A stretch of DNA of 64,000 bases from an uncultured Acidobacteriota bacterium (GTDB lineage Bacteria; Acidobacteriota; Thermoanaerobaculia; UBA5066; Gp7-AA6), in contig CAVTEW010000003.1 in assembly GCA_963733955.1 (NCBI GenBank), positions 3,104,037-3,168,036 of the forward strand, written 5' to 3'. The position numbers were made by a program, and so were the translations under genes. Each line of letters begins with the position of its first letter. Within the stretch, counting starts at the first letter, position 1. The notes under the pieces were generated by a model. It did no database searches, had not been told where the DNA came from, and saw nothing but the letters and a program-made list of their open reading frames with translations. Below, one piece after another: positions 1 to 64,000 of this stretch.

Positions 1-82
1 CGAGCGCGACGACGAGCAGGGCGAAGAACCCCGTCCCGAGGCGAAAGAGCCGGTCGTCGGCGCTCGTCCGGCGGGACGGGGG
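1..82 (-). CDS. pstC: phosphate ABC transporter permease PstC, N-terminal fragment (gene continues beyond window start)
   Basis: Minus-strand ATG at 80-82 preceded by GGAGG 9 nt upstream. Translation MVSPPSRRTSADDRLFRLGTGFFALLVVAL is hydrophobic and permease-like. It sits immediately downstream of pstS in pstSCAB order. Confidence 0.4.
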
Positions 83-112
83 GCTTACCATCGTCGTGAG
101 CCTCCGGAGAAC

Positions 113-1147
113 TTAGAGCTTGATCTTTTTCAAGGCCGCCATCTCGAGCGACACGACTTCCTTGGGAAGAGGAGCATAGCCCAGGTCCGCGCAGTACTTC
201 TGGCCGTCGGTGATGGCCCACTTGAAGAAGTCGGCCATGATCTTGGCCCGCTGCTTGTCCTTGGGGTTCTCGTAGAAGAGCATCCAGGTGAACGAAGAAA
301 TCGGATAGGCGGCCGCGCCCGGCGCGTTGGTGATGGAGACCCGAAAATCGGCAGGCATGACCTTGGCCGCCCCCGCCGCCGCGTCGGTCACCGTCTCGAG
401 CGAAGCCCGCAGGAACTTGCCGTCGTGGTTCTGGACGTCCCCGTAGCTGATGTTGTTCTGGATGGCGTAGATGAGCTCGACGTACCCGATCGCCCCCGGC
501 GTCTGCTTGACCAGGCCGGCGACGCCTTCGTTGCCCTTGCCGCCGATCCCGACAGGAAAGTTCACGGACGTTCCCACGCCGACCTTGCTCTTGAACTCCG
601 GGGAGACCTTGGAGAGGTAATCGCACCAGATGTAGTTGGTGCCCGAACCGTCGGAGCGGTGCACCGCGGTGATGTCCGTGTCGGGGAGCGCGACGCCGGC
701 ATTCAACTGCTTGATCTGGGGGTCGTTCCACTTGGTGATCTTTCCGAGGTAGATCTGCGCGAGCACCGCCCCGGTGAACTTCAGGTTCGCGCTGACGCCG
801 GGGATGTTGTAGGAGGGCACGACCCCGCCGAGCACGGTCGGGAAGTGGAGGATATGGCCGGGAGCCGCGGAGAGCTGTTCGTTGGTCATGGGCCCGTCGC
901 TGGCGCCGAAGAAGACGGTGTCGTTGGTGAGCTGGCGGATCCCGCCGCCCGAGCCGATCGACTGGTAGTTGATCTCGACTTCCGGATGCAGCTTGTTGTA
1001 CTCCGAGAACCACTTCGAATAGATCGGATACGGGAACGTCGCGCCGGCGCCATTGATCTGGACTTTCTGGGCCAGGAGAGGGCTCGTGCAGAGAACTGCG
1101 GCGAAAGCCGCCCAGGCGAGGAGTCGTAGGTTCTTCATCGTTTTCAC
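113..1147 (-). CDS. pstS: phosphate ABC transporter substrate-binding protein PstS
   Basis: 344 aa ORF with a signal peptide and a PBP-like fold recalled as PstS (GAGATFPYPIYSKWFSEY, FFGASDGPMT). It is downstream of a porin gene on the same strand. Confidence 0.9.
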   Translation of the reverse strand: MKTMKNLRLLAWAAFAAVLCTSPLLAQKVQINGAGATFPYPIYSKWFSEYNKLHPEVEINYQSIGSGGGIRQLTNDTVFFGASDGPMTNEQLSAAPGHILHFPTVLGGVVPSYNIPGVSANLKFTGAVLAQIYLGKITKWNDPQIKQLNAGVALPDTDITAVHRSDGSGTNYIWCDYLSKVSPEFKSKVGVGTSVNFPVGIGGKGNEGVAGLVKQTPGAIGYVELIYAIQNNISYGDVQNHDGKFLRASLETVTDAAAGAAKVMPADFRVSITNAPGAAAYPISSFTWMLFYENPKDKQRAKIMADFFKWAITDGQKYCADLGYAPLPKEVVSLEMAALKKIKL

Positions 1148-1199
1148 CTCGATCGAAAGATGAAATTTGGCCGTTAAGTCCGCATGAAGTCGACGTTAA

Positions 1200-2315
1200 T
1201 TAGAAGTTGAAAAGCGTGTGGAGCGCGTAGATCTTCGTCTTGCCCGGGTCCGGCGTGACGTTTTCGAACTTGACCTCGGAGTAGTCCACCATGAACGCGA
1301 TCGTCTTACCTCCCTGGAGCGGCGGCCAGTAGGCGACGCCGACCACGGTCCGCTTCTTCTTGGGCTTAGGCGAGAGATTCTTGTTGGTGTTCAACTCGTC
1401 GTAGCGCAACAGGGCCTCGACGCCGATCGGGGTCCGCGGCGTCACCCAGGCGGAGAAGCCGTTGCGGTCGAGCTCGGTGGCGGTGGGCGTCGTCTGGTCC
1501 TTGGCGTCGATGTACTCGAAGCCCGCGTTGACGTAGCGGTGCTCGAACGTGACGTTGCCCAGGAAGCGTTCCTTCTTGGCGTCGGCGAAGTAGTGGTCGG
1601 TGTCGTAGTAGCCCGCGATCCGCAATCCCTTGACCACCGGAACGCTGGGAGCCGGGCGAAAAGATGCGCGGATCTGGACCGATTTCTCATTGTTGACGCC
1701 GCGCTGGTCGTTGGTGGCAGTGTAGCCATCGCCGTTGTACACGCCCACGTGGACGTCGCCGTAGTTGTCGGGAAAGTTGAAGTGCGTGCTCGCGCCGTAG
1801 TCGGAGGACGGATAGAACCCCTCCGCGTCGGTGAAGGTCGTTCCCTGGAACCGGTAGCGGTAGATCCCTTCGTCGTAGTCGATCCAGGGCGTCTGCTGAA
1901 GGCCCAGCCGCAGCCAGGAGCCCTTGGGGGCGAAGTCGTCGAAGTTGACCTGCCCGTAGCCGTACTTGATGCGGAAGGTCTGGCTGCCCGAAAGGGAGCT
2001 GCCCGTGCCCGTCTCGCGCGTAATGTCGGAGGTGACGCGGAAGGAGAACCAGTGGGACAGGCTCCCCAGCACGTTGACATAGGCCCGGTTGACGTCGAAC
2101 GAGTTGGAGTGGATGACGGTCTTGTTGCCGTCGGTGACTGTGGGCGTGTCCTGGTAGGAGTAATTGGCGAAGAGAGTGACCCCGACGCTGATTTTGGGCG
2201 TGTCGTCCGGAGGCGAATACCCGGCCGCGGGAGTGACCTGCGCATGGGCCATCGGAGCGGCCAGCAGAGCGGCCCCCAGGCCCATAACGACGATCCTGGC
2301 GAAACGATCCTTCAT
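1200..2315 (-). CDS. outer-membrane beta-barrel porin, probably phosphate-selective (OprO/OprP-like)
   Basis: Start set at the internal ATG (MKDRFARIVVMGLGAALLAAPMAHA signal peptide) with a GGAAGGAG RBS. C-terminal ...ALHTLFNF ends in Phe as OM barrels do. Co-oriented directly upstream of pstS. Confidence 0.65.
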   Translation of the reverse strand: MKDRFARIVVMGLGAALLAAPMAHAQVTPAAGYSPPDDTPKISVGVTLFANYSYQDTPTVTDGNKTVIHSNSFDVNRAYVNVLGSLSHWFSFRVTSDITRETGTGSSLSGSQTFRIKYGYGQVNFDDFAPKGSWLRLGLQQTPWIDYDEGIYRYRFQGTTFTDAEGFYPSSDYGASTHFNFPDNYGDVHVGVYNGDGYTATNDQRGVNNEKSVQIRASFRPAPSVPVVKGLRIAGYYDTDHYFADAKKERFLGNVTFEHRYVNAGFEYIDAKDQTTPTATELDRNGFSAWVTPRTPIGVEALLRYDELNTNKNLSPKPKKKRTVVGVAYWPPLQGGKTIAFMVDYSEVKFENVTPDPGKTKIYALHTLFNF

Positions 2316-2399
2316 GACGATTGCTCCTTCCTGTTTGGAGCGCGATTTGTAAAGGCCGGCCGTCAACGGCGAGGGAAGACCTCGTAAATTCAAGTTGAA

Positions 2400-2420
2400 G
2401 GCGTGAGGCGTGAGGCGTCG
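2400..2420. repeat. heptamer tandem repeat (GGCGTGA)x2-3, family 1, single arm
   Basis: ggcgtgaggcgtgaggcgtcg lies between the porin start and the minus-strand terminator. Same unit as the arrays at 15.6, 16.4, 25.7, 57.5, 61.5, 62.8 and 63.6 kb. Confidence 0.6.
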
Positions 2421-2453
2421 AAAGAAGATCGCCCGTCAACTTCTCGTCAAGAC

Positions 2454-2481
2454 AAAAAAATCGCCCCGGTTTCCCCGGGGC
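2454..2481 (-). terminator. Rho-independent terminator-like hairpin (GC stem plus U7) read on the minus strand
   Basis: Plus strand reads aaaaaaa-tc-gccccgg-tttcc-ccggggc. On the minus strand this is a perfect 7-bp GC stem followed by TTTTTTT. It is upstream of the porin-pstS operon and there is no minus-strand gene between it and rsbU-like. Confidence 0.5.
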
Positions 2482-2652
2482 AAAGCGGAGGGAGGCTCTT
2501 GCGAGCCCTGGCGAAACAATGGCGCGCCGCTCTGAAATCCGCGCGGACCGGAGGTCAAATCTTCGCGTAACGCGGCTTCAGGCCGGTCTCACTCCGGCTC
2601 GGCGCGATCCTCACGACCCCGGGCGTAGTCTCGCGGGCTCCGGGAGGTCCTC

Positions 2653-3837
2653 ATGGTTTCCAGCGCGGAGACAGCGACGGTGGACGAAGCCGCGGCCATG
2701 CAGCCAAAGCGGCTGTACCGCCTCATCGAGCCGATCTACGACGGCCTCCATGCCGTCGATCTCGCGTCGTTCTACAGCGCAGCGCTCGAGCGAACCCGGG
2801 AACGCCTCGCCGCGGATTGCGGGATCGCGTCGGCCCTCCTGGCCCGGCGGGACGGCTTCGGCTGGACGCTCGTGTCCGGGGACGACGAGTCGCTGGCCAA
2901 TCGGGTCGGCCGCCTGGAGACGGCGGAACGGGAACTCCTGGCCTCGCAGCGCGTTCTCTTTTCTTCCTCCGGCGGATTTCCGATCGCCGTCTGGGCCCTG
3001 GGACCGCGAGGAGAGTGGCTGGCCGCCCTCCGGCTGACCCGAATTCCCGACGAGGCCGCGGCCCTCGCGCTCCAGATGGCGCGGCTCGCCGTCCACCACC
3101 GCGCCATGGCTTCGGCCTGGACCAGCCTGCTCGATCGGGCGCGGGAGATTCAACGCGGCCTGCTGCCCGATCCCCTGCCCTCGCTGCCCGGCTTCGACAT
3201 CGCCGCCCGGTCGGACCCCGACGAAGAAGTGGGCGGCGACGTTTTCGACGCGATCCCGCTGGGGTCGAGCGCGCTGGGATTGACGATCGCCGACGCTTCG
3301 GGCCACGGATTGCCCGCCGCGTTGGAGGCGCGCGATGTCGTGGTGGGCCTGCGGATGGGAGCGGCCGGGCCGCTCGACGCCACGGTCGAGCGCCTCAACC
3401 GGATCCTCTACGCTTCGACCTTGTCCTCGCGGTTCGTCTCCATGGTCTACGGCGAGCTCGATCTGCGCGGAGTCTTCCGGTACGTCAACGCCGGACATCC
3501 CGCCCCCCTCGTCCTCGCCGCGGGCGGCCGCGCGGAGCTCGCGCCGTCGGGCCGGGTGCTCGGCATCTCGCCGGAGTCGGTCTATCGGGTCGGGTGCGCG
3601 CACGTGCCGCCCGGCGGCGTCCTCCTGCTCTATACCGACGGCGTCACCGAGTGCCCTTCGGCGACCGGCGAAGAGTTCGGCCCCGATCGCCTGGCCGGAA
3701 TCGCCTCGGTGCTCGCCGGCGCGAGCGCGGCGCATCTGTGCACAGCGATCTTCCAGGCTCTGGCCGAGCACGCCGCCGGCTTACCCCTCCCCGACGACGC
3801 GTCCCTCCTGGTCGTGCGGCGGCTGGCTCCCGCCTGA
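2653..3837 (+). CDS. PP2C-family (SpoIIE/RsbU-like) serine phosphatase with N-terminal sensor (GAF-like) domain
   Basis: 394 aa with GGGAGG RBS. C-terminal half carries PP2C/SpoIIE motifs (GGDVFDAIPLG, ADASGHGLPAAL, LLLYTDGVTE). Confidence 0.8.
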   Translation: MVSSAETATVDEAAAMQPKRLYRLIEPIYDGLHAVDLASFYSAALERTRERLAADCGIASALLARRDGFGWTLVSGDDESLANRVGRLETAERELLASQRVLFSSSGGFPIAVWALGPRGEWLAALRLTRIPDEAAALALQMARLAVHHRAMASAWTSLLDRAREIQRGLLPDPLPSLPGFDIAARSDPDEEVGGDVFDAIPLGSSALGLTIADASGHGLPAALEARDVVVGLRMGAAGPLDATVERLNRILYASTLSSRFVSMVYGELDLRGVFRYVNAGHPAPLVLAAGGRAELAPSGRVLGISPESVYRVGCAHVPPGGVLLLYTDGVTECPSATGEEFGPDRLAGIASVLAGASAAHLCTAIFQALAEHAAGLPLPDDASLLVVRRLAPA

Positions 3838-3940
3838 GGCGATCCGGCTCGCGGCCGGAGCTTCATGTTTTTTTCACTCAGTTTTTACACGTCGTCCGTT
3901 CCGGGCTCTGCTCCAATGTCGCCGGAGGGCGCCCAACTCC

Positions 3941-4300
3941 ATGCAACTGACGTACGAAGACTCGCCCGAAGGGATCCGACACATTCGCCTCGCCGGTCGA
4001 ATGGACGTCGAGGGCACCCGTGAAATCGATCTGAAATTCACCTCGGTGTCGGCTTCGCAGAAGCTCTTCGTCCTCGTGGATCTCTCCGGAGTCGAGTTTC
4101 TCTGCTCCCTCGGCCTGGGCACGCTCGTGCGCAGCGCCAAGGCCCAAATGTCGCGCGCGGGAATGCTGGCGCTCTTCTCTCCGCCGCCCGCGGTGGCCCG
4201 CGTGCTGCAGGCCACGCAGGTCGATCAGATTCTCCAGGTGTTCTACGATCTCGACGAGGCGCGCCGCGCCCTGGCGCCCGACGCCTTCCGGCTGGACTGA
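3941..4300 (+). CDS. STAS-domain anti-sigma-factor antagonist (RsbV/SpoIIAA-like)
   Basis: 120 aa from the internal ATG (MQLTYEDSPEGIRHIRLAGRMDVEG...). It has a conserved Ser-containing STAS core (SLGLGTLV) and sits between the phosphatase and kinase genes. Confidence 0.75.
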   Translation: MQLTYEDSPEGIRHIRLAGRMDVEGTREIDLKFTSVSASQKLFVLVDLSGVEFLCSLGLGTLVRSAKAQMSRAGMLALFSPPPAVARVLQATQVDQILQVFYDLDEARRALAPDAFRLD

Positions 4301-4323
4301 CGTCCGCGCGGCCGCTCCGCGAG

Positions 4324-4782
4324 GTGCTCTTGGATCCGACGGTCAAGCGCGTCCTTCTCCTGCGCAACGACGACGCCGAGCTGCGGCGGATGTCGCGCTG
4401 GTTTCGCGACCTCGCGGCCGAGGCCGGACTGGAGGAGACCCGGGCCGCGGACCTCGAGCTGTGCCTGAACGAGCTCGTGGCCAACGTCATCCGGCACGCC
4501 TATCCCGAGACCGGGCCCCGCCGGATCCGGATCCTCGCGGAGGCGGGCGCCGGCGGCGTCGCGCTCACCCTGGAGGACGACGGGAGGCCGTTCGATCCGA
4601 CGCAGGAGCCGGAGCCGGACCGCCCGCCGTCCCTCGACCGCGCCGGGACCGGCGGCTGGGGCCTGCCCATCGTCCGAGCCCTGGCCGCGGAAATCTCCTA
4701 CGAGCGGCGCGACGGACGCAACCGGGTGACCATCATTTCCGGCGGCGCCGGGGCCGGGCGGCCGTCCGGGGATACAATATAA
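4324..4782 (+). CDS. anti-sigma regulatory factor, Ser-protein kinase (RsbW/SpoIIAB-like, HATPase_c)
   Basis: 152 aa with motifs ELVANVIRHAY and GGWGLPIV typical of RsbW-like kinases. It completes a partner-switching triad. Confidence 0.75.
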   Translation: MLLDPTVKRVLLLRNDDAELRRMSRWFRDLAAEAGLEETRAADLELCLNELVANVIRHAYPETGPRRIRILAEAGAGGVALTLEDDGRPFDPTQEPEPDRPPSLDRAGTGGWGLPIVRALAAEISYERRDGRNRVTIISGGAGAGRPSGDTI

Positions 4783-4794
4783 GTATTGTTATCC
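4770..4794. promoter_or_regulatory. AT-rich palindrome GGATACAATA-TAAG-TATTGTTATCC spanning two convergent stop codons
   Basis: Contains the perfect inverted repeat ACAATA/TATTGT. It is a local AT island in a 70% GC context. The core ACAAT-N6-ATTGT is shared with 19196-19215. Confidence 0.4.
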
Positions 4795-5254
4795 GCGCGG
4801 CTCCGGAAGGAGCGGGTCGATCCGAGCGGTTCGACGGGCCCGGCGGCGCGACGACTCCCGCCGCTCGACCCAGACTCGGCGCGCCTCGGCGGCGGAGACC
4901 ACGTCTTCCAGATGGAGGACCTTCAGATCCGCCGCCTTGACCTCCGCGACCCGAAGGGCCGGCGAAAAGACGATATGGACCGGAAGGGTCGCGCTGCCGA
5001 TCGCATGGAGGAACCAGTACCGCTCGACGTCCGGCTCGAGCCGCAGCGCACGTGAGAATCCGCCGACGGGAACGGATCGCTCGGGCGTGAGCAGAGCCTG
5101 GAGCGCCCAGTCCGACCCGGAAGGCGCGTAGACGGCCCGGCGGCCGCAGGCGCAGAGAACCTCGCGATGCGCGCGGCCGCGCGCCCCGCTCGGCGAAGGC
5201 AGCCGACGGCCGCAGACGCACGCCTCCGTCGAGGGTCCCGTCCAGATCCACATG
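4789..5254 (-). CDS. hypothetical protein (weak call)
   Basis: ORF with an internal start MWIWTGP... The C-terminal half reads protein-like (LRLEPDVERYWFLHAIGSATLPVHIVF). Two CxC pairs. No recognisable family. Confidence 0.25.
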
Positions 5255-5448
5255 GTCCGGAGGCTATCAGGGCGGAATGAAGATCGGTTGAAGCCGCTTT
5301 CCTCTGAGGCGGACCTTCGAGGAGTCCGAGCGCCGCGCGGGCCGGTGGATCTGCGCCCGACTCGCGCCTGGCGGAGATCTGACGGCGCGCTCAGGCCGAT
5401 TTCGGCGGCGCATGGGAGCGTGCAGGCCCCAACATCCGAGAGGAGTGT

Positions 5449-5614
5449 CATGCCCCCAAAGCCCTTCGGTCCCGCGCGTGTGATCGAGGATCGCCGGCGC
5501 CTGGCCGCCCGCGTCAAAGGCGTGCGAAGGCATTTCGACCGAGGCGCTGGAAGCGCAGATCATTCTGAGGCTGGTGGCAGCGTGCGTTCACGTTCGCGAC
5601 CCGCGGGTGCGTGA
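5449..5614 (+). CDS. small basic ORF (54 aa), speculative
   Basis: Strong RBS GAGAGGAG 5 nt upstream of ATG. MPPKPFGPARVIEDRRRLAARVKGVRRHF... No homology recognised. Confidence 0.15.
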
Positions 5615-5723
5615 AGTCCTGGAGGAATTGACCGCGGAGCCGCCGCGGCCGCGACGCACCGACGCGCGCGGCCTCCACGTTCTGCGCGGCAGGGAGCGCA
5701 AGCCCCCGCCGGACTGAGCGCCC

Positions 5724-6422
5724 TCAGCGGGACGCCGCCGCTTCGATCACCGCGTCGGGGACGCCCGAGCGGGTCCAGTCGATGATCTCCTCCGCGGTCA
5801 TCTTCCGCGAGAGCCGCTGTCCCCGGACGTAGGCGAGAACGACGTCCGGGGCCACCTTCTCACGCATCATCTCCAGGACTTTCCCCTTGAGCTCGGCGAC
5901 GGTCACGGCCGCCGGCGCGGGCGAGGCCGACGGCGCGGCGGGCGGAGGCTGCGGGCTCGATTTCTTCGCGCCGCCCAGCACGAGGGTGATGCCGCCCGAC
6001 GGCGGCGCCGGAGGCAGGGCCTTCAACGCCGCGGCGGCCTCCGTGTCGCAGGCGTACTCCTCGAAGGCGACCCGGAACCAGCTCTGGGACTTGCGCAGGC
6101 AATCCGGCGACGCGTCTCCCGAGGGGCAGTCTGTGTTGGGGCGCGTGACCGTGCGATGGGACAGGACCAGAAGGACGTTGCCGCCCTCCTCGGCAACCTT
6201 CCGCCGCTCGACCTTGTAGGGATCGTCGGCGGCCCGCTCGCTCTCCATCTGATCGATCGGTCCGGCGCGGCCCAGGAGCCGGCATCCCTCGGGAAGCTTG
6301 CGCGTGCCCGGAGCCGCGGCCGCCTCCGCTTGGTAGACGTCGACCGCGGGGCCCCGGGCTGCGCGCGTGCCGGCGCAGGCGCACGAAGCCACGAGAAGAA
6401 CCGACGCCGCTTTTCGCATCAT
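5724..6422 (-). CDS. hypothetical lipoprotein
   Basis: 232 aa. N-terminal MMRKAASVLLVASCACAG has a lipobox-like Cys. Pro/Ala-rich linker. No family recognised. Confidence 0.45.
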   Translation of the reverse strand: MMRKAASVLLVASCACAGTRAARGPAVDVYQAEAAAAPGTRKLPEGCRLLGRAGPIDQMESERAADDPYKVERRKVAEEGGNVLLVLSHRTVTRPNTDCPSGDASPDCLRKSQSWFRVAFEEYACDTEAAAALKALPPAPPSGGITLVLGGAKKSSPQPPPAAPSASPAPAAVTVAELKGKVLEMMREKVAPDVVLAYVRGQRLSRKMTAEEIIDWTRSGVPDAVIEAAASR

Positions 6423-6636
6423 GCGTTGTTCCCTTCAAGCGCGCGATTCTCTCAGGTTTCCGCGGCCGATGCCTCCGCACGTTCCAAGGCGCCGCGGCCG
6501 TCGGCGTTTCGAAAAGAATTGACCGCTCGACCAAAGCCGGTTTACGCCGTCCTCGATTCCTCCTCACATCCGCGGTTTCTACTCTCGCCGGATTTTCCGA
6601 CCGCACAACCCGAAGAGAAACCAGAAGGAGGAACGC

Positions 6637-8355
6637 ATGAGGATTCCCAGGGGCTCGATCGCCGGGGCGCTCGCCGCCGCAGTCCCCATGGCCGCGGCCG
6701 CTGTTTCGACCGCCGACGAAGCGCGCGTGGAGGTCACCGCGCCCAAGGCGAACACGCGGGTCGCCGGCGCGTCGGCGCCCTCGCTGCTGATTCGCGGGCT
6801 CGGCCAGACCATCGCTGCCCAGGGGAACATGGCCCTGGAGAACGGGACGGCCCAGGTGCCCTTCTACGGCTACTACGGCGACGGTCCGATGGTGCCCGCG
6901 CCCGGCGACGTGCAGACGGCGTCGCACCAGGTCGAGGCGAGCAAGAGCGAGCCGGACAAAAATACCTATCTCGTTCTGCCGGGCCTCTCCGGGCCGAGCG
7001 CCGGCTACGACTACGGTTTGCGCTTTCTGTTCCAGGGTCACGAGCTGCTCGGCCCGACCGCGACCGCGGGCGACAGCGGCGGCTACATCACCCGCGTCAA
7101 CCTGGACGCGGACGGCACGCACCGCGTGACCTTGATGGCCACGTTGGATTCGTCCGGCAAGCCGCTCCAGGCGATCGACGGCTCGACCTGGGACCCCTGG
7201 GCCCAGAAGCTGCTCTTCACCGTGGAGAACGGCATCAACGGGACGGTCTACCAGATGGGACCGGACTTCCCCACCTTCGTCGAGGACCTGGCCGGCATCT
7301 TCGGGCGGGCCGGATACGAGGGGATCCAGAACGACTCCGACGGCAACCTCTGGATCGTCGAGGACACCGGCGGCGGCGCGGGCGCGACCAGCACGCACGC
7401 CAAACAGCCCAACAGTTTCGTCTTCCGCTTCCTCCCCAAGGACCGCACGAACCTGCTGCTGGGCGGAAAGCTCCAGGCCCTGCAGGTGATGTCGCTCGCC
7501 CACACCGGCCAGCCGATCGTGTTCCACGCCGGCCAGGCCGAGCAGGACATCCAGTCCCAGGACGTCAAGGACCTCCACACCTACGGCAAGAAGTTCGCCA
7601 CCAACTGGGTCACGATCCACGACAACGACGTGGACGGGTTCAACCCGTTCGACGCGAACGGTCTGGCCAAGACCAAGAGCTGCACGCCCTTCAAGCGTCC
7701 GGAGAACGGGCAATTCCGGCCGGGCTCCGGCTTCACGCAGTTTTTCTTCGCCGAAACCGGGGACACCAATTCGCTGACCGAGGCGGGCGCGGCCTACGGC
7801 GGGTTCGGCTCGATCCTCAAGCTCTTCCAGGCCAATCCGTCCGCCACCAACGGCACCCTGACCCTGCTGTACCTGGGCGATGTCACCCACACGGGCCTCG
7901 ACAACGTCGGCTTCTGGGATCGGGACCACATCGTGTTCGTGGAGGACGCCGGAGACGGGCTCCACGCGCAGCGCAACGCGCTCGACTCCGCCTACCTGTT
8001 CGACGTGACCGAGGACTACGCAAGCTCCGAGGCCTTCCCGCCCATCCGGATCCTGGCGGAAGGCCGCGATCCGTCGGCCACCATCGACGCGGGTCTGGCC
8101 GGCCAGCCGGGATTCCAGAACGAAGGCGACAACGAGATCACCGGATTCCACGTGTCCGACGGCGACCCGACGACGGGAGGGATCCTGGGCGCCAAGATTC
8201 CCACGACGTTCCAGAACGGATGGCGCGTCTTCTACACCCAGCAGCACGGCGACAACCAGAGTTGGGAGATCGTCGCGACCGATCCGGAGGGCTGCTCCGC
8301 CGCGGTCGAGAAGCTCCCGGTGATCCTGGCCAGGCGCGCCTCGCAATCGCGTTAG
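6637..8355 (+). CDS. secreted beta-propeller protein, putative PhoX-family (DUF839-like) phosphatase
   Basis: 572 aa with a signal-like N-terminus and many DG/NG/GT turns. Motifs LWIVEDTGGG and FKRPENG are reminiscent of PhoX. The genomic context is Pho-regulon genes. The assignment is by recall and context only. Confidence 0.4.
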   Translation: MRIPRGSIAGALAAAVPMAAAAVSTADEARVEVTAPKANTRVAGASAPSLLIRGLGQTIAAQGNMALENGTAQVPFYGYYGDGPMVPAPGDVQTASHQVEASKSEPDKNTYLVLPGLSGPSAGYDYGLRFLFQGHELLGPTATAGDSGGYITRVNLDADGTHRVTLMATLDSSGKPLQAIDGSTWDPWAQKLLFTVENGINGTVYQMGPDFPTFVEDLAGIFGRAGYEGIQNDSDGNLWIVEDTGGGAGATSTHAKQPNSFVFRFLPKDRTNLLLGGKLQALQVMSLAHTGQPIVFHAGQAEQDIQSQDVKDLHTYGKKFATNWVTIHDNDVDGFNPFDANGLAKTKSCTPFKRPENGQFRPGSGFTQFFFAETGDTNSLTEAGAAYGGFGSILKLFQANPSATNGTLTLLYLGDVTHTGLDNVGFWDRDHIVFVEDAGDGLHAQRNALDSAYLFDVTEDYASSEAFPPIRILAEGRDPSATIDAGLAGQPGFQNEGDNEITGFHVSDGDPTTGGILGAKIPTTFQNGWRVFYTQQHGDNQSWEIVATDPEGCSAAVEKLPVILARRASQSR

Positions 8356-8363
8356 ACCTTCTC

Positions 8364-8400
8364 AGCGAGGCGGCGGGGCAATCGCGCCGCCTCGCTTTCC
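8364..8400 (+). terminator. GC-rich hairpin terminator candidate downstream of the PhoX-like gene
   Basis: agcgaggcggcg-gggcaatcgc-gccgcctcgct is an 11-bp perfect stem followed by ttcc. Confidence 0.45.
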
Positions 8401-8514
8401 CATGGTCTTCGCGCGCCCTTCACGCCGCTCGACGGGCGTTCTTCACCTCGATCGGCTTTCATGGAGCCCTGCGGCGGCCGCGCGCCCGACCTCGCGGCCT
8501 CGGAGGCGAGAGCG

Positions 8515-8832
8515 ATGCGTTCCTGGATCTTCCTGGTGGTGTCCGGGATCCTGGAGGTCGGGTGGATCGTCAGCCTGAAGGCGACCGACGGCTTCTCGCG
8601 CCTCCTCCCGATGATCGGCTACGCCGTGTTCGGCCTCGGCGCGGCGTTCTTTCTCTCCCTCTCCATGAAATCGATTCCCATGGGCACGGCCTACGCGAGC
8701 TGGATGGGCGTCTCCGTCGTCGGAGCGGTCCTGATCGACGTCGTCGTCTACAAGCAGCCCTGCGGACCGACGCGGGTCCTCTGCGCGCTCGCGATCGTCG
8801 CCGCCACCTGCGGGCTCAAGTGGGCGCCGTGA
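8515..8832 (+). CDS. sugE: SMR-family small multidrug/quaternary-ammonium efflux protein (SugE/EmrE-like)
   Basis: 105 aa from the internal ATG (MRSWIFLVVSGILEVGWIVSLK...). Four TM segments and the typical length. Confidence 0.8.
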   Translation: MRSWIFLVVSGILEVGWIVSLKATDGFSRLLPMIGYAVFGLGAAFFLSLSMKSIPMGTAYASWMGVSVVGAVLIDVVVYKQPCGPTRVLCALAIVAATCGLKWAP

Positions 8833-8908
8833 CCGGCGGGGATTGTAACGCATTGCAGCATAAAGGCTTGTCACACTTCCGGCGCCCTCAGGGCAACTTC
8901 GAGTCGAG

Positions 8909-11053
8909 GTGATAACCTCTCGATCCCTTCGTTTTATGACGGAAGCTCGCCCCATCGGTTCGTCGGCCCCGGAAGACCGGCTCAGGGATCGCGCGCTCTA
9001 CTTCAATCGCGAGATCTCCTGGCTGGCCTTCAACCGCCGCGTGCTCGAAGAGGCTCTCGATCCGGGCTGGCCGCTGCTCGAGCGGCTGAAGTTTCTCTGC
9101 ATCTTCCACTCCAACCTGGACGAGTTCTTCATGATCCGGGTCTCCGGGCTCCACGATCAGCTCGAGGCGTCGGTCACCGAGCGCAGCGCGGACGGCCTCT
9201 CCCCCACCGAGCAGCTCAAGGCCATCGGCGAAATCGTGCGCCGCGACGGCGCCGTGGCCATGCGGACCTTGACCGAGGACGTCCTGCCCAAGCTCGCGGA
9301 ACAGGGCGTTCGGGTGGTGCGCTGGGACGCGATCGAAGCGGAGCAGCGCAAGGAGCTGACCGGGTACTTCGAGAGCGTGGTCTTCCCGGTGCTGACCCCT
9401 CTGGCCTTCGATCCCGCGCATCCCTTCCCCTTTCTTTCCAACCTGTCGCTGTCGCTCGCCATCGAGCTTTCGGAGAAGGAGGACAGCCGGCCCCATTTCG
9501 CGCGCATCAAGGTTCCTCCCTCGCTTCCGCGGCTCCTCCCCGTCGGCGGGGACGCGTCGGCGGTGTTCATCCTCCTGGAGGACCTGATCGAGGCGCATCT
9601 GGCGCACCTGTTCCCGGGCATGAAGATCCGCGGGGCCTCGTCGTTTCGCGTGACCCGCGACGCCGACATGGAGATCCGGGAGGACGAGGCCGGCGATCTC
9701 CTCCGGTCCGTGGCGGAGAACGTCCGGCGCCGGCGTTTCGGCGCGGCCATCCGCCTGGAAGTGGACAACCGCTGCCCCGAGCGCGTGCGCGAGCTCCTGC
9801 GAGGTCAGCTGGAGCTCGAGGCCGACGACGTGTACGAGATCCCCGGGCCGCTGGGCGTTTCCGATCTGCTCTCCCTGCTGCGCGTGGAGCGCCCGGACTT
9901 GAAGGACGCGCCCTGCGTGGCCGCGTCGAGCCTGCTCTTCGCCGCTCCCCGCTCCGCCTTCGAGGCGATCCGCAAGGGCGACATCCTCTTCCACCATCCC
10001 TACGACTCCTTCGATCCGGTGATGCGGTTCCTCGACGACGCCGCCGACGACCCCGACGTCCTGGCCATCAAGATGACCCTCTACCGGACGGGGACGGATT
10101 CTCCGATCGTGGCCGCGCTGGCGCGGGCGGCGGAAAACGGAAAGCAGGTCGCGGTGCTCGTGGAGCTGCAGGCCCGCTTCGACGAGGAAAAGAACATCCA
10201 GTGGGCGCGGTCCCTCGAGCGGGCCGGCGTGCACGTCGCCTACGGCGTCGAGGGCTTGAAAACGCACGCCAAGATCGCCCTGGTGGTCCGCCGCGAAGGC
10301 AACTCCATGCGCCGCTACGTCCACGTGGGGACGGGCAACTACAACCGGGTGACGTCGAAGATCTACACGGACCTGGGACTCTTCAGCGTCCGGCCCGAGT
10401 TTGGACACGACGCGTCGGAGCTCTTCAACGTCCTGACCGGGTTCTCCAAGCGGACGAAGTACAAGCGCTTCATCGTGGCCCCCTTCTCCCTGCACGAGAA
10501 GGTCCTGGCCCTGATCGTGCGCGAAGAGGAGAAGGCGCGGGAGGGGCGGCCGGCCTCGATCATCGCCAAGATGAACTCCTTAGTCGACGCCAACGTGATC
10601 CGCGCCCTCTACCGGGCCTCCGGCGCGGGCGTCCCCATCACGCTCGCCGTGCGGGGCATCTGCTGCCTGCGGCCCGGCATTCCCGGCGTCTCCGACCGTA
10701 TCGCGGTGTCCTCGGTCGTGGGCCGATTCCTCGAGCACAGCCGCTGCTTCTCCTTCGGGGTCGGAGAGGACGAGGAGATCTACATCTCCAGCGCCGACTG
10801 GATGCCGCGCAACTTCTTCCGGCGCGTCGAGCTGATGGTGCCGATCTTGGACGAGAAGGCCAAGGAGAAGATCCGGCAGGAAGTCCTCGAGCCCCTGGCC
10901 CGGGACAACAGCCGGGCCCGCGACTTGAACCCCGACGGCGAGTACGTGCGGCGCACGCCGCCCACGGCGGAAAGCCGGATCGACGCCCAGCAGACTCTTC
11001 TGGACCGGATGGCCCGCCGGGGCCTTCGGGCAGTTCCGGACCATCCCGAATAA
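8909..11053 (+). CDS. ppk: polyphosphate kinase 1
   Basis: 714 aa. LYFNREISWLAFNRRVLEEA..FHSNLDEFFMIRV plus C-terminal PLD-like repeats (HAKIALV..., HSRCFSF) are diagnostic of PPK1. An alternative start is the ATG at 8936. Confidence 0.9.
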   Translation: MITSRSLRFMTEARPIGSSAPEDRLRDRALYFNREISWLAFNRRVLEEALDPGWPLLERLKFLCIFHSNLDEFFMIRVSGLHDQLEASVTERSADGLSPTEQLKAIGEIVRRDGAVAMRTLTEDVLPKLAEQGVRVVRWDAIEAEQRKELTGYFESVVFPVLTPLAFDPAHPFPFLSNLSLSLAIELSEKEDSRPHFARIKVPPSLPRLLPVGGDASAVFILLEDLIEAHLAHLFPGMKIRGASSFRVTRDADMEIREDEAGDLLRSVAENVRRRRFGAAIRLEVDNRCPERVRELLRGQLELEADDVYEIPGPLGVSDLLSLLRVERPDLKDAPCVAASSLLFAAPRSAFEAIRKGDILFHHPYDSFDPVMRFLDDAADDPDVLAIKMTLYRTGTDSPIVAALARAAENGKQVAVLVELQARFDEEKNIQWARSLERAGVHVAYGVEGLKTHAKIALVVRREGNSMRRYVHVGTGNYNRVTSKIYTDLGLFSVRPEFGHDASELFNVLTGFSKRTKYKRFIVAPFSLHEKVLALIVREEEKAREGRPASIIAKMNSLVDANVIRALYRASGAGVPITLAVRGICCLRPGIPGVSDRIAVSSVVGRFLEHSRCFSFGVGEDEEIYISSADWMPRNFFRRVELMVPILDEKAKEKIRQEVLEPLARDNSRARDLNPDGEYVRRTPPTAESRIDAQQTLLDRMARRGLRAVPDHPE

Positions 11054-11083
11054 AATTCGGAAAAATTAGTGATCTAACTAATT
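11046..11083. terminator. two adjacent AT-rich perfect palindromes at the convergent ppk / glycosyltransferase junction
   Basis: ccgaat-aaa-attcgg contains the ppk TAA stop. aattagt-gatcta-actaatt overlaps the glycosyltransferase TAG stop. Candidate bidirectional terminator or operator. Confidence 0.4.
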
Positions 11084-12266
11084 CTGTTCGGCTACGCCGC
11101 CGAAACTTCTTCGCGGCGAAGGAACTCCATCGAATCCGCCGATCAGAGTCCGGCGGCCGACCCGCATCGGCCGGCCGCGCCAGGCCGTGCGCCGTCCGAA
11201 GAGGCCGGCCCAGAAGAGCGCGGCGACGGCGACGTCGCGGACCGGGCAGAGCGCCCAGTCGAGCAGCGTGAAGGAGGCCCGGGCCCGGCGCGCCGAGACG
11301 GCCTCGATCGCGATCCGGAGCGCGTACACGGCCGCGGCCAGGGCGGCGATTCCGGGATGGCCGGCGGACGCGATCACCGCGCCGGCCAGCCAGGGGACGG
11401 GATTGGCCAGAAGCTCGGATCCGTAGGACAGGCCTCCCAGCCTCTTGCGCAGAATGGCCCACCGCCGCTGCCGCTTCCACACGTCGGCGAGCCCGCGCGC
11501 GATCTCGGTGGCCTCGATCTCGTCGCCGGACAGGACCACCTTGTAGCCGGCCCCGGCGACCGCGCGTCCCAGAAGGTAATCCTCGGCCAGATGGTCGCGC
11601 AGGATCTCCAGGCCGCCGATCGCCATCAGCGCCCTGCGCGAGACCAGGATCGACTTGCCGACCACGCAGGGCATCTCCAGGAGTCCGGACATCGCCGCGA
11701 TCCCGGCGCGCAGGGTCCCGTTCAAGTGCAGCGACTCCAGGCGGGACCCGAGCGTCCGGGCTCCCCGGGCGACGAACAGGTGCGAGAGCAGACCCACGCG
11801 CGCGTCGGAGAACTCGGCGGCCGCCCGGCGCAGGAACCCGCGGTGCGCCCGGACGTTCCCGTCGGCCATGAGCACGTGGCCGAACCGCGCGTGGCGCAGC
11901 GCCGCGGCCAGCCGGTTGACCTTGGCGTTGCCCCCCGGCTCGCGGGCATCCACCACGAAGACGGTGGATCGACCGGGGTGGCGGTCGGCCACGCGGCGCG
12001 CCACGGCGAACGCGGGGTCGGTCTGGCGGGCGAAGGAGAAGATCACCTCGTATTCCGGATAGTCGAGCGCGTAGAACGATTCGAGGTTCTCTTCCAGCGC
12101 GTCATCCAGTCCGGAGAGCGGTTTGAGGATCGAGACCGGCGGCGCGAAGTCCGGCAGCCGGCGCTCCCGGCCGGCGCGGCGGGTTCTCTCCAGGACCGCC
12201 GCGGCCACGGCGTAGCCGGCCACGCAGATCACGAGCGCGAACAGGAAGGCCAGGGCCAGCGTCACG
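11078..12266 (-). CDS. GT2/GT21-like glycosyltransferase (ceramide-glucosyltransferase / HpnI / Pgt-like)
   Basis: Start set at the GTG that overlaps the upstream TGA stop (GTGA). N-terminal TM segment, then LKPLSGLDDALEENLESFYALDYPEYEVIF and a D..D..QRRW-like motif (WKRQRRWA) typical of this family. Confidence 0.7.
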
Positions 12267-12972
12267 CCGTCGCCTCGGCCTCCGGCGAGGTGAGCCGCAG
12301 CATTCCGATCCCGGCGGCCCTCTTCAAGGCGCCGAGGACGCCGGCGACGGACTTTTCCGCCCGCAGCAGCGTCTTCCAGGCGTAGAGATGCTCGGGGCGA
12401 TGGAAATCGCTGTTGGCGATGTGCGGAAGCCGTTCCCGCGAGACGACCGGAAAGAGGTCCCAGCGGCATCCGACTTCCCAGAGGTCGATCAGCGGCCCGA
12501 CGATCTTGCGCCGGTTCCAGAGGTAGAAGGTGTTCGCGTAGAACTCGCTCATCTCGTGGGGATGGCAGGCCACCGAAACCGCCCCGCGGCCGCGGATCTC
12601 CCGCAGCAGGTCCAGCGGATCTCCGTCGGCGGAGAGGAACTCGTTCAAGCCCAGCGCCAGAATGTGGACGGACGTGTCGCGGTTGATCGTGTTGCGCGTC
12701 AGCTCCGCGCCGGGCAGGACGAGCATTCCGTAGGTCTTCCAGGCCCGCTCGGCCTCGCGCCGGATCTGCTCGGCGTAGCGCTTCCAGGACTCCGGGTTGA
12801 GCGAGTGCCGGATGGCGTGCGCGATCCGGCCCAGGCCGTTGTCGCGGTTGACGATGTGGTCGGTGATGGCGATGACGTCGTGGCCCGAGCGCCCGAAGAG
12901 GTCCACGACGCGCTCGAGCGGAAGCATCCCGTCGGAGTAAGTCGTGTGGACGTGGAAGTCACAAAGGAGCAT
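12262..12972 (-). CDS. PHP-domain metal-dependent phosphoesterase
   Basis: 236 aa. MLLCDFHVHTTYSDG..ITDH is a classic PHP N-terminus. Confidence 0.75.
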   Translation of the reverse strand: MLLCDFHVHTTYSDGMLPLERVVDLFGRSGHDVIAITDHIVNRDNGLGRIAHAIRHSLNPESWKRYAEQIRREAERAWKTYGMLVLPGAELTRNTINRDTSVHILALGLNEFLSADGDPLDLLREIRGRGAVSVACHPHEMSEFYANTFYLWNRRKIVGPLIDLWEVGCRWDLFPVVSRERLPHIANSDFHRPEHLYAWKTLLRAEKSVAGVLGALKRAAGIGMLRLTSPEAEATA

Positions 12973-13451
12973 GGCGCGTCACCGGCTTCGAGGATCGGCT
13001 ACTGACAAGAACTCTTGTCGGTGTCGCGGAAAAGCCGGCGCGAGGACGGCGTAAAAAGAATCTGAAGCCCCGGGCCCGGAAGGGGCAGGGCGCTGGTCGC
13101 TGAAGATCTTCACAGCCTGCTCGTGTCCCGTCTGAGGAGTTTCGCGGCCAAGTCGCCCCGGCGTCGGGCCGTCTCCCTCGTCGGCCCGCTCCGGCCAGGC
13201 CGCTCCACGGTGATCGGGTTTGCCAGACCGTTTCTGTGCCCGAGTGACCGGAGCGGCGGCCCGGTGGCGACTCTCCCCTGCCTGGCCGCCGCGTGCCGCC
13301 AAGGGCAATGCCGGTGACTGCGGGCGGCTTCTTCACCGGGCGATGGATGGCGAGGTGCCTTCGGACGCGCAGGCAATTGCGAATCTGCCCGATCTCGCAG
13401 GGCGCGCACGCGGCGGTGAGCTCCCGCGAGGCCTTGGCGATAATAGCCCGC

Positions 13452-14285
13452 GTGATCCGCCTGCCCGATTACCACGTGCACACGTTTCGCTGTGGCCACG
13501 CCGGCGGCGCGTCGCGGGACTTCGTCCTGCGGGCCATCGAGCAGGGCTTGTCCGAGATGGCGTTTACCGACCACATCCCGCTCTACTTCCTTCCTCCTCC
13601 CGACCGGGACCCCCGCCTGGCCATGCGGGAGGACCAGTTCGACGAGTACCTCGCCGAGGTCGAGGCCCTGCGCCGCGAGTTCGCCGGGCGCATCCCCATC
13701 CGGCTGGGCCTGGAGGCCGACTACGCGGAGGGTCACGAGGAGACGCTGGCCGCCTGGCTTGGGCGCGCGGACTGGGACCTCGTCCTGGGATCGGTCCACT
13801 GGGTGGCCGGCGACTGGATCGACGCTCCCGGCTCGGCCGCCCGGTTCGAGCGGGAAGGGACACAGCGGCTGTACCGGGAATACTACCGGCTGCTCTCGCT
13901 GGCCGCGCGCACGCGGCTCTTCGACGTCCTGACGCACTTCGACCTCCCCAAGAAGCACGGGCACAGGCCGGAAACCTCGGTCCGCGAGGCGGAGGACGCC
14001 GCGATCGCCGCGGCGCGGGAGGGGGGATGCGCCGTGGAGATCTCCTCGGCCGGACTCCGCAAGCCGGCCGGCGAGCCGTACCCCGAGGCCGGCCTCCTCG
14101 CGCGCATCGCCGCCGCCGGCGTGCCGCTGACGTTTTCCTCCGACGCCCACGCTCCGCTCGAGGTCGGCTGGGGCTATGAGCGGACCCTGGCCCATGCGCG
14201 CGCCGCGGGAGTGCGCGCGTTCGTCACGCTGGAACGCCGCCGGAAAATCTTCCACCCGCTGCCGCCCGAGGACGCCGGACGGTAG
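13452..14285 (+). CDS. HisJ-type PHP-family phosphatase (histidinol-phosphatase-like)
   Basis: DYHVHTFRCGHAGG...FTDH...HFDL motifs. The start is ambiguous (GTG at 13452, or the upstream ATG at 13350). Confidence 0.65.
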   Translation: MIRLPDYHVHTFRCGHAGGASRDFVLRAIEQGLSEMAFTDHIPLYFLPPPDRDPRLAMREDQFDEYLAEVEALRREFAGRIPIRLGLEADYAEGHEETLAAWLGRADWDLVLGSVHWVAGDWIDAPGSAARFEREGTQRLYREYYRLLSLAARTRLFDVLTHFDLPKKHGHRPETSVREAEDAAIAAAREGGCAVEISSAGLRKPAGEPYPEAGLLARIAAAGVPLTFSSDAHAPLEVGWGYERTLAHARAAGVRAFVTLERRRKIFHPLPPEDAGR

Positions 14286-14291
14286 GCGGAC

Positions 14292-15587
<1,296 letters not shown>

Positions 15588-15591
15588 GCCG

Positions 15592-15692
15592 GGCGTGAGG
15601 CGTCAGGTGTCAGGCGTGAGGCGGACGCCGATCACGGCCCGTCCGATCGGGCCTCCGTGCTTCGCCTCACGCCTCACCCTTTACGCCTCACG
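15592..15692. repeat. family-1 heptamer inverted-repeat element (GGCGTGA arm, spacer, CGCCTCA arm)
   Basis: ggcgtgaggcgtcaggtgtcaggcgtgaggcg ... cgcctcacgcctcaccctttacgcctcacg fills the phoU/GH1 intergenic space. The last unit contains the phoU stop codon. Confidence 0.7.
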
Positions 15693-16353
15693 TCAATTCC
15701 GTGGCGTGATGCTTCACCCACTTGGCCTCGGTCATGAAGATGGTGTCCTCGCAGATGTTGGTGGCGAGGTCGCCGACGCGCTCGAGGTTCTTGGAGATGG
15801 AGATGAGCTCGAGGCAGTAGGTAATGAGGGACGGGTACTCCACCATGTAGGTCAGGAGCTCCCGGATGATGGAAACGTTCTTCTCGTCGAGGATGTCGTC
15901 CTTCTTGATGATCTTCTTGGCCAGCTCGAGGTCCCGGTTCACGAACGCGTCCAGCGAGCCCTTCAACATGGACATGGCCACCTCGGCCATGTACGGAATG
16001 TCGATGAACGGCTTGAAGGGCTTCTGCGCGGCCAGCCGCTGGGCGCCCTCGGCGATGTTGACGGCGTGATCGCCGATGCGCTCCAGGTCGTTGTTGATCT
16101 TCAGAGCCGCGATCAGGAACCGCAGATCGACGGCCACCGGCTGCTGCAGGGCCAGCAGCTGGACGGCCTGCTCCTCGATGCCCATCTCCATCCGGTCGAT
16201 CTCCTCGTCCGCGGCGATGACCGCCCCGGCTTTCTCTTCATCGACTTCCGTCAGCGCCTCGATCGCGCGCTGGATCTGACGCTCGACTTCGCCGCCCATC
16301 AGGATCAGGTTGCGCCGGAGGTCCTCCAGCAGCTCGGAAAAATGTTCTTTCAA
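15688..16353 (-). CDS. phoU: phosphate transport system regulator PhoU
   Basis: 221 aa, two PhoU repeats (RIGDHAVNIAE / RVGDLATNICE). Its GC content is noticeably lower than its neighbours. Confidence 0.9.
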   Translation of the reverse strand: MKEHFSELLEDLRRNLILMGGEVERQIQRAIEALTEVDEEKAGAVIAADEEIDRMEMGIEEQAVQLLALQQPVAVDLRFLIAALKINNDLERIGDHAVNIAEGAQRLAAQKPFKPFIDIPYMAEVAMSMLKGSLDAFVNRDLELAKKIIKKDDILDEKNVSIIRELLTYMVEYPSLITYCLELISISKNLERVGDLATNICEDTIFMTEAKWVKHHATELT

Positions 16354-16401
16354 GTCGAGTCCCCTTTTCGCTTCGTGTCAAGGCCTTCCCCTCGTGTCGT
16401 C

Positions 16402-16432
16402 CGCCTCACGCCTCTCGCCTCACGCCTCACGC
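16402..16432. repeat. family-1 heptamer array (CGCCTCA/CGCCTCT)x4, single arm
   Basis: cgcctcacgcctctcgcctcacgcctcacgc lies between the ppx stop and the phoU start. Confidence 0.65.
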
Positions 16433-16438
16433 GGCGGG

Positions 16439-18033
16439 TCATCCCCAAAGCGCCTCCGCCGAGATCATCTCCAGGTCCTTCTGATGGATCGCCTCCTCGC
16501 GGGCCGCGGGGATCGCTCCGAGGACCACCCGGCGATGGAACACCATTTCGAAGAGGTTCGCCTTTCGGCGCGCGGCGTCGAGCTCGGCCTCGCAGTCCCC
16601 CCGCGCGACCGCGTCGAGCTCGATCCGGCGCGCCCGCACCCGGCAGGTCAGCTCGGCCACGAGCTGGCGGTGGCTCCGATCGAGACCGTCGGCGATGCGC
16701 AGGAGCGCCGCGAGCTTCTCCACCACCGGTCGCAGATAGGGATCGAGGCGCTTCCAGTTCTCGTGGGCGTCGCGGGGCCCCTTTCCCTTGTGGTAACGGG
16801 CGATCGAGGCGATCACTTCGATCTCTTCGGCCGAGAAGCCGGTCAGGTCGGCGTGGGTGATGAGGTAGTAGGAGTGCAGCTGGTGCTTGGAGAAACCGAC
16901 GTAGCAGCCCACGTCGTGCAGCAGCGCTCCGTACTGGAGCCATTCCCGCTCCGTGGCGGTCAACTGGTGAAGGGAGTGGGTCTGGTCGAAGAGCTCCAGC
17001 GCGAGGCGGGCCACGTGGGCGGCGTGCAGGACCTCGGCGTTTCCGCGCCGGAGCAGCCGATCGACGCTGCGCGCCCGCACGTCGCGGTCCGCGGAGGGGC
17101 GGCGGCCCTGGCGGGCCACGTGATCGAGCAGGATCCCTTCCCGCAGGCCCCGCTCTCCGACCACGATCGAGTCGGCCCCGGTCCGCTTCAGGATCCAGGA
17201 CAGCAGCAGCCCGCCGGGCACGGAAATGTCCCGGCGCCGCGGGTCCAGGCCGGGCACCCGCAGCTTCTCTTTCAGCGTCGCCTTGCGCAGGATCTTGTTG
17301 ACCTTCTTGAGCCCCGACCGGGTCAGGGTGCGATGCCCCGACGCGGTGGGCTCGCGCCCCAGGATCGCCGCCTCGTGCACGAGGGACAGGGACTGGATCG
17401 TTCCCGAGGAGCCCACGCAGGTCTTGAACCCGACCTTCTGAACGGCTTCGGCGGCCTTCTTCGCGGCCGACCGCACCACCCGTTTCATATCCTTGCGGTC
17501 TCCGGCGCTGGGGGGATCGTTGCGGGAGAACCGGTCGGCCAGACGCACCACGCCCAGGGGGAGGCTCTCGGTCAGGAGCACGCGCGAGCCGTCGGAGACG
17601 ACGAACTCGGTCGATCCTCCCCCGATGTCGATCAGGAAGAGCGGATCGAGGCGCGCCGGAAACTCGCTGCGCACGCCCAGGTGGATCAGCCGCGCCTCCT
17701 CCTCGCCGGAGATGACGTCCACGGACACCCCGGTGCGCCGCTTGACCGCGTCCAGGAACTCCTGGGAGTTCTCGGCCTCCCGCACCGCGCAGGTCGCGAC
17801 CGCCCGCACCAGCTCGGCGCCCTGCGCGGCGATCGACTTCTGGAACTGCTCGACCGCGCTGGCGCCGGCCTCGATGGCTTCCGGGGAGAGGCGCCCGGTC
17901 GCCAGGGTCTCGCTGCCCAGTCGGACCAGGGACTTCTCCCGGGCCACGATTTCCAGGACGCCGTCCTGGTCCACCGCCGCCACCAACAGCTTGATGGTAT
18001 TGGTCCCGATGTCGATGGCGGCGAGCTTTTTCA
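16439..18033 (-). CDS. ppx: exopolyphosphatase / guanosine pentaphosphate phosphohydrolase (Ppx/GppA) with C-terminal HD domain
   Basis: Start at GTG (VKKLAAIDIGTNTIKLLVA...). ASKHA-fold motifs plus an HD region (LLHDVGCYVGFSKHQLHSYYLI). The upstream extension of the ORF is Arg/Gly-rich noise. Confidence 0.85.
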
Positions 18034-18145
18034 CGGCAAAGAAATTGTCCGCGGGCCCGCGGAGGACCGCGTCAACTCCTTGTGAAGATGGTATGAAGTC
18101 GTCAACCTTTCTTTCAGCCAGTCCGAACCTATAATAGCGCCCCCC

Positions 18146-18949
18146 ATGGCCGAAAACCTCTGGCGCCGGCGCGTGCGCGCTCTTCAGAAAGCGCGCAAGG
18201 ATCTTCGCGGAAACGAGGCCGAGGCCATTCACGACCTGCGCGTCGCGCTGCGGCGCATCGGCGCGACGGCCGCCGCGCTCGGGAAGAAGAAGATCGAGCG
18301 CCGGTCCAGGAAACTGGTGAGCGCCTTTTCCGAGCTGCGCCAGATGGAGGTCGACCGCGCGCTGCTCGCGCGGGTCCACGCGCTCGGCCTCCTGCCCGAG
18401 GACGCCTATTCCGGCCTGCAGGCGCGCTGGGAAGTGCGTTACGCCGCGGGCGCGCGCAAAGCGATGCGCCTGGCGGAGGGGCGCAGGATGAAAAAGCTCG
18501 CCGCGCAGATCCGGCGGCGGGCCCGGCGCGACCCCGGTGATCTCATGCTTCGCCTCGACCTGGAGCGGGCGCGCGCCGAGCGCCGGCTCGTGCCGCCGGG
18601 GGACGACGCCTCGGATCGTGATCTCCATCGCTATCGCCTGGCGGTCAAGCGGGCGCGCTACGTCGCCGAGGACCTGGCGGCCTGCGGAGTCCGGGGGCTC
18701 GACGCGGCCATCGCCCGGGAAAAAGAGCTCCAGGAAGCCCTGGGCCGCTGGAACGACGCGCGCCTCTTCCGGATCCGGCTCGTGGAGACCCGGGCGCAAG
18801 CCGAGGAGCGGGGCGCCGTTACGCTGGCCCTCGAGCTCGACCGCCTGATCGCGGCCCTCGAGGGAACCGTCGCCGCGGCCCGCGCCGCGGCGCTGGGAGC
18901 CGCTGCGCGGCTGGGCAACGTGATCCCGTTTCTGCAGAGAAGCGCGTAA
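18146..18949 (+). CDS. CHAD-domain protein (polyphosphate-granule associated)
   Basis: HDLRVALRRIGATAAAL and a second ...HRYRLAVKRARYVAE repeat are typical of CHAD. It is divergent from ppx. TATAAT lies 10 nt upstream of the ATG. Confidence 0.65.
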   Translation: MAENLWRRRVRALQKARKDLRGNEAEAIHDLRVALRRIGATAAALGKKKIERRSRKLVSAFSELRQMEVDRALLARVHALGLLPEDAYSGLQARWEVRYAAGARKAMRLAEGRRMKKLAAQIRRRARRDPGDLMLRLDLERARAERRLVPPGDDASDRDLHRYRLAVKRARYVAEDLAACGVRGLDAAIAREKELQEALGRWNDARLFRIRLVETRAQAEERGAVTLALELDRLIAALEGTVAAARAAALGAAARLGNVIPFLQRSA

Positions 18950-19195
18950 CACGTCGCCGGAGCCGCGCTTCGGGATCTGCGCGCTTTGCGCGTACCGGCC
19001 CGCCGCTCGGCCAAAGGGCCTCGACGGCGGGTCTGATCCCGACAGCTCCGCTCCGGCTCCCGCGGCGCGAGTCGTTTCGCGAATCCAGTTCGCGAAACTT
19101 GGTCGCGCCGCGAGGGGCACGAAGAGACCCAGGCCCTCCGTACCGTAGGGGCGGGGCTTGCCCCCGCCCGCGCTCCGGGAGGCACCCATCTGATT

Positions 19196-19219
19196 GATAC
19201 AATATATGCATTGTTGACA
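19196..19219. promoter_or_regulatory. AT-rich box GATACAATATATGCATTGTTGACA (ACAAT-N6-ATTGT palindrome plus TTGACA)
   Basis: Second copy of the motif seen at 4770. It lies in a 270-bp convergent intergenic region that also holds two perfect or near-perfect GC palindromes (19073-19097 and 19146-19170). Confidence 0.35.
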
Positions 19220-19220
19220 C

Positions 19221-19610
19221 TCACTCCGGGGCGCCGGCCCGACCGAGCCGCGGGAAGACGTCCGGGGCGGGAGGCCCGGCCGCGCCGCCTTTGAACCACG
19301 GCTCCGCGGCGGCGTCGAATCGCTCGATCGCGCGTCGGAACGCGATCAGATCGAGGCCGGCGAGGGTTCCGGGCAGGGGCGCGAGCTTCGTCCGGCCGGC
19401 CGCCACGAGCTGCGCGCAGCCGCTCGGGCGCTCGCCCCGGGACGCCTTCAGAAGGGCCGCGGCGATCTGGATCAGGCCCTGGAGCAGCGTCCGGATCTCC
19501 TCCACCTCCTCCAGCCAGGCTTCTTCCCAGACTTCATGGGCCTCGAAATACCGGCCCTCGTTGAACAGAACCCGGCCGCGCTCCAAGAGCGCCGGCGTGG
19601 CCTCCTTCAT
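19221..19610 (-). CDS. DUF309-family protein
   Basis: 129 aa. FNEGRYFEAHEVWEEAW matches the DUF309 signature. Confidence 0.6.
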   Translation of the reverse strand: MKEATPALLERGRVLFNEGRYFEAHEVWEEAWLEEVEEIRTLLQGLIQIAAALLKASRGERPSGCAQLVAAGRTKLAPLPGTLAGLDLIAFRRAIERFDAAAEPWFKGGAAGPPAPDVFPRLGRAGAPE

Positions 19611-19629
19611 GCTCGTCTCCCGGAAAGGA

Positions 19630-19655
19630 GAAGCCGGGGATCGCTCCCCGGCTTC
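19630..19655 (-). terminator. hairpin downstream of the TonB-dependent receptor gene
   Basis: gaagccgggga-tcgc-tccccggcttc is a perfect 11-bp stem. The minus-strand downstream sequence is U/C-rich (ttctcctttcc). Confidence 0.45.
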
Positions 19656-19675
19656 GATCGCCCGATTCGAGATCC

Positions 19676-22657
19676 TTAGAAGGTGACCTTGGCGGCCAAC
19701 TGCAGGATGCGCGAGCCCGAGTCACCCAGCGGAGCCCCGAAGCTCGCCAGCGGCGTCAGGGTGTTGGTCGTCGCGTTGTAGCTGTAGAACGTGTTCGACG
19801 CGAAGTTGACGTTCTTGTTGTTGAAGATGTTGAAGGCCTCGGCGATCAGCTCGACGTCGACCGGCCCGATCGGAATGTGGCGCGTGATCCGCGGATTGAC
19901 CGAGAACTGCGAAGGCAGCCGGAAGGTGTTGCGCCCGAATCCCGGAGCCCGGTCGTTGCGCGGATTGCCGTCGTTGTTCAGGTCGACATTGGTGCCCATG
20001 GTCGCGGAGTACGGCTGCCCGGTCTGGAAGAAGACGATTCCCGAGAGGGTCCAGCCCGAGGCCAGGGCCTTCATAAAGGTGTTGGAGATGCCGCCCGCGT
20101 AGTCCAGGTTCCACACTCCCGAAAAGACGATCCGGTGCCGCACGTCGTTGTCGCCCGAGGCGTAGTCGCCGTTCAAGTTCAACGGGTCCTGGGCGAACTT
20201 GCCATCGTCCGACGAGGCCGGAACGACCGCGGTCTGGTCGGGACGGTCGTCAAGGACGTGCCCGTAGGTCCAGGCCAGGCGCGCCTGCCAGTTGTTCGAA
20301 TAGCGCTTGACGATCTCCAGGGTCAGGCCGTTGTAATCGGACCTGGACGTGCTTTCGAACGCGATCACGCGCGCAAAATTCGTGAAGGGGCGCGTGCTGC
20401 CGAACTTGAGGTAAGTGACCGTGCCGTCCCCGGCGACGTTGGCCGTGGCCGGGCTCTCCGTGCCGATGTTGCGGTCGATCGACCGGGTCAGGTCGTTGGC
20501 GTGGACGTGCAGAAGGTTCATCGAGACGGCCAGATCGGGAGTCACCGCGTGCTCGACCCCAAGGCTGGCCTGCTGGACCTTGGGATTCTGGTAGTTGGGA
20601 TCGGTCACGAAGATCGTCGGCTTGGGCAGAGCCACGCCCGATGGCAGGGCCGGATAGATGTTCGGATACTGCGGAATCAGGTTCCCCGTGAACGTGATGG
20701 TCTGGACGTTGATGCCGTTGTTGGAGGTGGCCGTCCCGTAGATGATGGCCGGCGTTCGCCCGTAGAAGATCCCGTAGCCGCCGCGCACGACGGTGCGGTC
20801 GTTGCCTCCGGGCGTCCAGGCGAACCCCAGGCGGGGGGCGAAGTTGTTCTTGTCCTCGTGGATCGTGTCGGTGAAGTACCCCGCCGCCAGCAGCTGCGGA
20901 TCCGGGTTGAGCACGCTCGGCTGCCGGACCGTCTGCAGATCGTAGCGGATGCCGGCGTCGAAGGTCAGGGTCGGAGTGATCCGCCACTCGTCCTGGGCGA
21001 ACGCGGCGTAGTCGGTCAGATCCGGATTGGTCGTCGCGCCGGTCGTCCCGGGCCCGGGAAAGGCCTGCACGAACCGCGACGCGATCCCCTGATCGAAGTT
21101 CGCGATCGACGTGAAGGTGTAGGAGCCGGAGAAGTTCCCGGGAAAGAAGTTCAGGATCTTGTCGTGGTTGTAGTCGAGCCCCCCCTTGAACGTGTGGTTC
21201 CCGGCCAGAGCGGTCACCGTGTCGGCTCCCTGGTACCGCTTGATCGTGGTCTCGCGCGGGGAGAAGAAGTTCCTTCCGATGGTCAGGACGGTCTGGTTAT
21301 TCTGGAGGATCGTGGCCTCGGGATCGGCGCTGTTGGCCGTGCCGGGCTCGCTATCCTTGGCGTACTGGCCGCGCAGCTCGTTGAAGAGGCTGGGGGTAAA
21401 GGAGCTGTTGACCGATCCGGTCAGCGTGTCGGTCTTGACCAGCGAATCGCCGGTGTGCTGGAGGGAGTTGCGGATGCCGCCGTTCTCGAAGCCGCCCCCG
21501 GTGAAATCCTGCCGGTTGTAGCGCAGGCTCGCGTGGCTGGACGAGCTGACCTCGGCGTCGAGCTTGACGAGGTACACGTCCTGGTTCTGAACCCGGTTCC
21601 AACTGGCCGCGAGCGGCGTGAGCGTGGCGATGCCGGCCTGGGTGTTCGCGTCGGTCGGCGTTCCCGGCGGGACGTTGAGGACGACCGTGTTGGGAATCGT
21701 GTTGCGCTGTCCGTCGTAGTTGGCGAAGAAGAAGACCTTGTCGCGCACCAGCGGGCCGCCCACGCTGGCGCCGAACTGGTCGAAGTGGTACGGAGCCTTG
21801 GCGCGCCCGTTCAGGGCGTCGATGTAGTCCTTGGCGTTGATGTTCTTGTCCCGGTAGAAGTAGAAGCCCGAGCCGTGGAAGTCGTTGGTGCCCGACTTGG
21901 TCACCACGTTGATGACGGCGCCGCCGGCCCGACCGTACTCCGCCTCGTAGGCGTTGGAGATGACCTCGAACTCTTTGACCGCGTCCTGGGAAAACTGGTA
22001 CGGGGCGCGGCCCGAGCCGGTGCGGCCGAGGGCCTGCCCGAAGAACGTGTTGTTGTTGTCGGCGCCGTCGACGACGAGGCTGTTCAACGTGCCGCGCTGC
22101 CCGGCGAAGCTGATGTCGCCCAGGCGCACGTCGGTGACCACGCCGGGCGTCGTCAGCACGAAGTCCTCGAAGTTGCGGCCGTTGGTCGGCAGGTTCTGGA
22201 TCATCCGCTCGTTGACGGTCGAGTCGACCTGCGTCTTGGTGGCCTCGATGAGCGGGGCCTCGCCGGAGACGGTGACGGCGGCCTGGACCGAGGCGACCTC
22301 CATCTTCACCTTGACCGTGGCCTCTCCGCCGACCGTCACGGTGACGTTGGCGACCTTGGCGGTGGCGAATCCGGACAGCTCCGCGGACACCGTGTAGGTG
22401 CCCACCGCCAGGACGGGAATCCGGAAGGTTCCCGTGGCCGTCGACGTCGTCGTCCGGAGCGCGCCGGTTTCCACCTGGATCGCGGTGATCGAAACGCCCG
22501 GAAGGCCTCCGCCCGAGGCGTCGGCGACCGTCCCGGCGATGGCGCCGGTCGGGCTCTGCGCGGCGAGCGGCGCCGCGAGGAGAGCCAGGAGAACCAGGGA
22601 CACCAGGAGCATCGGGAGAACGGCGAGGGATCCGAACCGGCGAATCACGTTCGTCAT
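19676..22657 (-). CDS. TonB-dependent receptor with N-terminal carboxypeptidase-regulatory-like domain
   Basis: 993 aa with a signal peptide, a CarbopepD_reg-like N-terminus (GTYTVSAELSGFAT), a plug and barrel, and a C-terminal ...AAKVTF. Confidence 0.85.
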   Translation of the reverse strand: MTNVIRRFGSLAVLPMLLVSLVLLALLAAPLAAQSPTGAIAGTVADASGGGLPGVSITAIQVETGALRTTTSTATGTFRIPVLAVGTYTVSAELSGFATAKVANVTVTVGGEATVKVKMEVASVQAAVTVSGEAPLIEATKTQVDSTVNERMIQNLPTNGRNFEDFVLTTPGVVTDVRLGDISFAGQRGTLNSLVVDGADNNNTFFGQALGRTGSGRAPYQFSQDAVKEFEVISNAYEAEYGRAGGAVINVVTKSGTNDFHGSGFYFYRDKNINAKDYIDALNGRAKAPYHFDQFGASVGGPLVRDKVFFFANYDGQRNTIPNTVVLNVPPGTPTDANTQAGIATLTPLAASWNRVQNQDVYLVKLDAEVSSSSHASLRYNRQDFTGGGFENGGIRNSLQHTGDSLVKTDTLTGSVNSSFTPSLFNELRGQYAKDSEPGTANSADPEATILQNNQTVLTIGRNFFSPRETTIKRYQGADTVTALAGNHTFKGGLDYNHDKILNFFPGNFSGSYTFTSIANFDQGIASRFVQAFPGPGTTGATTNPDLTDYAAFAQDEWRITPTLTFDAGIRYDLQTVRQPSVLNPDPQLLAAGYFTDTIHEDKNNFAPRLGFAWTPGGNDRTVVRGGYGIFYGRTPAIIYGTATSNNGINVQTITFTGNLIPQYPNIYPALPSGVALPKPTIFVTDPNYQNPKVQQASLGVEHAVTPDLAVSMNLLHVHANDLTRSIDRNIGTESPATANVAGDGTVTYLKFGSTRPFTNFARVIAFESTSRSDYNGLTLEIVKRYSNNWQARLAWTYGHVLDDRPDQTAVVPASSDDGKFAQDPLNLNGDYASGDNDVRHRIVFSGVWNLDYAGGISNTFMKALASGWTLSGIVFFQTGQPYSATMGTNVDLNNDGNPRNDRAPGFGRNTFRLPSQFSVNPRITRHIPIGPVDVELIAEAFNIFNNKNVNFASNTFYSYNATTNTLTPLASFGAPLGDSGSRILQLAAKVTF

Positions 22658-22703
22658 GAAAGAACTCCTCTTCGCGATTTGAGTCTGGACTCTGCGAGTC
22701 GTT

Positions 22704-24395
22704 TCAGTCCGCGTTGAACTTGCCTTCGGGCAGAACCGGAGCGAGAAACCAGTTGCGGTCGGCCTCGAGCTTCAGGGTCTTGCGCGCCCGCGCGTCCTCC
22801 AGCAGCAGATCGCGCAGGGGCCGTGCCGCCGTGGACACACGCGGGCAGCTTCTCCAGACCGCGTAGCCGCCGCCGCCGGACGCGCGGTACGAGTTGATGG
22901 CCACGGTGAACGCCTCGTCGTCGCCCACCTCGCGCCCGCCGCGGCGCAGGAAGAGGACCCGGTGGCCCTCCGGACGCATCGGATCGATCGCGTATTCGAC
23001 GCCCGCGGCGGTGTCGCAGTTGTAGCCCCACACGGCCGGGTTGCGTTTCCAGACCGGCGTTCCCGCCTGGAGGGCCAGGCCGGACACGCAGCGCGCCGCG
23101 TCCTCCAGCGCCTCGCGCACCTGCCGTCCGGTGGCGCGCACGGTCACCAGGGCGTTCTCGTACGGGTAGAACGCCCAGACCTGGCGCACCGTCAGCGGCC
23201 CGGCGCTCCAGGCCGGCAGGCCGCCCGGAAGGAGCGACGCGAAGGAGAGATCGGCCTTTCCTTCCCGGCGCTGCACGTCGTGGAGCCAGTCGAGGAGCCC
23301 CGTGTCGGCGACCCGAGCCTCGCCCGCGGAGACCGGCTCGGCCAGGGCTGCCACTGGCGCCGCGAGCGCCCGCATGGCCTGAGCGTGCTCGGACTCCGCC
23401 GCCGCGGCGATCCGCGAGTCCGGCGAGACTCCCTTCATCGGCAGGGTCTTTCCGGCGATCGCGTCGATGTGCCAGGCGCCCCGGCCGCCCTTGCTGCGCG
23501 AGAGCGTCACGTCGAAACGGGTCACCACGTTTCCGAACCGGCCGGGCTGTGAGATCCAGGCGCCGCCCAGCCTGCGCGGGTCGATGACCGTGTGCGTATG
23601 GCCGGTCAGGAGAAGGTCGATTCCCGGCACCTGCGTGGCGATCGCGTAGGCCTGGTTTTCCTCGCCCGTGCCGCGGTCGGCCCCCGTCGCAAGATCCCGT
23701 TCGAAGCCCTGATGCGTCAGCACGATCACCAGATCGCAACGCTCCTTCCCGCGCAGAATCGGCACGAAACGGCGCGCCGCCTCCACGGTGTCCTGGAAGC
23801 GCAGGCCGGCGATGTGGTCGGGAGGCTCCCAGCTGGGCACGTTGGGGGTCGTCAATCCCAGGATCCCCACCCGCACGCCGGCGACGGACCTGACCGTGTA
23901 CGGCGGAAAAATCGGCCGGCCGCGCGCGTCGACGATGTTGGCAGAGAGCCACGGGAAGCGCGCCTCGGCGTGCGACTTGCGCAGGCGCTCCAGCCCGAAA
24001 TCGAACTCGTGGTTGCCCACGGCCATCGCGTCATAGCCGATCCGGTTCATGGCCCGGATGATGGGGTCGGTGCCGTCTCCGATCGCGCCCGCGGCGACGA
24101 GGGCCTGCGCGGGAGTTCCCTGGATCGTGTCGCCGGAATCGAGCAGGAGCACGGCGCCGCCTTCCGATCGGGCCGCCTGGACCGCCGTCGCCACGCGGGC
24201 CAGCCCCTCTCCGTAGTCCCGGTCCGCGATCTCGTCCTGCGCCGCGACGTGGCCGTGGAGGTCGGAGGTGTGGAGGATCGTCAGCGTCACCGCGGGGAGC
24301 GGCGCGGCGACGGCGAGCAGACCCGCGAGGCCGGCGGTGATCCAGCGGAGAACGACGCGGATGGCGATGGGATCTCCTCGAAGGGCCCGAGTCAA
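22704..24395 (-). CDS. bifunctional metallophosphatase / 5'-nucleotidase (UshA-like)
   Basis: ILHTSDLHGH, GNHEFD and GHTH calcineurin-like motifs plus a C-terminal 5'-nucleotidase domain. Co-oriented 46 bp downstream of the TBDR. Confidence 0.85.
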   Translation of the reverse strand: MTRALRGDPIAIRVVLRWITAGLAGLLAVAAPLPAVTLTILHTSDLHGHVAAQDEIADRDYGEGLARVATAVQAARSEGGAVLLLDSGDTIQGTPAQALVAAGAIGDGTDPIIRAMNRIGYDAMAVGNHEFDFGLERLRKSHAEARFPWLSANIVDARGRPIFPPYTVRSVAGVRVGILGLTTPNVPSWEPPDHIAGLRFQDTVEAARRFVPILRGKERCDLVIVLTHQGFERDLATGADRGTGEENQAYAIATQVPGIDLLLTGHTHTVIDPRRLGGAWISQPGRFGNVVTRFDVTLSRSKGGRGAWHIDAIAGKTLPMKGVSPDSRIAAAAESEHAQAMRALAAPVAALAEPVSAGEARVADTGLLDWLHDVQRREGKADLSFASLLPGGLPAWSAGPLTVRQVWAFYPYENALVTVRATGRQVREALEDAARCVSGLALQAGTPVWKRNPAVWGYNCDTAAGVEYAIDPMRPEGHRVLFLRRGGREVGDDEAFTVAINSYRASGGGGYAVWRSCPRVSTAARPLRDLLLEDARARKTLKLEADRNWFLAPVLPEGKFNAD

Positions 24396-24418
24396 TCACG
24401 GCTGTCCGGAAGCGTCAA

Positions 24419-24451
24419 TGCAACGGACTCTGTGCAACGCGGGGTGCAACG
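24419..24451. promoter_or_regulatory. three direct TGCAACG repeats in the divergent 5'-nucleotidase / nth promoter region
   Basis: TGCAACG-gactctg-TGCAACG-cgggg-TGCAACG with 14- and 12-bp periodicity. Confidence 0.3.
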
Positions 24452-24511
24452 CCGGCTCCGATCACGGGCGGAATTAGAATCGCCAGCGCGCCACGGGCGC
24501 AGGAAGGAGTC

Positions 24512-25216
24512 GTGAAGACGCCAACAAGAACGAAGAGCCGGAAGACCGCGCGCCGCGGCGCGGCCCGGCGCGAGACGCTCGCCGAGAAGAAGGCGCGGGC
24601 GCGCCGAATTCTCGAGCGCCTGGCCCGCGCCTATCCCGACGCCAGGTGCGCCCTGGACTTCCGGTCGCCGCTCGAGCTCCTGGTGGCCACGATCCTGTCG
24701 GCCCAGTGCACCGACAAGCGCGTGAACCTGGTCACGCCCGAGCTCTTCCGAACGTACCGGACCGCGGCGGACTACGCGCGCGCGCCGGCGGGAGAGCTGG
24801 AGCGGGCCATCCAATCGACCGGCTTCTTCAACGCCAAGGCGCGCAGCCTGCGCCGGACCGGCGCGGCGATCGCCGCGGAGCACGCCGGGCGGGTGCCGGA
24901 CACGATGGAGGCGCTGGTCCGCCTTCCCGGCGTCGGCCGCAAGACCGCCAACGTCATCCTGGGAAACGCCTTCGGCAAGGACGAAGGGTTCGTCGTGGAC
25001 ACCCACGTCGCGCGGCTGTCCCGCCGGATGAACCTGACCCGGCAGACCGATCCGGTCAAGATCGAGAACGACCTGAACGTCCTCGTGCCCAAGGGGAAAC
25101 GGACGATGGCCGCGCACCGCCTGATCTTCCACGGGCGGCAGATCTGCGTGGCCAGATCGCCACGCTGCGGAGACTGTCCCGTCGAGGATCTCTGTCCGAA
25201 GATCGGCGTGGGATGA
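24512..25216 (+). CDS. nth: endonuclease III
   Basis: HhH-GPD (LPGVGRKTANVIL) and a C-terminal 4Fe-4S cluster (CVARSPRCGDCPVEDLC). Confidence 0.9.
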   Translation: MKTPTRTKSRKTARRGAARRETLAEKKARARRILERLARAYPDARCALDFRSPLELLVATILSAQCTDKRVNLVTPELFRTYRTAADYARAPAGELERAIQSTGFFNAKARSLRRTGAAIAAEHAGRVPDTMEALVRLPGVGRKTANVILGNAFGKDEGFVVDTHVARLSRRMNLTRQTDPVKIENDLNVLVPKGKRTMAAHRLIFHGRQICVARSPRCGDCPVEDLCPKIGVG

Positions 25217-25707
25217 CCGCCCTGCGCGCCTATCTCTCCGGCGCGATCGAGCATGCCGCCGACGGCGGCCGAGGCTGGAGGGACGAGGTCGCCGCCTTCC
25301 TGACCGGGCGCCTGGGCCACGACGTCTACGACCCGGCGCGCGACGAAAAGAAGGATTTGTCCGAGGAGGAACGCGCCCACTTTCGCAGCTGGAAGCACGA
25401 CGATCCGGCGCGGTTTCGGGAGGTGGTCCGGAAGATCATCGCCTGGGATCTGGACCGCGTCGAGCACCGGACCGACTACGTCGTGGCCCTGTGGGACGAG
25501 GCGTCGGGCCGGGGCGGCGGAACCGCGGCCGAGATCACGCTGGCGTACCGGCTGGGAATGCCGGTGTACCTGGTCCTGGGCATGCCGCGGGAGCAAGCCT
25601 CCGGCTGGATCCTCGCGGCGGCGACCGCAGTGTTCGAGAGTTTCGAGGAATTGCAGGTCTTCCTGTTGAATCAGCACGGTGGAAAAGCCGTGCGCCTTCA
25701 GACGTAG
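25213..25707 (+). CDS. nucleoside 2-deoxyribosyltransferase-like protein
   Basis: ATG overlaps the nth stop (ATGA). YLSGAIEH..., VVALWDEASGRGGGTAAEITLAYRLGMPVYLV resembles the Rossmann-like NDT fold (PF05014-like). Confidence 0.45.
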   Translation: MTALRAYLSGAIEHAADGGRGWRDEVAAFLTGRLGHDVYDPARDEKKDLSEEERAHFRSWKHDDPARFREVVRKIIAWDLDRVEHRTDYVVALWDEASGRGGGTAAEITLAYRLGMPVYLVLGMPREQASGWILAAATAVFESFEELQVFLLNQHGGKAVRLQT

Positions 25708-25708
25708 C

Positions 25709-25752
25709 CGCCTCACGCCTCACGCCTCACGCCTCACGCCTCACGCCTCACG
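25709..25752. repeat. family-1 heptamer array (CGCCTCA)x5, single arm
   Basis: ccgcctcacgcctcacgcctcacgcctcacgcctcacg lies between the NDT-like stop and tdk. Confidence 0.7.
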
Positions 25753-25773
25753 ATCGAGTAACATCCACCCCCC

Positions 25774-26367
25774 ATGGCTCTGGTCAAGACCCACCTCGGG
25801 TGGATCGAGGTGATCTGCGGAAGCATGTTCTCCGGCAAGAGCGAGGAGCTCATCCGCCGCCTGCGGCGGGCCATGATCGCCCGGCAGCGCGTCCAGATCT
25901 TCAAGCCGGTCATCGACAGCCGCTACTCCGACGCGGAGATCGTCTCCCACAGCGAGATGCGGCTGCCTTCCATCACCGTGTCCAACAGCCGCGAGCTGCT
26001 GGAGAAGGTCGACCACCGGACGGAGGTCGTGGGAATCGACGAGGCCCAGTTCTTCGACGAGGAGATCGTCGAGGCCTGCCAGCGTCTGGCCGACCAGGGA
26101 AAGCGCGTGCTGGTGGCCGGCCTCGACAAGGACTACCGCGGCGATCCCTTCGGCCCCATTCCGCGCCTCATGGCCGTGGCCGAGGACGTCACCAAGACGC
26201 TGGCGATCTGCGTGCGCTGCGGGGCGCCCGCCAACAACACGCAGCGCCTGGTGGAGAGCGACGAGCTGGTGGTCGTCGGCGCGCAGGGAATCTACGAGGC
26301 GCGGTGCCGCCGATGCTTCGAGCCGCCGGACAAGAAGGAAGCCGGATCCGCGCCGGCGAAATCGTAA
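25774..26367 (+). CDS. tdk: thymidine kinase
   Basis: [15 protein letters not shown]-loop, IDEAQFF, and a C-terminal zinc ribbon (CVRCG...CRRC). Confidence 0.9.
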
Positions 26368-26634
26368 ATTTCCAATGGGGACGGCCCCAAAAGAAGTTTT
26401 CCGAAGGCCCGGCGGAAAACCCTGTCGAAATGCCTGTGGAAACGCTCGAAAAACGGCCCAAGCGCGCGGTTACCGTCCGGTTTGCACCGAGTCCTGTGCG
26501 AACCGATAACCTGCCCGCCATCAAACAATTAGGAAATTGCGCCGGAATTTCGCTGCCGGGTTTGCATCGACGGCGCTGCGTCAAAGACTTTTCCACACGG
26601 GCAAGCGCCTCGACCTCTTGGACTTAACGGCCCG

Positions 26635-28260
<1,626 letters not shown>

Positions 28261-28649
28261 AGCAGCCGCTCCACGCCGGAATTCTGGCACAGACTCCGCC
28301 GCAAACGGCCGCGGTGCGCAGCAGGCTGCCGAAAAAGGGTGTGGAGCGGCGTTGCGAGCGCCGCCGAATCGGATGACGGATGCGAGCCGCGCCGCGACTC
28401 GGGCGTGTCCGGGGCGCATCCGACGCCGGCGAGGCGTCCTGAGAGACAGTCGAGCGGCAACGCGACGGAGACGGCCCCGCGCCGCCGCAACCGCTTGCGG
28501 CGGCTGGGCTTTTGCTCGCGGCGATGCCACTTTCAGCCGAAGAACGGCAAGCCGGCAAACACAATCTTCTCGTTTCGCTGCGAGTAGCAAAAGCCCTGAC
28601 GCGACGCCCGCAATCATTTTTCAGCAGCCTGCTAGAATCGGATGCTCGC

Positions 28650-30065
28650 GTGAAGGATCACTTTCGCGGACGGCTGGAGGTCTTCGGTTTCGCGGATCTC
28701 CTCCAATGGATGGAGTTGAACCGCCGGACCGGACGGCTGACGCTCTCGCAGGGCCGCGACCGCCGGATCATCGATTGGCGGGAAGGCCAGATCGTCTACG
28801 TGTCGGGCTCACTCCCCCGCCACCGCCTCGGCGTGCATCTCCTGAGGACGGGAGCGCTCCCGGCGGCGACGCTCTACGAACTTCTGGCCCGGAACTTCAC
28901 GACGTCGGCAAACCTCACGCGGGTGATCCTGGACGGAGGCTACGACACGCACGACAGCCTCTCGCTGCGGGTGGAGGAGCTGGCCCGGCGCCTTCTCTTC
29001 GAGATGTTCGAGTGGCGGGACGCCGATTTCGACTACGACCCGGACTTCCAGGTGCAGCCGATCCTGCGCATCGGTCTCTCGCTGCGCGGCCAGGCCCTGG
29101 CCTTTCATGGAGTCAAGAAGCTCGACGACACCGAGCGGCGCCGCCCTTCGCGGCGAGCCAAGGTCATCGAGGCCGATCCCTGGGACCTCCCCTTCCGCCC
29201 CGAGGAGGTCGACGAGCGCTACTGGGATCTGCTGGAGCGAATCGGCAGCCCGGTCGAGCCCGAGGAGGGCCGGCAGCTGTTCCGGACGTTCCGCGATTTC
29301 GCCGCGAGCGTGCGGGGCCTGACCGCCGCGCCCATCGTGATGCATCCGATCCACGAAGACTCCGCGGGGCTGCTGGCCGACCTGCTGAAGAAATCCCCGG
29401 TGGATCCGGCGGGGGTCGTGCCGATCGCCGCCCTCGATCCGTTCCTGACGCTGGACATCCTCATCCTGGCCAACGCCCTCTCGGTCGACCGCGACAACGC
29501 CGTGGGCACCGTTCCCGACGCGATCGAGCGGCTGGGCGCCCGCGCGGTGACCGTCCTGATCGACCGGCTCTCCTCGGTGGACTTCCCGAGGGTCGGCAAC
29601 GCGGAGCCCGCGTCGCAGGTCCTGCGACGGGCCAGCGTCGCCGCGGCGGTCGCGGCGGGCCGCTACGCCGAGAGGTACGGAATCACACGCGAGCGGGGCT
29701 ACACGCTCGGCCTCCTTCACACCGTCTGCTACGGGGACCTCTTCGAGATCCTACGGGCCGTGGAGTTCCCCGCGGGAGTCTTCCGGGCCGCGGCGGTCGA
29801 CATCTTCCGGCCGGCGCTCGGCGTCGGGCGCGCCGAGAGCTGGGGCCTTCCGCTCGACTTCCAGGCCGTCATCGCCGACGAGGGCTCGGACCCCAGCGAT
29901 GCCGCGTCGCTCGTGCGGACGGCGCGAGCCACCGTTCCCGGCTGCGCCATCGGCACGCTCTCCACCGAGTCGGTCGATCCGCTCTGGATCGACGAGATCG
30001 CCCAGGAGGTCAATCTCGTGTTCGACTACCTCGGCCTGGCGCCCCTGGAAGTTAAGAACAAATAA
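28650..30065 (+). CDS. DUF4388 (PATAN-like) plus HDOD domain signalling protein
   Basis: N-terminal LEVFGFADLLQWMELNRRTGRLTL is a DUF4388 signature. C-terminal HDOD-like region (LLADLLKKSPVDPAGVVPIAALDPFLTLDILILANALS). GTG start chosen to avoid overlap with the divergent MCM gene. Confidence 0.6.
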   Translation: MKDHFRGRLEVFGFADLLQWMELNRRTGRLTLSQGRDRRIIDWREGQIVYVSGSLPRHRLGVHLLRTGALPAATLYELLARNFTTSANLTRVILDGGYDTHDSLSLRVEELARRLLFEMFEWRDADFDYDPDFQVQPILRIGLSLRGQALAFHGVKKLDDTERRRPSRRAKVIEADPWDLPFRPEEVDERYWDLLERIGSPVEPEEGRQLFRTFRDFAASVRGLTAAPIVMHPIHEDSAGLLADLLKKSPVDPAGVVPIAALDPFLTLDILILANALSVDRDNAVGTVPDAIERLGARAVTVLIDRLSSVDFPRVGNAEPASQVLRRASVAAAVAAGRYAERYGITRERGYTLGLLHTVCYGDLFEILRAVEFPAGVFRAAAVDIFRPALGVGRAESWGLPLDFQAVIADEGSDPSDAASLVRTARATVPGCAIGTLSTESVDPLWIDEIAQEVNLVFDYLGLAPLEVKNK

Positions 30066-30127
30066 ACCCGGGACCGGGCGGAATCGCTGGGCGGCCGCGA
30101 GCGTTGCGAGTGTCGGAGTATTGAACG

Positions 30128-31768
30128 ATGAAACACCATCTGCTCGGCTTTACCCTGGCGCTCCTCTCCGCGGCGGCTCTGGCCCAGGACCCGTCCGCGC
30201 AGGACCGGCCCTCCACCGATGCCAACCTGCCTGCGTTTCGCGAGTCCGTCGAGGTCCGGGTCATGGATCTGGACGTCTCGGTCACCGACTCGAAGGGACG
30301 CCCCGTTCCGGATCTCAAGAAAGAGGACTTCACCGTCCGCGTGGACAACAAGCCCGTGCCCATCGACTACTTCACCCGGGTGGAGGAAGGGACGATCCAC
30401 GCCCCGGACCTCTCGACCGCCTCTCCCGATCTGGTCCTGGCCGAGTACCGCAAGGGCGAGGACGCCTACGTGCCGCGGCACTTCCTGGTCTACTTCGACC
30501 TGGGTCACCTCTCCCTGAACGGCCGCAAGCGGGGCCTGGAGGCCCTGCGCGACCTGGTGACCCGGATGGGGCCCGGCGACTCGGTGCGCGTGGTCAGCTT
30601 CGACCGGCGTTCACGGACGCTCGCCGAGTGGACCACGAGCAAGGAGACGCTCCTCCTGGCCTTCGACAGCATCCAGTCCGCGGGCGTCGCGCAGTCGCGC
30701 CTCATGAACGAGCTCCAGACGCTGCGGGAGATCGACAGCAGCCGCAACCGCGGGTCGCGCGCGTTCTCCGCGCGGGGATTCGCCGAGCAGGAACGGGTCG
30801 AGGTCGCCAAGATGTTGAAGGACATGAACAACGAGCTCTCGACGCTCACGGCCCTGGGCGGAAAGAAATCCTTCCTGCTCGTCTCCGGCGGGTTCGACCT
30901 GCAGCCGGGCTCGGCCATGATGCAGTACGCGGTGGGCGGATTCAGCCTGTCGCAGTTCGACGTCCGGAGCGTCACCCCGGACCTCCAGGCCGTGGTCCAG
31001 CGGGCCAACGCCTCCGACGTGACCTTCTATACCGTCGACGCCCGCGGACTCTCCGCCGAAGGCGTGAGCGCCTCGGAGGACGATCCCCTCCTGATGCGGC
31101 CCGGCGTCGCCTTCTTCGCCCGCCAGGAGAGCCAGGCCGGCCTGGTGGAGCTCGCCCGGCAGACCGGCGGCATCGCGCTTCTGAATTCCAACGACGTGAC
31201 CCGCGGCATGTCCCAGGTCTACGAGGACACCTCGACCTACTACTCGATCGGCGTGACCCTGTCGAAGGTCCCCGGCGCGGGCTACCGCGGCGTGAAGGTC
31301 GACGTCAGCCGGCCCGGGGTGACCGTCCGGGCCCGGCGCGGGTATGCGGCGCGGTCGGCCGGACAGGTGGCCGCCGATGTGGCCCAGGCGGCCCTGCGGT
31401 CCAACGTCGAATACAGGGCCATCCCGGTGACGATGCTGGTGGCCCCGGCCAAGAAAGCCAAGAAGTACTACGAGCTTCCGATCAAGCTCAATCTGCCCGC
31501 GTCGTCTCTGACCTTTCTCCAGCAGGGAGAGAACGCGCGCGCGATCGCCGACGTGTACCTGGCCGTCGTCGACGACAACGGCAACACCAGCGACGTCGGG
31601 CACGAAGAAGCCATCTTCAACATGCCCAAGGACGCGCCGGTCACCGCGCAGCTCAACTACACCGCTTCGCTGACCATGCGCAAGGGCAACGCCCGCGTCG
31701 TCGTCAACGTCCGGGACCGCGAGAGCGGCAAGATGGGCACGGCCAAGGCCGACGTCCGAATCGAGTGA
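30128..31768 (+). CDS. VWA-domain secreted protein (acidobacterial VWFA-related type)
   Basis: Signal peptide, then an N-terminal beta-rich region and a VWA core (FLLVSGGFDLQ, TFYTVDARG). Confidence 0.75.
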   Translation: MKHHLLGFTLALLSAAALAQDPSAQDRPSTDANLPAFRESVEVRVMDLDVSVTDSKGRPVPDLKKEDFTVRVDNKPVPIDYFTRVEEGTIHAPDLSTASPDLVLAEYRKGEDAYVPRHFLVYFDLGHLSLNGRKRGLEALRDLVTRMGPGDSVRVVSFDRRSRTLAEWTTSKETLLLAFDSIQSAGVAQSRLMNELQTLREIDSSRNRGSRAFSARGFAEQERVEVAKMLKDMNNELSTLTALGGKKSFLLVSGGFDLQPGSAMMQYAVGGFSLSQFDVRSVTPDLQAVVQRANASDVTFYTVDARGLSAEGVSASEDDPLLMRPGVAFFARQESQAGLVELARQTGGIALLNSNDVTRGMSQVYEDTSTYYSIGVTLSKVPGAGYRGVKVDVSRPGVTVRARRGYAARSAGQVAADVAQAALRSNVEYRAIPVTMLVAPAKKAKKYYELPIKLNLPASSLTFLQQGENARAIADVYLAVVDDNGNTSDVGHEEAIFNMPKDAPVTAQLNYTASLTMRKGNARVVVNVRDRESGKMGTAKADVRIE

Positions 31769-31838
31769 CGGCCCGCCGCGGGGGCGAAAAAAAGGGCCCC
31801 GCCATCGCGGGGCCCGGCACGCGAAAACCGATTGGGTT

Positions 31839-34637
31839 CTAGAAGCGGACCAGAGTCGTGAGGCGATAGCTTCGCGGAGGCTGGAAGGAGCCGCGTGCGG
31901 TGGCGGTTCCGAATGTGGCGCGCGCAACGCCGCACGAGCTCGTCGAGGAGGCGGTCGCGTCCCCGCACCAGGTCAGATTGTTGACGTTCGTCTGCCGCTG
32001 GACGTTGGTCACGTTGAAGACCTCGCCCTTGACGCCGAACTCGAGCGATCGCCAGATGCTGAACGTGGCCTCGAGAGAGGTGTCGATCTCATAGATCGTG
32101 GGCGTCGTCTCCGATCCACGCGGATCGTAGAAGAAGGTCTCGGTCGACGACGTGTTGGTCGTGGTTCCGGGGACCAAAACAGTCAGCGACCGTTGCTTTT
32201 GAAAGTGGATACCGCTCACAACCAGGCCGCCCAGACCCAGGGCCAGGTTGACCCGGCCGATTGGCTGGACATACGCGCCGAAGAGCTTGACGCTATGATC
32301 GATGCTCTGGGTCGGTTGACCGTCCTTGCTCGATCCATCGGCCACGACGGAACACGGAATGACCCCGCCGCTGCCGATCGACTTGTCGATTGTCGTCCGG
32401 CAGTTTGAGTTGAGGAAGTTCCCGAGGTCGCTCGCCGTGTCGCTGCCGGGGTTGGTATTGCTGGTCGTACGGCCCCACGCGTAGCTCATGTTGGCGTTCC
32501 AATGATCCGAGAATCGCTTGTCCAGGACCAACTCGAGCCCGTAGAACTTGCGGGCCGCCGGTCCGTAGTTCAGGTAAGTCGTCGTCTGACTTCCGTTGGC
32601 GTTGAAGATCGGCGTGTCTTCGATGATGTCGCTCCATTTGCGGTAGATGCCGGTCAGGGAGACGCCAATCGTATTTCCGATCTGCTGGCGGAAGCCGATC
32701 GTGCCTTCGTCGGTGTAGGTCGGCTTGATGTCGGGATTCACGATCACCGAGCTTCCGGCGATCGAGACGTGGCTGGCGAAAACGTATTTCGTGCCATCCC
32801 AGTTGAAGCTGTCATAGGTTCCGCGCTGCACATTCTGGCCGAAGGCGTCGGCAAAGCTCTGAGCGACGAACTGGTAGAAGCGGCCGTAGGTCCCCACCAC
32901 GAGACTCTTGCCGTTTCCAAAGACGTCGTAGGAAGCGGAGATGCGCGGGGAGACGGTCCCATCGCTGACCGCCGTGCGGCTGGTGTCGTCGGAGGAGTCC
33001 TGATGTTCGTACCGCAAGCCGACATTGAAGAACAGATGTTTGCCGGCTTCGAACTTGTCCTGAGCGTAGACGGCGACGATGGTCCCGACGGAGGTCGAGT
33101 CCACCGGAGCGGCGTAGTCGCGCCTTGACTGCGGGACGAAATCCCGTGTCCGGAAATCGAACGACTGATCGATGAACAGCTGATTCCCCGGATACCCAAA
33201 TAGAGAGGTGGAGTTCAAGTGCTGATAGTCGACTCCGCCTTTGAAGCTATGGCTGTTGCCGGCGATGTCAGTGTAGTACGTCGCAGAGCCGAGAATCCCC
33301 TGCCGGGGACGGTTGACGAATCCGTCGAAGAATGCCCCGTTGTAGTAGAACCCGTCCGCGTTGCTGAAGTGAGGGGACGCGCCTCCGAGGGGATGAACGT
33401 CGATGCCGTGCTTGGTGGCCGAGTTGCTGGGCCCGTTCCAGTTGCCCTGGATCTCGGCGGTCAGATTCGGGGACGCGACCGCGGTCAGGAAGCCCGCGTA
33501 CGTCTGCGAAGTCTGGTCTTGGCCGGTGTAGGCGATGAACTCGGCCGGGTTGCCGTAGTTGACTACGAATCCCGACGTCGGCGAGCTTGATGCACGCGCG
33601 GAGACGGCGATCGAATTGGTGACTTGCGCCGTCACCTTGCCGTCCCAGAAGCGATCCGAGGTGGTCTGTTGAAAGTTCTCTCCGGAGACAGGAGTGGACT
33701 GCTGTCCCGTCGTGGCGTCGGCGCTCTCGTAGGCCCCGAAGAACCAGATGTGATCGAGCCAGACCGGGCCGCCCAAGGTTACCGCGTATCGGGGATTGAC
33801 GTGGTCGAACTTGGTCCTGGCCAGAGAAGCGCCGGTCACCTGATTCTCCGTCGTGTTCTGGGAATTCCAGTTGTCGTTGGTCATGACGACCTTGCCCGAC
33901 CCCGCGAAGCTGTTCGTTCCCGACTTGGTGATGACGTTGATGATGCCTCCCGACGCGCGACCGTACTCTGCGGACACGCCGGAGGTGATGACCGTGACCT
34001 CCTGGATCGCCTCGAAGTTGAGGTTGCCTCCGAACGTGCCGGTCGTGGGATCCGTGGTGTCCACGCCGTCGTAGAGCCAGAGGTTGTTGCTGGACAGCGC
34101 CCCGTGCACGCTCGGGTTCGGGTTCGCGCCCGGAGTCAGGTTGACGCCGGGCGCGTTCAAGAACAGGTTCTGAAAACTGCGGCCCACGGGCATCTTCTCG
34201 AACTCCTTGGCCCGCTGCCGGCTCTCCAGGGACGCGTTGGTCTTGTCGACGATGGGGACCTCTCCGGTGACCGTGACCTCGGCCTTCTCGGTCGAGAGCT
34301 TCATCGAGACGGCGAGGTTCGTCTTCTTCTGATTCTCGACCAGGTTCCCTTTCTGAGCCACAGTAGCGAAACCGGACAGCGTCACCGTGACGTTGTAACG
34401 GCCGGGCTGGACCTCGGAGAACCGAAACTTGCCGGACGCGTCGGTCGTCGCCGTCATCGCGGTCCCGCGCTCGACGCTGACCGCGGTCACGGTCGCGCCG
34501 GGCAACGCCGCGCCGGTCTCGTCCTTGACCTGCCCCCCGAGCTCGCCGACGACGACCACCTGGGCGAGCAGGAAACCGGCCGACAGGGTCAACGCGAGAA
34601 TGAAGATGAAGCTTTTAAATCGTGAGTTTCTCCGCAT
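31839..34637 (-). CDS. TonB-dependent receptor with carboxypeptidase-regulatory-like N-terminus
   Basis: Start at MRRNSRFKSF with a GGAGG RBS. PGRYNVTVTLSGFAT, a plug, and C-terminal ...TTLVRF. GC content is visibly lower than the other TBDR. Confidence 0.85.
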   Translation of the reverse strand: MRRNSRFKSFIFILALTLSAGFLLAQVVVVGELGGQVKDETGAALPGATVTAVSVERGTAMTATTDASGKFRFSEVQPGRYNVTVTLSGFATVAQKGNLVENQKKTNLAVSMKLSTEKAEVTVTGEVPIVDKTNASLESRQRAKEFEKMPVGRSFQNLFLNAPGVNLTPGANPNPSVHGALSSNNLWLYDGVDTTDPTTGTFGGNLNFEAIQEVTVITSGVSAEYGRASGGIINVITKSGTNSFAGSGKVVMTNDNWNSQNTTENQVTGASLARTKFDHVNPRYAVTLGGPVWLDHIWFFGAYESADATTGQQSTPVSGENFQQTTSDRFWDGKVTAQVTNSIAVSARASSSPTSGFVVNYGNPAEFIAYTGQDQTSQTYAGFLTAVASPNLTAEIQGNWNGPSNSATKHGIDVHPLGGASPHFSNADGFYYNGAFFDGFVNRPRQGILGSATYYTDIAGNSHSFKGGVDYQHLNSTSLFGYPGNQLFIDQSFDFRTRDFVPQSRRDYAAPVDSTSVGTIVAVYAQDKFEAGKHLFFNVGLRYEHQDSSDDTSRTAVSDGTVSPRISASYDVFGNGKSLVVGTYGRFYQFVAQSFADAFGQNVQRGTYDSFNWDGTKYVFASHVSIAGSSVIVNPDIKPTYTDEGTIGFRQQIGNTIGVSLTGIYRKWSDIIEDTPIFNANGSQTTTYLNYGPAARKFYGLELVLDKRFSDHWNANMSYAWGRTTSNTNPGSDTASDLGNFLNSNCRTTIDKSIGSGGVIPCSVVADGSSKDGQPTQSIDHSVKLFGAYVQPIGRVNLALGLGGLVVSGIHFQKQRSLTVLVPGTTTNTSSTETFFYDPRGSETTPTIYEIDTSLEATFSIWRSLEFGVKGEVFNVTNVQRQTNVNNLTWCGDATASSTSSCGVARATFGTATARGSFQPPRSYRLTTLVRF

Positions 34638-34689
34638 GCCGCCCCTCCTTTTTTGGCTCGGGAGCGGCAAGACATGTGCCACCAAAAGG

Positions 34690-34815
34690 AGTCAGTCTGA
34701 ATGGATTTGAACTAAAGTTAAAACTATGAAAACAAAAATAAAAAGGCGATTTTCACAGTTTCTTATTCATTCATAAGAATCATATGTATGGATGAATATA
34801 CAAACGAATGGATTC
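34690..34815. promoter_or_regulatory. AT-rich island upstream of the second TBDR, with repeated AATGGATT/ATGGATGAA motifs and a TTCATTCAT...ATGGATGAA inverted repeat
   Basis: About 30% GC over ~120 bp in a 70% GC genome. Fur-box-like AT-rich hexamers (AATCAT, ATAAGAAT). Lies at the 5' side of an outer-membrane receptor gene. Confidence 0.4.
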
Positions 34816-36322
34816 ACTTCGCGCCCGCGATCTGAAAGTCGGCTCGCCGCAGCACCTGTTTGCTCTCTTCTCCTGAACCGTTCCGAACGGTCAGGTAAAG
34901 CACGTAGGCGCCCGGATGCAGCGTCGCCAACGGGACCTCGACGCCTGAAAGAAACCGACCTCCGCCGATCGGCTGGAGGGCCGCGGGAAAGGCCGGCAAT
35001 CCCGCCAGCGGCGCCCCATCGCGGCGCAGGCGCGGCTCGAGCATCACCGCGGCGGGATCGGACGGGTTGGCGATCTCCACGAAATACCAGAGCGACTCCG
35101 CCGTCGTGAAGACCGCGTCGGCCCGGGGCGGAATCACCGTGCCGGCGAACGTGAAGCGCGGATTCGACCCGCCGCTCGCGCGGGCCGGCCCGCGGGTGAC
35201 GATCAGGGACGACACGGCGAACTCCCGGTCGAGGGCGGGGACCTGGACGGGAAGCGTGGCCGCCGCGAGCGCTTTTCCATCCTCCTCGATGAGGGCAGCC
35301 GCCAGCGAGTAGGTGCCCGGAGCGAGCGCGAGCCGCGTGAGCGCGACCATGCCCGAGGCGCGCAAAGAGAACGCGTCGGAAGGCGCCGCGGGTTCCGAGA
35401 GCGCGGCCACGTCCGCTCCGCTCGGGTCCCGCACCAGGAGGTGGAGCGTCCCGCGGCGGGAAGGCTGCTCCGTGTACGCCCAGACCAGCGTCTCCGCGGG
35501 GCCGCTCTCGTGAAACACGACCGCCGACCCGACGAACCCGCCCGAGGAGCGCGGGGGGGCCGGCGCGGCTTCGAGGATCGCCCGAACCGACGGCGCGAGG
35601 GCCTGTCGCGGGAGCGCAGGCATGGACGCGGCGATCACCGTGGTCGAGGTCCCCGGCACCAGGTCGGGATTGACGATGCTCGACCTCGCGACCTGCTCCC
35701 GGAGCCGGTCGAAGAGGCCGGGATCCTGAACGGCGTCGCGATGGCGCGACGGCTCGACGAAGATCTTGACCTGCAGCGACGGGCGGCGCAGGGCTTCGAG
35801 GATGCGGGGCGTGCGGTCGGGATCGTAGTACCACGTCGAGGTCGTCTCGTTTCCCTCGTTCAGAGCGACCGGGGTCACGCCCTGGCCGAGCCTGCGCCCG
35901 GCTCCGGGCTCCGGCGGCGGGGGCGGCGCATGGAGGTCCTGGACCCGGGCCGGGCTTCCGAGAATCAGGAAGACCAGCCCCCGCGCGGTCCGCGAGCCGG
36001 GCGTCTTGTCCATGCCGAACCGTTCGTCCGCGGTCTTGATGCGCGCGAGCACCAGCTCGCGGAACTCGTTCTTCTCCGTGCCGGGGGTCGGATCGCGCTT
36101 CAACCAGTACCGCTCGATGAACCGCTCGCGCGAATCGCGGGAATCGAGGCTCTTCCATTCCCGCCGTTCCTCGACCGTCAGAAACGACGCCTCCGCAGAG
36201 GTCGACCAGTCTTCCGGACCGGACGTCCGGAGCGCCCAGAGGGCCGCGAAAAACAAAACGGGGACGATCGCTCGTCCCCGTGGTGTCGACCGGCCGCCTC
36301 GGCGCGGCTCCGCCGGAGTCAT
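34814..36322 (-). CDS. GWxTD-domain protein
   Basis: Signal peptide. ...WKSLDSRDSRERFIERYWLKRDPTPG matches the GWxTD signature. Confidence 0.7.
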   Translation of the reverse strand: MTPAEPRRGGRSTPRGRAIVPVLFFAALWALRTSGPEDWSTSAEASFLTVEERREWKSLDSRDSRERFIERYWLKRDPTPGTEKNEFRELVLARIKTADERFGMDKTPGSRTARGLVFLILGSPARVQDLHAPPPPPEPGAGRRLGQGVTPVALNEGNETTSTWYYDPDRTPRILEALRRPSLQVKIFVEPSRHRDAVQDPGLFDRLREQVARSSIVNPDLVPGTSTTVIAASMPALPRQALAPSVRAILEAAPAPPRSSGGFVGSAVVFHESGPAETLVWAYTEQPSRRGTLHLLVRDPSGADVAALSEPAAPSDAFSLRASGMVALTRLALAPGTYSLAAALIEEDGKALAAATLPVQVPALDREFAVSSLIVTRGPARASGGSNPRFTFAGTVIPPRADAVFTTAESLWYFVEIANPSDPAAVMLEPRLRRDGAPLAGLPAFPAALQPIGGGRFLSGVEVPLATLHPGAYVLYLTVRNGSGEESKQVLRRADFQIAGAK

Positions 36323-36326
36323 GACG

Positions 36327-38054
36327 TCACGACTTCTTGGGTCTGGGCTTGGGGGTCGGCGCGGCTTTTTTGGTCGCGGCCGCCTTGGGCGCGGTCTTCT
36401 CGGGGACGGTCCCGTCCGGCTTCAGGACGACGAAATCCTCCTGGCGGTCGAGACCCTTGAAGGCCGCGGAGTCTCGCGGCGCGTTCAAGTCCCGGATGTT
36501 CACCGCGAACGTGTAGTACCCCGGCTCGAAGCTGGCCAGCGGAATCTCGCTGCCGCTGGCGTAGAAGCCCGGGGCGAGGATCTGCATCTCCGCAGGACCG
36601 GTGAACGGCGCGAACGCGGGCTTGCCGTCCCGGCTGACGCTGATGCGCTGCATGATCCGCGGCTTGACTTCCGGGGCGGCCGCGGCCGGAGCGGTGGCGC
36701 CGGGCGTCGCGGCGGGAGCCGGCGTCGGCGCGGCGGCGGCCGGCGCCTCGGGCAGCTTGGGATTGCTGACCTCGTAGAAGTACCAGAGGGAGTCCTGCTT
36801 GGAGAAGAGATGATCGGCTTTGGGCTCGACCTTGATCGGCTTGGTCACGCCGAACACGAACGGATCGGTGTCGCCGGGCCGCTTGGTCAGGGGCTTCAAC
36901 TCGTTGGTCAGGATGAGGGGCGAGACGCCGAAGTCCGCAGACTTGGGCTCGAGCTTGAAGCTGACCGACGCGGACTCGAGCGCCGACGAGCCGTCGGGGG
37001 AATAGACCGCCAGGGCGGCGCGGTAGCTGCCGGCCGGAAGGACGATCGATTTCTCGAAGACCTTGTCGGCCCGAGCGCCCGTCTTCATGTCCGCCAGCGC
37101 GGCGTCTTCCCAGAAGGTCGCGGCCTCGCCGCCGCCCTCGCTGGTCACCACGCCCCCGAACCTAGAGCCCGCGGGGGGCGCCTTGTCGCCGTCGAAGTAG
37201 AAGGCGAAGGCGTAGAAAGGCTCGCCGGACAGCGAGTGGAAGGAGCCGCCCCAGAAGTCGGGCGACGACTGACCGGCCTTGAGAAGCGCATCGAGCGAAG
37301 CGCGGGTCGCGGCCGGAAGAGACGCCGCCGCGGCGGGCGCAGGTGGGGCGGGTGGAGCGGCCGGCGCGGCGGCCGGGCCGGTTCCCGAGGCCGGAACGGA
37401 AGGTTGGGCCGCCGCGGTCGCAGGAGCCGCCCCGGTCGCCGACGGATTCACGATCGAGTGGGCCGCGATCTTGGCGATGGCCTGGTCGGCCATCGCGGCG
37501 TTGCGCAGCTCATCGGCGCCCTTCTGCGGATCGACCAGAATCTGAAGCTTGAGCTCGCCGATTCCCCACGACGGGTCGAACTTGCTCTTGTCGTAGATCC
37601 ACGTCTGCACGATGGGCCCGGCGCCGGTTCCGGGGCTGCTGCCGAAGGGATCGGTGCCCTGGACCGTGCCGCGCCCGAGACCGGAATCGCCGGTCGCGTT
37701 GGTGTCCACGGCCCCGCGCGACTGGGCCACCCGCGTCGGGCCGCCGAGCGTCACCAGCAGCCGTCCGCGCACCGATTCCGCTCCCCTCTGCCGCCGCATC
37801 TTGAACTGCTCGTCGGCCGCGGCGATGCGGCGCTGGACCTCCTCCTTGAACCGGTCGCCGCCGCGCTTGGCGTAGTAGGCGGCGATGAACTTCTCGGCGT
37901 CGGCGTCGCTGCCCGCCTTCGACCATTCGGCGCGCTCCTCGGGAGTCAGGAAGTACGCCTCGGGCGATTTCGCCCAGTCCTTGTATTTGGAAACTTGTGC
38001 CGTCGCGAGCGCCGCCAGAGCGAGCCCGAGAGCGGCAAAGAATGCTTTTTTCAC
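36327..38054 (-). CDS. GWxTD-domain protein (tandem paralog)
   Basis: Signal peptide MKKAFFAALGLALAALATAQ. YFLTPEERAEWSKAGSDADAEKFIAAYYAKRG follows the same N-terminal pattern. Pro/Ala-rich linkers. Confidence 0.65.
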   Translation of the reverse strand: MKKAFFAALGLALAALATAQVSKYKDWAKSPEAYFLTPEERAEWSKAGSDADAEKFIAAYYAKRGGDRFKEEVQRRIAAADEQFKMRRQRGAESVRGRLLVTLGGPTRVAQSRGAVDTNATGDSGLGRGTVQGTDPFGSSPGTGAGPIVQTWIYDKSKFDPSWGIGELKLQILVDPQKGADELRNAAMADQAIAKIAAHSIVNPSATGAAPATAAAQPSVPASGTGPAAAPAAPPAPPAPAAAASLPAATRASLDALLKAGQSSPDFWGGSFHSLSGEPFYAFAFYFDGDKAPPAGSRFGGVVTSEGGGEAATFWEDAALADMKTGARADKVFEKSIVLPAGSYRAALAVYSPDGSSALESASVSFKLEPKSADFGVSPLILTNELKPLTKRPGDTDPFVFGVTKPIKVEPKADHLFSKQDSLWYFYEVSNPKLPEAPAAAAPTPAPAATPGATAPAAAAPEVKPRIMQRISVSRDGKPAFAPFTGPAEMQILAPGFYASGSEIPLASFEPGYYTFAVNIRDLNAPRDSAAFKGLDRQEDFVVLKPDGTVPEKTAPKAAATKKAAPTPKPRPKKS

Positions 38055-38154
38055 AGTCTCCGTCCTCCAGGGACGGGATTCTATCCCTTCAAACGGAGAC
38101 CGGAACCCGGGTCGAGGCTCCCGATTTCGCCGGCGACGGAGCGGGCCGGGCGGC

Positions 38155-38541
38155 CTAGGACTTGTCGATCTTGGCCAGCGCCAGGCTGCGCGGAGTCTTC
38201 ACCAGGGCGTACCGCCGGTCGACGTCCCCGCGGCGGGAGCCGACCTCTTCGCGCAGAACCGAGAGCAGGTTGTGCACCTCGCCCTGCATCTTCTCGATCC
38301 GCTCCTTCATGTGAAGGATGACGTCCACGCCGGCCAGGTTCACGCCGAGGTCCCGGGTCAGCGTCAGGATGATCTCCAGCCGCTCCAGCGTGTCCGCGTC
38401 GTAGAGCCGGGTCTTCCCCTCCGTCCGGGCCGGCCGCAGCAGGCCCTCGCGCTCGTACATGCGCAGCGTCTGCGGATGGATGCCGAATCGCTGGGAGACC
38501 ACGCCGATCCGAAAGACGCCGGGACGCCGGCCGCCGCTCAT
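38155..38541 (-). CDS. hspR: MerR-family heat-shock repressor HspR
   Basis: Internal ATG with GGAGG RBS. FRIGVVSQRFGIHPQTLRMYEREGLL is a MerR HTH. Last gene of the dnaK operon. Confidence 0.8.
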   Translation of the reverse strand: MSGGRRPGVFRIGVVSQRFGIHPQTLRMYEREGLLRPARTEGKTRLYDADTLERLEIILTLTRDLGVNLAGVDVILHMKERIEKMQGEVHNLLSVLREEVGSRRGDVDRRYALVKTPRSLALAKIDKS

Positions 38542-38990
38542 CGGGCTTTCCTCGCCTCCGCCGCGACCGCCTCCGCGCGATCGATCTTGGTGGCGACGAC
38601 CTTGAGCACTCCGGCCCTCAGGGTGGCCTTGATGCGGCCGGGATCGATGGTGAGCGGGACCGGAAACTCGCGGGAGAAGCTTCCGTAGATCCGCTCCATC
38701 CGCACGAAGCTGCGCGGCTCCGAGCTCGAGTCGGTCCGCCGGTGCCCGGAGACCCGCAGCCGCCCGTCGAAGGATTCGAGCTTCACGTCTTCCAACCGCA
38801 CGCCCGGAAGTTCGACCTGAAGGATGATCTCTTCCGGCGTCTCGTACACGTCCGCGGCCGGGGACCACAGCGCCGCCTCCATCCCCTCGTCGGGGAATTC
38901 GGTGCGATGGATCGTCTCCTCGAAGAGGCGGTTCATCTTCTCCTGGATGGCGAAGAGGTCCTGGAGAGAGTTCCAGTGGAAGACGCTCAT
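38538..38990 (-). CDS. Hsp20 / alpha-crystallin small heat-shock protein
   Basis: 150 aa with an ACD core (DVYETPEEIILQVELPGV...GVLKV). The stop overlaps the hspR start (ATGA). Confidence 0.85.
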   Translation of the reverse strand: MSVFHWNSLQDLFAIQEKMNRLFEETIHRTEFPDEGMEAALWSPAADVYETPEEIILQVELPGVRLEDVKLESFDGRLRVSGHRRTDSSSEPRSFVRMERIYGSFSREFPVPLTIDPGRIKATLRAGVLKVVATKIDRAEAVAAEARKAR

Positions 38991-39078
38991 ATTCAGACCA
39001 GTGTAGGCGGTAAACCGCGAGCCGTAAACGGGAAACCGAGAGCCGGGGCGCTGCCGCTCCGGCTCCCGGACGCCGAAA

Positions 39079-40989
<1,911 letters not shown>

Positions 40990-41016
40990 TTGGTTACTCC
41001 TCTAAACCTTTCATAT

Positions 41017-41052
41017 TGCAGGGCAGATCATAGAATCTTAGTGCTATATTGT
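41017..41052 (-). promoter_or_regulatory. sigma70-type dnaK promoter (TTGACA-17-TATGAT) overlapped by an imperfect HAIR-like inverted repeat
   Basis: Minus strand reads cTTGACAatatagcACTAAGAttcTATGATc. The -35 is at 41040-41045 and the -10 at 41017-41022. CTTGACA-N7-ACTAAG resembles the HspR operator CTTGAGT-N7-ACTCAAG. Confidence 0.5.
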
Positions 41053-41120
41053 CAAGTCCAAAATAGGAATTGTTAAGCCTAATGGACTCAATTCGTTGCC
41101 GGATCCTGCCTCCCCGAGCG

Positions 41121-42374
41121 CTATTCGATCACCTGGACGCCGGGGCGCTTTTCCGGACCGCGCGAGCGCGCCGCCGGATGGATCTCCGCGACCGGAGCCA
41201 GGGAGCGATCGAAGGACAGATCGAGATCGATATTGCCGTCGGCGTTGCGGCCGTAGAGGCCGAACTTTCCGTCGTCGGAGCGCAGGATGTATCGGTAGGG
41301 CCGACCGTAGGGATCGTAGAGAGTCCGCTCCGGGAGAATCCCGGCGACCACCAGATCCTCCAGCGTGCGGGGATACTGGCCGGTCGAGTCGTAATAGACC
41401 CGGATCCCGCGCTCGAGGGCCACCAGGCGGCTCAGGGAGACCGACTTCCAGACGCTCGCCGCTTCGCGGCCGCGGGCGGGCTGCTCGAGGGAGATGTTCC
41501 AGGGGTTGCGCGGCACGATCCAGGCGGCGACGAACACCAGGGCGGCCACGACAGCCCAAATCAGGAGAGAGCCCGCGGACACGCGCTCGCGCTTGCGCAG
41601 GGGAAGATAGCTCGCCGTCGGCCGCGCGACCCGGCCCTCGACGATCAGATTCCGATCGATCAGGTCGGCCAGTCCCTTGTACACGTCGAAATCGGACAGG
41701 AAGGCCCTCTCCAGGATGTCCGCGACGTCGCGCCGCCCGTCGATCCATTTCCAGACCTCGGCCTCGGGCCGGGACACCGCGAGGATGCCCTCCCCCGCCT
41801 CGTCGCCTCCATGCAGCAGCCGCAGGCTCTCCACGCCCGGCGCGCGGCGAAAGACGATCTCCCGGGCGCGGACCTTCTTCTCCAACATGGGCCATTCGTC
41901 GAGCATCTGGGCCGCTTCCATCAGGATCGATTCCGTCGGCACCGGCGACATGTGGTCGGCGTCGTAGTCGATCGCGCCTTCCTGGGTGAAACGGAAACGG
42001 CCGTCGGTCCAGCGGAAGCAGGAGAAGACGATACGGAAGATCTGCAGGCGCAAGGCCTCCTTGAGATCCTCCGGCGTGACGAGGCGCTCCCGGATCAGAA
42101 GAAAACCGAGCCTCTGCTGGCTCTCCTTCTGCAGAGCCAGGACCCGCGCGAGCTGCTCTTCGTTCAGGCGCCCCCCGCGCACGAGCAGGCTCCCGATGCG
42201 GTTGTCCAGGCGACGGGCCGCCGACTCCGCGGACACGACCTGCCCGCCCAGGAACGAGATGGTGATCGTGTCCTCGGGCGATTCGACGGTCAGGATGCCG
42301 CTCTTGCGCTGCAGGCCGAGCACCTGAAAGATGTCGTTCAAGGAAAAAACGCGCAGTGTCCCTTCAAGACCCAT
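41121..42374 (-). CDS. DUF4388 (PATAN-like) domain protein with transmembrane segment and C-terminal periplasmic-like region
   Basis: N-terminal TLRVFSLNDIFQVLGLQRKSGILTV is a DUF4388 signature. TM at SLLIWAVVAALVFVAAWIV. Confidence 0.6.
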   Translation of the reverse strand: MGLEGTLRVFSLNDIFQVLGLQRKSGILTVESPEDTITISFLGGQVVSAESAARRLDNRIGSLLVRGGRLNEEQLARVLALQKESQQRLGFLLIRERLVTPEDLKEALRLQIFRIVFSCFRWTDGRFRFTQEGAIDYDADHMSPVPTESILMEAAQMLDEWPMLEKKVRAREIVFRRAPGVESLRLLHGGDEAGEGILAVSRPEAEVWKWIDGRRDVADILERAFLSDFDVYKGLADLIDRNLIVEGRVARPTASYLPLRKRERVSAGSLLIWAVVAALVFVAAWIVPRNPWNISLEQPARGREAASVWKSVSLSRLVALERGIRVYYDSTGQYPRTLEDLVVAGILPERTLYDPYGRPYRYILRSDDGKFGLYGRNADGNIDLDLSFDRSLAPVAEIHPAARSRGPEKRPGVQVIE

Positions 42375-44337
42375 GGGGCTCCTTCCACGCCGCGCGCTGG
42401 GCGGCGAGCCAGACGATCCCGGCCAGGCCGAGCGCGAGACCGACCGTTGCGGTCCAGACGTGCGGAGGCGGAAGCGGACGGACGCTGTAGAACCGATCGT
42501 TGACGCCCGCGACGGCCATGAGAAAGAGGAAGACGAAGAGGGTCAGGAACGCGCCGATGGGCCGGTCGGCCACGTCGCGGTGGGTCCCCGGGAGGAAGAA
42601 CGTGGCCAGGCGGCAGCTCCACTCCCGCTGCCGCACACGCCAGCGGATCTCCCGCGTCTGGGCCACGTGCGCCTCGATCCCCACGGGCTCCTTGCGCATG
42701 TGCAGGTTCACGCAGTCGGAGCAGTACAACACCGGATCGCCGGGGCGCTTGCACCAGGGACAAAACGCCTTCCCGCACTTGGCGCACTCCGAGGCGAGGA
42801 TCTCCCGCGAATCGAGAGCGCCGGCGAACAGGAGAGCCAGAGCCAGGATCACCCAGGGCCCCAGCGTGAAGACGGAGAACAGCAGGTCCTGGATCCGGAC
42901 CGGGGGCGCGTGCCCGGGCAAGCGCCGGCTCTTGGCCTGGCCGTTCCAGTCCTCCACTTTGCGCAGAGCGCGGTCCAGGGAGTACGGGGCCGGGAGGACG
43001 CGCGCCAGGATGGGGTGTTCCGTCCATCCGCGCACCCGCGTCTCCGACAGCTCCCGGGCCTTGGCCATCGCCGCGGCCTGCCCGGGGAAATCGTAGGCTT
43101 CTCCGCGGGCGATGGAGAGGTTGTAGTAGATCTCCGGCGAGCGGGGCGACCGCTGCGCCGCCGCCTCGTAGTCGCGAATCGCCTCAGGAAAATCCCCCTC
43201 CTGGAAATGGACGTTGCCCCGGTTCAGGAACGGCCGATAGTCGCGGGGATCCGCATGGATGGCGTGCTCGTAGGCGGCGATGGCCCGTTCCGGATCGTTG
43301 GACCGCTCGGCGTACATTCCGAGCAGAAACCACACGTCGGGGTCCTCGGCGAACACCGCGGAGGCCTGGCGCAGCCCGTCCTCCGCGCTCCCGTCCTCCC
43401 TCTGCTCCTCCAGATCGACCGCGGCGACGTAGAGCGGAGAGCGCTGGATGATGTTCTCACGCGCCACCAGCGCCATCGCCGCCGGAAGCAGGCCGAGAGT
43501 CACCAGCCCGATTCCCAGGATCCAGCGCTCGACCTTCGATCCGAAGGGAAAGACCAGAGCGCTCCAGCAGAGCCCGGCCCAGAAGGGCCCCAGTCCGAAC
43601 GCGAACGGCAGAACCAGGAAGGCCAGGATCAGCGGAAACGCCGCGCGGCCGCCCAGACGGCGCCCGGCGATCTCCGAGAGATTGTGGGAAATCCGCGGGT
43701 AGTGGTGCACCACCATGGCCAGGGCGAACCCGATCACCGCGGCCGCGAACCCGACCGTGGCCCAGACGGCCAGGCACGACAGCAGCGCCAGCCGCGACTC
43801 GCGCGTTTCCGACAGAGTCGCGGCGAGATCCGGAAGGGCCCGCACCGCCTCGAGGTAGGCACCCTGGCGAACGAGGAAACCGATCCGGGCGGCCTGCGCG
43901 TCGGGATTGGCGTCGTCCAGGGCCGTGGCCGCGGCGTAGGCGCGGCGCGCGCGCTCGATCCGACCGAGAGCTTCCGCCTTGCGCCCTTCATGAACCGCGG
44001 TGCGGGAAAAATCGGAGAGACGGTGAATGCCCGCGGCCCGCGCGGTCTTCTGCATGTCCGCCAGCGCGGCCGCCGCGGTCTTGGCGTCGTCCTCCAGGTG
44101 GGCGTTCAAGAACTCGAACCACCGGGAGCGGTACAGGCTGCGCGTCACCGGCGGCGGAAGCGGCGAGATTTCCTGAGCCGGCAGGCGCGCCGCCGCGGCT
44201 CCAGCCAGCCACAGCCCGGCGAACAGACCGCGAACGAGCGCGGACCTGCCAGCGGATCTCACCGCGCGACCGCCCTCGTCCACGGCTTCCTTTCGATCTC
44301 CGATTTCCGGTGTCCTGTTCGCGTCCGCCCGCGTCAC
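42364..44337 (-). CDS. TPR-repeat membrane protein with C-terminal double CxxC zinc ribbon
   Basis: 657 aa. TPR-like helices (AIAAYEHAIHADPRDYRPFLNRGNVHFQEGDFPEAIRDYEAA), several TM segments, and CAKCGKAFCPWC...CSDCV. Confidence 0.55.
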   Translation of the reverse strand: MTRADANRTPEIGDRKEAVDEGGRAVRSAGRSALVRGLFAGLWLAGAAAARLPAQEISPLPPPVTRSLYRSRWFEFLNAHLEDDAKTAAAALADMQKTARAAGIHRLSDFSRTAVHEGRKAEALGRIERARRAYAAATALDDANPDAQAARIGFLVRQGAYLEAVRALPDLAATLSETRESRLALLSCLAVWATVGFAAAVIGFALAMVVHHYPRISHNLSEIAGRRLGGRAAFPLILAFLVLPFAFGLGPFWAGLCWSALVFPFGSKVERWILGIGLVTLGLLPAAMALVARENIIQRSPLYVAAVDLEEQREDGSAEDGLRQASAVFAEDPDVWFLLGMYAERSNDPERAIAAYEHAIHADPRDYRPFLNRGNVHFQEGDFPEAIRDYEAAAQRSPRSPEIYYNLSIARGEAYDFPGQAAAMAKARELSETRVRGWTEHPILARVLPAPYSLDRALRKVEDWNGQAKSRRLPGHAPPVRIQDLLFSVFTLGPWVILALALLFAGALDSREILASECAKCGKAFCPWCKRPGDPVLYCSDCVNLHMRKEPVGIEAHVAQTREIRWRVRQREWSCRLATFFLPGTHRDVADRPIGAFLTLFVFLFLMAVAGVNDRFYSVRPLPPPHVWTATVGLALGLAGIVWLAAQRAAWKEPHGS

Positions 44338-44852
44338 TTCGTCGGGCGCCGCGAGATTTCCACGAAGGCCAGCCGCAGCTCGTAGAGCACCTTCGACAAG
44401 AAATCCGACTCTTCGAACGAGAGGTTGCTCCGGGTCTTCTGTTCCAGGACGGACAGCCAGTCGACCATCTGGCGCGCCGCGGTCAGGTCCCGGTGCGAAC
44501 GGCCGGCCGCGTCCGGCAGAAGGCCGAGCGCGGCGTAGGCGTTGGTGGCGATCCAGCCCACCAGAGACCCGAATCCGGTGTGGGGCTCTTTGAGCTCACC
44601 GGGTTCTCCGGAGTCTCCAGGCCCGGCGGGCGATTCGGGCGCTTGCGCCGGTCCGGCCGGACCCGTCCCGGCCTCCTCCCGCGCCGTCGCCGGAGCCTCC
44701 CGGGCCCGGGACGCCGCCGGCTGGGCCGCAGGAGGAGGAGGAGAAGGAGGCTCTGGCCTGTCCTCGGCCTCGAAACCCGGACGCAGCTCCCCCTCGGGCG
44801 TGAACATGCGCCGGTCGACGACGCGGATCGGTTTTTCCTCCTGCTCGGCCAT
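44334..44852 (-). CDS. DUF1844-like small protein
   Basis: MAEQEEKPIRVVDRRMF N-terminus and an acidic/Pro-rich linker. It is the first gene of a three-gene minus-strand operon with overlapping stops and starts. Confidence 0.45.
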   Translation of the reverse strand: MAEQEEKPIRVVDRRMFTPEGELRPGFEAEDRPEPPSPPPPAAQPAASRAREAPATAREEAGTGPAGPAQAPESPAGPGDSGEPGELKEPHTGFGSLVGWIATNAYAALGLLPDAAGRSHRDLTAARQMVDWLSVLEQKTRSNLSFEESDFLSKVLYELRLAFVEISRRPTK

Positions 44853-44967
44853 GGTGTGAAAGAAATCTTAACCCGGAACCTTTCGCCTGTCCCGGAAAAG
44901 GGAGACCGCGGCCCCGGAGTCCTGCGGCAATCCTGCCGCGCGGTCGACGGCGCATAGAATCCCGAAC

Positions 44968-45741
44968 GTGACGGACCCTCTGCGAGACCTGGCGTCGCTG
45001 GTGGAGAAGCTGCGCCGGGAGTGTCCCTGGGACCGCGAGCAGACGCTGGACACCGCCAAGACGTTTCTTCTCGAAGAGTGCCACGAGGCCCTGGAGGCCC
45101 TCGACGCCGGCGAGCCCGGCCGCGTCCGGGAAGAGCTCGGGGACCTCCTCTTCCAGGTCTTCTTCGTCGCCCAGATGGCCGCCGATCGCGGCTGGTTCGG
45201 CGCCGACGACGTCGCCGCGGGGATCACCGAAAAGATGATCGCCCGCCATCCGCACGTCTTCGGAGAGGCCCAGGCACGCGACGCCGGCGAGGTCAAGCGC
45301 AACTGGGAAGAGCGCAAGCGCAAGGAGAAAGGGACGCAAGCCGACCCGCTGGGGAGCATTCCGGCCACGCTGCCCGCGGTGGCGGCGGCCTACCGCATGA
45401 CCTCGCGAGCGGCGGACCTGGGCTTCGACTGGGAGCGGGACGCCGACGTCGCCGCGAAGATCGAAGAGGAGCTGGCGGAGTGGCGGACCGCGGCGGAGCT
45501 GGCCGACCGGGCCGGCGAGGAGAAAGAGATCGGAGACCTCCTGCTCTCGGTGGTGAACCTCGCCCGGCGGCGCCGGATCGACCCGGAGTCCGCGCTGCGG
45601 ATGACCAACGCGCGCTTCCGGGCTCGGTTCGCCCGGGTGTCAGGGCTGGCGCACGCGTCGGGGCGGGAGATCTCGAAGATTCCCGCCGCGGAGCTCGACG
45701 GATACTGGGAGAAGGCCAAGGACGAAGAATCGGGTGATTGA
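44968..45741 (+). CDS. mazG: nucleoside triphosphate pyrophosphohydrolase MazG
   Basis: Two EExxE-type MazG repeats (LLEECHEALEAL, EELGDLLFQV; IEEELAEW, EIGDLLLSVV). Confidence 0.85.
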   Translation: MTDPLRDLASLVEKLRRECPWDREQTLDTAKTFLLEECHEALEALDAGEPGRVREELGDLLFQVFFVAQMAADRGWFGADDVAAGITEKMIARHPHVFGEAQARDAGEVKRNWEERKRKEKGTQADPLGSIPATLPAVAAAYRMTSRAADLGFDWERDADVAAKIEEELAEWRTAAELADRAGEEKEIGDLLLSVVNLARRRRIDPESALRMTNARFRARFARVSGLAHASGREISKIPAAELDGYWEKAKDEESGD

Positions 45742-45800
45742 ATCATCGGGTCATCTTCCATCGATGACCCGATCACCAGATCGCCCGATCGCCCGATTCT

Positions 45801-46715
45801 TCATTTCACCAGGTCTCCCACGCGCACCAACGTGACCCCCCGCTGCTCCAGTCTCGGCAGCTCCCGCTCCAGGACCGCCAGCGTGGCTGGATGGGGATGC
45901 CCGATCGCGAGCGCGGATCCTTCCGCGCGGCCCCGCTCGATCAGGCTCGCCAGGGACTTCTCCACCGCGTCCTCGGTCGCCACGTCGTCCAGAAAAACAC
46001 GGCGCGAGACCGCCGGAACGCCCGCGGCCCGCGCTTCGTCCGCGGCCACGGTCGCTTCGGTGGTGCGGCTGTCCACGAAGAAGAGGCTCCGATCGGACAG
46101 CACGCGCATGACCGCGCGCATGACGCGCGGGTCCGCCGTGGCCGCCGATCCCATGTGGTTGTTCACTCCCACCGCGCCCGGCACCGAGTCGAGGTCCGCG
46201 CGGAGGGTCTGGCCGATCTCCCGATCGCTCTGGGCCAGCAACAGGACGCCCGGTCCGGGGCGCACCGACGGAAACCCCTTCGGCTCCATCGGGAGATGCA
46301 GCAGGACCTGCTTTCCGGAAGACGCGAGCTCGCGCGCGACCCGGGCGCTCGAGGCGAGGCCGGGCAGGACCGCGACGGAGACGGGCTCGGGCCACCGCGC
46401 GATCCGGTCCACCGCGGCGAGGTCGTTGCCCAGATCGTCGATGAGAATGGCCACGCGAGGGCCGGGGCTCGCAAGGACCTCCCGACCTGCCGACCCGGTC
46501 GGTGGCGCGACAGGACGGGGGGACGGGGAGACGTGGAGACGGGGGGGACGGACGCGGGGACGCGGAGACGCGGAGACGCGGGGAGACGGCCCGGGGACGG
46601 GGACGGGAACCTGCCGGGGCGGGCGTGTTTTCAGATAGAGGGCGACGCCGAGAAGAAGGGCGAGAAGGGCAAAGAAGACCGTCGCCGGGGAAACCCGGGA
46701 GCGTCTGCGGCTCAA
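45801..46715 (-). CDS. divergent polysaccharide deacetylase family protein (YibQ-like)
   Basis: RVAILIDDLGN...VAVLPG...LLHLPMEP...NHMGS motifs are typical of the YibQ/DUF610 family. Confidence 0.6.
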   Translation of the reverse strand: MSRRRSRVSPATVFFALLALLLGVALYLKTRPPRQVPVPVPGPSPRVSASPRPRVRPPRLHVSPSPRPVAPPTGSAGREVLASPGPRVAILIDDLGNDLAAVDRIARWPEPVSVAVLPGLASSARVARELASSGKQVLLHLPMEPKGFPSVRPGPGVLLLAQSDREIGQTLRADLDSVPGAVGVNNHMGSAATADPRVMRAVMRVLSDRSLFFVDSRTTEATVAADEARAAGVPAVSRRVFLDDVATEDAVEKSLASLIERGRAEGSALAIGHPHPATLAVLERELPRLEQRGVTLVRVGDLVK

Positions 46716-46739
46716 CGCAACGCCGGCGCGGCGCGGCCC

Positions 46740-47903
46740 TTACGCCGCTCGCCGGCTCGGTGAAGCGCCCCGCACGACCTCCAGGCCGCGAGTCAGGATC
46801 GGATCCTTCGACTCCGCTTCGCCCGGGAACACCAGGACCCGTTCGTCGGGAGCGAGGCCCTTTCCTCCCAGGACCGCGCCCGACGGAGAGACGTAACGCC
46901 CCACCGTCATGTACAGGGTTCCGCCGGCCTCGGTCGCGACGGGCCGCTGCACGATGGCCATGCCCACGGTCGCCTCGCCCACCGTCGTGCCCTCGGCGCG
47001 ATCATGCACGGCCGCGGCGAACACCTCCGCCGGGCCGCCGGTCGCGTCGTCGGTGAGAATCACCGTGCGTCCCTTCCAGGCCCGCTCCCCGGACGCTTCC
47101 AGGGGGGCCAGAACCACCTTGCGCGACACCACCTTGGCGACCGGGCCCTTGCCGGTGAAGACGGCCGCGGCCGGGCCGGCCTGCGCGATTTCCCCGCCGA
47201 TCGTGCCCCGCAGATCGACGATCATGCGCGTGATCGAGCGGCGATTGGCTTCGTCGGCGGCCTGGCGCAGGGCGCCCGCGGACTCCGGGGTGAACGTCGG
47301 AATGCGGACGATGGCCACGTCCCGCTCCCAGCGCGTCGACGCCGCGGGCGGCTGAAAGCGCGAGCGCGCGACGTCGACCTTGACCCGCCGCTCGTCTCCG
47401 CCCCGGAAGAGGAGCAGCTCCACGTGGGACCCTTCCGGGCCCTCCAGGGCGGCCTTGACCTTCCAGAGAGGAGAGTTGCGCACCTGCTTGCCTTCGACGG
47501 TGTCGATCAGGTCTCCCGGCTTGATTCCCGCTTTCTCCGCGGGCGATCCGGGCAGCGGCGCGACGACGTAGGGCAGGCCCCCGCGGCGCGCCAGGACGAT
47601 GCCGGGAGAAATCGCCCCCGAGCTCTCCTGCGCGCGGTAGGCGGCCCGCTCGGAGGCCGGGACATAGTAAGAAAAGGCGTCGAGGGCGTCGGACATGCCG
47701 TCGTAGGAGCCCTGAAGCAGGGTGCGCGTCTCGACCGGCTCGACGTAGTTCTGCCGGGTCAGGCTCAACACGTCCGAGAAGATCGCCAGGGCCCGCGTCG
47801 CGGGGTCGCGCTTGAGCGACGTGGGATTGCTGACCGCGCGGATGGACACCAGCGCGGCCACGGAGCCGACCAGGAACAGAAGACGGGAGCGGTTGGATTT
47901 CAT
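46740..47903 (-). CDS. ctpA: C-terminal processing (S41) peptidase
   Basis: A PDZ domain (GSPAEKAGIKPGDLIDTVEG) followed by the S41 catalytic core. Confidence 0.85.
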   Translation of the reverse strand: MKSNRSRLLFLVGSVAALVSIRAVSNPTSLKRDPATRALAIFSDVLSLTRQNYVEPVETRTLLQGSYDGMSDALDAFSYYVPASERAAYRAQESSGAISPGIVLARRGGLPYVVAPLPGSPAEKAGIKPGDLIDTVEGKQVRNSPLWKVKAALEGPEGSHVELLLFRGGDERRVKVDVARSRFQPPAASTRWERDVAIVRIPTFTPESAGALRQAADEANRRSITRMIVDLRGTIGGEIAQAGPAAAVFTGKGPVAKVVSRKVVLAPLEASGERAWKGRTVILTDDATGGPAEVFAAAVHDRAEGTTVGEATVGMAIVQRPVATEAGGTLYMTVGRYVSPSGAVLGGKGLAPDERVLVFPGEAESKDPILTRGLEVVRGASPSRRAA

Positions 47904-48006
47904 CGTGGCAATGGTAACACCGCCGACCCGCGGCTTTATTCGAAGACGCGGGTGTCAGGATGAAGGAGATGGGGGATGACTCTAACGCCTCCGTCCGATG
48001 GACCAA

Positions 48007-48038
48007 GTCCTACGTCCTACGTCCTACGTCCTACGTCC
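48007..48038. repeat. family-3 heptamer array (GTCCTAC)x4
   Basis: gtcctacgtcctacgtcctacgtcctacgtcc lies between ctpA and the M23 peptidase gene. Confidence 0.65.
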
Positions 48039-48063
48039 TACGTCCCAGATCCTTCGTCCATCC

Positions 48064-49191
48064 TCATCTCAGCCAGGCCACCGGGTCGCTCGCCTTCTGG
48101 CGGTCGCGCACCTCGAAATAGAGGCCCGGCTCGTCGCGGCCGGGGCCGGTGCCGGCCGCCCCCAGGACGGCTCCCGCCGGCACGAAGGAGCCCGCGGAGA
48201 CCGCCACGGACTGGAGCCAGGCGTAGAGGGTGAAGACGCCGTCTCCGTGATCGAGGATCACCAGGTTTCCGTACTCGGCCAGCCACTGGGCGTACGCCGC
48301 GCGCCCTCCGTAGACCGCGCGCACCGGCGTGCCCGCGGGAAGGGCGATGGCGATTCCGTTGGACACGGTCCAGGCGTCGAACTTGGGGTGGCGATGGCGG
48401 CCGAACGTCTCCACGAGCGCTCCGCGAGCGGGCCAATCGAGCACGCCCCGCCATGGCCGGATGCCCGCGGTTCCGTCGGCGGTCTCGCCGGTCGATTGCT
48501 GCGCCAGCGTGGCGAGCAGCCGCTCCAGGCGCTCGGCCTTGTCGGCCAGGATGACGACCTCGTTGCGGTGGGAGGCCGACAGGGTTTTCTCCTGGGCCAG
48601 CAGCGCCTCGCGGTGGCGGCGCAGCGTCGAGAGGTTGGCGAGCTCGCGGCGGCTGCGCTGGAAGACGCCGTCGATGTCCGACTTGAGACGGCTTTCGCGG
48701 GCCACTTCGTCGTCCAGCCGCGTCTGGGCTTGCCGGTACGAGGCCAGCAGAGCGCCGTCCCGCCGCGCGAGATCGTCCAAACGGCCGACTCCCTGGAGGA
48801 AGCCGGCGACGTCGCGCGCCTCCAGGATCACCCGGAAGTATCCGTAGCGGCCGAGCCGATGGAGCAGGCGCGCCCGGGTCAACAGGGCGCGGCCGAAGCG
48901 GTCCGACGCCGCGGCGGCCTGCCCCCGCTCCCGCTCGCTCGACTCGAGCTGGCCGGCCAGGTCGGCGCGGCGCGCCGCCTGCAGCTCGTTCTCCCGCTCG
49001 CCGATCTCGATGCGCAGGTCGAGGCGCCGGACCTCCTCCGCCAGCGTGGCCACGTTCTTCCGGCTCTCGGCGAGCTTCTTCTGGAGGACGCCGATGCGGG
49101 AGCGAATCTGGGTCAGGTCGGTCTGGCGCTGCTCGTCCGGGAGGGGCGTTTGAGGAAGCGCGGTGGAAGAAAGAAACAGGAGTGCAACCAC
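48064..49191 (-). CDS. M23-family peptidase with N-terminal coiled coil (EnvC-like murein hydrolase activator)
   Basis: Long coiled coil, then an M23 LytM domain (...ILDHGDGVFTLY...). The start (GTG 49191 or TTG 49194) lies at the edge of the heptamer element. The upstream part of the ORF is repeat translation. Confidence 0.7.
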   Translation of the reverse strand: MVALLFLSSTALPQTPLPDEQRQTDLTQIRSRIGVLQKKLAESRKNVATLAEEVRRLDLRIEIGERENELQAARRADLAGQLESSERERGQAAAASDRFGRALLTRARLLHRLGRYGYFRVILEARDVAGFLQGVGRLDDLARRDGALLASYRQAQTRLDDEVARESRLKSDIDGVFQRSRRELANLSTLRRHREALLAQEKTLSASHRNEVVILADKAERLERLLATLAQQSTGETADGTAGIRPWRGVLDWPARGALVETFGRHRHPKFDAWTVSNGIAIALPAGTPVRAVYGGRAAYAQWLAEYGNLVILDHGDGVFTLYAWLQSVAVSAGSFVPAGAVLGAAGTGPGRDEPGLYFEVRDRQKASDPVAWLR

Positions 49192-49195
49192 CAAG

Positions 49196-49300
49196 GATTT
49201 GTGATTTGTGATTCGTGATTTGCGATTGCGGCGCGGACGGCGGCATCCGCTCGAAGGTGACTGATCCGCCCCGATCACAAATCGCAAATCGCACATCACC
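49196..49300. repeat. family-2 heptamer inverted-repeat element (GATTTGT arm, 44-bp spacer, ACAAATC arm), flanked by CACCAAGG direct repeats
   Basis: gatttgtgatttgtgattcgtgatttgcgattgcg ... acaaatcgcaaatcgcacatc. The octamer CACCAAGG is present at both borders (49187-49196 and 49297-49304). Confidence 0.7.
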
Positions 49301-49309
49301 AAGGGGCGC

Positions 49310-51430
49310 TCACCAGAGGGACTTCCCCGCGGCATCCTCCGGGGCGGGCGCGCCAATGAGCGCCCGCACCGACGCCGTCGCGTCGGCGATGCCGGGGATC
49401 CGATCGGTCCGGAAGGGCCGGGACGCGAAGAAGACCCCGCGCACCAGGTCGGGATCGAGCGAGCAGTGGTCGCCGCTCCAGACGTCGCGGTTGTCCTCGA
49501 AGATCGTCGACGTGGGCACTCCCAGCGAGGACTGCCAGGAGACGCGGAACGGCGGCCGGTTGGTGACGATCAAGTCCGGAATCAGGCGGGGATCGTAGCG
49601 GCGGTAGACCTCCTCGCGCTTGAAGACCCGCGACACCGCGTGCTCGCCGGTCTTCGGGTCGGTCAGGGCCAGGAGCCTCTGGGTCAGCTCCGTTCTCAAG
49701 CGTTCGTAGTCCGCGCCGGGCTCGACGACGCCGCCGTTTTCGCGCCCCTTCAGATTCACGTACAGGTCCCCCAGGCCCATCGCGTAGGCCCGGGACTTGG
49801 ACCAGTCGACCGACTCCCAGAACTGCCCGCGGGAGAAGAGGGCCTCGAGGCTCTTGCGCTGGGCGCCGCCCTTCATCACCAGGTATCCGTTCTCCACAAG
49901 CCATGTATTGTAATTGACGGAGCGCCTCCAGGTGGCGAAGCCGTGGTCGGACAGGACGATCAGGACGTCTTCCGGCGCCAGCGACCGCGCGGTCTCCCCC
50001 ACGATCTCGTCCATGGTGTCGTAGGTCTTCTCCACGGCGTCGCCGTACTTGGCGGCGAGCGCGGCGTCGTAGGCGGGATGCTCCTTGTCGCGCAGCCGCC
50101 AGAAGACGTGCGCGACCCGGTCGGGAAACTCGAAGTACTGGAAGAGCAGCCGCGAGCGCTCCGCCAGCAGGGCCTTGAGCATCTTGCGGTCCTGCGCGAC
50201 CGTGGACGCGACATCCTCCAGGAAGGCCTGCTCCGGCAGGGTGCCCGACTGCATGGACCAGGTGTCGATGGCCCAGCCCATCGTCTTGAAGCGGCCGAAG
50301 CGGCGGTCGAGCTCCGGGGCGAATCCCGCCGGGGAGGACAGCTCCAGGCCCGGAGGCAGGCGCTGCGGGTCGAACTGGATGGGCGAAAGGTAGAGCGCGA
50401 TCTCGGGGCTGACGCGCTGGAGATAGAAGCGCGCGTAACCGTGGAGGGCGATGAGCGGATTGACCCGGAACGTCAGGGAAACCCAGTCGCTCCAGGTTCC
50501 GGGCGAGAGCTCGCGCTTCTCGCCTCCGGCCTCGATCGTCAGGCGGTCCCGCGAGGCCGGGACGGTCAGCGCCAGGGGAAGCTCGATCGCCCCTTGCCGG
50601 CCGAACGGCTTGCCCGGCGGGCCGGCGATCCGGGTGACCTGGCGTCCCACGTTGGTCTCCAGGCGCACGAGCTCGATGGAGAAATCGTTGCCCTCCCGGG
50701 GCGTGAAGAACGGATCGGAGGTGAAGTAGAACGGTTTGCCGATCCGGCCGGAGAGGTCCGGCACGCCCAGGCCGGAGAGCAGGCGCCCCTGCGCGAAGGT
50801 GTCGGGGGGAAAGGTGACCGGCATCCGCAGCACGGTGGCCGGCCGCGCGCCCGCTTCGCTCCAGAAAGTCTTGCCCTTGCGGTTGTTCTCGACCGCCGGC
50901 CGCGTCGCCGGGACCCAGGCCCGAACCGCCAGAAACGCGCCCACCGCGGCGAGAAGACCCAGGGCCTCGAAGACGGCGAATCCCAGGATCCGGCGCCGCC
51001 ACAGGAAGAGCGCGGCGGGCAGCGTGAAGAGGAGGAAGGCGGCGCCGGCCAGAACCGCCGGATTGGCCCGCCCGAAGTAGAGCGGCTTCTCGGTCTCCTC
51101 GGCCACGGCGAAGGTCGGGATCCGATCGGCGGGGTCTCTCTTGAGGAAATCGAAGATCTCGTGCCCGCCCGGATCGAGGCCGGTGGAGAAGGTGGACCAG
51201 GACACCGGCGTCTGCGCGGGGACCGTGGGCGTCAGCGGCGAGTATCCCCCGCGGGCCTTCAGGGCGGCCAGGTTCGGCAGCCGGCCCGCGGCCATCATCT
51301 GCTCGACCAGATGCGCGTCGACACCGTCGAACCCCAGGATGACGAGTCGGGGAGCGTTGGTCTGATCGGCCGCGGCGGCGCCGGCCACGAACAGGGCGGC
51401 GGCCAGGGCGAAAATCCTCTTGGCGGACAT
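49310..51430 (-). CDS. alkaline-phosphatase-superfamily phosphodiesterase / nucleotide pyrophosphatase (type I PDE family) with internal TM segments
   Basis: Start at MSAKRIF... after the signal. LVILGFDGVDAHLVEQMMAAGRLPNLAAL and later SDHGF match the AlkP/NPP core. Confidence 0.7.
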   Translation of the reverse strand: MSAKRIFALAAALFVAGAAAADQTNAPRLVILGFDGVDAHLVEQMMAAGRLPNLAALKARGGYSPLTPTVPAQTPVSWSTFSTGLDPGGHEIFDFLKRDPADRIPTFAVAEETEKPLYFGRANPAVLAGAAFLLFTLPAALFLWRRRILGFAVFEALGLLAAVGAFLAVRAWVPATRPAVENNRKGKTFWSEAGARPATVLRMPVTFPPDTFAQGRLLSGLGVPDLSGRIGKPFYFTSDPFFTPREGNDFSIELVRLETNVGRQVTRIAGPPGKPFGRQGAIELPLALTVPASRDRLTIEAGGEKRELSPGTWSDWVSLTFRVNPLIALHGYARFYLQRVSPEIALYLSPIQFDPQRLPPGLELSSPAGFAPELDRRFGRFKTMGWAIDTWSMQSGTLPEQAFLEDVASTVAQDRKMLKALLAERSRLLFQYFEFPDRVAHVFWRLRDKEHPAYDAALAAKYGDAVEKTYDTMDEIVGETARSLAPEDVLIVLSDHGFATWRRSVNYNTWLVENGYLVMKGGAQRKSLEALFSRGQFWESVDWSKSRAYAMGLGDLYVNLKGRENGGVVEPGADYERLRTELTQRLLALTDPKTGEHAVSRVFKREEVYRRYDPRLIPDLIVTNRPPFRVSWQSSLGVPTSTIFEDNRDVWSGDHCSLDPDLVRGVFFASRPFRTDRIPGIADATASVRALIGAPAPEDAAGKSLW

Positions 51431-51488
51431 CGTTCCCCGCCAGTTTACAGGGTTCGGACGTCCGAGCGCGTCCCATAGAATCGGAGCG

Positions 51489-52676
51489 ATGTCGAACCGG
51501 ACGGAGGACATTGCGTCCCTGCTGGCGCGAATCCCTGACCGGGCGGTGCGGGACCTCTTCACGCCGGAGTTCGTCCTCTGCTGCGAGGAGTTCGACCGGT
51601 TCACCACCGACATGGTGCTCTCCGTGGTCGCGCGGCTCGATCTCGAGACCGCGCTCGGGCGCGGCGCGGCGGTCGGAGAGCTCGTCTCGCAGAAGGGCTG
51701 GTCCCCGCGCGCGGAGGTCCCGCTGACCTGGTTCCTGCGCAAGCTCGCCGCGGAGCGGATGCTCGACGTCGAAGGCGCGGGCGCCGGGGCGGTCTACCGG
51801 GCCCGCGGCCCCCTCCCGCCCGGGGATCCGGACCGCTGGGAGGCCCGGGCGCGCGCGATCGATCCGCGTTCGCTCCCGCCCTTCGCGGTGGTCCGGGCCA
51901 TGGTCGAGCACGTCGGAGAGTTCCTGCGCGGCGAGAAGACCGGCGAGGAGATCCTGTTCGCCCCGGCGCGCCTGCCCCTCTGGTTCGACTATTTCTCCAA
52001 CGACAACCTCCTCTACCAGATCAACAACCGGCTCGGCGCGGAAGCGGTCGCCCGGGCGCTTCCGGCGACGCGGCCGGCGACGGTCGTCGAGATCGGCGGA
52101 GGCTCCGGCTCCGCGGCCGCGGCGGTGGCCGAGCGGCTGGCCCGGGATGCAGCGGCGTCGCGGATCGGGCGCTACGTCTTCACCGAGATCGTTCCGACGT
52201 TTCTGCGCCGCGCCGAGCGTTCCCTCCGGAGCCGCTTCCCCGACCTCCCCTTCGAGTTCCTGCGCCTGGACATGGACCGCGACTTCGCCGAGCAGGGCGT
52301 CGCGCCGGGAATCGCCGACGTGGTCTACGCGGTCAACACCGTTCACATCGCCAAGGATCTGGGAACGGTCCTGGCGCGCATCCGGGAGGTCTTGAAGCCC
52401 GGAGGAGCGGCGATTTTTTCCGAGTGCGTGCGGCCCTTCCTCGGCCAGCCGATCTACGTCGAGTTCGTCTTCAACTTCCTGGAGAACTTCACCGGCGTCG
52501 CGACCGACGCGGCCACGCGGCCCAACCACGGCTTCCTGACTCCCGCCAACTGGCGCGATGCGCTGCGCGCCGCGGGCTTCGAGGCTCCCGAGATCCTCCC
52601 CGACGTGGAGGAGCTGGCCCGCCACTACGACGCGTTCTTCGTGGCCGCGGTGACGGCACGGAAGCCGCATTCCTGA
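51489..52676 (+). CDS. class I SAM-dependent methyltransferase
   Basis: VVEIGGGSGSAA glycine-rich SAM loop. ATAGAAT lies 7 nt upstream of the ATG. Confidence 0.7.
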   Translation: MSNRTEDIASLLARIPDRAVRDLFTPEFVLCCEEFDRFTTDMVLSVVARLDLETALGRGAAVGELVSQKGWSPRAEVPLTWFLRKLAAERMLDVEGAGAGAVYRARGPLPPGDPDRWEARARAIDPRSLPPFAVVRAMVEHVGEFLRGEKTGEEILFAPARLPLWFDYFSNDNLLYQINNRLGAEAVARALPATRPATVVEIGGGSGSAAAAVAERLARDAAASRIGRYVFTEIVPTFLRRAERSLRSRFPDLPFEFLRLDMDRDFAEQGVAPGIADVVYAVNTVHIAKDLGTVLARIREVLKPGGAAIFSECVRPFLGQPIYVEFVFNFLENFTGVATDAATRPNHGFLTPANWRDALRAAGFEAPEILPDVEELARHYDAFFVAAVTARKPHS

Positions 52677-52708
52677 ACGCTCCGATGGAGCAGACCAGAG
52701 GAGACGCC

Positions 52709-53203
52709 ATGAAGAAGGAGACCGCCGGCTCGCCCAGCCTGAAGGACGATCCCCGCGAGTGGATCGCCTCCGTATTCACCCGGATCGAGGACGTCGTCTA
52801 CATCTGCCTGGGGCTCCTGCTGGCGGCCTGCGCCGGGGCGCTGCTCGTTTCCGCCGGGTCGAACTTCGTCCGCAGCCTGTCCGCCGGGGGGCTGGGAGAC
52901 CACATCGTCGAGATTCTCGATCAGCTTCTGCTGGTGCTCCTGGTGGTGGAGATCCTCTACACCGTGCTGGTCTCCTTCCGCGAGCACATCCTCGTCCCGG
53001 AGCCGTTTCTGATCATCGGCCTCATCGCGGCGATCCGGCGCGTGCTGCTGGTGACCGCGGAGTTTCCGCGCCTCCTCGAGAAGGGAGACGCGTCCTTCCG
53101 CAATGGAATGATCGAGCTCGGCCTGCTCGGCCTCCTGGTGCTGGCCTTCGTGACCTCGATCGTCCTGCTGCAGCGCCGGGGACACGCCGTCCAACGGACC
53201 TAG
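52709..53203 (+). CDS. PsiE-like phosphate-starvation-inducible membrane protein
   Basis: Four-TM pattern; the ILDQLLLVLLVVEILYTVLVSFREH...LIIGLIAAIRRVLLV helix pair is PsiE-like, similarity by recall only. GAGGAG RBS. Confidence 0.5.
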   Translation: MKKETAGSPSLKDDPREWIASVFTRIEDVVYICLGLLLAACAGALLVSAGSNFVRSLSAGGLGDHIVEILDQLLLVLLVVEILYTVLVSFREHILVPEPFLIIGLIAAIRRVLLVTAEFPRLLEKGDASFRNGMIELGLLGLLVLAFVTSIVLLQRRGHAVQRT

Positions 53204-54198
53204 CCCGGCCCGGCTTTGTTCTTGTCCTTGTCCTTGTCGTTGTCGTTGTCGTTGTCGTTGTCCCGCACGGGCGCCGGCTTGCGGGACGGATCGTCCCAGA
53301 AGGGGTAGAAGCAGTACCACTGGGCGGGATTGGCGCCGACGTATCGCTCCAGCAGCGAGACGTACCGCCCGATGTTGGCCAGGAGCGCGGCGTCCCGGTC
53401 GGGACCGCGGACGATCTCGAGCGGCTCTTCGATGACCGCGCGGTAGCGGGATCCCGCCGTCTCCAGGATGAAGGCGGGCAGCACCGTCGCTTCCGTGGCC
53501 ATCGCGACGCGCAACGGCCCCCGTGGGAAGAACGCCTCCCGGCCGAAGAACGGGACGGGGACGCCGGTGTTGTCGAAATCGCGGTCTCCCTGCATGGCCA
53601 CGATTTCGTTGGCCTCCAGCGCGCGCATGACCGAGAGCGTGGGGACGAAGCTGTGATCGACGGGAATCTCCGTGACGCCGCGGCTTTCGTGGAGCCTGCG
53701 CCGCGCCCGCTCCACGCCGGGAAAGATGTCCGGCACCAGCACGACGTGGATCGGCATCCGGACCTCCGCGAGCATGAAGCTGCCGACCTCCCAGTTTCCC
53801 AGGTGCGCGGTCAAGAGCAGCACGCCCTTGCCGCGCAGCCGCCCTTCGACGATCCGGGAGAAGCCGTCCACGCCTTCGATCAGACGCGCCGCCTCGCGCG
53901 CCGGGCGCATGGCGAAGTGGAGAAAGTCGAACCAGGCCGCGAAGTGGCCCTGAAACATGCCGTCGGCGGCACGCTCTACCGCCGGCGCGGCGGCGGGCTG
54001 TCCCAGGATGATCGAGAGATTCGCATGCACCGCCTGGACGTACTTGGGCCGGGAACGGAAGTAGAGGCGTCCGAGGGTGCGGGCGATCCAGCGCGAGAGC
54101 CGCCGGGGAACGTAGCGGGCGAACGCCAGCGCGGTGGGGAACCAGAAGTAGGACGTCGCGGAGGCGAGCGCGCGCACCAGCCGATTGCGGCTGGACAT
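53200..54198 (-). CDS. lipid A biosynthesis lauroyl/myristoyl acyltransferase family (LpxL/HtrB-like)
   Basis: LLLTAHLGNWEV (HX4D-like acyltransferase motif). Unusual C-terminal DNDNDNDNDKDKDKNK tail. Confidence 0.7.
   Translation of the reverse strand: MSSRNRLVRALASATSYFWFPTALAFARYVPRRLSRWIARTLGRLYFRSRPKYVQAVHANLSIILGQPAAAPAVERAADGMFQGHFAAWFDFLHFAMRPAREAARLIEGVDGFSRIVEGRLRGKGVLLLTAHLGNWEVGSFMLAEVRMPIHVVLVPDIFPGVERARRRLHESRGVTEIPVDHSFVPTLSVMRALEANEIVAMQGDRDFDNTGVPVPFFGREAFFPRGPLRVAMATEATVLPAFILETAGSRYRAVIEEPLEIVRGPDRDAALLANIGRYVSLLERYVGANPAQWYCFYPFWDDPSRKPAPVRDNDNDNDNDKDKDKNKAGPG
53217..53263. repeat. hexamer tandem repeat (GTCCTT)x2-(GTCGTT)x5 inside the 3' end of the lpxL-like gene
   Basis: gttcttgtccttgtccttgtcgttgtcgttgtcgttgtcgttgtcc encodes the (DN)n(DK)n tail on the minus strand. 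Confidence 0.7.
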
Positions 54199-54272
54199 CT
54201 TTTCCTGCACGGAAAGAAGTTATCAGCTCCCCGGCGCGGGCGGACCCGGGCTCGCGCGGGTTAACATCCCGC

Positions 54273-54812
54273 ATGCGCGCGGCGGGGATCCCGGGAATTC
54301 TGGCGCTCCTCGCCTTCCTGGCCTCGCTCGGCTTCGCCCTGGCCGCCGGCCTGTCGGCGCGTAGCGCCGTCGCCGCGAAAATCGACCGGGCCGCCGAGCT
54401 CGAGCAGAACGCGGTGCGGCCCGCGGCGGCCGCGCGCCTGGCTTCGGCGCTCCTGGAGCGGCGGCTCGCGCAGGTGTCCGATCCGGGGTCCCGGGCCGTC
54501 GCGGCGGCGTTCCAGCACTCGCCCGCCGCCCAGGCCCTGGCCGACTACCGCGCGGCCGGAGGCGATCCCGCCGTCGCCGCGGAGGCCGAGAAAACGCTGC
54601 GGTCGGAGAATCCCCCCGGCCCGGACGCGGAGATCGCCTTGATGCGCGCCGTGCGGAAGCTCGCCGCGGAGGGGGCGCGCGCTCCCCGCGCGGGCCGGCC
54701 CGCGCCGCCGCCGGCGGCCTCCCGGAGCGGCCGCTGCCTCCTGGCCGCCGAGGGCGCCGCGGCGGTCGCCGTCCTCCTGGCGTACGCGGCGGGCCGTCGC
54801 GCGGCCGCCTGA
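54273..54812 (+). CDS. hypothetical Ala-rich membrane protein (weak call)
   Basis: N- and C-terminal hydrophobic segments. Fits the gap between the divergent lpxL and the downstream membrane glycosyltransferase-like gene. Confidence 0.3.
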   Translation: MRAAGIPGILALLAFLASLGFALAAGLSARSAVAAKIDRAAELEQNAVRPAAAARLASALLERRLAQVSDPGSRAVAAAFQHSPAAQALADYRAAGGDPAVAAEAEKTLRSENPPGPDAEIALMRAVRKLAAEGARAPRAGRPAPPPAASRSGRCLLAAEGAAAVAVLLAYAAGRRAAA

Positions 54813-54820
54813 TCGCCGGC

Positions 54821-56602
54821 ATGTCCGCGAAGAGACTCGGGCTCGCCGCGCTCCCCTTCGCCGTCTTCCTGCTCCTGACCGCCGTCTCCTGGCAACGCTG
54901 GATCGAGCCCTACGTCGACACCGGGCGCGAGCTCATGGTGCCCTGGCGGATGGCCCACGGGGAAGCGCTCTACCGCGACGTGCGGTTCTACTACGGGCCG
55001 CTCGGCCCGCTCCTCGCCGCGGGGGTCGAGGGCGCCGCAGGCCGTTCGCTCCCGGCCCGGATCCTTCTGGCCGCGGTGGTCGCCCTCGCTCACATCGAGG
55101 CGCTGCGCCGGCTGGCTCTCCGATTCCTGTCCGCCGGTCAGGCCGGCCTGGCCACCGGCCTGGCCGTCGCGGCCGTCTTTTTCCTGCGGCAGGGAGGCTG
55201 CTCGCTCTTTCCCTACAGCCTCGATACGTCCGTGGCCGTCGCCGCGGCAACCTGGGGCCTCGTCCTCTTTCGGTCGCAGGTCCGATGGTTCCTCGGCGTC
55301 CCCGTGCTCGCGGCCCTGCTCGCCCGGCCGGAGACCGGTCTGGCCCTCGCGGGGGTGCTCGTGCTGGCGGAGCTCCTGTCCGGGAATCCCGCGCCGCGTC
55401 GCCGCCCCGTTGCCTGGATGGTCCCTGCGCTCGCCGTGGGGGCCGCCGTTTATGTCTGGTTCTCTCTGGGGACTCCTCTGGCGACGCTGCGCCGCGAAGG
55501 CTGGCTCGCGTTCGTGTCGGTGCCCGACGAGTTTCGAAACGTCTATTCGAGCTTCTCGGGCCTGGACCAGCCGTCGCTGCGCCTGGCCGAGCTGGCCCTG
55601 GTCGGAATCGTCCTGGCCCTGGGAGCGGCCGCCCTGGTCCTGATCGCCCTGGCCGCCTCCCGGGCCGGAGACGCGCGACGCGCCCGCCTCGTTCAGATCG
55701 CCGGCGCCGTGGGACTGGCCGCGATCGGCCTGGTCTGGCTGCGTCCCCCCGAGTGGCTGGTGGCGACACGGGATCTTTTCCCGCCTCTCATTCGGCCCGT
55801 ACCGGTTTTCGTCGCTCTGGCCGCGATCGCGCGGCTCCTCCTGAGGATGCGCAAAGCCGAGGACCGCGGCCCGTTTCGATCGGTACCGGATGAGGCGCTG
55901 CTGCTCGCGACGTATTTCTCCATCCGGTTGATTCTCGCGGCGGGCTATGGAGGCCCCTATGCCGGCTTCTACCTGCCGCTGGCGATCCTGGTGGCGACCG
56001 CCGGAGCCTTCGGCCTGGCCGAGCGCGCGGCCCGATTCCGAGGCTGCGAGGCCCTGCCCGGTCTCCTCGCGGCCTCCGCGGCGATTTTCCTGTCCGGGCG
56101 CGTCCTCGCCCTGGCCGACGCGTACAGGAGACCGGGCTGGTCGCGGATCTCCACTGCGGCGGGAGCGCTCGTCCTGCCCGAGCCCTACGCCACGACCACG
56201 CGATTGGCGCTCGCCGATCTGGCGCGCCGCCTGCCGCCGGGGGGCAGCGCGGTGGGCTTTCCCGAAATCGGATTCCTGCAGTACGCGTTGGGCCTGCGAA
56301 ACCCCTTGCCCCAGGACCAGTTCTTCCCGGGCCACCTGGACCAGCGCGCGCTCGAAGACGCGATCCGACGGATCGAGCTCCGGCCGCCGGACGCCTTCAT
56401 CTACGTCAACGTGCTCACGGTCGGCCAGCGGGCCGCCGCGTTTGGAACCGACTACCTGAGGCCGCTCGACCAGGCGGTTCGGTCCCTCTCGGTGCCGGTG
56501 GCTTCGTACGGCCCGGGAGCGAGCTTCCAATCGCGCATCGGCGATCCGCAGTTCTTCGTGACCATCCGGGTTCCCGCGGCCAGGGTTTCGCCGCCGCGAT
56601 GA
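54821..56602 (+). CDS. polytopic membrane protein, GT39/ArnT/PMT-like glycosyltransferase fold (tentative)
   Basis: 593 aa with more than 10 predicted TM helices, plus an N-terminal loop with conserved Arg/Asp (RDVRFYYGPLGPLL). Assignment by architecture only. Confidence 0.4.
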   Translation: MSAKRLGLAALPFAVFLLLTAVSWQRWIEPYVDTGRELMVPWRMAHGEALYRDVRFYYGPLGPLLAAGVEGAAGRSLPARILLAAVVALAHIEALRRLALRFLSAGQAGLATGLAVAAVFFLRQGGCSLFPYSLDTSVAVAAATWGLVLFRSQVRWFLGVPVLAALLARPETGLALAGVLVLAELLSGNPAPRRRPVAWMVPALAVGAAVYVWFSLGTPLATLRREGWLAFVSVPDEFRNVYSSFSGLDQPSLRLAELALVGIVLALGAAALVLIALAASRAGDARRARLVQIAGAVGLAAIGLVWLRPPEWLVATRDLFPPLIRPVPVFVALAAIARLLLRMRKAEDRGPFRSVPDEALLLATYFSIRLILAAGYGGPYAGFYLPLAILVATAGAFGLAERAARFRGCEALPGLLAASAAIFLSGRVLALADAYRRPGWSRISTAAGALVLPEPYATTTRLALADLARRLPPGGSAVGFPEIGFLQYALGLRNPLPQDQFFPGHLDQRALEDAIRRIELRPPDAFIYVNVLTVGQRAAAFGTDYLRPLDQAVRSLSVPVASYGPGASFQSRIGDPQFFVTIRVPAARVSPPR

Positions 56603-57495
56603 GAATTGACCTGGCGTTGGCCCGGCGCTGGGGCCTGTCCCGGCGGGCGGCGCGCGAGGCGGTGCGCGACGGCCGCGTCGACCTCGACGGCGCGGTCATG
56701 CACGAGCCCGGGCGCGAAGTCTCCGAGAGCGCCGACGTCTCTTACCAACCCGATCGCCCCGTGCGGCGCCGGGTCCGCTCGCGGCTCAACGTGCTCCTCG
56801 AGGAAGACGACTTCGTCGTCGTGGACAAGCCCGCGGGTCTTCTGACCGTTCCGACCGCGGAGCGCGAACGGGAGACGCTGCTGGCGCGGGTGCTCGACTA
56901 TCTCCACCACCGCTACCGGCGGCGGCCAGTCGCGTTCGTGGTCCACCGCATCGACCGGGACACCTCCGGCGCCGTGGTCTTCGCGCGCAATCGGGAAACG
57001 CTCCACGCCCTCCAGGAGCTCTTTCGCCGGCACGCCATCGATCGGGAATACGTGGCGATCGTGGAGGGCGCGCTGTCGGGCCCCGGCAGGTTCGACGCCG
57101 ACCTGGTGCGCGACGGCGGCGATCGCCGAAGAGGGATCGCGCGCGGCTCGGAGCGGGGGCAGCGCGCGGTCACACGGTACCGCGTGCTCGAGCGCCTGGC
57201 CGGATCGACGCTCGTGTCCGTCGAGCTGGAGACCGGACGCACGCACCAGATCCGCGTCCACTTCGCCGGCGCCGGGCACCCGGTCCTGGGAGATCCGGTC
57301 TATCGCCCGCGCGGGATGGGGCCGCCGCCGCTGGAGGCGCCGCGGCAGATGCTTCACGCCCGCCGGCTGGGATTCGTTCATCCCCGCACGGGAGCGCGCG
57401 TGCTCGCGGAGTCTCCGCTTCCGGCGGATTTTGCCGACGCGGTGGCCCGGCTCAAGGCCAAAAGAAAAGCGCCCCGGGATTCCCGGGGCGCTTGA
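56599..57495 (+). CDS. RluA-family pseudouridine synthase (RluD-like) with S4 domain
   Basis: VVHRIDRDTSGAVVFAR catalytic Asp motif. TGRTHQIRVHFA. Confidence 0.85.
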   Translation: MRIDLALARRWGLSRRAAREAVRDGRVDLDGAVMHEPGREVSESADVSYQPDRPVRRRVRSRLNVLLEEDDFVVVDKPAGLLTVPTAERERETLLARVLDYLHHRYRRRPVAFVVHRIDRDTSGAVVFARNRETLHALQELFRRHAIDREYVAIVEGALSGPGRFDADLVRDGGDRRRGIARGSERGQRAVTRYRVLERLAGSTLVSVELETGRTHQIRVHFAGAGHPVLGDPVYRPRGMGPPPLEAPRQMLHARRLGFVHPRTGARVLAESPLPADFADAVARLKAKRKAPRDSRGA

Positions 57496-57516
57496 GTTTC
57501 GGTCGCGTTCGGAGTT

Positions 57517-57541
57517 TCACGCCTCACGCCTCACGCCTCAC
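57517..57541. repeat. family-1 heptamer array (CACGCCT)x3, single arm
   Basis: cacgcctcacgcctcacgcctcacg lies in the convergent rluA/ompA gap. Confidence 0.65.
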
Positions 57542-57556
57542 GGCGCGCGAAGCCCG

Positions 57557-58183
57557 CTAGGCAAGCACGACCACGACCACCCGGCGATTCTTCGCCCGGC
57601 CGGTCTTGGTCTTGTTCGAGTCGACCGGCTCTTCCTGCCCGTAGGAAATGGTGGACATCCGGTTCAGGGCGATCCCCTGCTTGTTGAGGTACCGGCGCAC
57701 CGCCTCCGCCCGCGACTCCCCGAGCTTGTAGTTGTAGTCCTTGGCGCCCGTCGCGTCGGTGTGGCCCTGGATCTCCAGGTAGACGTTCTTGTTCTCCGAC
57801 TTGAGCCGCTCGGAGAAATCCTTGAGCTTGTCCTCCGCCTCCTTGGAGAGCAGATGACCGTTCAACGGGAACTTCACCGCGTCGTCGGACAGGACGAGGG
57901 AATACACGAACTTGCCTTCGGCCAGCTTCCCGGCCGCCTCGGCGCGCTCGAGCGCTTCCCGAGTCGTCTTGTCCAGCTCCGCGATGCGCGAGTCGTGATC
58001 CTTGACCCGGCTCTGCGTCGCCTCGACCTGAGTCTCGACCTCGTTGATCCTCTTCTCCGACGCGGCGCTGCTTTTGGAGACCTCGTCCGAGACATAGCGC
58101 TTCGACGCGCAGCCCGTCAGCCCGGAGATCCCGAGAAGTAGCGCCCCGCCCGCGATCCAGGAGATCCGCCTTCGGTCAACCAT
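57557..58183 (-). CDS. OmpA-family lipoprotein (peptidoglycan-associated)
   Basis: Lipobox LTGC, a coiled-coil linker, and a C-terminal OmpA-like domain (NRRVVVVVL). Confidence 0.8.
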   Translation of the reverse strand: MVDRRRISWIAGGALLLGISGLTGCASKRYVSDEVSKSSAASEKRINEVETQVEATQSRVKDHDSRIAELDKTTREALERAEAAGKLAEGKFVYSLVLSDDAVKFPLNGHLLSKEAEDKLKDFSERLKSENKNVYLEIQGHTDATGAKDYNYKLGESRAEAVRRYLNKQGIALNRMSTISYGQEEPVDSNKTKTGRAKNRRVVVVVLA

Positions 58184-58205
58184 CGAACCCCTCCTTTCCA
58201 AAACG

Positions 58206-59210
58206 TCAACGAACCGCCGCCGGACTCGCCGCGGGCTTCATGCCCGAAGCGGGGGCCGGCGCGCTCCCCCGATATCCACGGCGAGCCCGGATCACGAACC
58301 GACCGGCCTTGGCCACGGACACCATAATGATCCGGTATTTGGGGTCCCCGCGTCCAGAGGGGGCAAACCCCAAAAGGTACTGTTTTCTCACCTCGGCATC
58401 GATTTTCTGGGCCATCGGGCGCAGATCGTCGTCCCCTCCGGCCAGAAACATCTGCCCCCCGCTCGAGGAAGCCAGGATCTTCAAATTTTCCAGCGCCAGG
58501 TCGCGCCGCTCCTCGTCTGTGAGTCGGTCAAACGCCGCATTCTTCATACCGATGGCAAAGACCGGTATGGACACTTCTTGCAGGATTCCTGCCATTTCGA
58601 CCGAACTCAACCGGCTGGCGTTGTCGACGCCGTCGGTGAAGAGCAGGATGGCGCGCTTGCCGTTGCGCCCGGAGAGCATCCGCGAGGGCGTGGCCGCCAC
58701 GGCGTCGAAGAGGGCGGTCCGGCCCGACGCTTCCAGCTGCCCGAGCAGCCGGAGCAGGCGCGCGGGGTCGGCGGAGAAGTCCGCGATCTGGCGCACTTCG
58801 TCTTCGGAAAAGGCGAAGAGCGCGAAATCGTCCCCCGGCCGGCGGCGCGCGATGATCGCGCGGACAGCGTCCTTGGCGTGCTCGAGCTTGTCGGCCAGGC
58901 GCATGCTGCCGGAGGTGTCGATGAGAAACGCGAACGACACCGGCGCGTTGTCGTCCCTCTCGAACGTGTCGACGTTCACGGCGACGCCCTCGACGCGGAC
59001 TCGGAAATCGCCGCGGGAGAGGCCGTCCACGAACCGGCCCTTCGTGTCGAAGACCTGGACCGGCAGGAGGACGTACTCCGAGCCGGTGCTCTCGGAGAAC
59101 GACGGGACCTGGGGCTCCTGCGGCTTGGCCTGCCCCAGAGCCGCCGCCGCGGCGGCCCAGGCGGCCAGCGCCGCGGCCAGCCGGGTCGTTTTCGAAGCCG
59201 GTGTCCTCAT
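58206..59210 (-). CDS. VWA-domain protein (acidobacterial VWFA-related type)
   Basis: Start at MRTPASKTTR (signal). FLIDTSGSM, LFTDGVDN VWA/MIDAS motifs. The long upstream ORF extension is noise. Confidence 0.7.
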   Translation of the reverse strand: MRTPASKTTRLAAALAAWAAAAAALGQAKPQEPQVPSFSESTGSEYVLLPVQVFDTKGRFVDGLSRGDFRVRVEGVAVNVDTFERDDNAPVSFAFLIDTSGSMRLADKLEHAKDAVRAIIARRRPGDDFALFAFSEDEVRQIADFSADPARLLRLLGQLEASGRTALFDAVAATPSRMLSGRNGKRAILLFTDGVDNASRLSSVEMAGILQEVSIPVFAIGMKNAAFDRLTDEERRDLALENLKILASSSGGQMFLAGGDDDLRPMAQKIDAEVRKQYLLGFAPSGRGDPKYRIIMVSVAKAGRFVIRARRGYRGSAPAPASGMKPAASPAAVR

Positions 59211-59252
59211 CTGAGATAGAGAAAGGGTCCCACAACCTGATAATTCCGTGCC

Positions 59253-59993
59253 ATGAGCGATTCGAAACGCTTCGCCGTCGTCCTCGTCAGGCCGCACCTC
59301 TCGTCCAACCTGGGGTCGGTCGCGCGTGTGGGCAAGAATTTCGGGGTCCGGGACCTGCGCCTGGTCGAGCCCGCCGCTCCCGCCGACGAGGACGCCGCCC
59401 GGCTGGCCTCCGGAGCCGACGACATCCTGGCGCAGGCCCGCCGGTATCCGTCCCTGGACGCCGCGGTCGACGAGTTCGGGGTCGTGATGATGACGACGTC
59501 GCTGCGCGGACGAGGCGCGCGCCGCGCCTGCGATCTGCCGGGGCTGCCTCGATTCGTCGCCGACGTCGGGGCGTCCAACCGGATCGCCTTCGTCTTCGGG
59601 CCGGAGAGGAGCGGACTGACCGAGGCGGAGCTCGCCCGGTCTTCCGCTACGCTGACGATCCCGACCGAGGCGACGTTCCCGACCATGAACCTGTCGCACG
59701 CCGTGGCCGTGGTCCTGGCCGCGGCGCTTTATGGCCGGCGGCCGGAGGCGCCCCCGACCGACGCCGTCTGGGCGCCCGCCCGCGAGGTGGAAGGCATGAT
59801 CGATCACTGGGACCGCGCGCTCGACGCGATCGGCTTCTACGACACCGGCCATCGCGCCCGGTCTCTGCGCGACTGGAGGGGACTGGTGGCCGGGCGCCCC
59901 CTGGCCGAGCGCGAGGTGGCGATGCTGCGGGGAGTGGCGAATCGGATCCTGGTCTCCCTCAGGAGAAAGAGGGGCGGAGGGGAGAATTTGTGA
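59253..59993 (+). CDS. SpoU/TrmH-family RNA 2'-O-methyltransferase (TrmJ-like)
   Basis: FAVVLVRPHLSSNLGSVARVGKNFG..., FVFGPERSGLT, NLSHAVAVVL SPOUT motifs. Confidence 0.8.
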   Translation: MSDSKRFAVVLVRPHLSSNLGSVARVGKNFGVRDLRLVEPAAPADEDAARLASGADDILAQARRYPSLDAAVDEFGVVMMTTSLRGRGARRACDLPGLPRFVADVGASNRIAFVFGPERSGLTEAELARSSATLTIPTEATFPTMNLSHAVAVVLAAALYGRRPEAPPTDAVWAPAREVEGMIDHWDRALDAIGFYDTGHRARSLRDWRGLVAGRPLAEREVAMLRGVANRILVSLRRKRGGGENL

Positions 59994-60100
59994 TTTGAGA
60001 TTTGTGATTTGTGATTGCGGCTCGTCGAGACTCGGACCCGGCGAAGACTCGGCCCGGGACAATCGCAAATCGGAAATCGCAATTCACAAATCGCAAATTC
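59985..60100. repeat. family-2 heptamer inverted-repeat element filling the convergent trmJ/ndk gap
   Basis: aatttgtgatttgagatttgtgatttgtgattgcg ... aatcgcaaatcggaaatcgcaattcacaaatcgcaaattc. The left arm includes the trmJ TGA stop. Confidence 0.7.
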
Positions 60101-60102
60101 TT

Positions 60103-60522
60103 CTAGATCAGCTCAGCCTCCGCGAAGAAGAACGCGATCTCCTTGGCAGCGTTCTCCGTGGAGTCGCTGCCGTGGATCGCGTTTCTCTCGATGTCGGTCC
60201 CGTACAAGTTTCTTATTGTACCGGCCTCGGCCTTGCGCGAGTCCGTGGCGCCCATGACCTGGCGCAGCCGGGCCACCGCGTCGGCCCGCTCGAGCGCGGC
60301 CACGAGGACCGGCCCCTCGGTCATGAAGCGGACCAGGGCGTCGTAGAAGGGCCGCTCCCGGTGCACCGCGTAGAAGGCCCGGGCCTGATCCGGCGCGAGA
60401 CGAAGCCTCCTGACCCCGGCGAGGCGGAAGCCCTCCTTCTCCAGGTGGGCCAGGATGGCGCCGGCCTTGCCGGCCGCCATGGCATCGGGTTTGACGATCG
60501 TGAGCGTTGTTTCCATTTTCAC
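60103..60522 (-). CDS. ndk: nucleoside diphosphate kinase
   Basis: TLTIVKPD...NAIHGSD... Confidence 0.9.
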   Translation of the reverse strand: MKMETTLTIVKPDAMAAGKAGAILAHLEKEGFRLAGVRRLRLAPDQARAFYAVHRERPFYDALVRFMTEGPVLVAALERADAVARLRQVMGATDSRKAEAGTIRNLYGTDIERNAIHGSDSTENAAKEIAFFFAEAELI

Positions 60523-60543
60523 TTTCTCGTCACTCGTCTCTCG

Positions 60544-61431
60544 TCACTTTCCCAGCACTTCCTTCATCTTCTGTCCCATCTCGGCTGGCGAGCGCACCAC
60601 ATGCACCCCCGCGGCCCCCAGGGCCTTCATCTTGTCGGCCGCCGTCCCGCGCCCTCCCGCGATGATCGCTCCGGCGTGCCCCATCCGGCGGCCTGCGGGC
60701 GCGGTCTGACCGGCGATGAACGCCACGACCGGTTTTCGAAAGTGCCCGGCGATGAAGCAGGCCGCCTCTTCCTCGGCCATGCCTCCGATCTCACCGATCA
60801 GGATCACCGCGTCCGTGCCCGGATCCTCGCCGAAGGCGCGGAGGCAATCGATGAAGTTCGTGCCGTTGACCGGGTCGCCGCCGATCCCGATGACAGTGGA
60901 CTGGCCCAGGTCCAGGCGGGTCAGCTGATCGACCGCCTCGTACGTCAGCGTGCCGGAGCGCGAGATGACGCCGATCCTGCCGGGCCTGTGGATCCGGCCC
61001 GGCATGATGCCGATCTTGCACTGGCCCGGCGTGATGATGCCCGGGCAGTTGGGCCCGATGAGCCGCACGGGCTTGCCGGCCGCCGCGACGCCGGCCAGAA
61101 ACGCCTTGACCCGGATCATGTCGTTGGTGGGGATCCCCTCGGTGATGCAGGCGATGACCGCCACGCCGGCCTCGGCCGCCTCGACGACCGCGTCGGCGGC
61201 GAAGGGCGGCGGCACGAAGATCATGGAGGCGTTGGCGCCGGTCGCGGCGACCGCGTCGGCCACGGTCGAGAACACCGGGATCCCCTCGTGGGTGGCGCCG
61301 CCCTTGCCCGGCGTGACGCCGGCGACGACCTGCGTGCCGTACTCGCGCGACGCCAGCGCGTGGAACGTCCCCTCGCGGCCGGTCAAGCCCTGGACCAGGA
61401 GGCGCGTCTCGTTGCCGACCCAGATGCTCAT
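60544..61431 (-). CDS. sucD: succinyl-CoA synthetase alpha subunit
   Basis: 295 aa. CoA-binding and His-phosphorylation loop (GHAGAII). Confidence 0.95.
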
Positions 61432-61453
61432 GGGAACACCGGAGCCGGGAAGC

Positions 61454-61526
61454 GGGAGGCGAGAGGCGGTAGGCGGACGAGCAGCCGGGCGGCGCGCCTT
61501 ACGCCTCTCGCCTTACGCCTGACGCG
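61454..61526. repeat. family-1 (variant) heptamer inverted-repeat element between sucC and sucD
   Basis: gggaggcgagaggcggtaggcgg ... gccttacgcctctcgccttacgcctgacgcg. Confidence 0.65.
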
Positions 61527-61534
61527 CGAAGCGC

Positions 61535-62692
61535 TCACCGCGTCGCCTCCACCGCTTTGCGCGCGCCGTCGGCCAGGCCGTCGGCGGGCGTGATCTTCAA
61601 GCCCGATTCGCGCAGGATCTTCTTGCCCAGATCGACGTTGGTGCCTTCCAGGCGCACCACGACCGGCGTCGAGAGCCCCATCTCCTTGACCGCGGCGACC
61701 ACGCCGTTGGCGATGATGTCGCAGCGCATGATTCCGCCGAAGATGTTGATCAGGATCGCCTTCACGTTCTTGTCGGACAGGATGATCCGGAACGCGTTCT
61801 TGACCTGTTCCTCGTTGGCGCCGCCGCCCACGTCCAGGAAGTTGGCCGGCTCGCCGCCGGCCAGCTTGACCAGGTCCATGGTGGCCATGGCCAGGCCCGC
61901 GCCGTTGACCATGCAGCCGACGTTGCCGTCGAGCTTGATGTAGTTCAGGCCGAACTTGGAGGCTTCGACCTCCAGAGGGTCCTCTTCGTTCAGGTCGCGC
62001 ATCTCGCGGATCTCGGGATGACGAAAGAGCGCGTTGTCGTCGAAGGTCATCTTGGCGTCCAGGGCCAGGACGTCTCCCGACCTGGTGATGAGCAGCGGAT
62101 TGATCTCCGCCAGCGATGCGTCGGTGTCGGCGTAGGCCCGGAAAAGGGCTTGCATGAAGGCCGTCCCCTTGCGGAAGGTGTCGCCGGCGAGCGCGAGCGC
62201 GAAGGCGAGCTTGCGCGCCTGGAACGGGAACATCCCCAGGGCCGGATCGATCGCCTCGCGGACGATGGCGGAGGCGTCCCTGGCCGCCACCTCCTCGATC
62301 TCCATTCCTCCGAACCTCGAGACCATCATCGCGGGAAGCCCGCGGCTGCGGTCGAGGGTGATCCCCAGATACAGCTCGCGGTCGATGTCCAGGGCCTCCT
62401 CGACCAGGACCTTCTGGACCACCCGGCCGCCCGGTCCGGTCTGCGGCGTGACCAGCGTCATCCCCAGGATGGCCTTGGCCAGCGCCTCGGCCTCCGCGGG
62501 ATCCTTGGCCAGCTTGACGCCGCCGCCCTTGCCGCGCCCGCCGGCGTGGATCTGGGCCTTGACCACCGCGCGCCCGCCCAGGCGCTTGGCGATCTCCCGG
62601 GCCTCCGCGGGACTGTCGGTGACTTCTCCGCGCGGCACGGTCACGCCGTAGCGCGCGAGGATCGACTTGGCCTGGTATTCGTGAACCTTCAT
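61535..62692 (-). CDS. sucC: succinyl-CoA synthetase beta subunit
   Basis: 385 aa, ATP-grasp. [17 protein letters not shown]. Confidence 0.95.
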
Positions 62693-62754
62693 GGAAGAGC
62701 GCGGATTATACCGGGCGTGCCCTCGAGGCTCCGTTCGGCTTCGAGAGACCTTTC

Positions 62755-62840
62755 GTGAGGGGTCAGGCGTAAGGCGTTAGGCGAAGCCTCCGCGCCTTCT
62801 GTCACGCCCTCTCCTCACGCCTCACGCCTTACGCCTTACG
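62755..62840. repeat. family-1 heptamer inverted-repeat element between sdhB and sucC
   Basis: gtgaggggtcaggcgtaaggcgttaggcgaag ... cctcacgcctcacgccttacgccttacg. The right arm contains the sdhB stop. Confidence 0.7.
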
Positions 62841-63582
62841 AGCCCAGCAGCTTCTTGAGCCCGTGCAGCGTGCAGGCCCGGTACATCTCGGCGATCGCCG
62901 TCGTCAGGGGGATCGACTTGGGGCAGGCCCGCACGCAGTTCTGCGCGTTGCCGCAGTCGTCCACGCCGCCGTCGCCCATGAGGGCCTCGATCCGCTCGGC
63001 CGCGTTCATCGCCCCGGTGGGATGGGTGTTGAAGAGGCGGGCCTGGGCGATGGCCGAGGCGCCGATGAAGTTGGACCGGTCGTTGACCTGCGGGCAGACG
63101 TCCAGGCAGTTGCCGCAGGTGATGCACTGGGAGAAGTGGTAGGCGATCTCCCGCTCCGGCTCGGGCAGGCGCGGCCCCGGGCCCAGGTCGTAGGTCCCGT
63201 CGATGGGGATCCACGCCTTGACGCGCTTCAACGCGTCGAACATCTGCTGGCGGTCGACGGCCAGGTCGCGCATCACCGGAAACTTGCCCATCGGTTCCAG
63301 GCGGATCGGCTGTTGGAGCCCGTCGATCAGCGCCGTGCAGGCCATCCGGGAGACCCCGTTGATGCGCATGGCGCAGGAGCCGCAGACCTCCTCCAGGCAG
63401 GCGCGGTCGTAGACGATGGGCGAGGTGGCCTTGCCCTGCGTGGTCCTGGGGTCCTTTTCGATCTGCATCAGGACCGAGATCACGTTCTGCCGCGGCTGGT
63501 AGGGAACCTCGAACTCTTCCCAGTAGGGGGAGGACGTGGGCGAGTCCTGGCGCTTGACGGAGAGGCGGATGGTGGAGGGCAT
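62836..63582 (-). CDS. sdhB: succinate dehydrogenase / fumarate reductase iron-sulfur subunit
   Basis: Start at MPSTIRLSVKRQ. 2Fe-2S (CLEEVCGSCAM) and 4Fe-4S (CITCGNCLDVCP, CVRACP) motifs. The upstream ORF extension MLRLTPHALRLT is heptamer translation. Confidence 0.9.
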   Translation of the reverse strand: MPSTIRLSVKRQDSPTSSPYWEEFEVPYQPRQNVISVLMQIEKDPRTTQGKATSPIVYDRACLEEVCGSCAMRINGVSRMACTALIDGLQQPIRLEPMGKFPVMRDLAVDRQQMFDALKRVKAWIPIDGTYDLGPGPRLPEPEREIAYHFSQCITCGNCLDVCPQVNDRSNFIGASAIAQARLFNTHPTGAMNAAERIEALMGDGGVDDCGNAQNCVRACPKSIPLTTAIAEMYRACTLHGLKKLLGS

Positions 63583-63593
63583 GGCGAACCTCG

Positions 63594-63676
63594 TTAGGCG
63601 TAAGGCGTGAGGGGTAAGGCGAAGCACGACGTTGTTTCCGTCATGCGCCTCACGCCTAACGCCTCACGCCTCACGT
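63594..63676. repeat. family-1 heptamer inverted-repeat element between sdhA and sdhB
   Basis: ttaggcgtaaggcgtgaggggtaaggcgaag ... cgcctcacgcctaacgcctcacgcctcacg. The right arm abuts the sdhA stop. Confidence 0.7.
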
Positions 63677-64000
63677 CAGTATTTCCTCGCCCGCGGCTTG
63701 ATCAACGAAACGTCCACCGGCCTGTAGGTGATCTTCGGACCGTCCGAAGTGTGCTCGGCGATGGTGGTCTTCAAGAAGTTGGCGTCGTCGCGCGGAAAGG
63801 CGTTCTCGTCGACGATGCCTTTGGACAGGTCCCTGACCTTGTAGTGCGCGCCGCGCGACTCGTCGCGCAGAAACGCCCCCCGGGTCATCACCCGCGCGAT
63901 GACCAGCATGTTGCGCAGCTGGTTGACGAAGGACAGCTCGCGGTTGCCGTAGGTCGAGCGGTCGGTCAGGCCGACGCGGTTCCAGCGGTCGGAGAGCTCG
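63676..64000 (-). CDS. sdhA: succinate dehydrogenase flavoprotein subunit, C-terminal fragment (continues past window end)
   Basis: RDESRGAHY...DDANFLKTT and C-terminal ...PRARKY are typical of the SdhA/FrdA C-terminus. The reading frame is open to position 64000. Confidence 0.8.
   Translation of the reverse strand, partial: ELSDRWNRVGLTDRSTYGNRELSFVNQLRNMLVIARVMTRGAFLRDESRGAHYKVRDLSKGIVDENAFPRDDANFLKTTIAEHTSDGPKITYRPVDVSLIKPRARKY

Follow-up and report, generated by a model that had tools for sequence, protein, structure and literature searches.

What are the tandem arrays of 7-nt units that recur at gene boundaries in this acidobacterial (Thermoanaerobaculia-like) sequence, and why do half of the loci hold two arrays facing one another? 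The window (the whole stretch of DNA analysed, 64 kb) contains 12 such loci, located using TRF and our own period scan; the earlier note had claimed at least 11, and its arrays were recovered at their positions. Period-7 runs number 19, compared with 0-8 for periods 4-12 and with a chance expectation of 0.57 +/- 0.67 in first-order Markov simulations. Unit copies at the 12 loci are arranged head-to-tail with 73-100% matches. The commonest array length is four units. Eight loci belong to a TNAGGCG/CGCCTNA family and two to a GATTTGT family. The TNAGGCG unit is degenerate (N = G 44, A 18, C 9, T 8, counted in the window and the relative L118). Every one of the 12 loci falls in a gap or on gene-terminal or stop codons, which bears out the description of a dispersed intergenic family.

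Single arrays are as frequent as pairs and account for about half of the loci; all are given here on the plus strand. The array (GGCGTGA)x3 (2397-2420), of the TNAGGCG family, lies 4 nt from the start of a minus-strand ORF (1200-2393), and (CGCCTCA)x4.4 (16401-16433; TGAGGCG in minus-strand sense) lies 5 nt past the ppx stop codon. A perfect (CGCCTCA)x6.3 array with six perfect units (25707-25754) occupies the right-hand end of the 557-nt gap that follows nth and stops 20 nt short of the thymidine kinase start. Also perfect is (GTCCTAC)x5.6 (48003-48048; GTAGGAC in minus-strand sense), 16 nt past the stop codon of an M23 peptidase gene. Convergent rluD-like and ompA-like genes are separated by (CGCCTCA)x3.7 (57514-57546; TRF), which has an ortholog in L118 and is followed on the minus strand by a canonical terminator at 57467-57493. 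A short (CTCGTCA)x3.3 array (60525-60548; sense TGACGAG), absent from the earlier list, fills the sucD-ndk gap and includes the sucD stop codon. The arrays at 2397, 16401, 25707, 48003 and 60525 were identified by both TRF and the period scan.

The remaining six loci are inverted pairs, all identified by TRF and folded (49195-49299 also by the period scan), and in all six the G-rich arm comes first. Five CGCCTCA loci with paired arms had been proposed; four TNAGGCG inverted pairs stand, whereas the fifth locus, 2397-2420, is a single arm. As anticipated, the paired loci are predicted to form long imperfect hairpins (90-125 nt), with folding energies of -45 to -73 kcal/mol and z scores of -2.1 to -9.1 relative to dinucleotide shuffles. 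The TNAGGCG pair at 15592-15692 (-70/-73 kcal/mol, z -6.1/-8.0) lies between the phoU stop codon (15688-15690) and the start of a GH1 glycosidase gene, with arms at 15592-15623 (TNAGGCG-type) and 15663-15692 (CGCCTNA-type) and a 39-nt spacer that holds a small hairpin of its own. Two pairs belong to the GATTTGT family. The first (49195-49299; arms 49195-49227 and 49273-49299; -48.3 kcal/mol, z -3.7) lies between the stop codon of a phosphodiesterase-like gene (49310) and an M23 peptidase start. The second (59986-60100; arms 59986-60017 and 60061-60098; -57.5/-45.5 kcal/mol, z -7.0/-4.9) lies between a convergent spoU-type methylase gene and ndk, the spoU stop codon TGA (59991-59993) falling within its first unit. 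The sucC-sucD gap holds a pair at 61441-61526, with arms at 61441-61476 (NNAGGCG variants) and 61495-61526; its fold, computed over 61436-61532, is the weakest of the paired loci (z = -2.06). The pair after sdhB (62754-62841; arms 62754-62783 and 62802-62841; -50.4 kcal/mol, z -3.0) carries the sdhB stop codon TAA (62836-62838) in its outermost unit. At sdhA-sdhB, a pair of 4+4 units (63592-63677; -59.8 kcal/mol, z -9.1) fills the gap exactly, spanning from the sdhA stop codon TGA (63676-63678) to the sdhB Shine-Dalgarno sequence GAGG; at the base of this hairpin, the bases preceding the stop codon pair with the GG of the Shine-Dalgarno sequence.

The flanking genes are assigned by Pfam to PhoU, Ppx, thymidine kinase, a SpoU-type methylase, NDK, SucD, SucC, SdhB and SdhA. 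Apart from last codons or the stop codon, which they may overlap, arrays stay within the gaps; they furnish genes with stop codons and even with final codons. That elements contain or abut stop codons, as the earlier note had it, is evident from the sdhB and spoU cases, and every junction of sdhA-sdhB-sucC-sucD-ndk, together with the ndk/spoU gap, is indeed occupied.

Long GC-rich stems directly 3' of stop codons could act as terminators or attenuators independent of a U-tract and so fix how strongly sdhCAB, sucCD and ndk are expressed relative to one another. It would suit this reading that the 20 kb scanned yielded a single strong canonical terminator, and that a conserved TATAAT follows the sdhB-sucC element, ~15 nt before the sucC ATG, which places that element at an operon end. 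However, no U-tract (T-run) lies 3' of any paired element in the window. Elements are also found within closely linked cistron pairs (sdhA-sdhB), for which termination would be detrimental; one array already has a canonical terminator after it, and elements are dispensable in relatives. Such a role is therefore highly improbable. Intrinsic (rho-independent) terminators are ruled out by the missing T-runs and by a terminator consensus scan, which flagged no paired element but did flag the canonical terminator at 57467-57493. Rfam returned no matches at the gathering threshold, sub-threshold matches being driven by the terminator hairpin.

Comparison with relatives separates short-term from long-term behaviour. 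Orthologs of the sdhA-sdhB and sdhB-sucC hairpins exist in L118 (95% SucC identity), and the number and variants of their units are unchanged over ~25% synonymous divergence. The arms differ at ~6 of 127 nt (~5%) whereas the flanking genes differ by 21-28% at third codon positions (binomial p ~2e-7); in the sdhA-sdhB loop, ~7 of 21 positions differ (~33%). Array length is also unchanged between contigs that are 99.98% identical. Changes within orthologous hairpins (window vs L118; L199 vs L201) make mismatches, and no compensatory changes were found. Conservation of the arms need not signify a positive function; it could arise solely because unfolding an insertion is costly.

Turnover is seen as well. 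In L118, the closest relative, the ndk-spoU hairpin and the 5' arm of the sucC-sucD pair are missing; related arrays occupy the sucD-ndk junction both there and in L199. At the window's junctions, relatives with 74-90% identity carry other heptamer units or none; in L123, for instance, the sdhB-sucC junction carries a TAACTGA inverted pair. In some relatives these junctions are gaps of just 2-30 nt, so any function is non-essential. The earlier observation that distinct units share one architecture is upheld and extends to many further units in relatives. Nor is the inverted pair peculiar to the window, which that note had held would count against a family: it recurs in relatives and in other phyla. 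The period-7 excess likewise appears across relatives and unrelated genomes (323 runs vs <=67 at any other period in 795 kb) and in a second set (23 runs vs <=9 in 352 kb).

Elements missing from some relatives, and the lack of compensatory changes, would be expected of functionless arrays, by-products of a replication or repair bias to 7-nt slippage that are tolerated in non-coding DNA and randomly lost. Papers citing Mrazek et al. 2007 credit that study with an excess of heptanucleotide SSRs in prokaryotes, and such accounts describe it as widespread and attribute it to polymerase slippage. Furthermore, CGCCTCA is not a special unit, control heptamers of the same composition being equally common in viral contigs (18, 5, and 51 occurrences vs 18 for CGCCTCA). 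Absence of function is nevertheless unlikely, although it deserves some weight. Arm divergence is about five-fold below that of synonymous sites while one loop diverges freely, and unit variants have been retained position by position since the L118 split. Local slippage alone predicts neither the recurrence of one unit at numerous loci within a genome nor the polarity of the arms.

This polarity is strict. Whenever two arrays built from one unit are opposed, their G-rich strand points 5' to 3' into the gap from both sides. A strict regular expression applied to 14 genomes from several phyla found the G-rich arm 5', on either strand, in 20/20 TNAGGCG pairs; a looser detector found the same in 32/32 TNAGGCG pairs and in 50 of 55 pairs of other unit families (50 G-first vs 5). 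Ordinary perfect inverted repeats are far more evenly divided (76 G-first vs 63). Hairpin function alone does not predict such polarity. Terminal inverted repeats, in contrast, give unit-independent, strict end polarity by construction, and the paired elements might accordingly be non-autonomous, MITE- or REPIN-like mobile elements moved by a transposase encoded elsewhere, with single arrays as solo ends or decayed copies. Dispersal of families within the genome, presence or absence that differs between close relatives, and an identical unusual array block at non-orthologous loci are all compatible with mobility, as are the IS elements that lie at a fixed distance from paired sites in G. metallireducens (PMC2700814). 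We nevertheless regard mobile elements as quite unlikely. The spacers within the four TNAGGCG pairs show no relationship in sequence or length (19-39 nt), which is not what copies of a single element would look like, and no target-site duplication was found at the boundaries of the six pairs or on comparing the filled and unfilled ndk-spoU site. The arms are not palindromes, in contrast to REP units, many different units occur per genome, and single arrays are as frequent as pairs. Identity as MITEs was rejected; the elements do have inverted arms, but they share no internal sequence and show no target-site duplication.

Conservation of sequence rather than of pairing, and RNA folding without strand bias (sense minus antisense energies scatter from -19 to +11 kcal/mol across 11 elements, so no sense-strand bias was found), also suit arrays acting as double-stranded DNA sites. 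An oligomerising protein, with one 7-bp unit per dimer, would bind them to organise the chromosome or regulate transcription. The omega protein reads contiguous WATCACW heptads in direct and inverted orientation with 7-bp periodicity (PMC9499535), which the contiguous 7-bp units of the window, direct and inverted, mirror; the window unit AATCACA (59986-60017, minus strand) fits WATCACW, and the preponderance of four-unit arrays is again compatible with such binding. Many unrelated units at neighbouring junctions of one genome would, however, require many cognate proteins, and one WATCACW match among ~30 unit families is about what chance would give, the other units not fitting. The arrays are sited at the ends of genes and within operons, not at promoters, balanced arms separated by a spacer are unnecessary for binding, and units are swapped at orthologous junctions over short evolutionary distances. 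The AATCACA locus itself sits where the 3' ends of spoU and ndk converge, whereas a ribbon-helix-helix operator or centromere of the pSM19035 parS type would overlap promoters of a partition or regulator operon encoding the cognate protein. Protein sites are thus improbable; the candidate binders would be a ribbon-helix-helix protein, like omega/ParB of pSM19035, or IHF/HU-type nucleoid proteins, as surmised for Geobacter.

The reading that we favour, tentatively and at close to an even chance, is that the arrays are generated by slippage and copied ectopically, and that, when paired, they function as a REP/BIME-like stem-loop at the borders of cistrons. Arrays would lengthen through 7-nt slippage, and ectopic copying or template switching would carry them into new gaps. 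Copying is supported by the first arm of the 61441-61526 pair, in which ~25 nt with an unusual unit order also occur in a non-orthologous L118 array, that is, at non-orthologous loci of two genomes. Arrays would survive only where genes stay intact, and would therefore crowd stop codons and start signals. The transcript, or single-stranded DNA, may then fold into an imperfect hairpin of ~28 bp per arm that would juxtapose the upstream stop codon and the downstream ribosome-binding site or promoter. Probably at the RNA level, paired elements might act as structural boundaries at cistron or operon ends that block 3' exonucleases, insulate adjacent cistrons, and hold in compact form an insertion that would otherwise be disruptive. 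The single arrays are not explained by a hairpin role. The folding energies, which favour neither strand, give no signature specific to RNA; this speaks against the reading, as do the mismatches in orthologous hairpins, the missing U-tracts and the dispensability in relatives.

In the earlier note, the combination of features was not recognised as a described repeat class. Paired heptamer arrays reported from Xanthomonas (PMC4692102) and G. metallireducens (PMC2700814) refute this, and the elements belong to the known class of prokaryotic long-SSR heptanucleotide arrays. Rehm et al. 2015 (PMC4692102) described intergenic arrays of GGGAATC in Xanthomonas and of GGGGA(C/T)T in Nostoc, which number ~185 loci per genome and most often comprise four units. 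Xanthomonas genomes hold 70-75 pairs of convergent, opposite-strand heptamer arrays lying close together, and 83% of arrays have the same gene context in two species, their repeat type being retained although their length varies (PMC4692102). Intergenic 7-nt arrays with frequent convergent inverted pairs are likewise found in the window. The Xanthomonas and Nostoc units, however, contain G3-4 tracts and are interpreted as G-quadruplex formers (PMC4692102), whereas G3 tracts are absent from TNAGGCG, GATTTGT, GTCCTAC, and TGACGAG. The shared architecture therefore cannot depend on G-quadruplexes, a trait proposed for two members and not for the class. The window also differs in its acidobacterial host and in combining several unrelated units within 64 kb.

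In G. metallireducens, Aklujkar et al. 2009 (PMC2700814) described intergenic sites of three to five tandem 7-9-nt repeats, including 49 elements of four GGACCGG heptamers. These are mostly opposite-strand pairs at variable distance, also within operons (proB-proA), and were annotated as putative binding sites of IHF/HU or a global regulator (PMC2700814). They resemble the window arrays in being paired, intergenic, and intra-operon, although units of 8-9 nt make up some of the classes; that description does not cover polarity or the way the arrays evolve, both of which are given here. The TAACTGA repeats of Beggiatoaceae, cyanobacteria, and Bacteroidetes (MacGregor 2015, PMC4679880) comprise two to six units, are scattered phylogenetically, and are overwhelmingly intergenic near start codons. 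In Beggiatoa nearly all are direct and oriented towards start codons, with one inverted case in 170 (PMC4679880), whereas half of the window loci are inverted pairs. The cyanobacterial STRR are grouped with the window arrays as the same kind. CGCCTCA itself is an intergenic VNTR of B. pseudomallei (7 x 10, 22 alleles; U'Ren et al. 2007, PMC1853098). There the arrays are hypervariable typing markers, in contrast to the window arrays, which are stable at two junctions relative to L118.

REP, BIME, and REPIN sequences of gamma-proteobacteria are extragenic hairpins and inverted doublets, located between cistrons or at operon ends, and REP/BIME elements are known to protect mRNA 3' ends and to bind proteins. 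The REP unit is a single imperfect palindrome of 20-40 nt with a conserved 5' tetranucleotide, mobilised by RAYT (Y1) transposases. The window elements are likewise extragenic and hairpin-forming and lie between cistrons and at operon 3' ends, in keeping with the REP/BIME-like siting noted earlier, but their arms are non-palindromic tandem arrays and their spacers are unrelated. Membership of REP/BIME itself finds no support; neither arm is a palindromic unit, the elements have no internal sequence in common, and the ends are CGTNAGG...CCTNACG rather than GTAG-type. To the known heptamer arrays, the present analysis adds strict polarity, conservation of arms relative to loop in a close relative, turnover of units in more distant relatives, the ordinary frequency of the unit itself, and the supply of stop codons.

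The window has a G+C content of 68% and contains 19 tandem runs of period 7, against 0–8 for the other periods from 4 to 12 (TRF and period scan) and a simulated expectation of 0.57 ± 0.67 (first-order Markov). These runs form 12 loci. Eight are built from TNAGGCG/CGCCTNA units (2397; 15592–15692; 16401; 25707; 57514; 61441–61526; 62754–62841; 63592–63677), two from GATTTGT-type units (49195–49299; 59986–60100), one from GTCCTAC (48003–48048), and one from CTCGTCA (60525–60548). Half of the loci (6/12) are inverted pairs, in which an array of the G-rich-strand heptamer and a reverse-complement array surround a spacer, with folding energies of −45 to −73 kcal/mol and z-scores of −2.1 to −9.1. 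A preference for arms of four units is tentatively real in the counts, and may partly stem from the detection rule and the three-unit scan seed. Searches of the window gave no Rfam match at gathering score and no tRNA. Two repeats of other kinds are present: G-rich repeats of periods 8 and 37 (GGACGGGG / GGACGCGG; 37-nt unit × 2.4, TRF score 133) at 46513–46607, within an ORF region of high GC3, and (TTGTCC)×8 at 53216–53263 (92% matches), probably a coding dipeptide repeat, close to where the minus-strand ORF 53200–54219 has its 3′ end.

As the GC3 gene caller was incomplete, gene contexts were taken from Pfam hits and the called genes of related loci. The flanking genes encode PhoU, Ppx/GppA, thymidine kinase, S41 and M23 peptidases, a SpoU-type methylase, NDK, SucD, SucC, SdhB, SdhA, and Nth. 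All 12 loci are intergenic or touch gene ends only. The sdhB stop codon TAA lies inside the first unit of the sdhB hairpin, and the spoU stop TGA inside the first GATTTGT unit; arrays adjoin the stops of sdhA and phoU (TGA-CG-TGAGGCG), and the sdhA–sdhB hairpin ends at the GAGG Shine-Dalgarno sequence of sdhB. Arrays create or replace stop codons and the final codons of genes; ORF callers are misled, their longest-ORF calls reading through the repeats. Almost all junctions of a conserved operon are occupied, and close relatives carry different units there. Upstream of tdk, the ~490 nt that separate nth from the CGCCTCA array (25217–25706) contain neither a Pfam-supported gene nor an Rfam match. 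Approximately 15 nt before the sucC ATG (62700–62720) is a TATAAT box, conserved in L118, L120, L122, L199, and L201 (loci of other genomes), and the sucC start lacks a Shine-Dalgarno sequence; these features suggest that sucCD is transcribed from a separate promoter, with a leader that is very short or missing. The sdhB–sucC interval holds inserted genes in L199 and L201.

Several familiar element types do not account for the arrays. They are not MITEs, as the spacers are unrelated and target-site duplication is absent, nor REP sequences, as the arms are not palindromic. Canonical termination is likewise rejected, given that the hairpins have no U-tract and that the genome does possess a canonical intrinsic terminator (57467–57493, minus strand; 12-bp stem with 10 GC pairs, then TTCTTTT), located downstream of ompA and of the TGAGGCG array and within the 3′ end of a convergent rluD-like gene. 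The same hairpin drives a sub-threshold Rfam hit to the Burkholderia sRNA ncS54, which was discounted. A rival explanation is that the paired arrays are terminators that act independently of a U-tract; their position at gene ends is compatible with this. Elsewhere, a second terminator-like hairpin (GCCCCGG-GGAAA-CCGGGGC, ~2440–2480, followed by seven T on the minus strand) lies in the 2435–2629 gap between divergent genes with no obvious gene to terminate, and a small RNA may be encoded there. At L103 (7739–7816) and L045 (366–422), both in other genomes, the spacer between TNAGGCG/CGCCTNA arms includes a canonical terminator that is bidirectional (A-run, hairpin, T-run), so that arrays there flank a pre-existing terminator.

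By its SucC homologues, the window belongs to the Acidobacteriota, near Thermoanaerobaculia. Comparison with the syntenic locus of a close relative (L118; SucC identity 95%) shows both retention and turnover. The sdhA–sdhB and sdhB–sucC hairpins are orthologous, with equal unit number and unit variants, and the ompA–rluD single array is common to both. At the sucC–sucD junction the relative has the 3′ arm only, its ndk–spoU gap measures 11 nt where that of the window has 109 nt and includes a GATTTGT hairpin, and its sdhC–sdhA junction, which falls outside the window, carries one more inverted pair. The last ~8 codons and the stop of its SpoU are encoded by a GGAGGCG-type array. Third-codon positions differ by 21–44% between the two, whereas the four conserved arms differ at ~6/127 positions (p ~2e-7 against 21%) and the sdhA–sdhB loop at ~7/21. 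The arms are therefore constrained over the short term and the loop is not. Arm conservation may alternatively reflect only the cost of unfolding an insertion that has a stop codon on one side and the following ribosome-binding site or promoter on the other. One rival view is that the arrays have no function at all. Orthologous hairpins contain no compensatory substitutions, and folding energies give the sense strand no consistent advantage; RNA-specific selection is rejected. A further rival holds that the arrays are double-stranded DNA sites bound by protein. Array lengths are equal between two 99.98%-identical contigs, so the arrays are not hypervariable at that scale. The sucC–sucD arm of the window and the spoU-end array of the relative, which are non-orthologous loci, share ~25 nt in which the unit variants follow an unusual order (GCGGGAGGCGAGAGGCGGTAGGCGG); this suggests copying between loci.

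More distant relatives were compared by a metagenome scan with SdhB and through further contigs. At 74–90% identity, other heptamer units, or none, are found at the same junctions. The sdhC–sdhA junction carries a GGGACTC pair in L199 and L201, and sdhA–sdhB carries GAATTTC/TTGCGGA-type pairs in L120, L121, and L199. L119 has CGTTTAA upstream of sdhB and GCGGGAC after the sdhB stop; L123 has a TCAGTTN...AACTGAN pair at sdhB–sucC (the TAACTGA unit of MacGregor 2015). L199 additionally has a GTGACGA...CACTTGT pair at sucD–ndk and GTCGACA arrays in two gaps, and L201 a GATTTGT pair at another locus. In L122 and L125 both sdhB junctions are 2–30-nt gaps with no repeat. Seven is the commonest period in the relatives' loci (23 runs vs ≤9 for any other). 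At 74% SdhB identity, L126 (~2660–2850) and L127 (~2170–2370) have a different palindromic element, GGGGTCAGGTCTCCACTTGCCACATCGC...GCGATGTGGCAAG, in the sdhB–sucC gap, present once or twice, showing that this junction attracts other hairpin repeats. In L201, an inserted gene for a member of the 23S rRNA intervening-sequence protein family (PF05635) separates sdhA from sdhB (6818–7267), and L118, L199, and L201 have copies of this family upstream of mdh.

The main unit variant is not itself special. (CGCCTCA)3 is present at ≥117 loci in genomes of many phyla, the window's genome not among them, and these loci are rich in other heptamer arrays (323 period-7 runs vs ≤67 for any other period). In viral contigs CGCCTCA occurs 18 times and same-composition control heptamers 18, 5, and 51 times; the idea of a sequence shared by horizontal transfer, or of a site for a universal factor, was dropped because the controls are as frequent. 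One predicted viral contig of 40 kb (IMGVR_UViG_3300032160_000019) carries (CTCGCCA)3 or longer at ≥6 separate loci (L254, L262, L270, L294, L299, and L300), which extends dispersed families of a single heptamer unit to putative phage or mobile DNA. Mobilization of the elements in trans is another rival explanation.

It is well supported that these loci belong, as new members, to the class of intergenic heptameric SSRs. In the account we favor, arrays would originate by 7-nt slippage, spread by copying between gaps, and be tolerated at gene boundaries only, and paired arrays would form long imperfect stem-loops acting like REP/BIME at cistron and operon ends. We infer the function, and regard the account as a whole as plausible while falling somewhat short of probable.

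The arrangement of the arms is strikingly uniform. In all 20 strict TNAGGCG pairs (14 genomes) the TNAGGCG arm lies 5′ of the CGCCTNA arm. With a looser detector, 32/32 pairs of this family are G-first, and other unit families have 50 G-first pairs versus 5, compared with 76 versus 63 for ordinary perfect inverted repeats. Single arrays behave similarly: in ~10/13 cases checked by hand, the strand that reads 5′→3′ into the gap from whichever gene boundary is closer is the G-rich one. Three tandem copies of a heptamer present all seven of its triplets in every reading frame, and TGAGGCG, TAAGGCG, TTAGGCG, GATTTGT, GTAGGAC, and TGACGAG all contain TGA, TAA, or TAG. A three-frame stop rule, in which the stop-bearing arm comes first, was rejected: TCAGGCG, which has no stop, is not depleted (9 vs 8 TTAGGCG), and the TAACTGA pair of L123 places its stop-bearing arm second. 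The polarity rule is fully explained neither by the slippage/REP-like account nor by its rivals, which leaves room for a templated addition of repeats to 3′ ends where DNA has broken. In such telomerase-like healing, repeats would be synthesized on the 3′ ends of broken DNA and the healed ends joined. This would accommodate the G-rich strand running 5′→3′ into the gap from each boundary across dozens of unrelated units, and arrays that overwrite the 3′ ends of genes and provide them with new stop codons. By analogy, the geometry would be that of a head-to-head telomere fusion, and each lineage's units would mirror its own short template. We consider bacterial break healing of this kind very improbable.

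Among long simple repeats, heptamers are the most over-represented in many bacterial genomes, and after almost twenty years we know of no mechanism that generates them and of no function. Their excess in prokaryotes, with polymerase slippage as the explanation, is attributed to Mrazek et al. 2007. CGCCTCA is a VNTR unit of B. pseudomallei (PMC1853098), TAACTGA arrays have been described near start codons with no mechanism given (MacGregor 2015, PMC4679880), and a Nostoc preprint reports that heptamer arrays affect expression. WATCACW heptads are recognized by the omega protein of pSM19035 (PMC9499535); a match of AATCACA to this heptad was judged to be chance, as there are so many unit families. 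Xanthomonas genomes have ~185 GGGAATC arrays each, with a mode of four units, 70–75 convergent inverted pairs, and 83% positional conservation between species (Rehm et al. 2015, PMC4692102). The G-quadruplex explanation proposed for these members does not apply here and cannot be general, as the units in this study lack G3 tracts. In G. metallireducens, 49 four-heptamer elements were annotated, along with classes of paired tandem 7–9-nt repeat sites on opposite strands for which IHF/HU binding was guessed (Aklujkar et al. 2009, PMC2700814). With the Xanthomonas and G. metallireducens pairs already published, the architecture of paired heptamer arrays is known, yet uncharacterized. The Acidobacterial lineage is an unusually dense case of it, in which the effect of the hairpins on relative sdh/suc/ndk expression, the enforcement of strict G-first polarity, and the route by which one unit spreads through a genome become testable.
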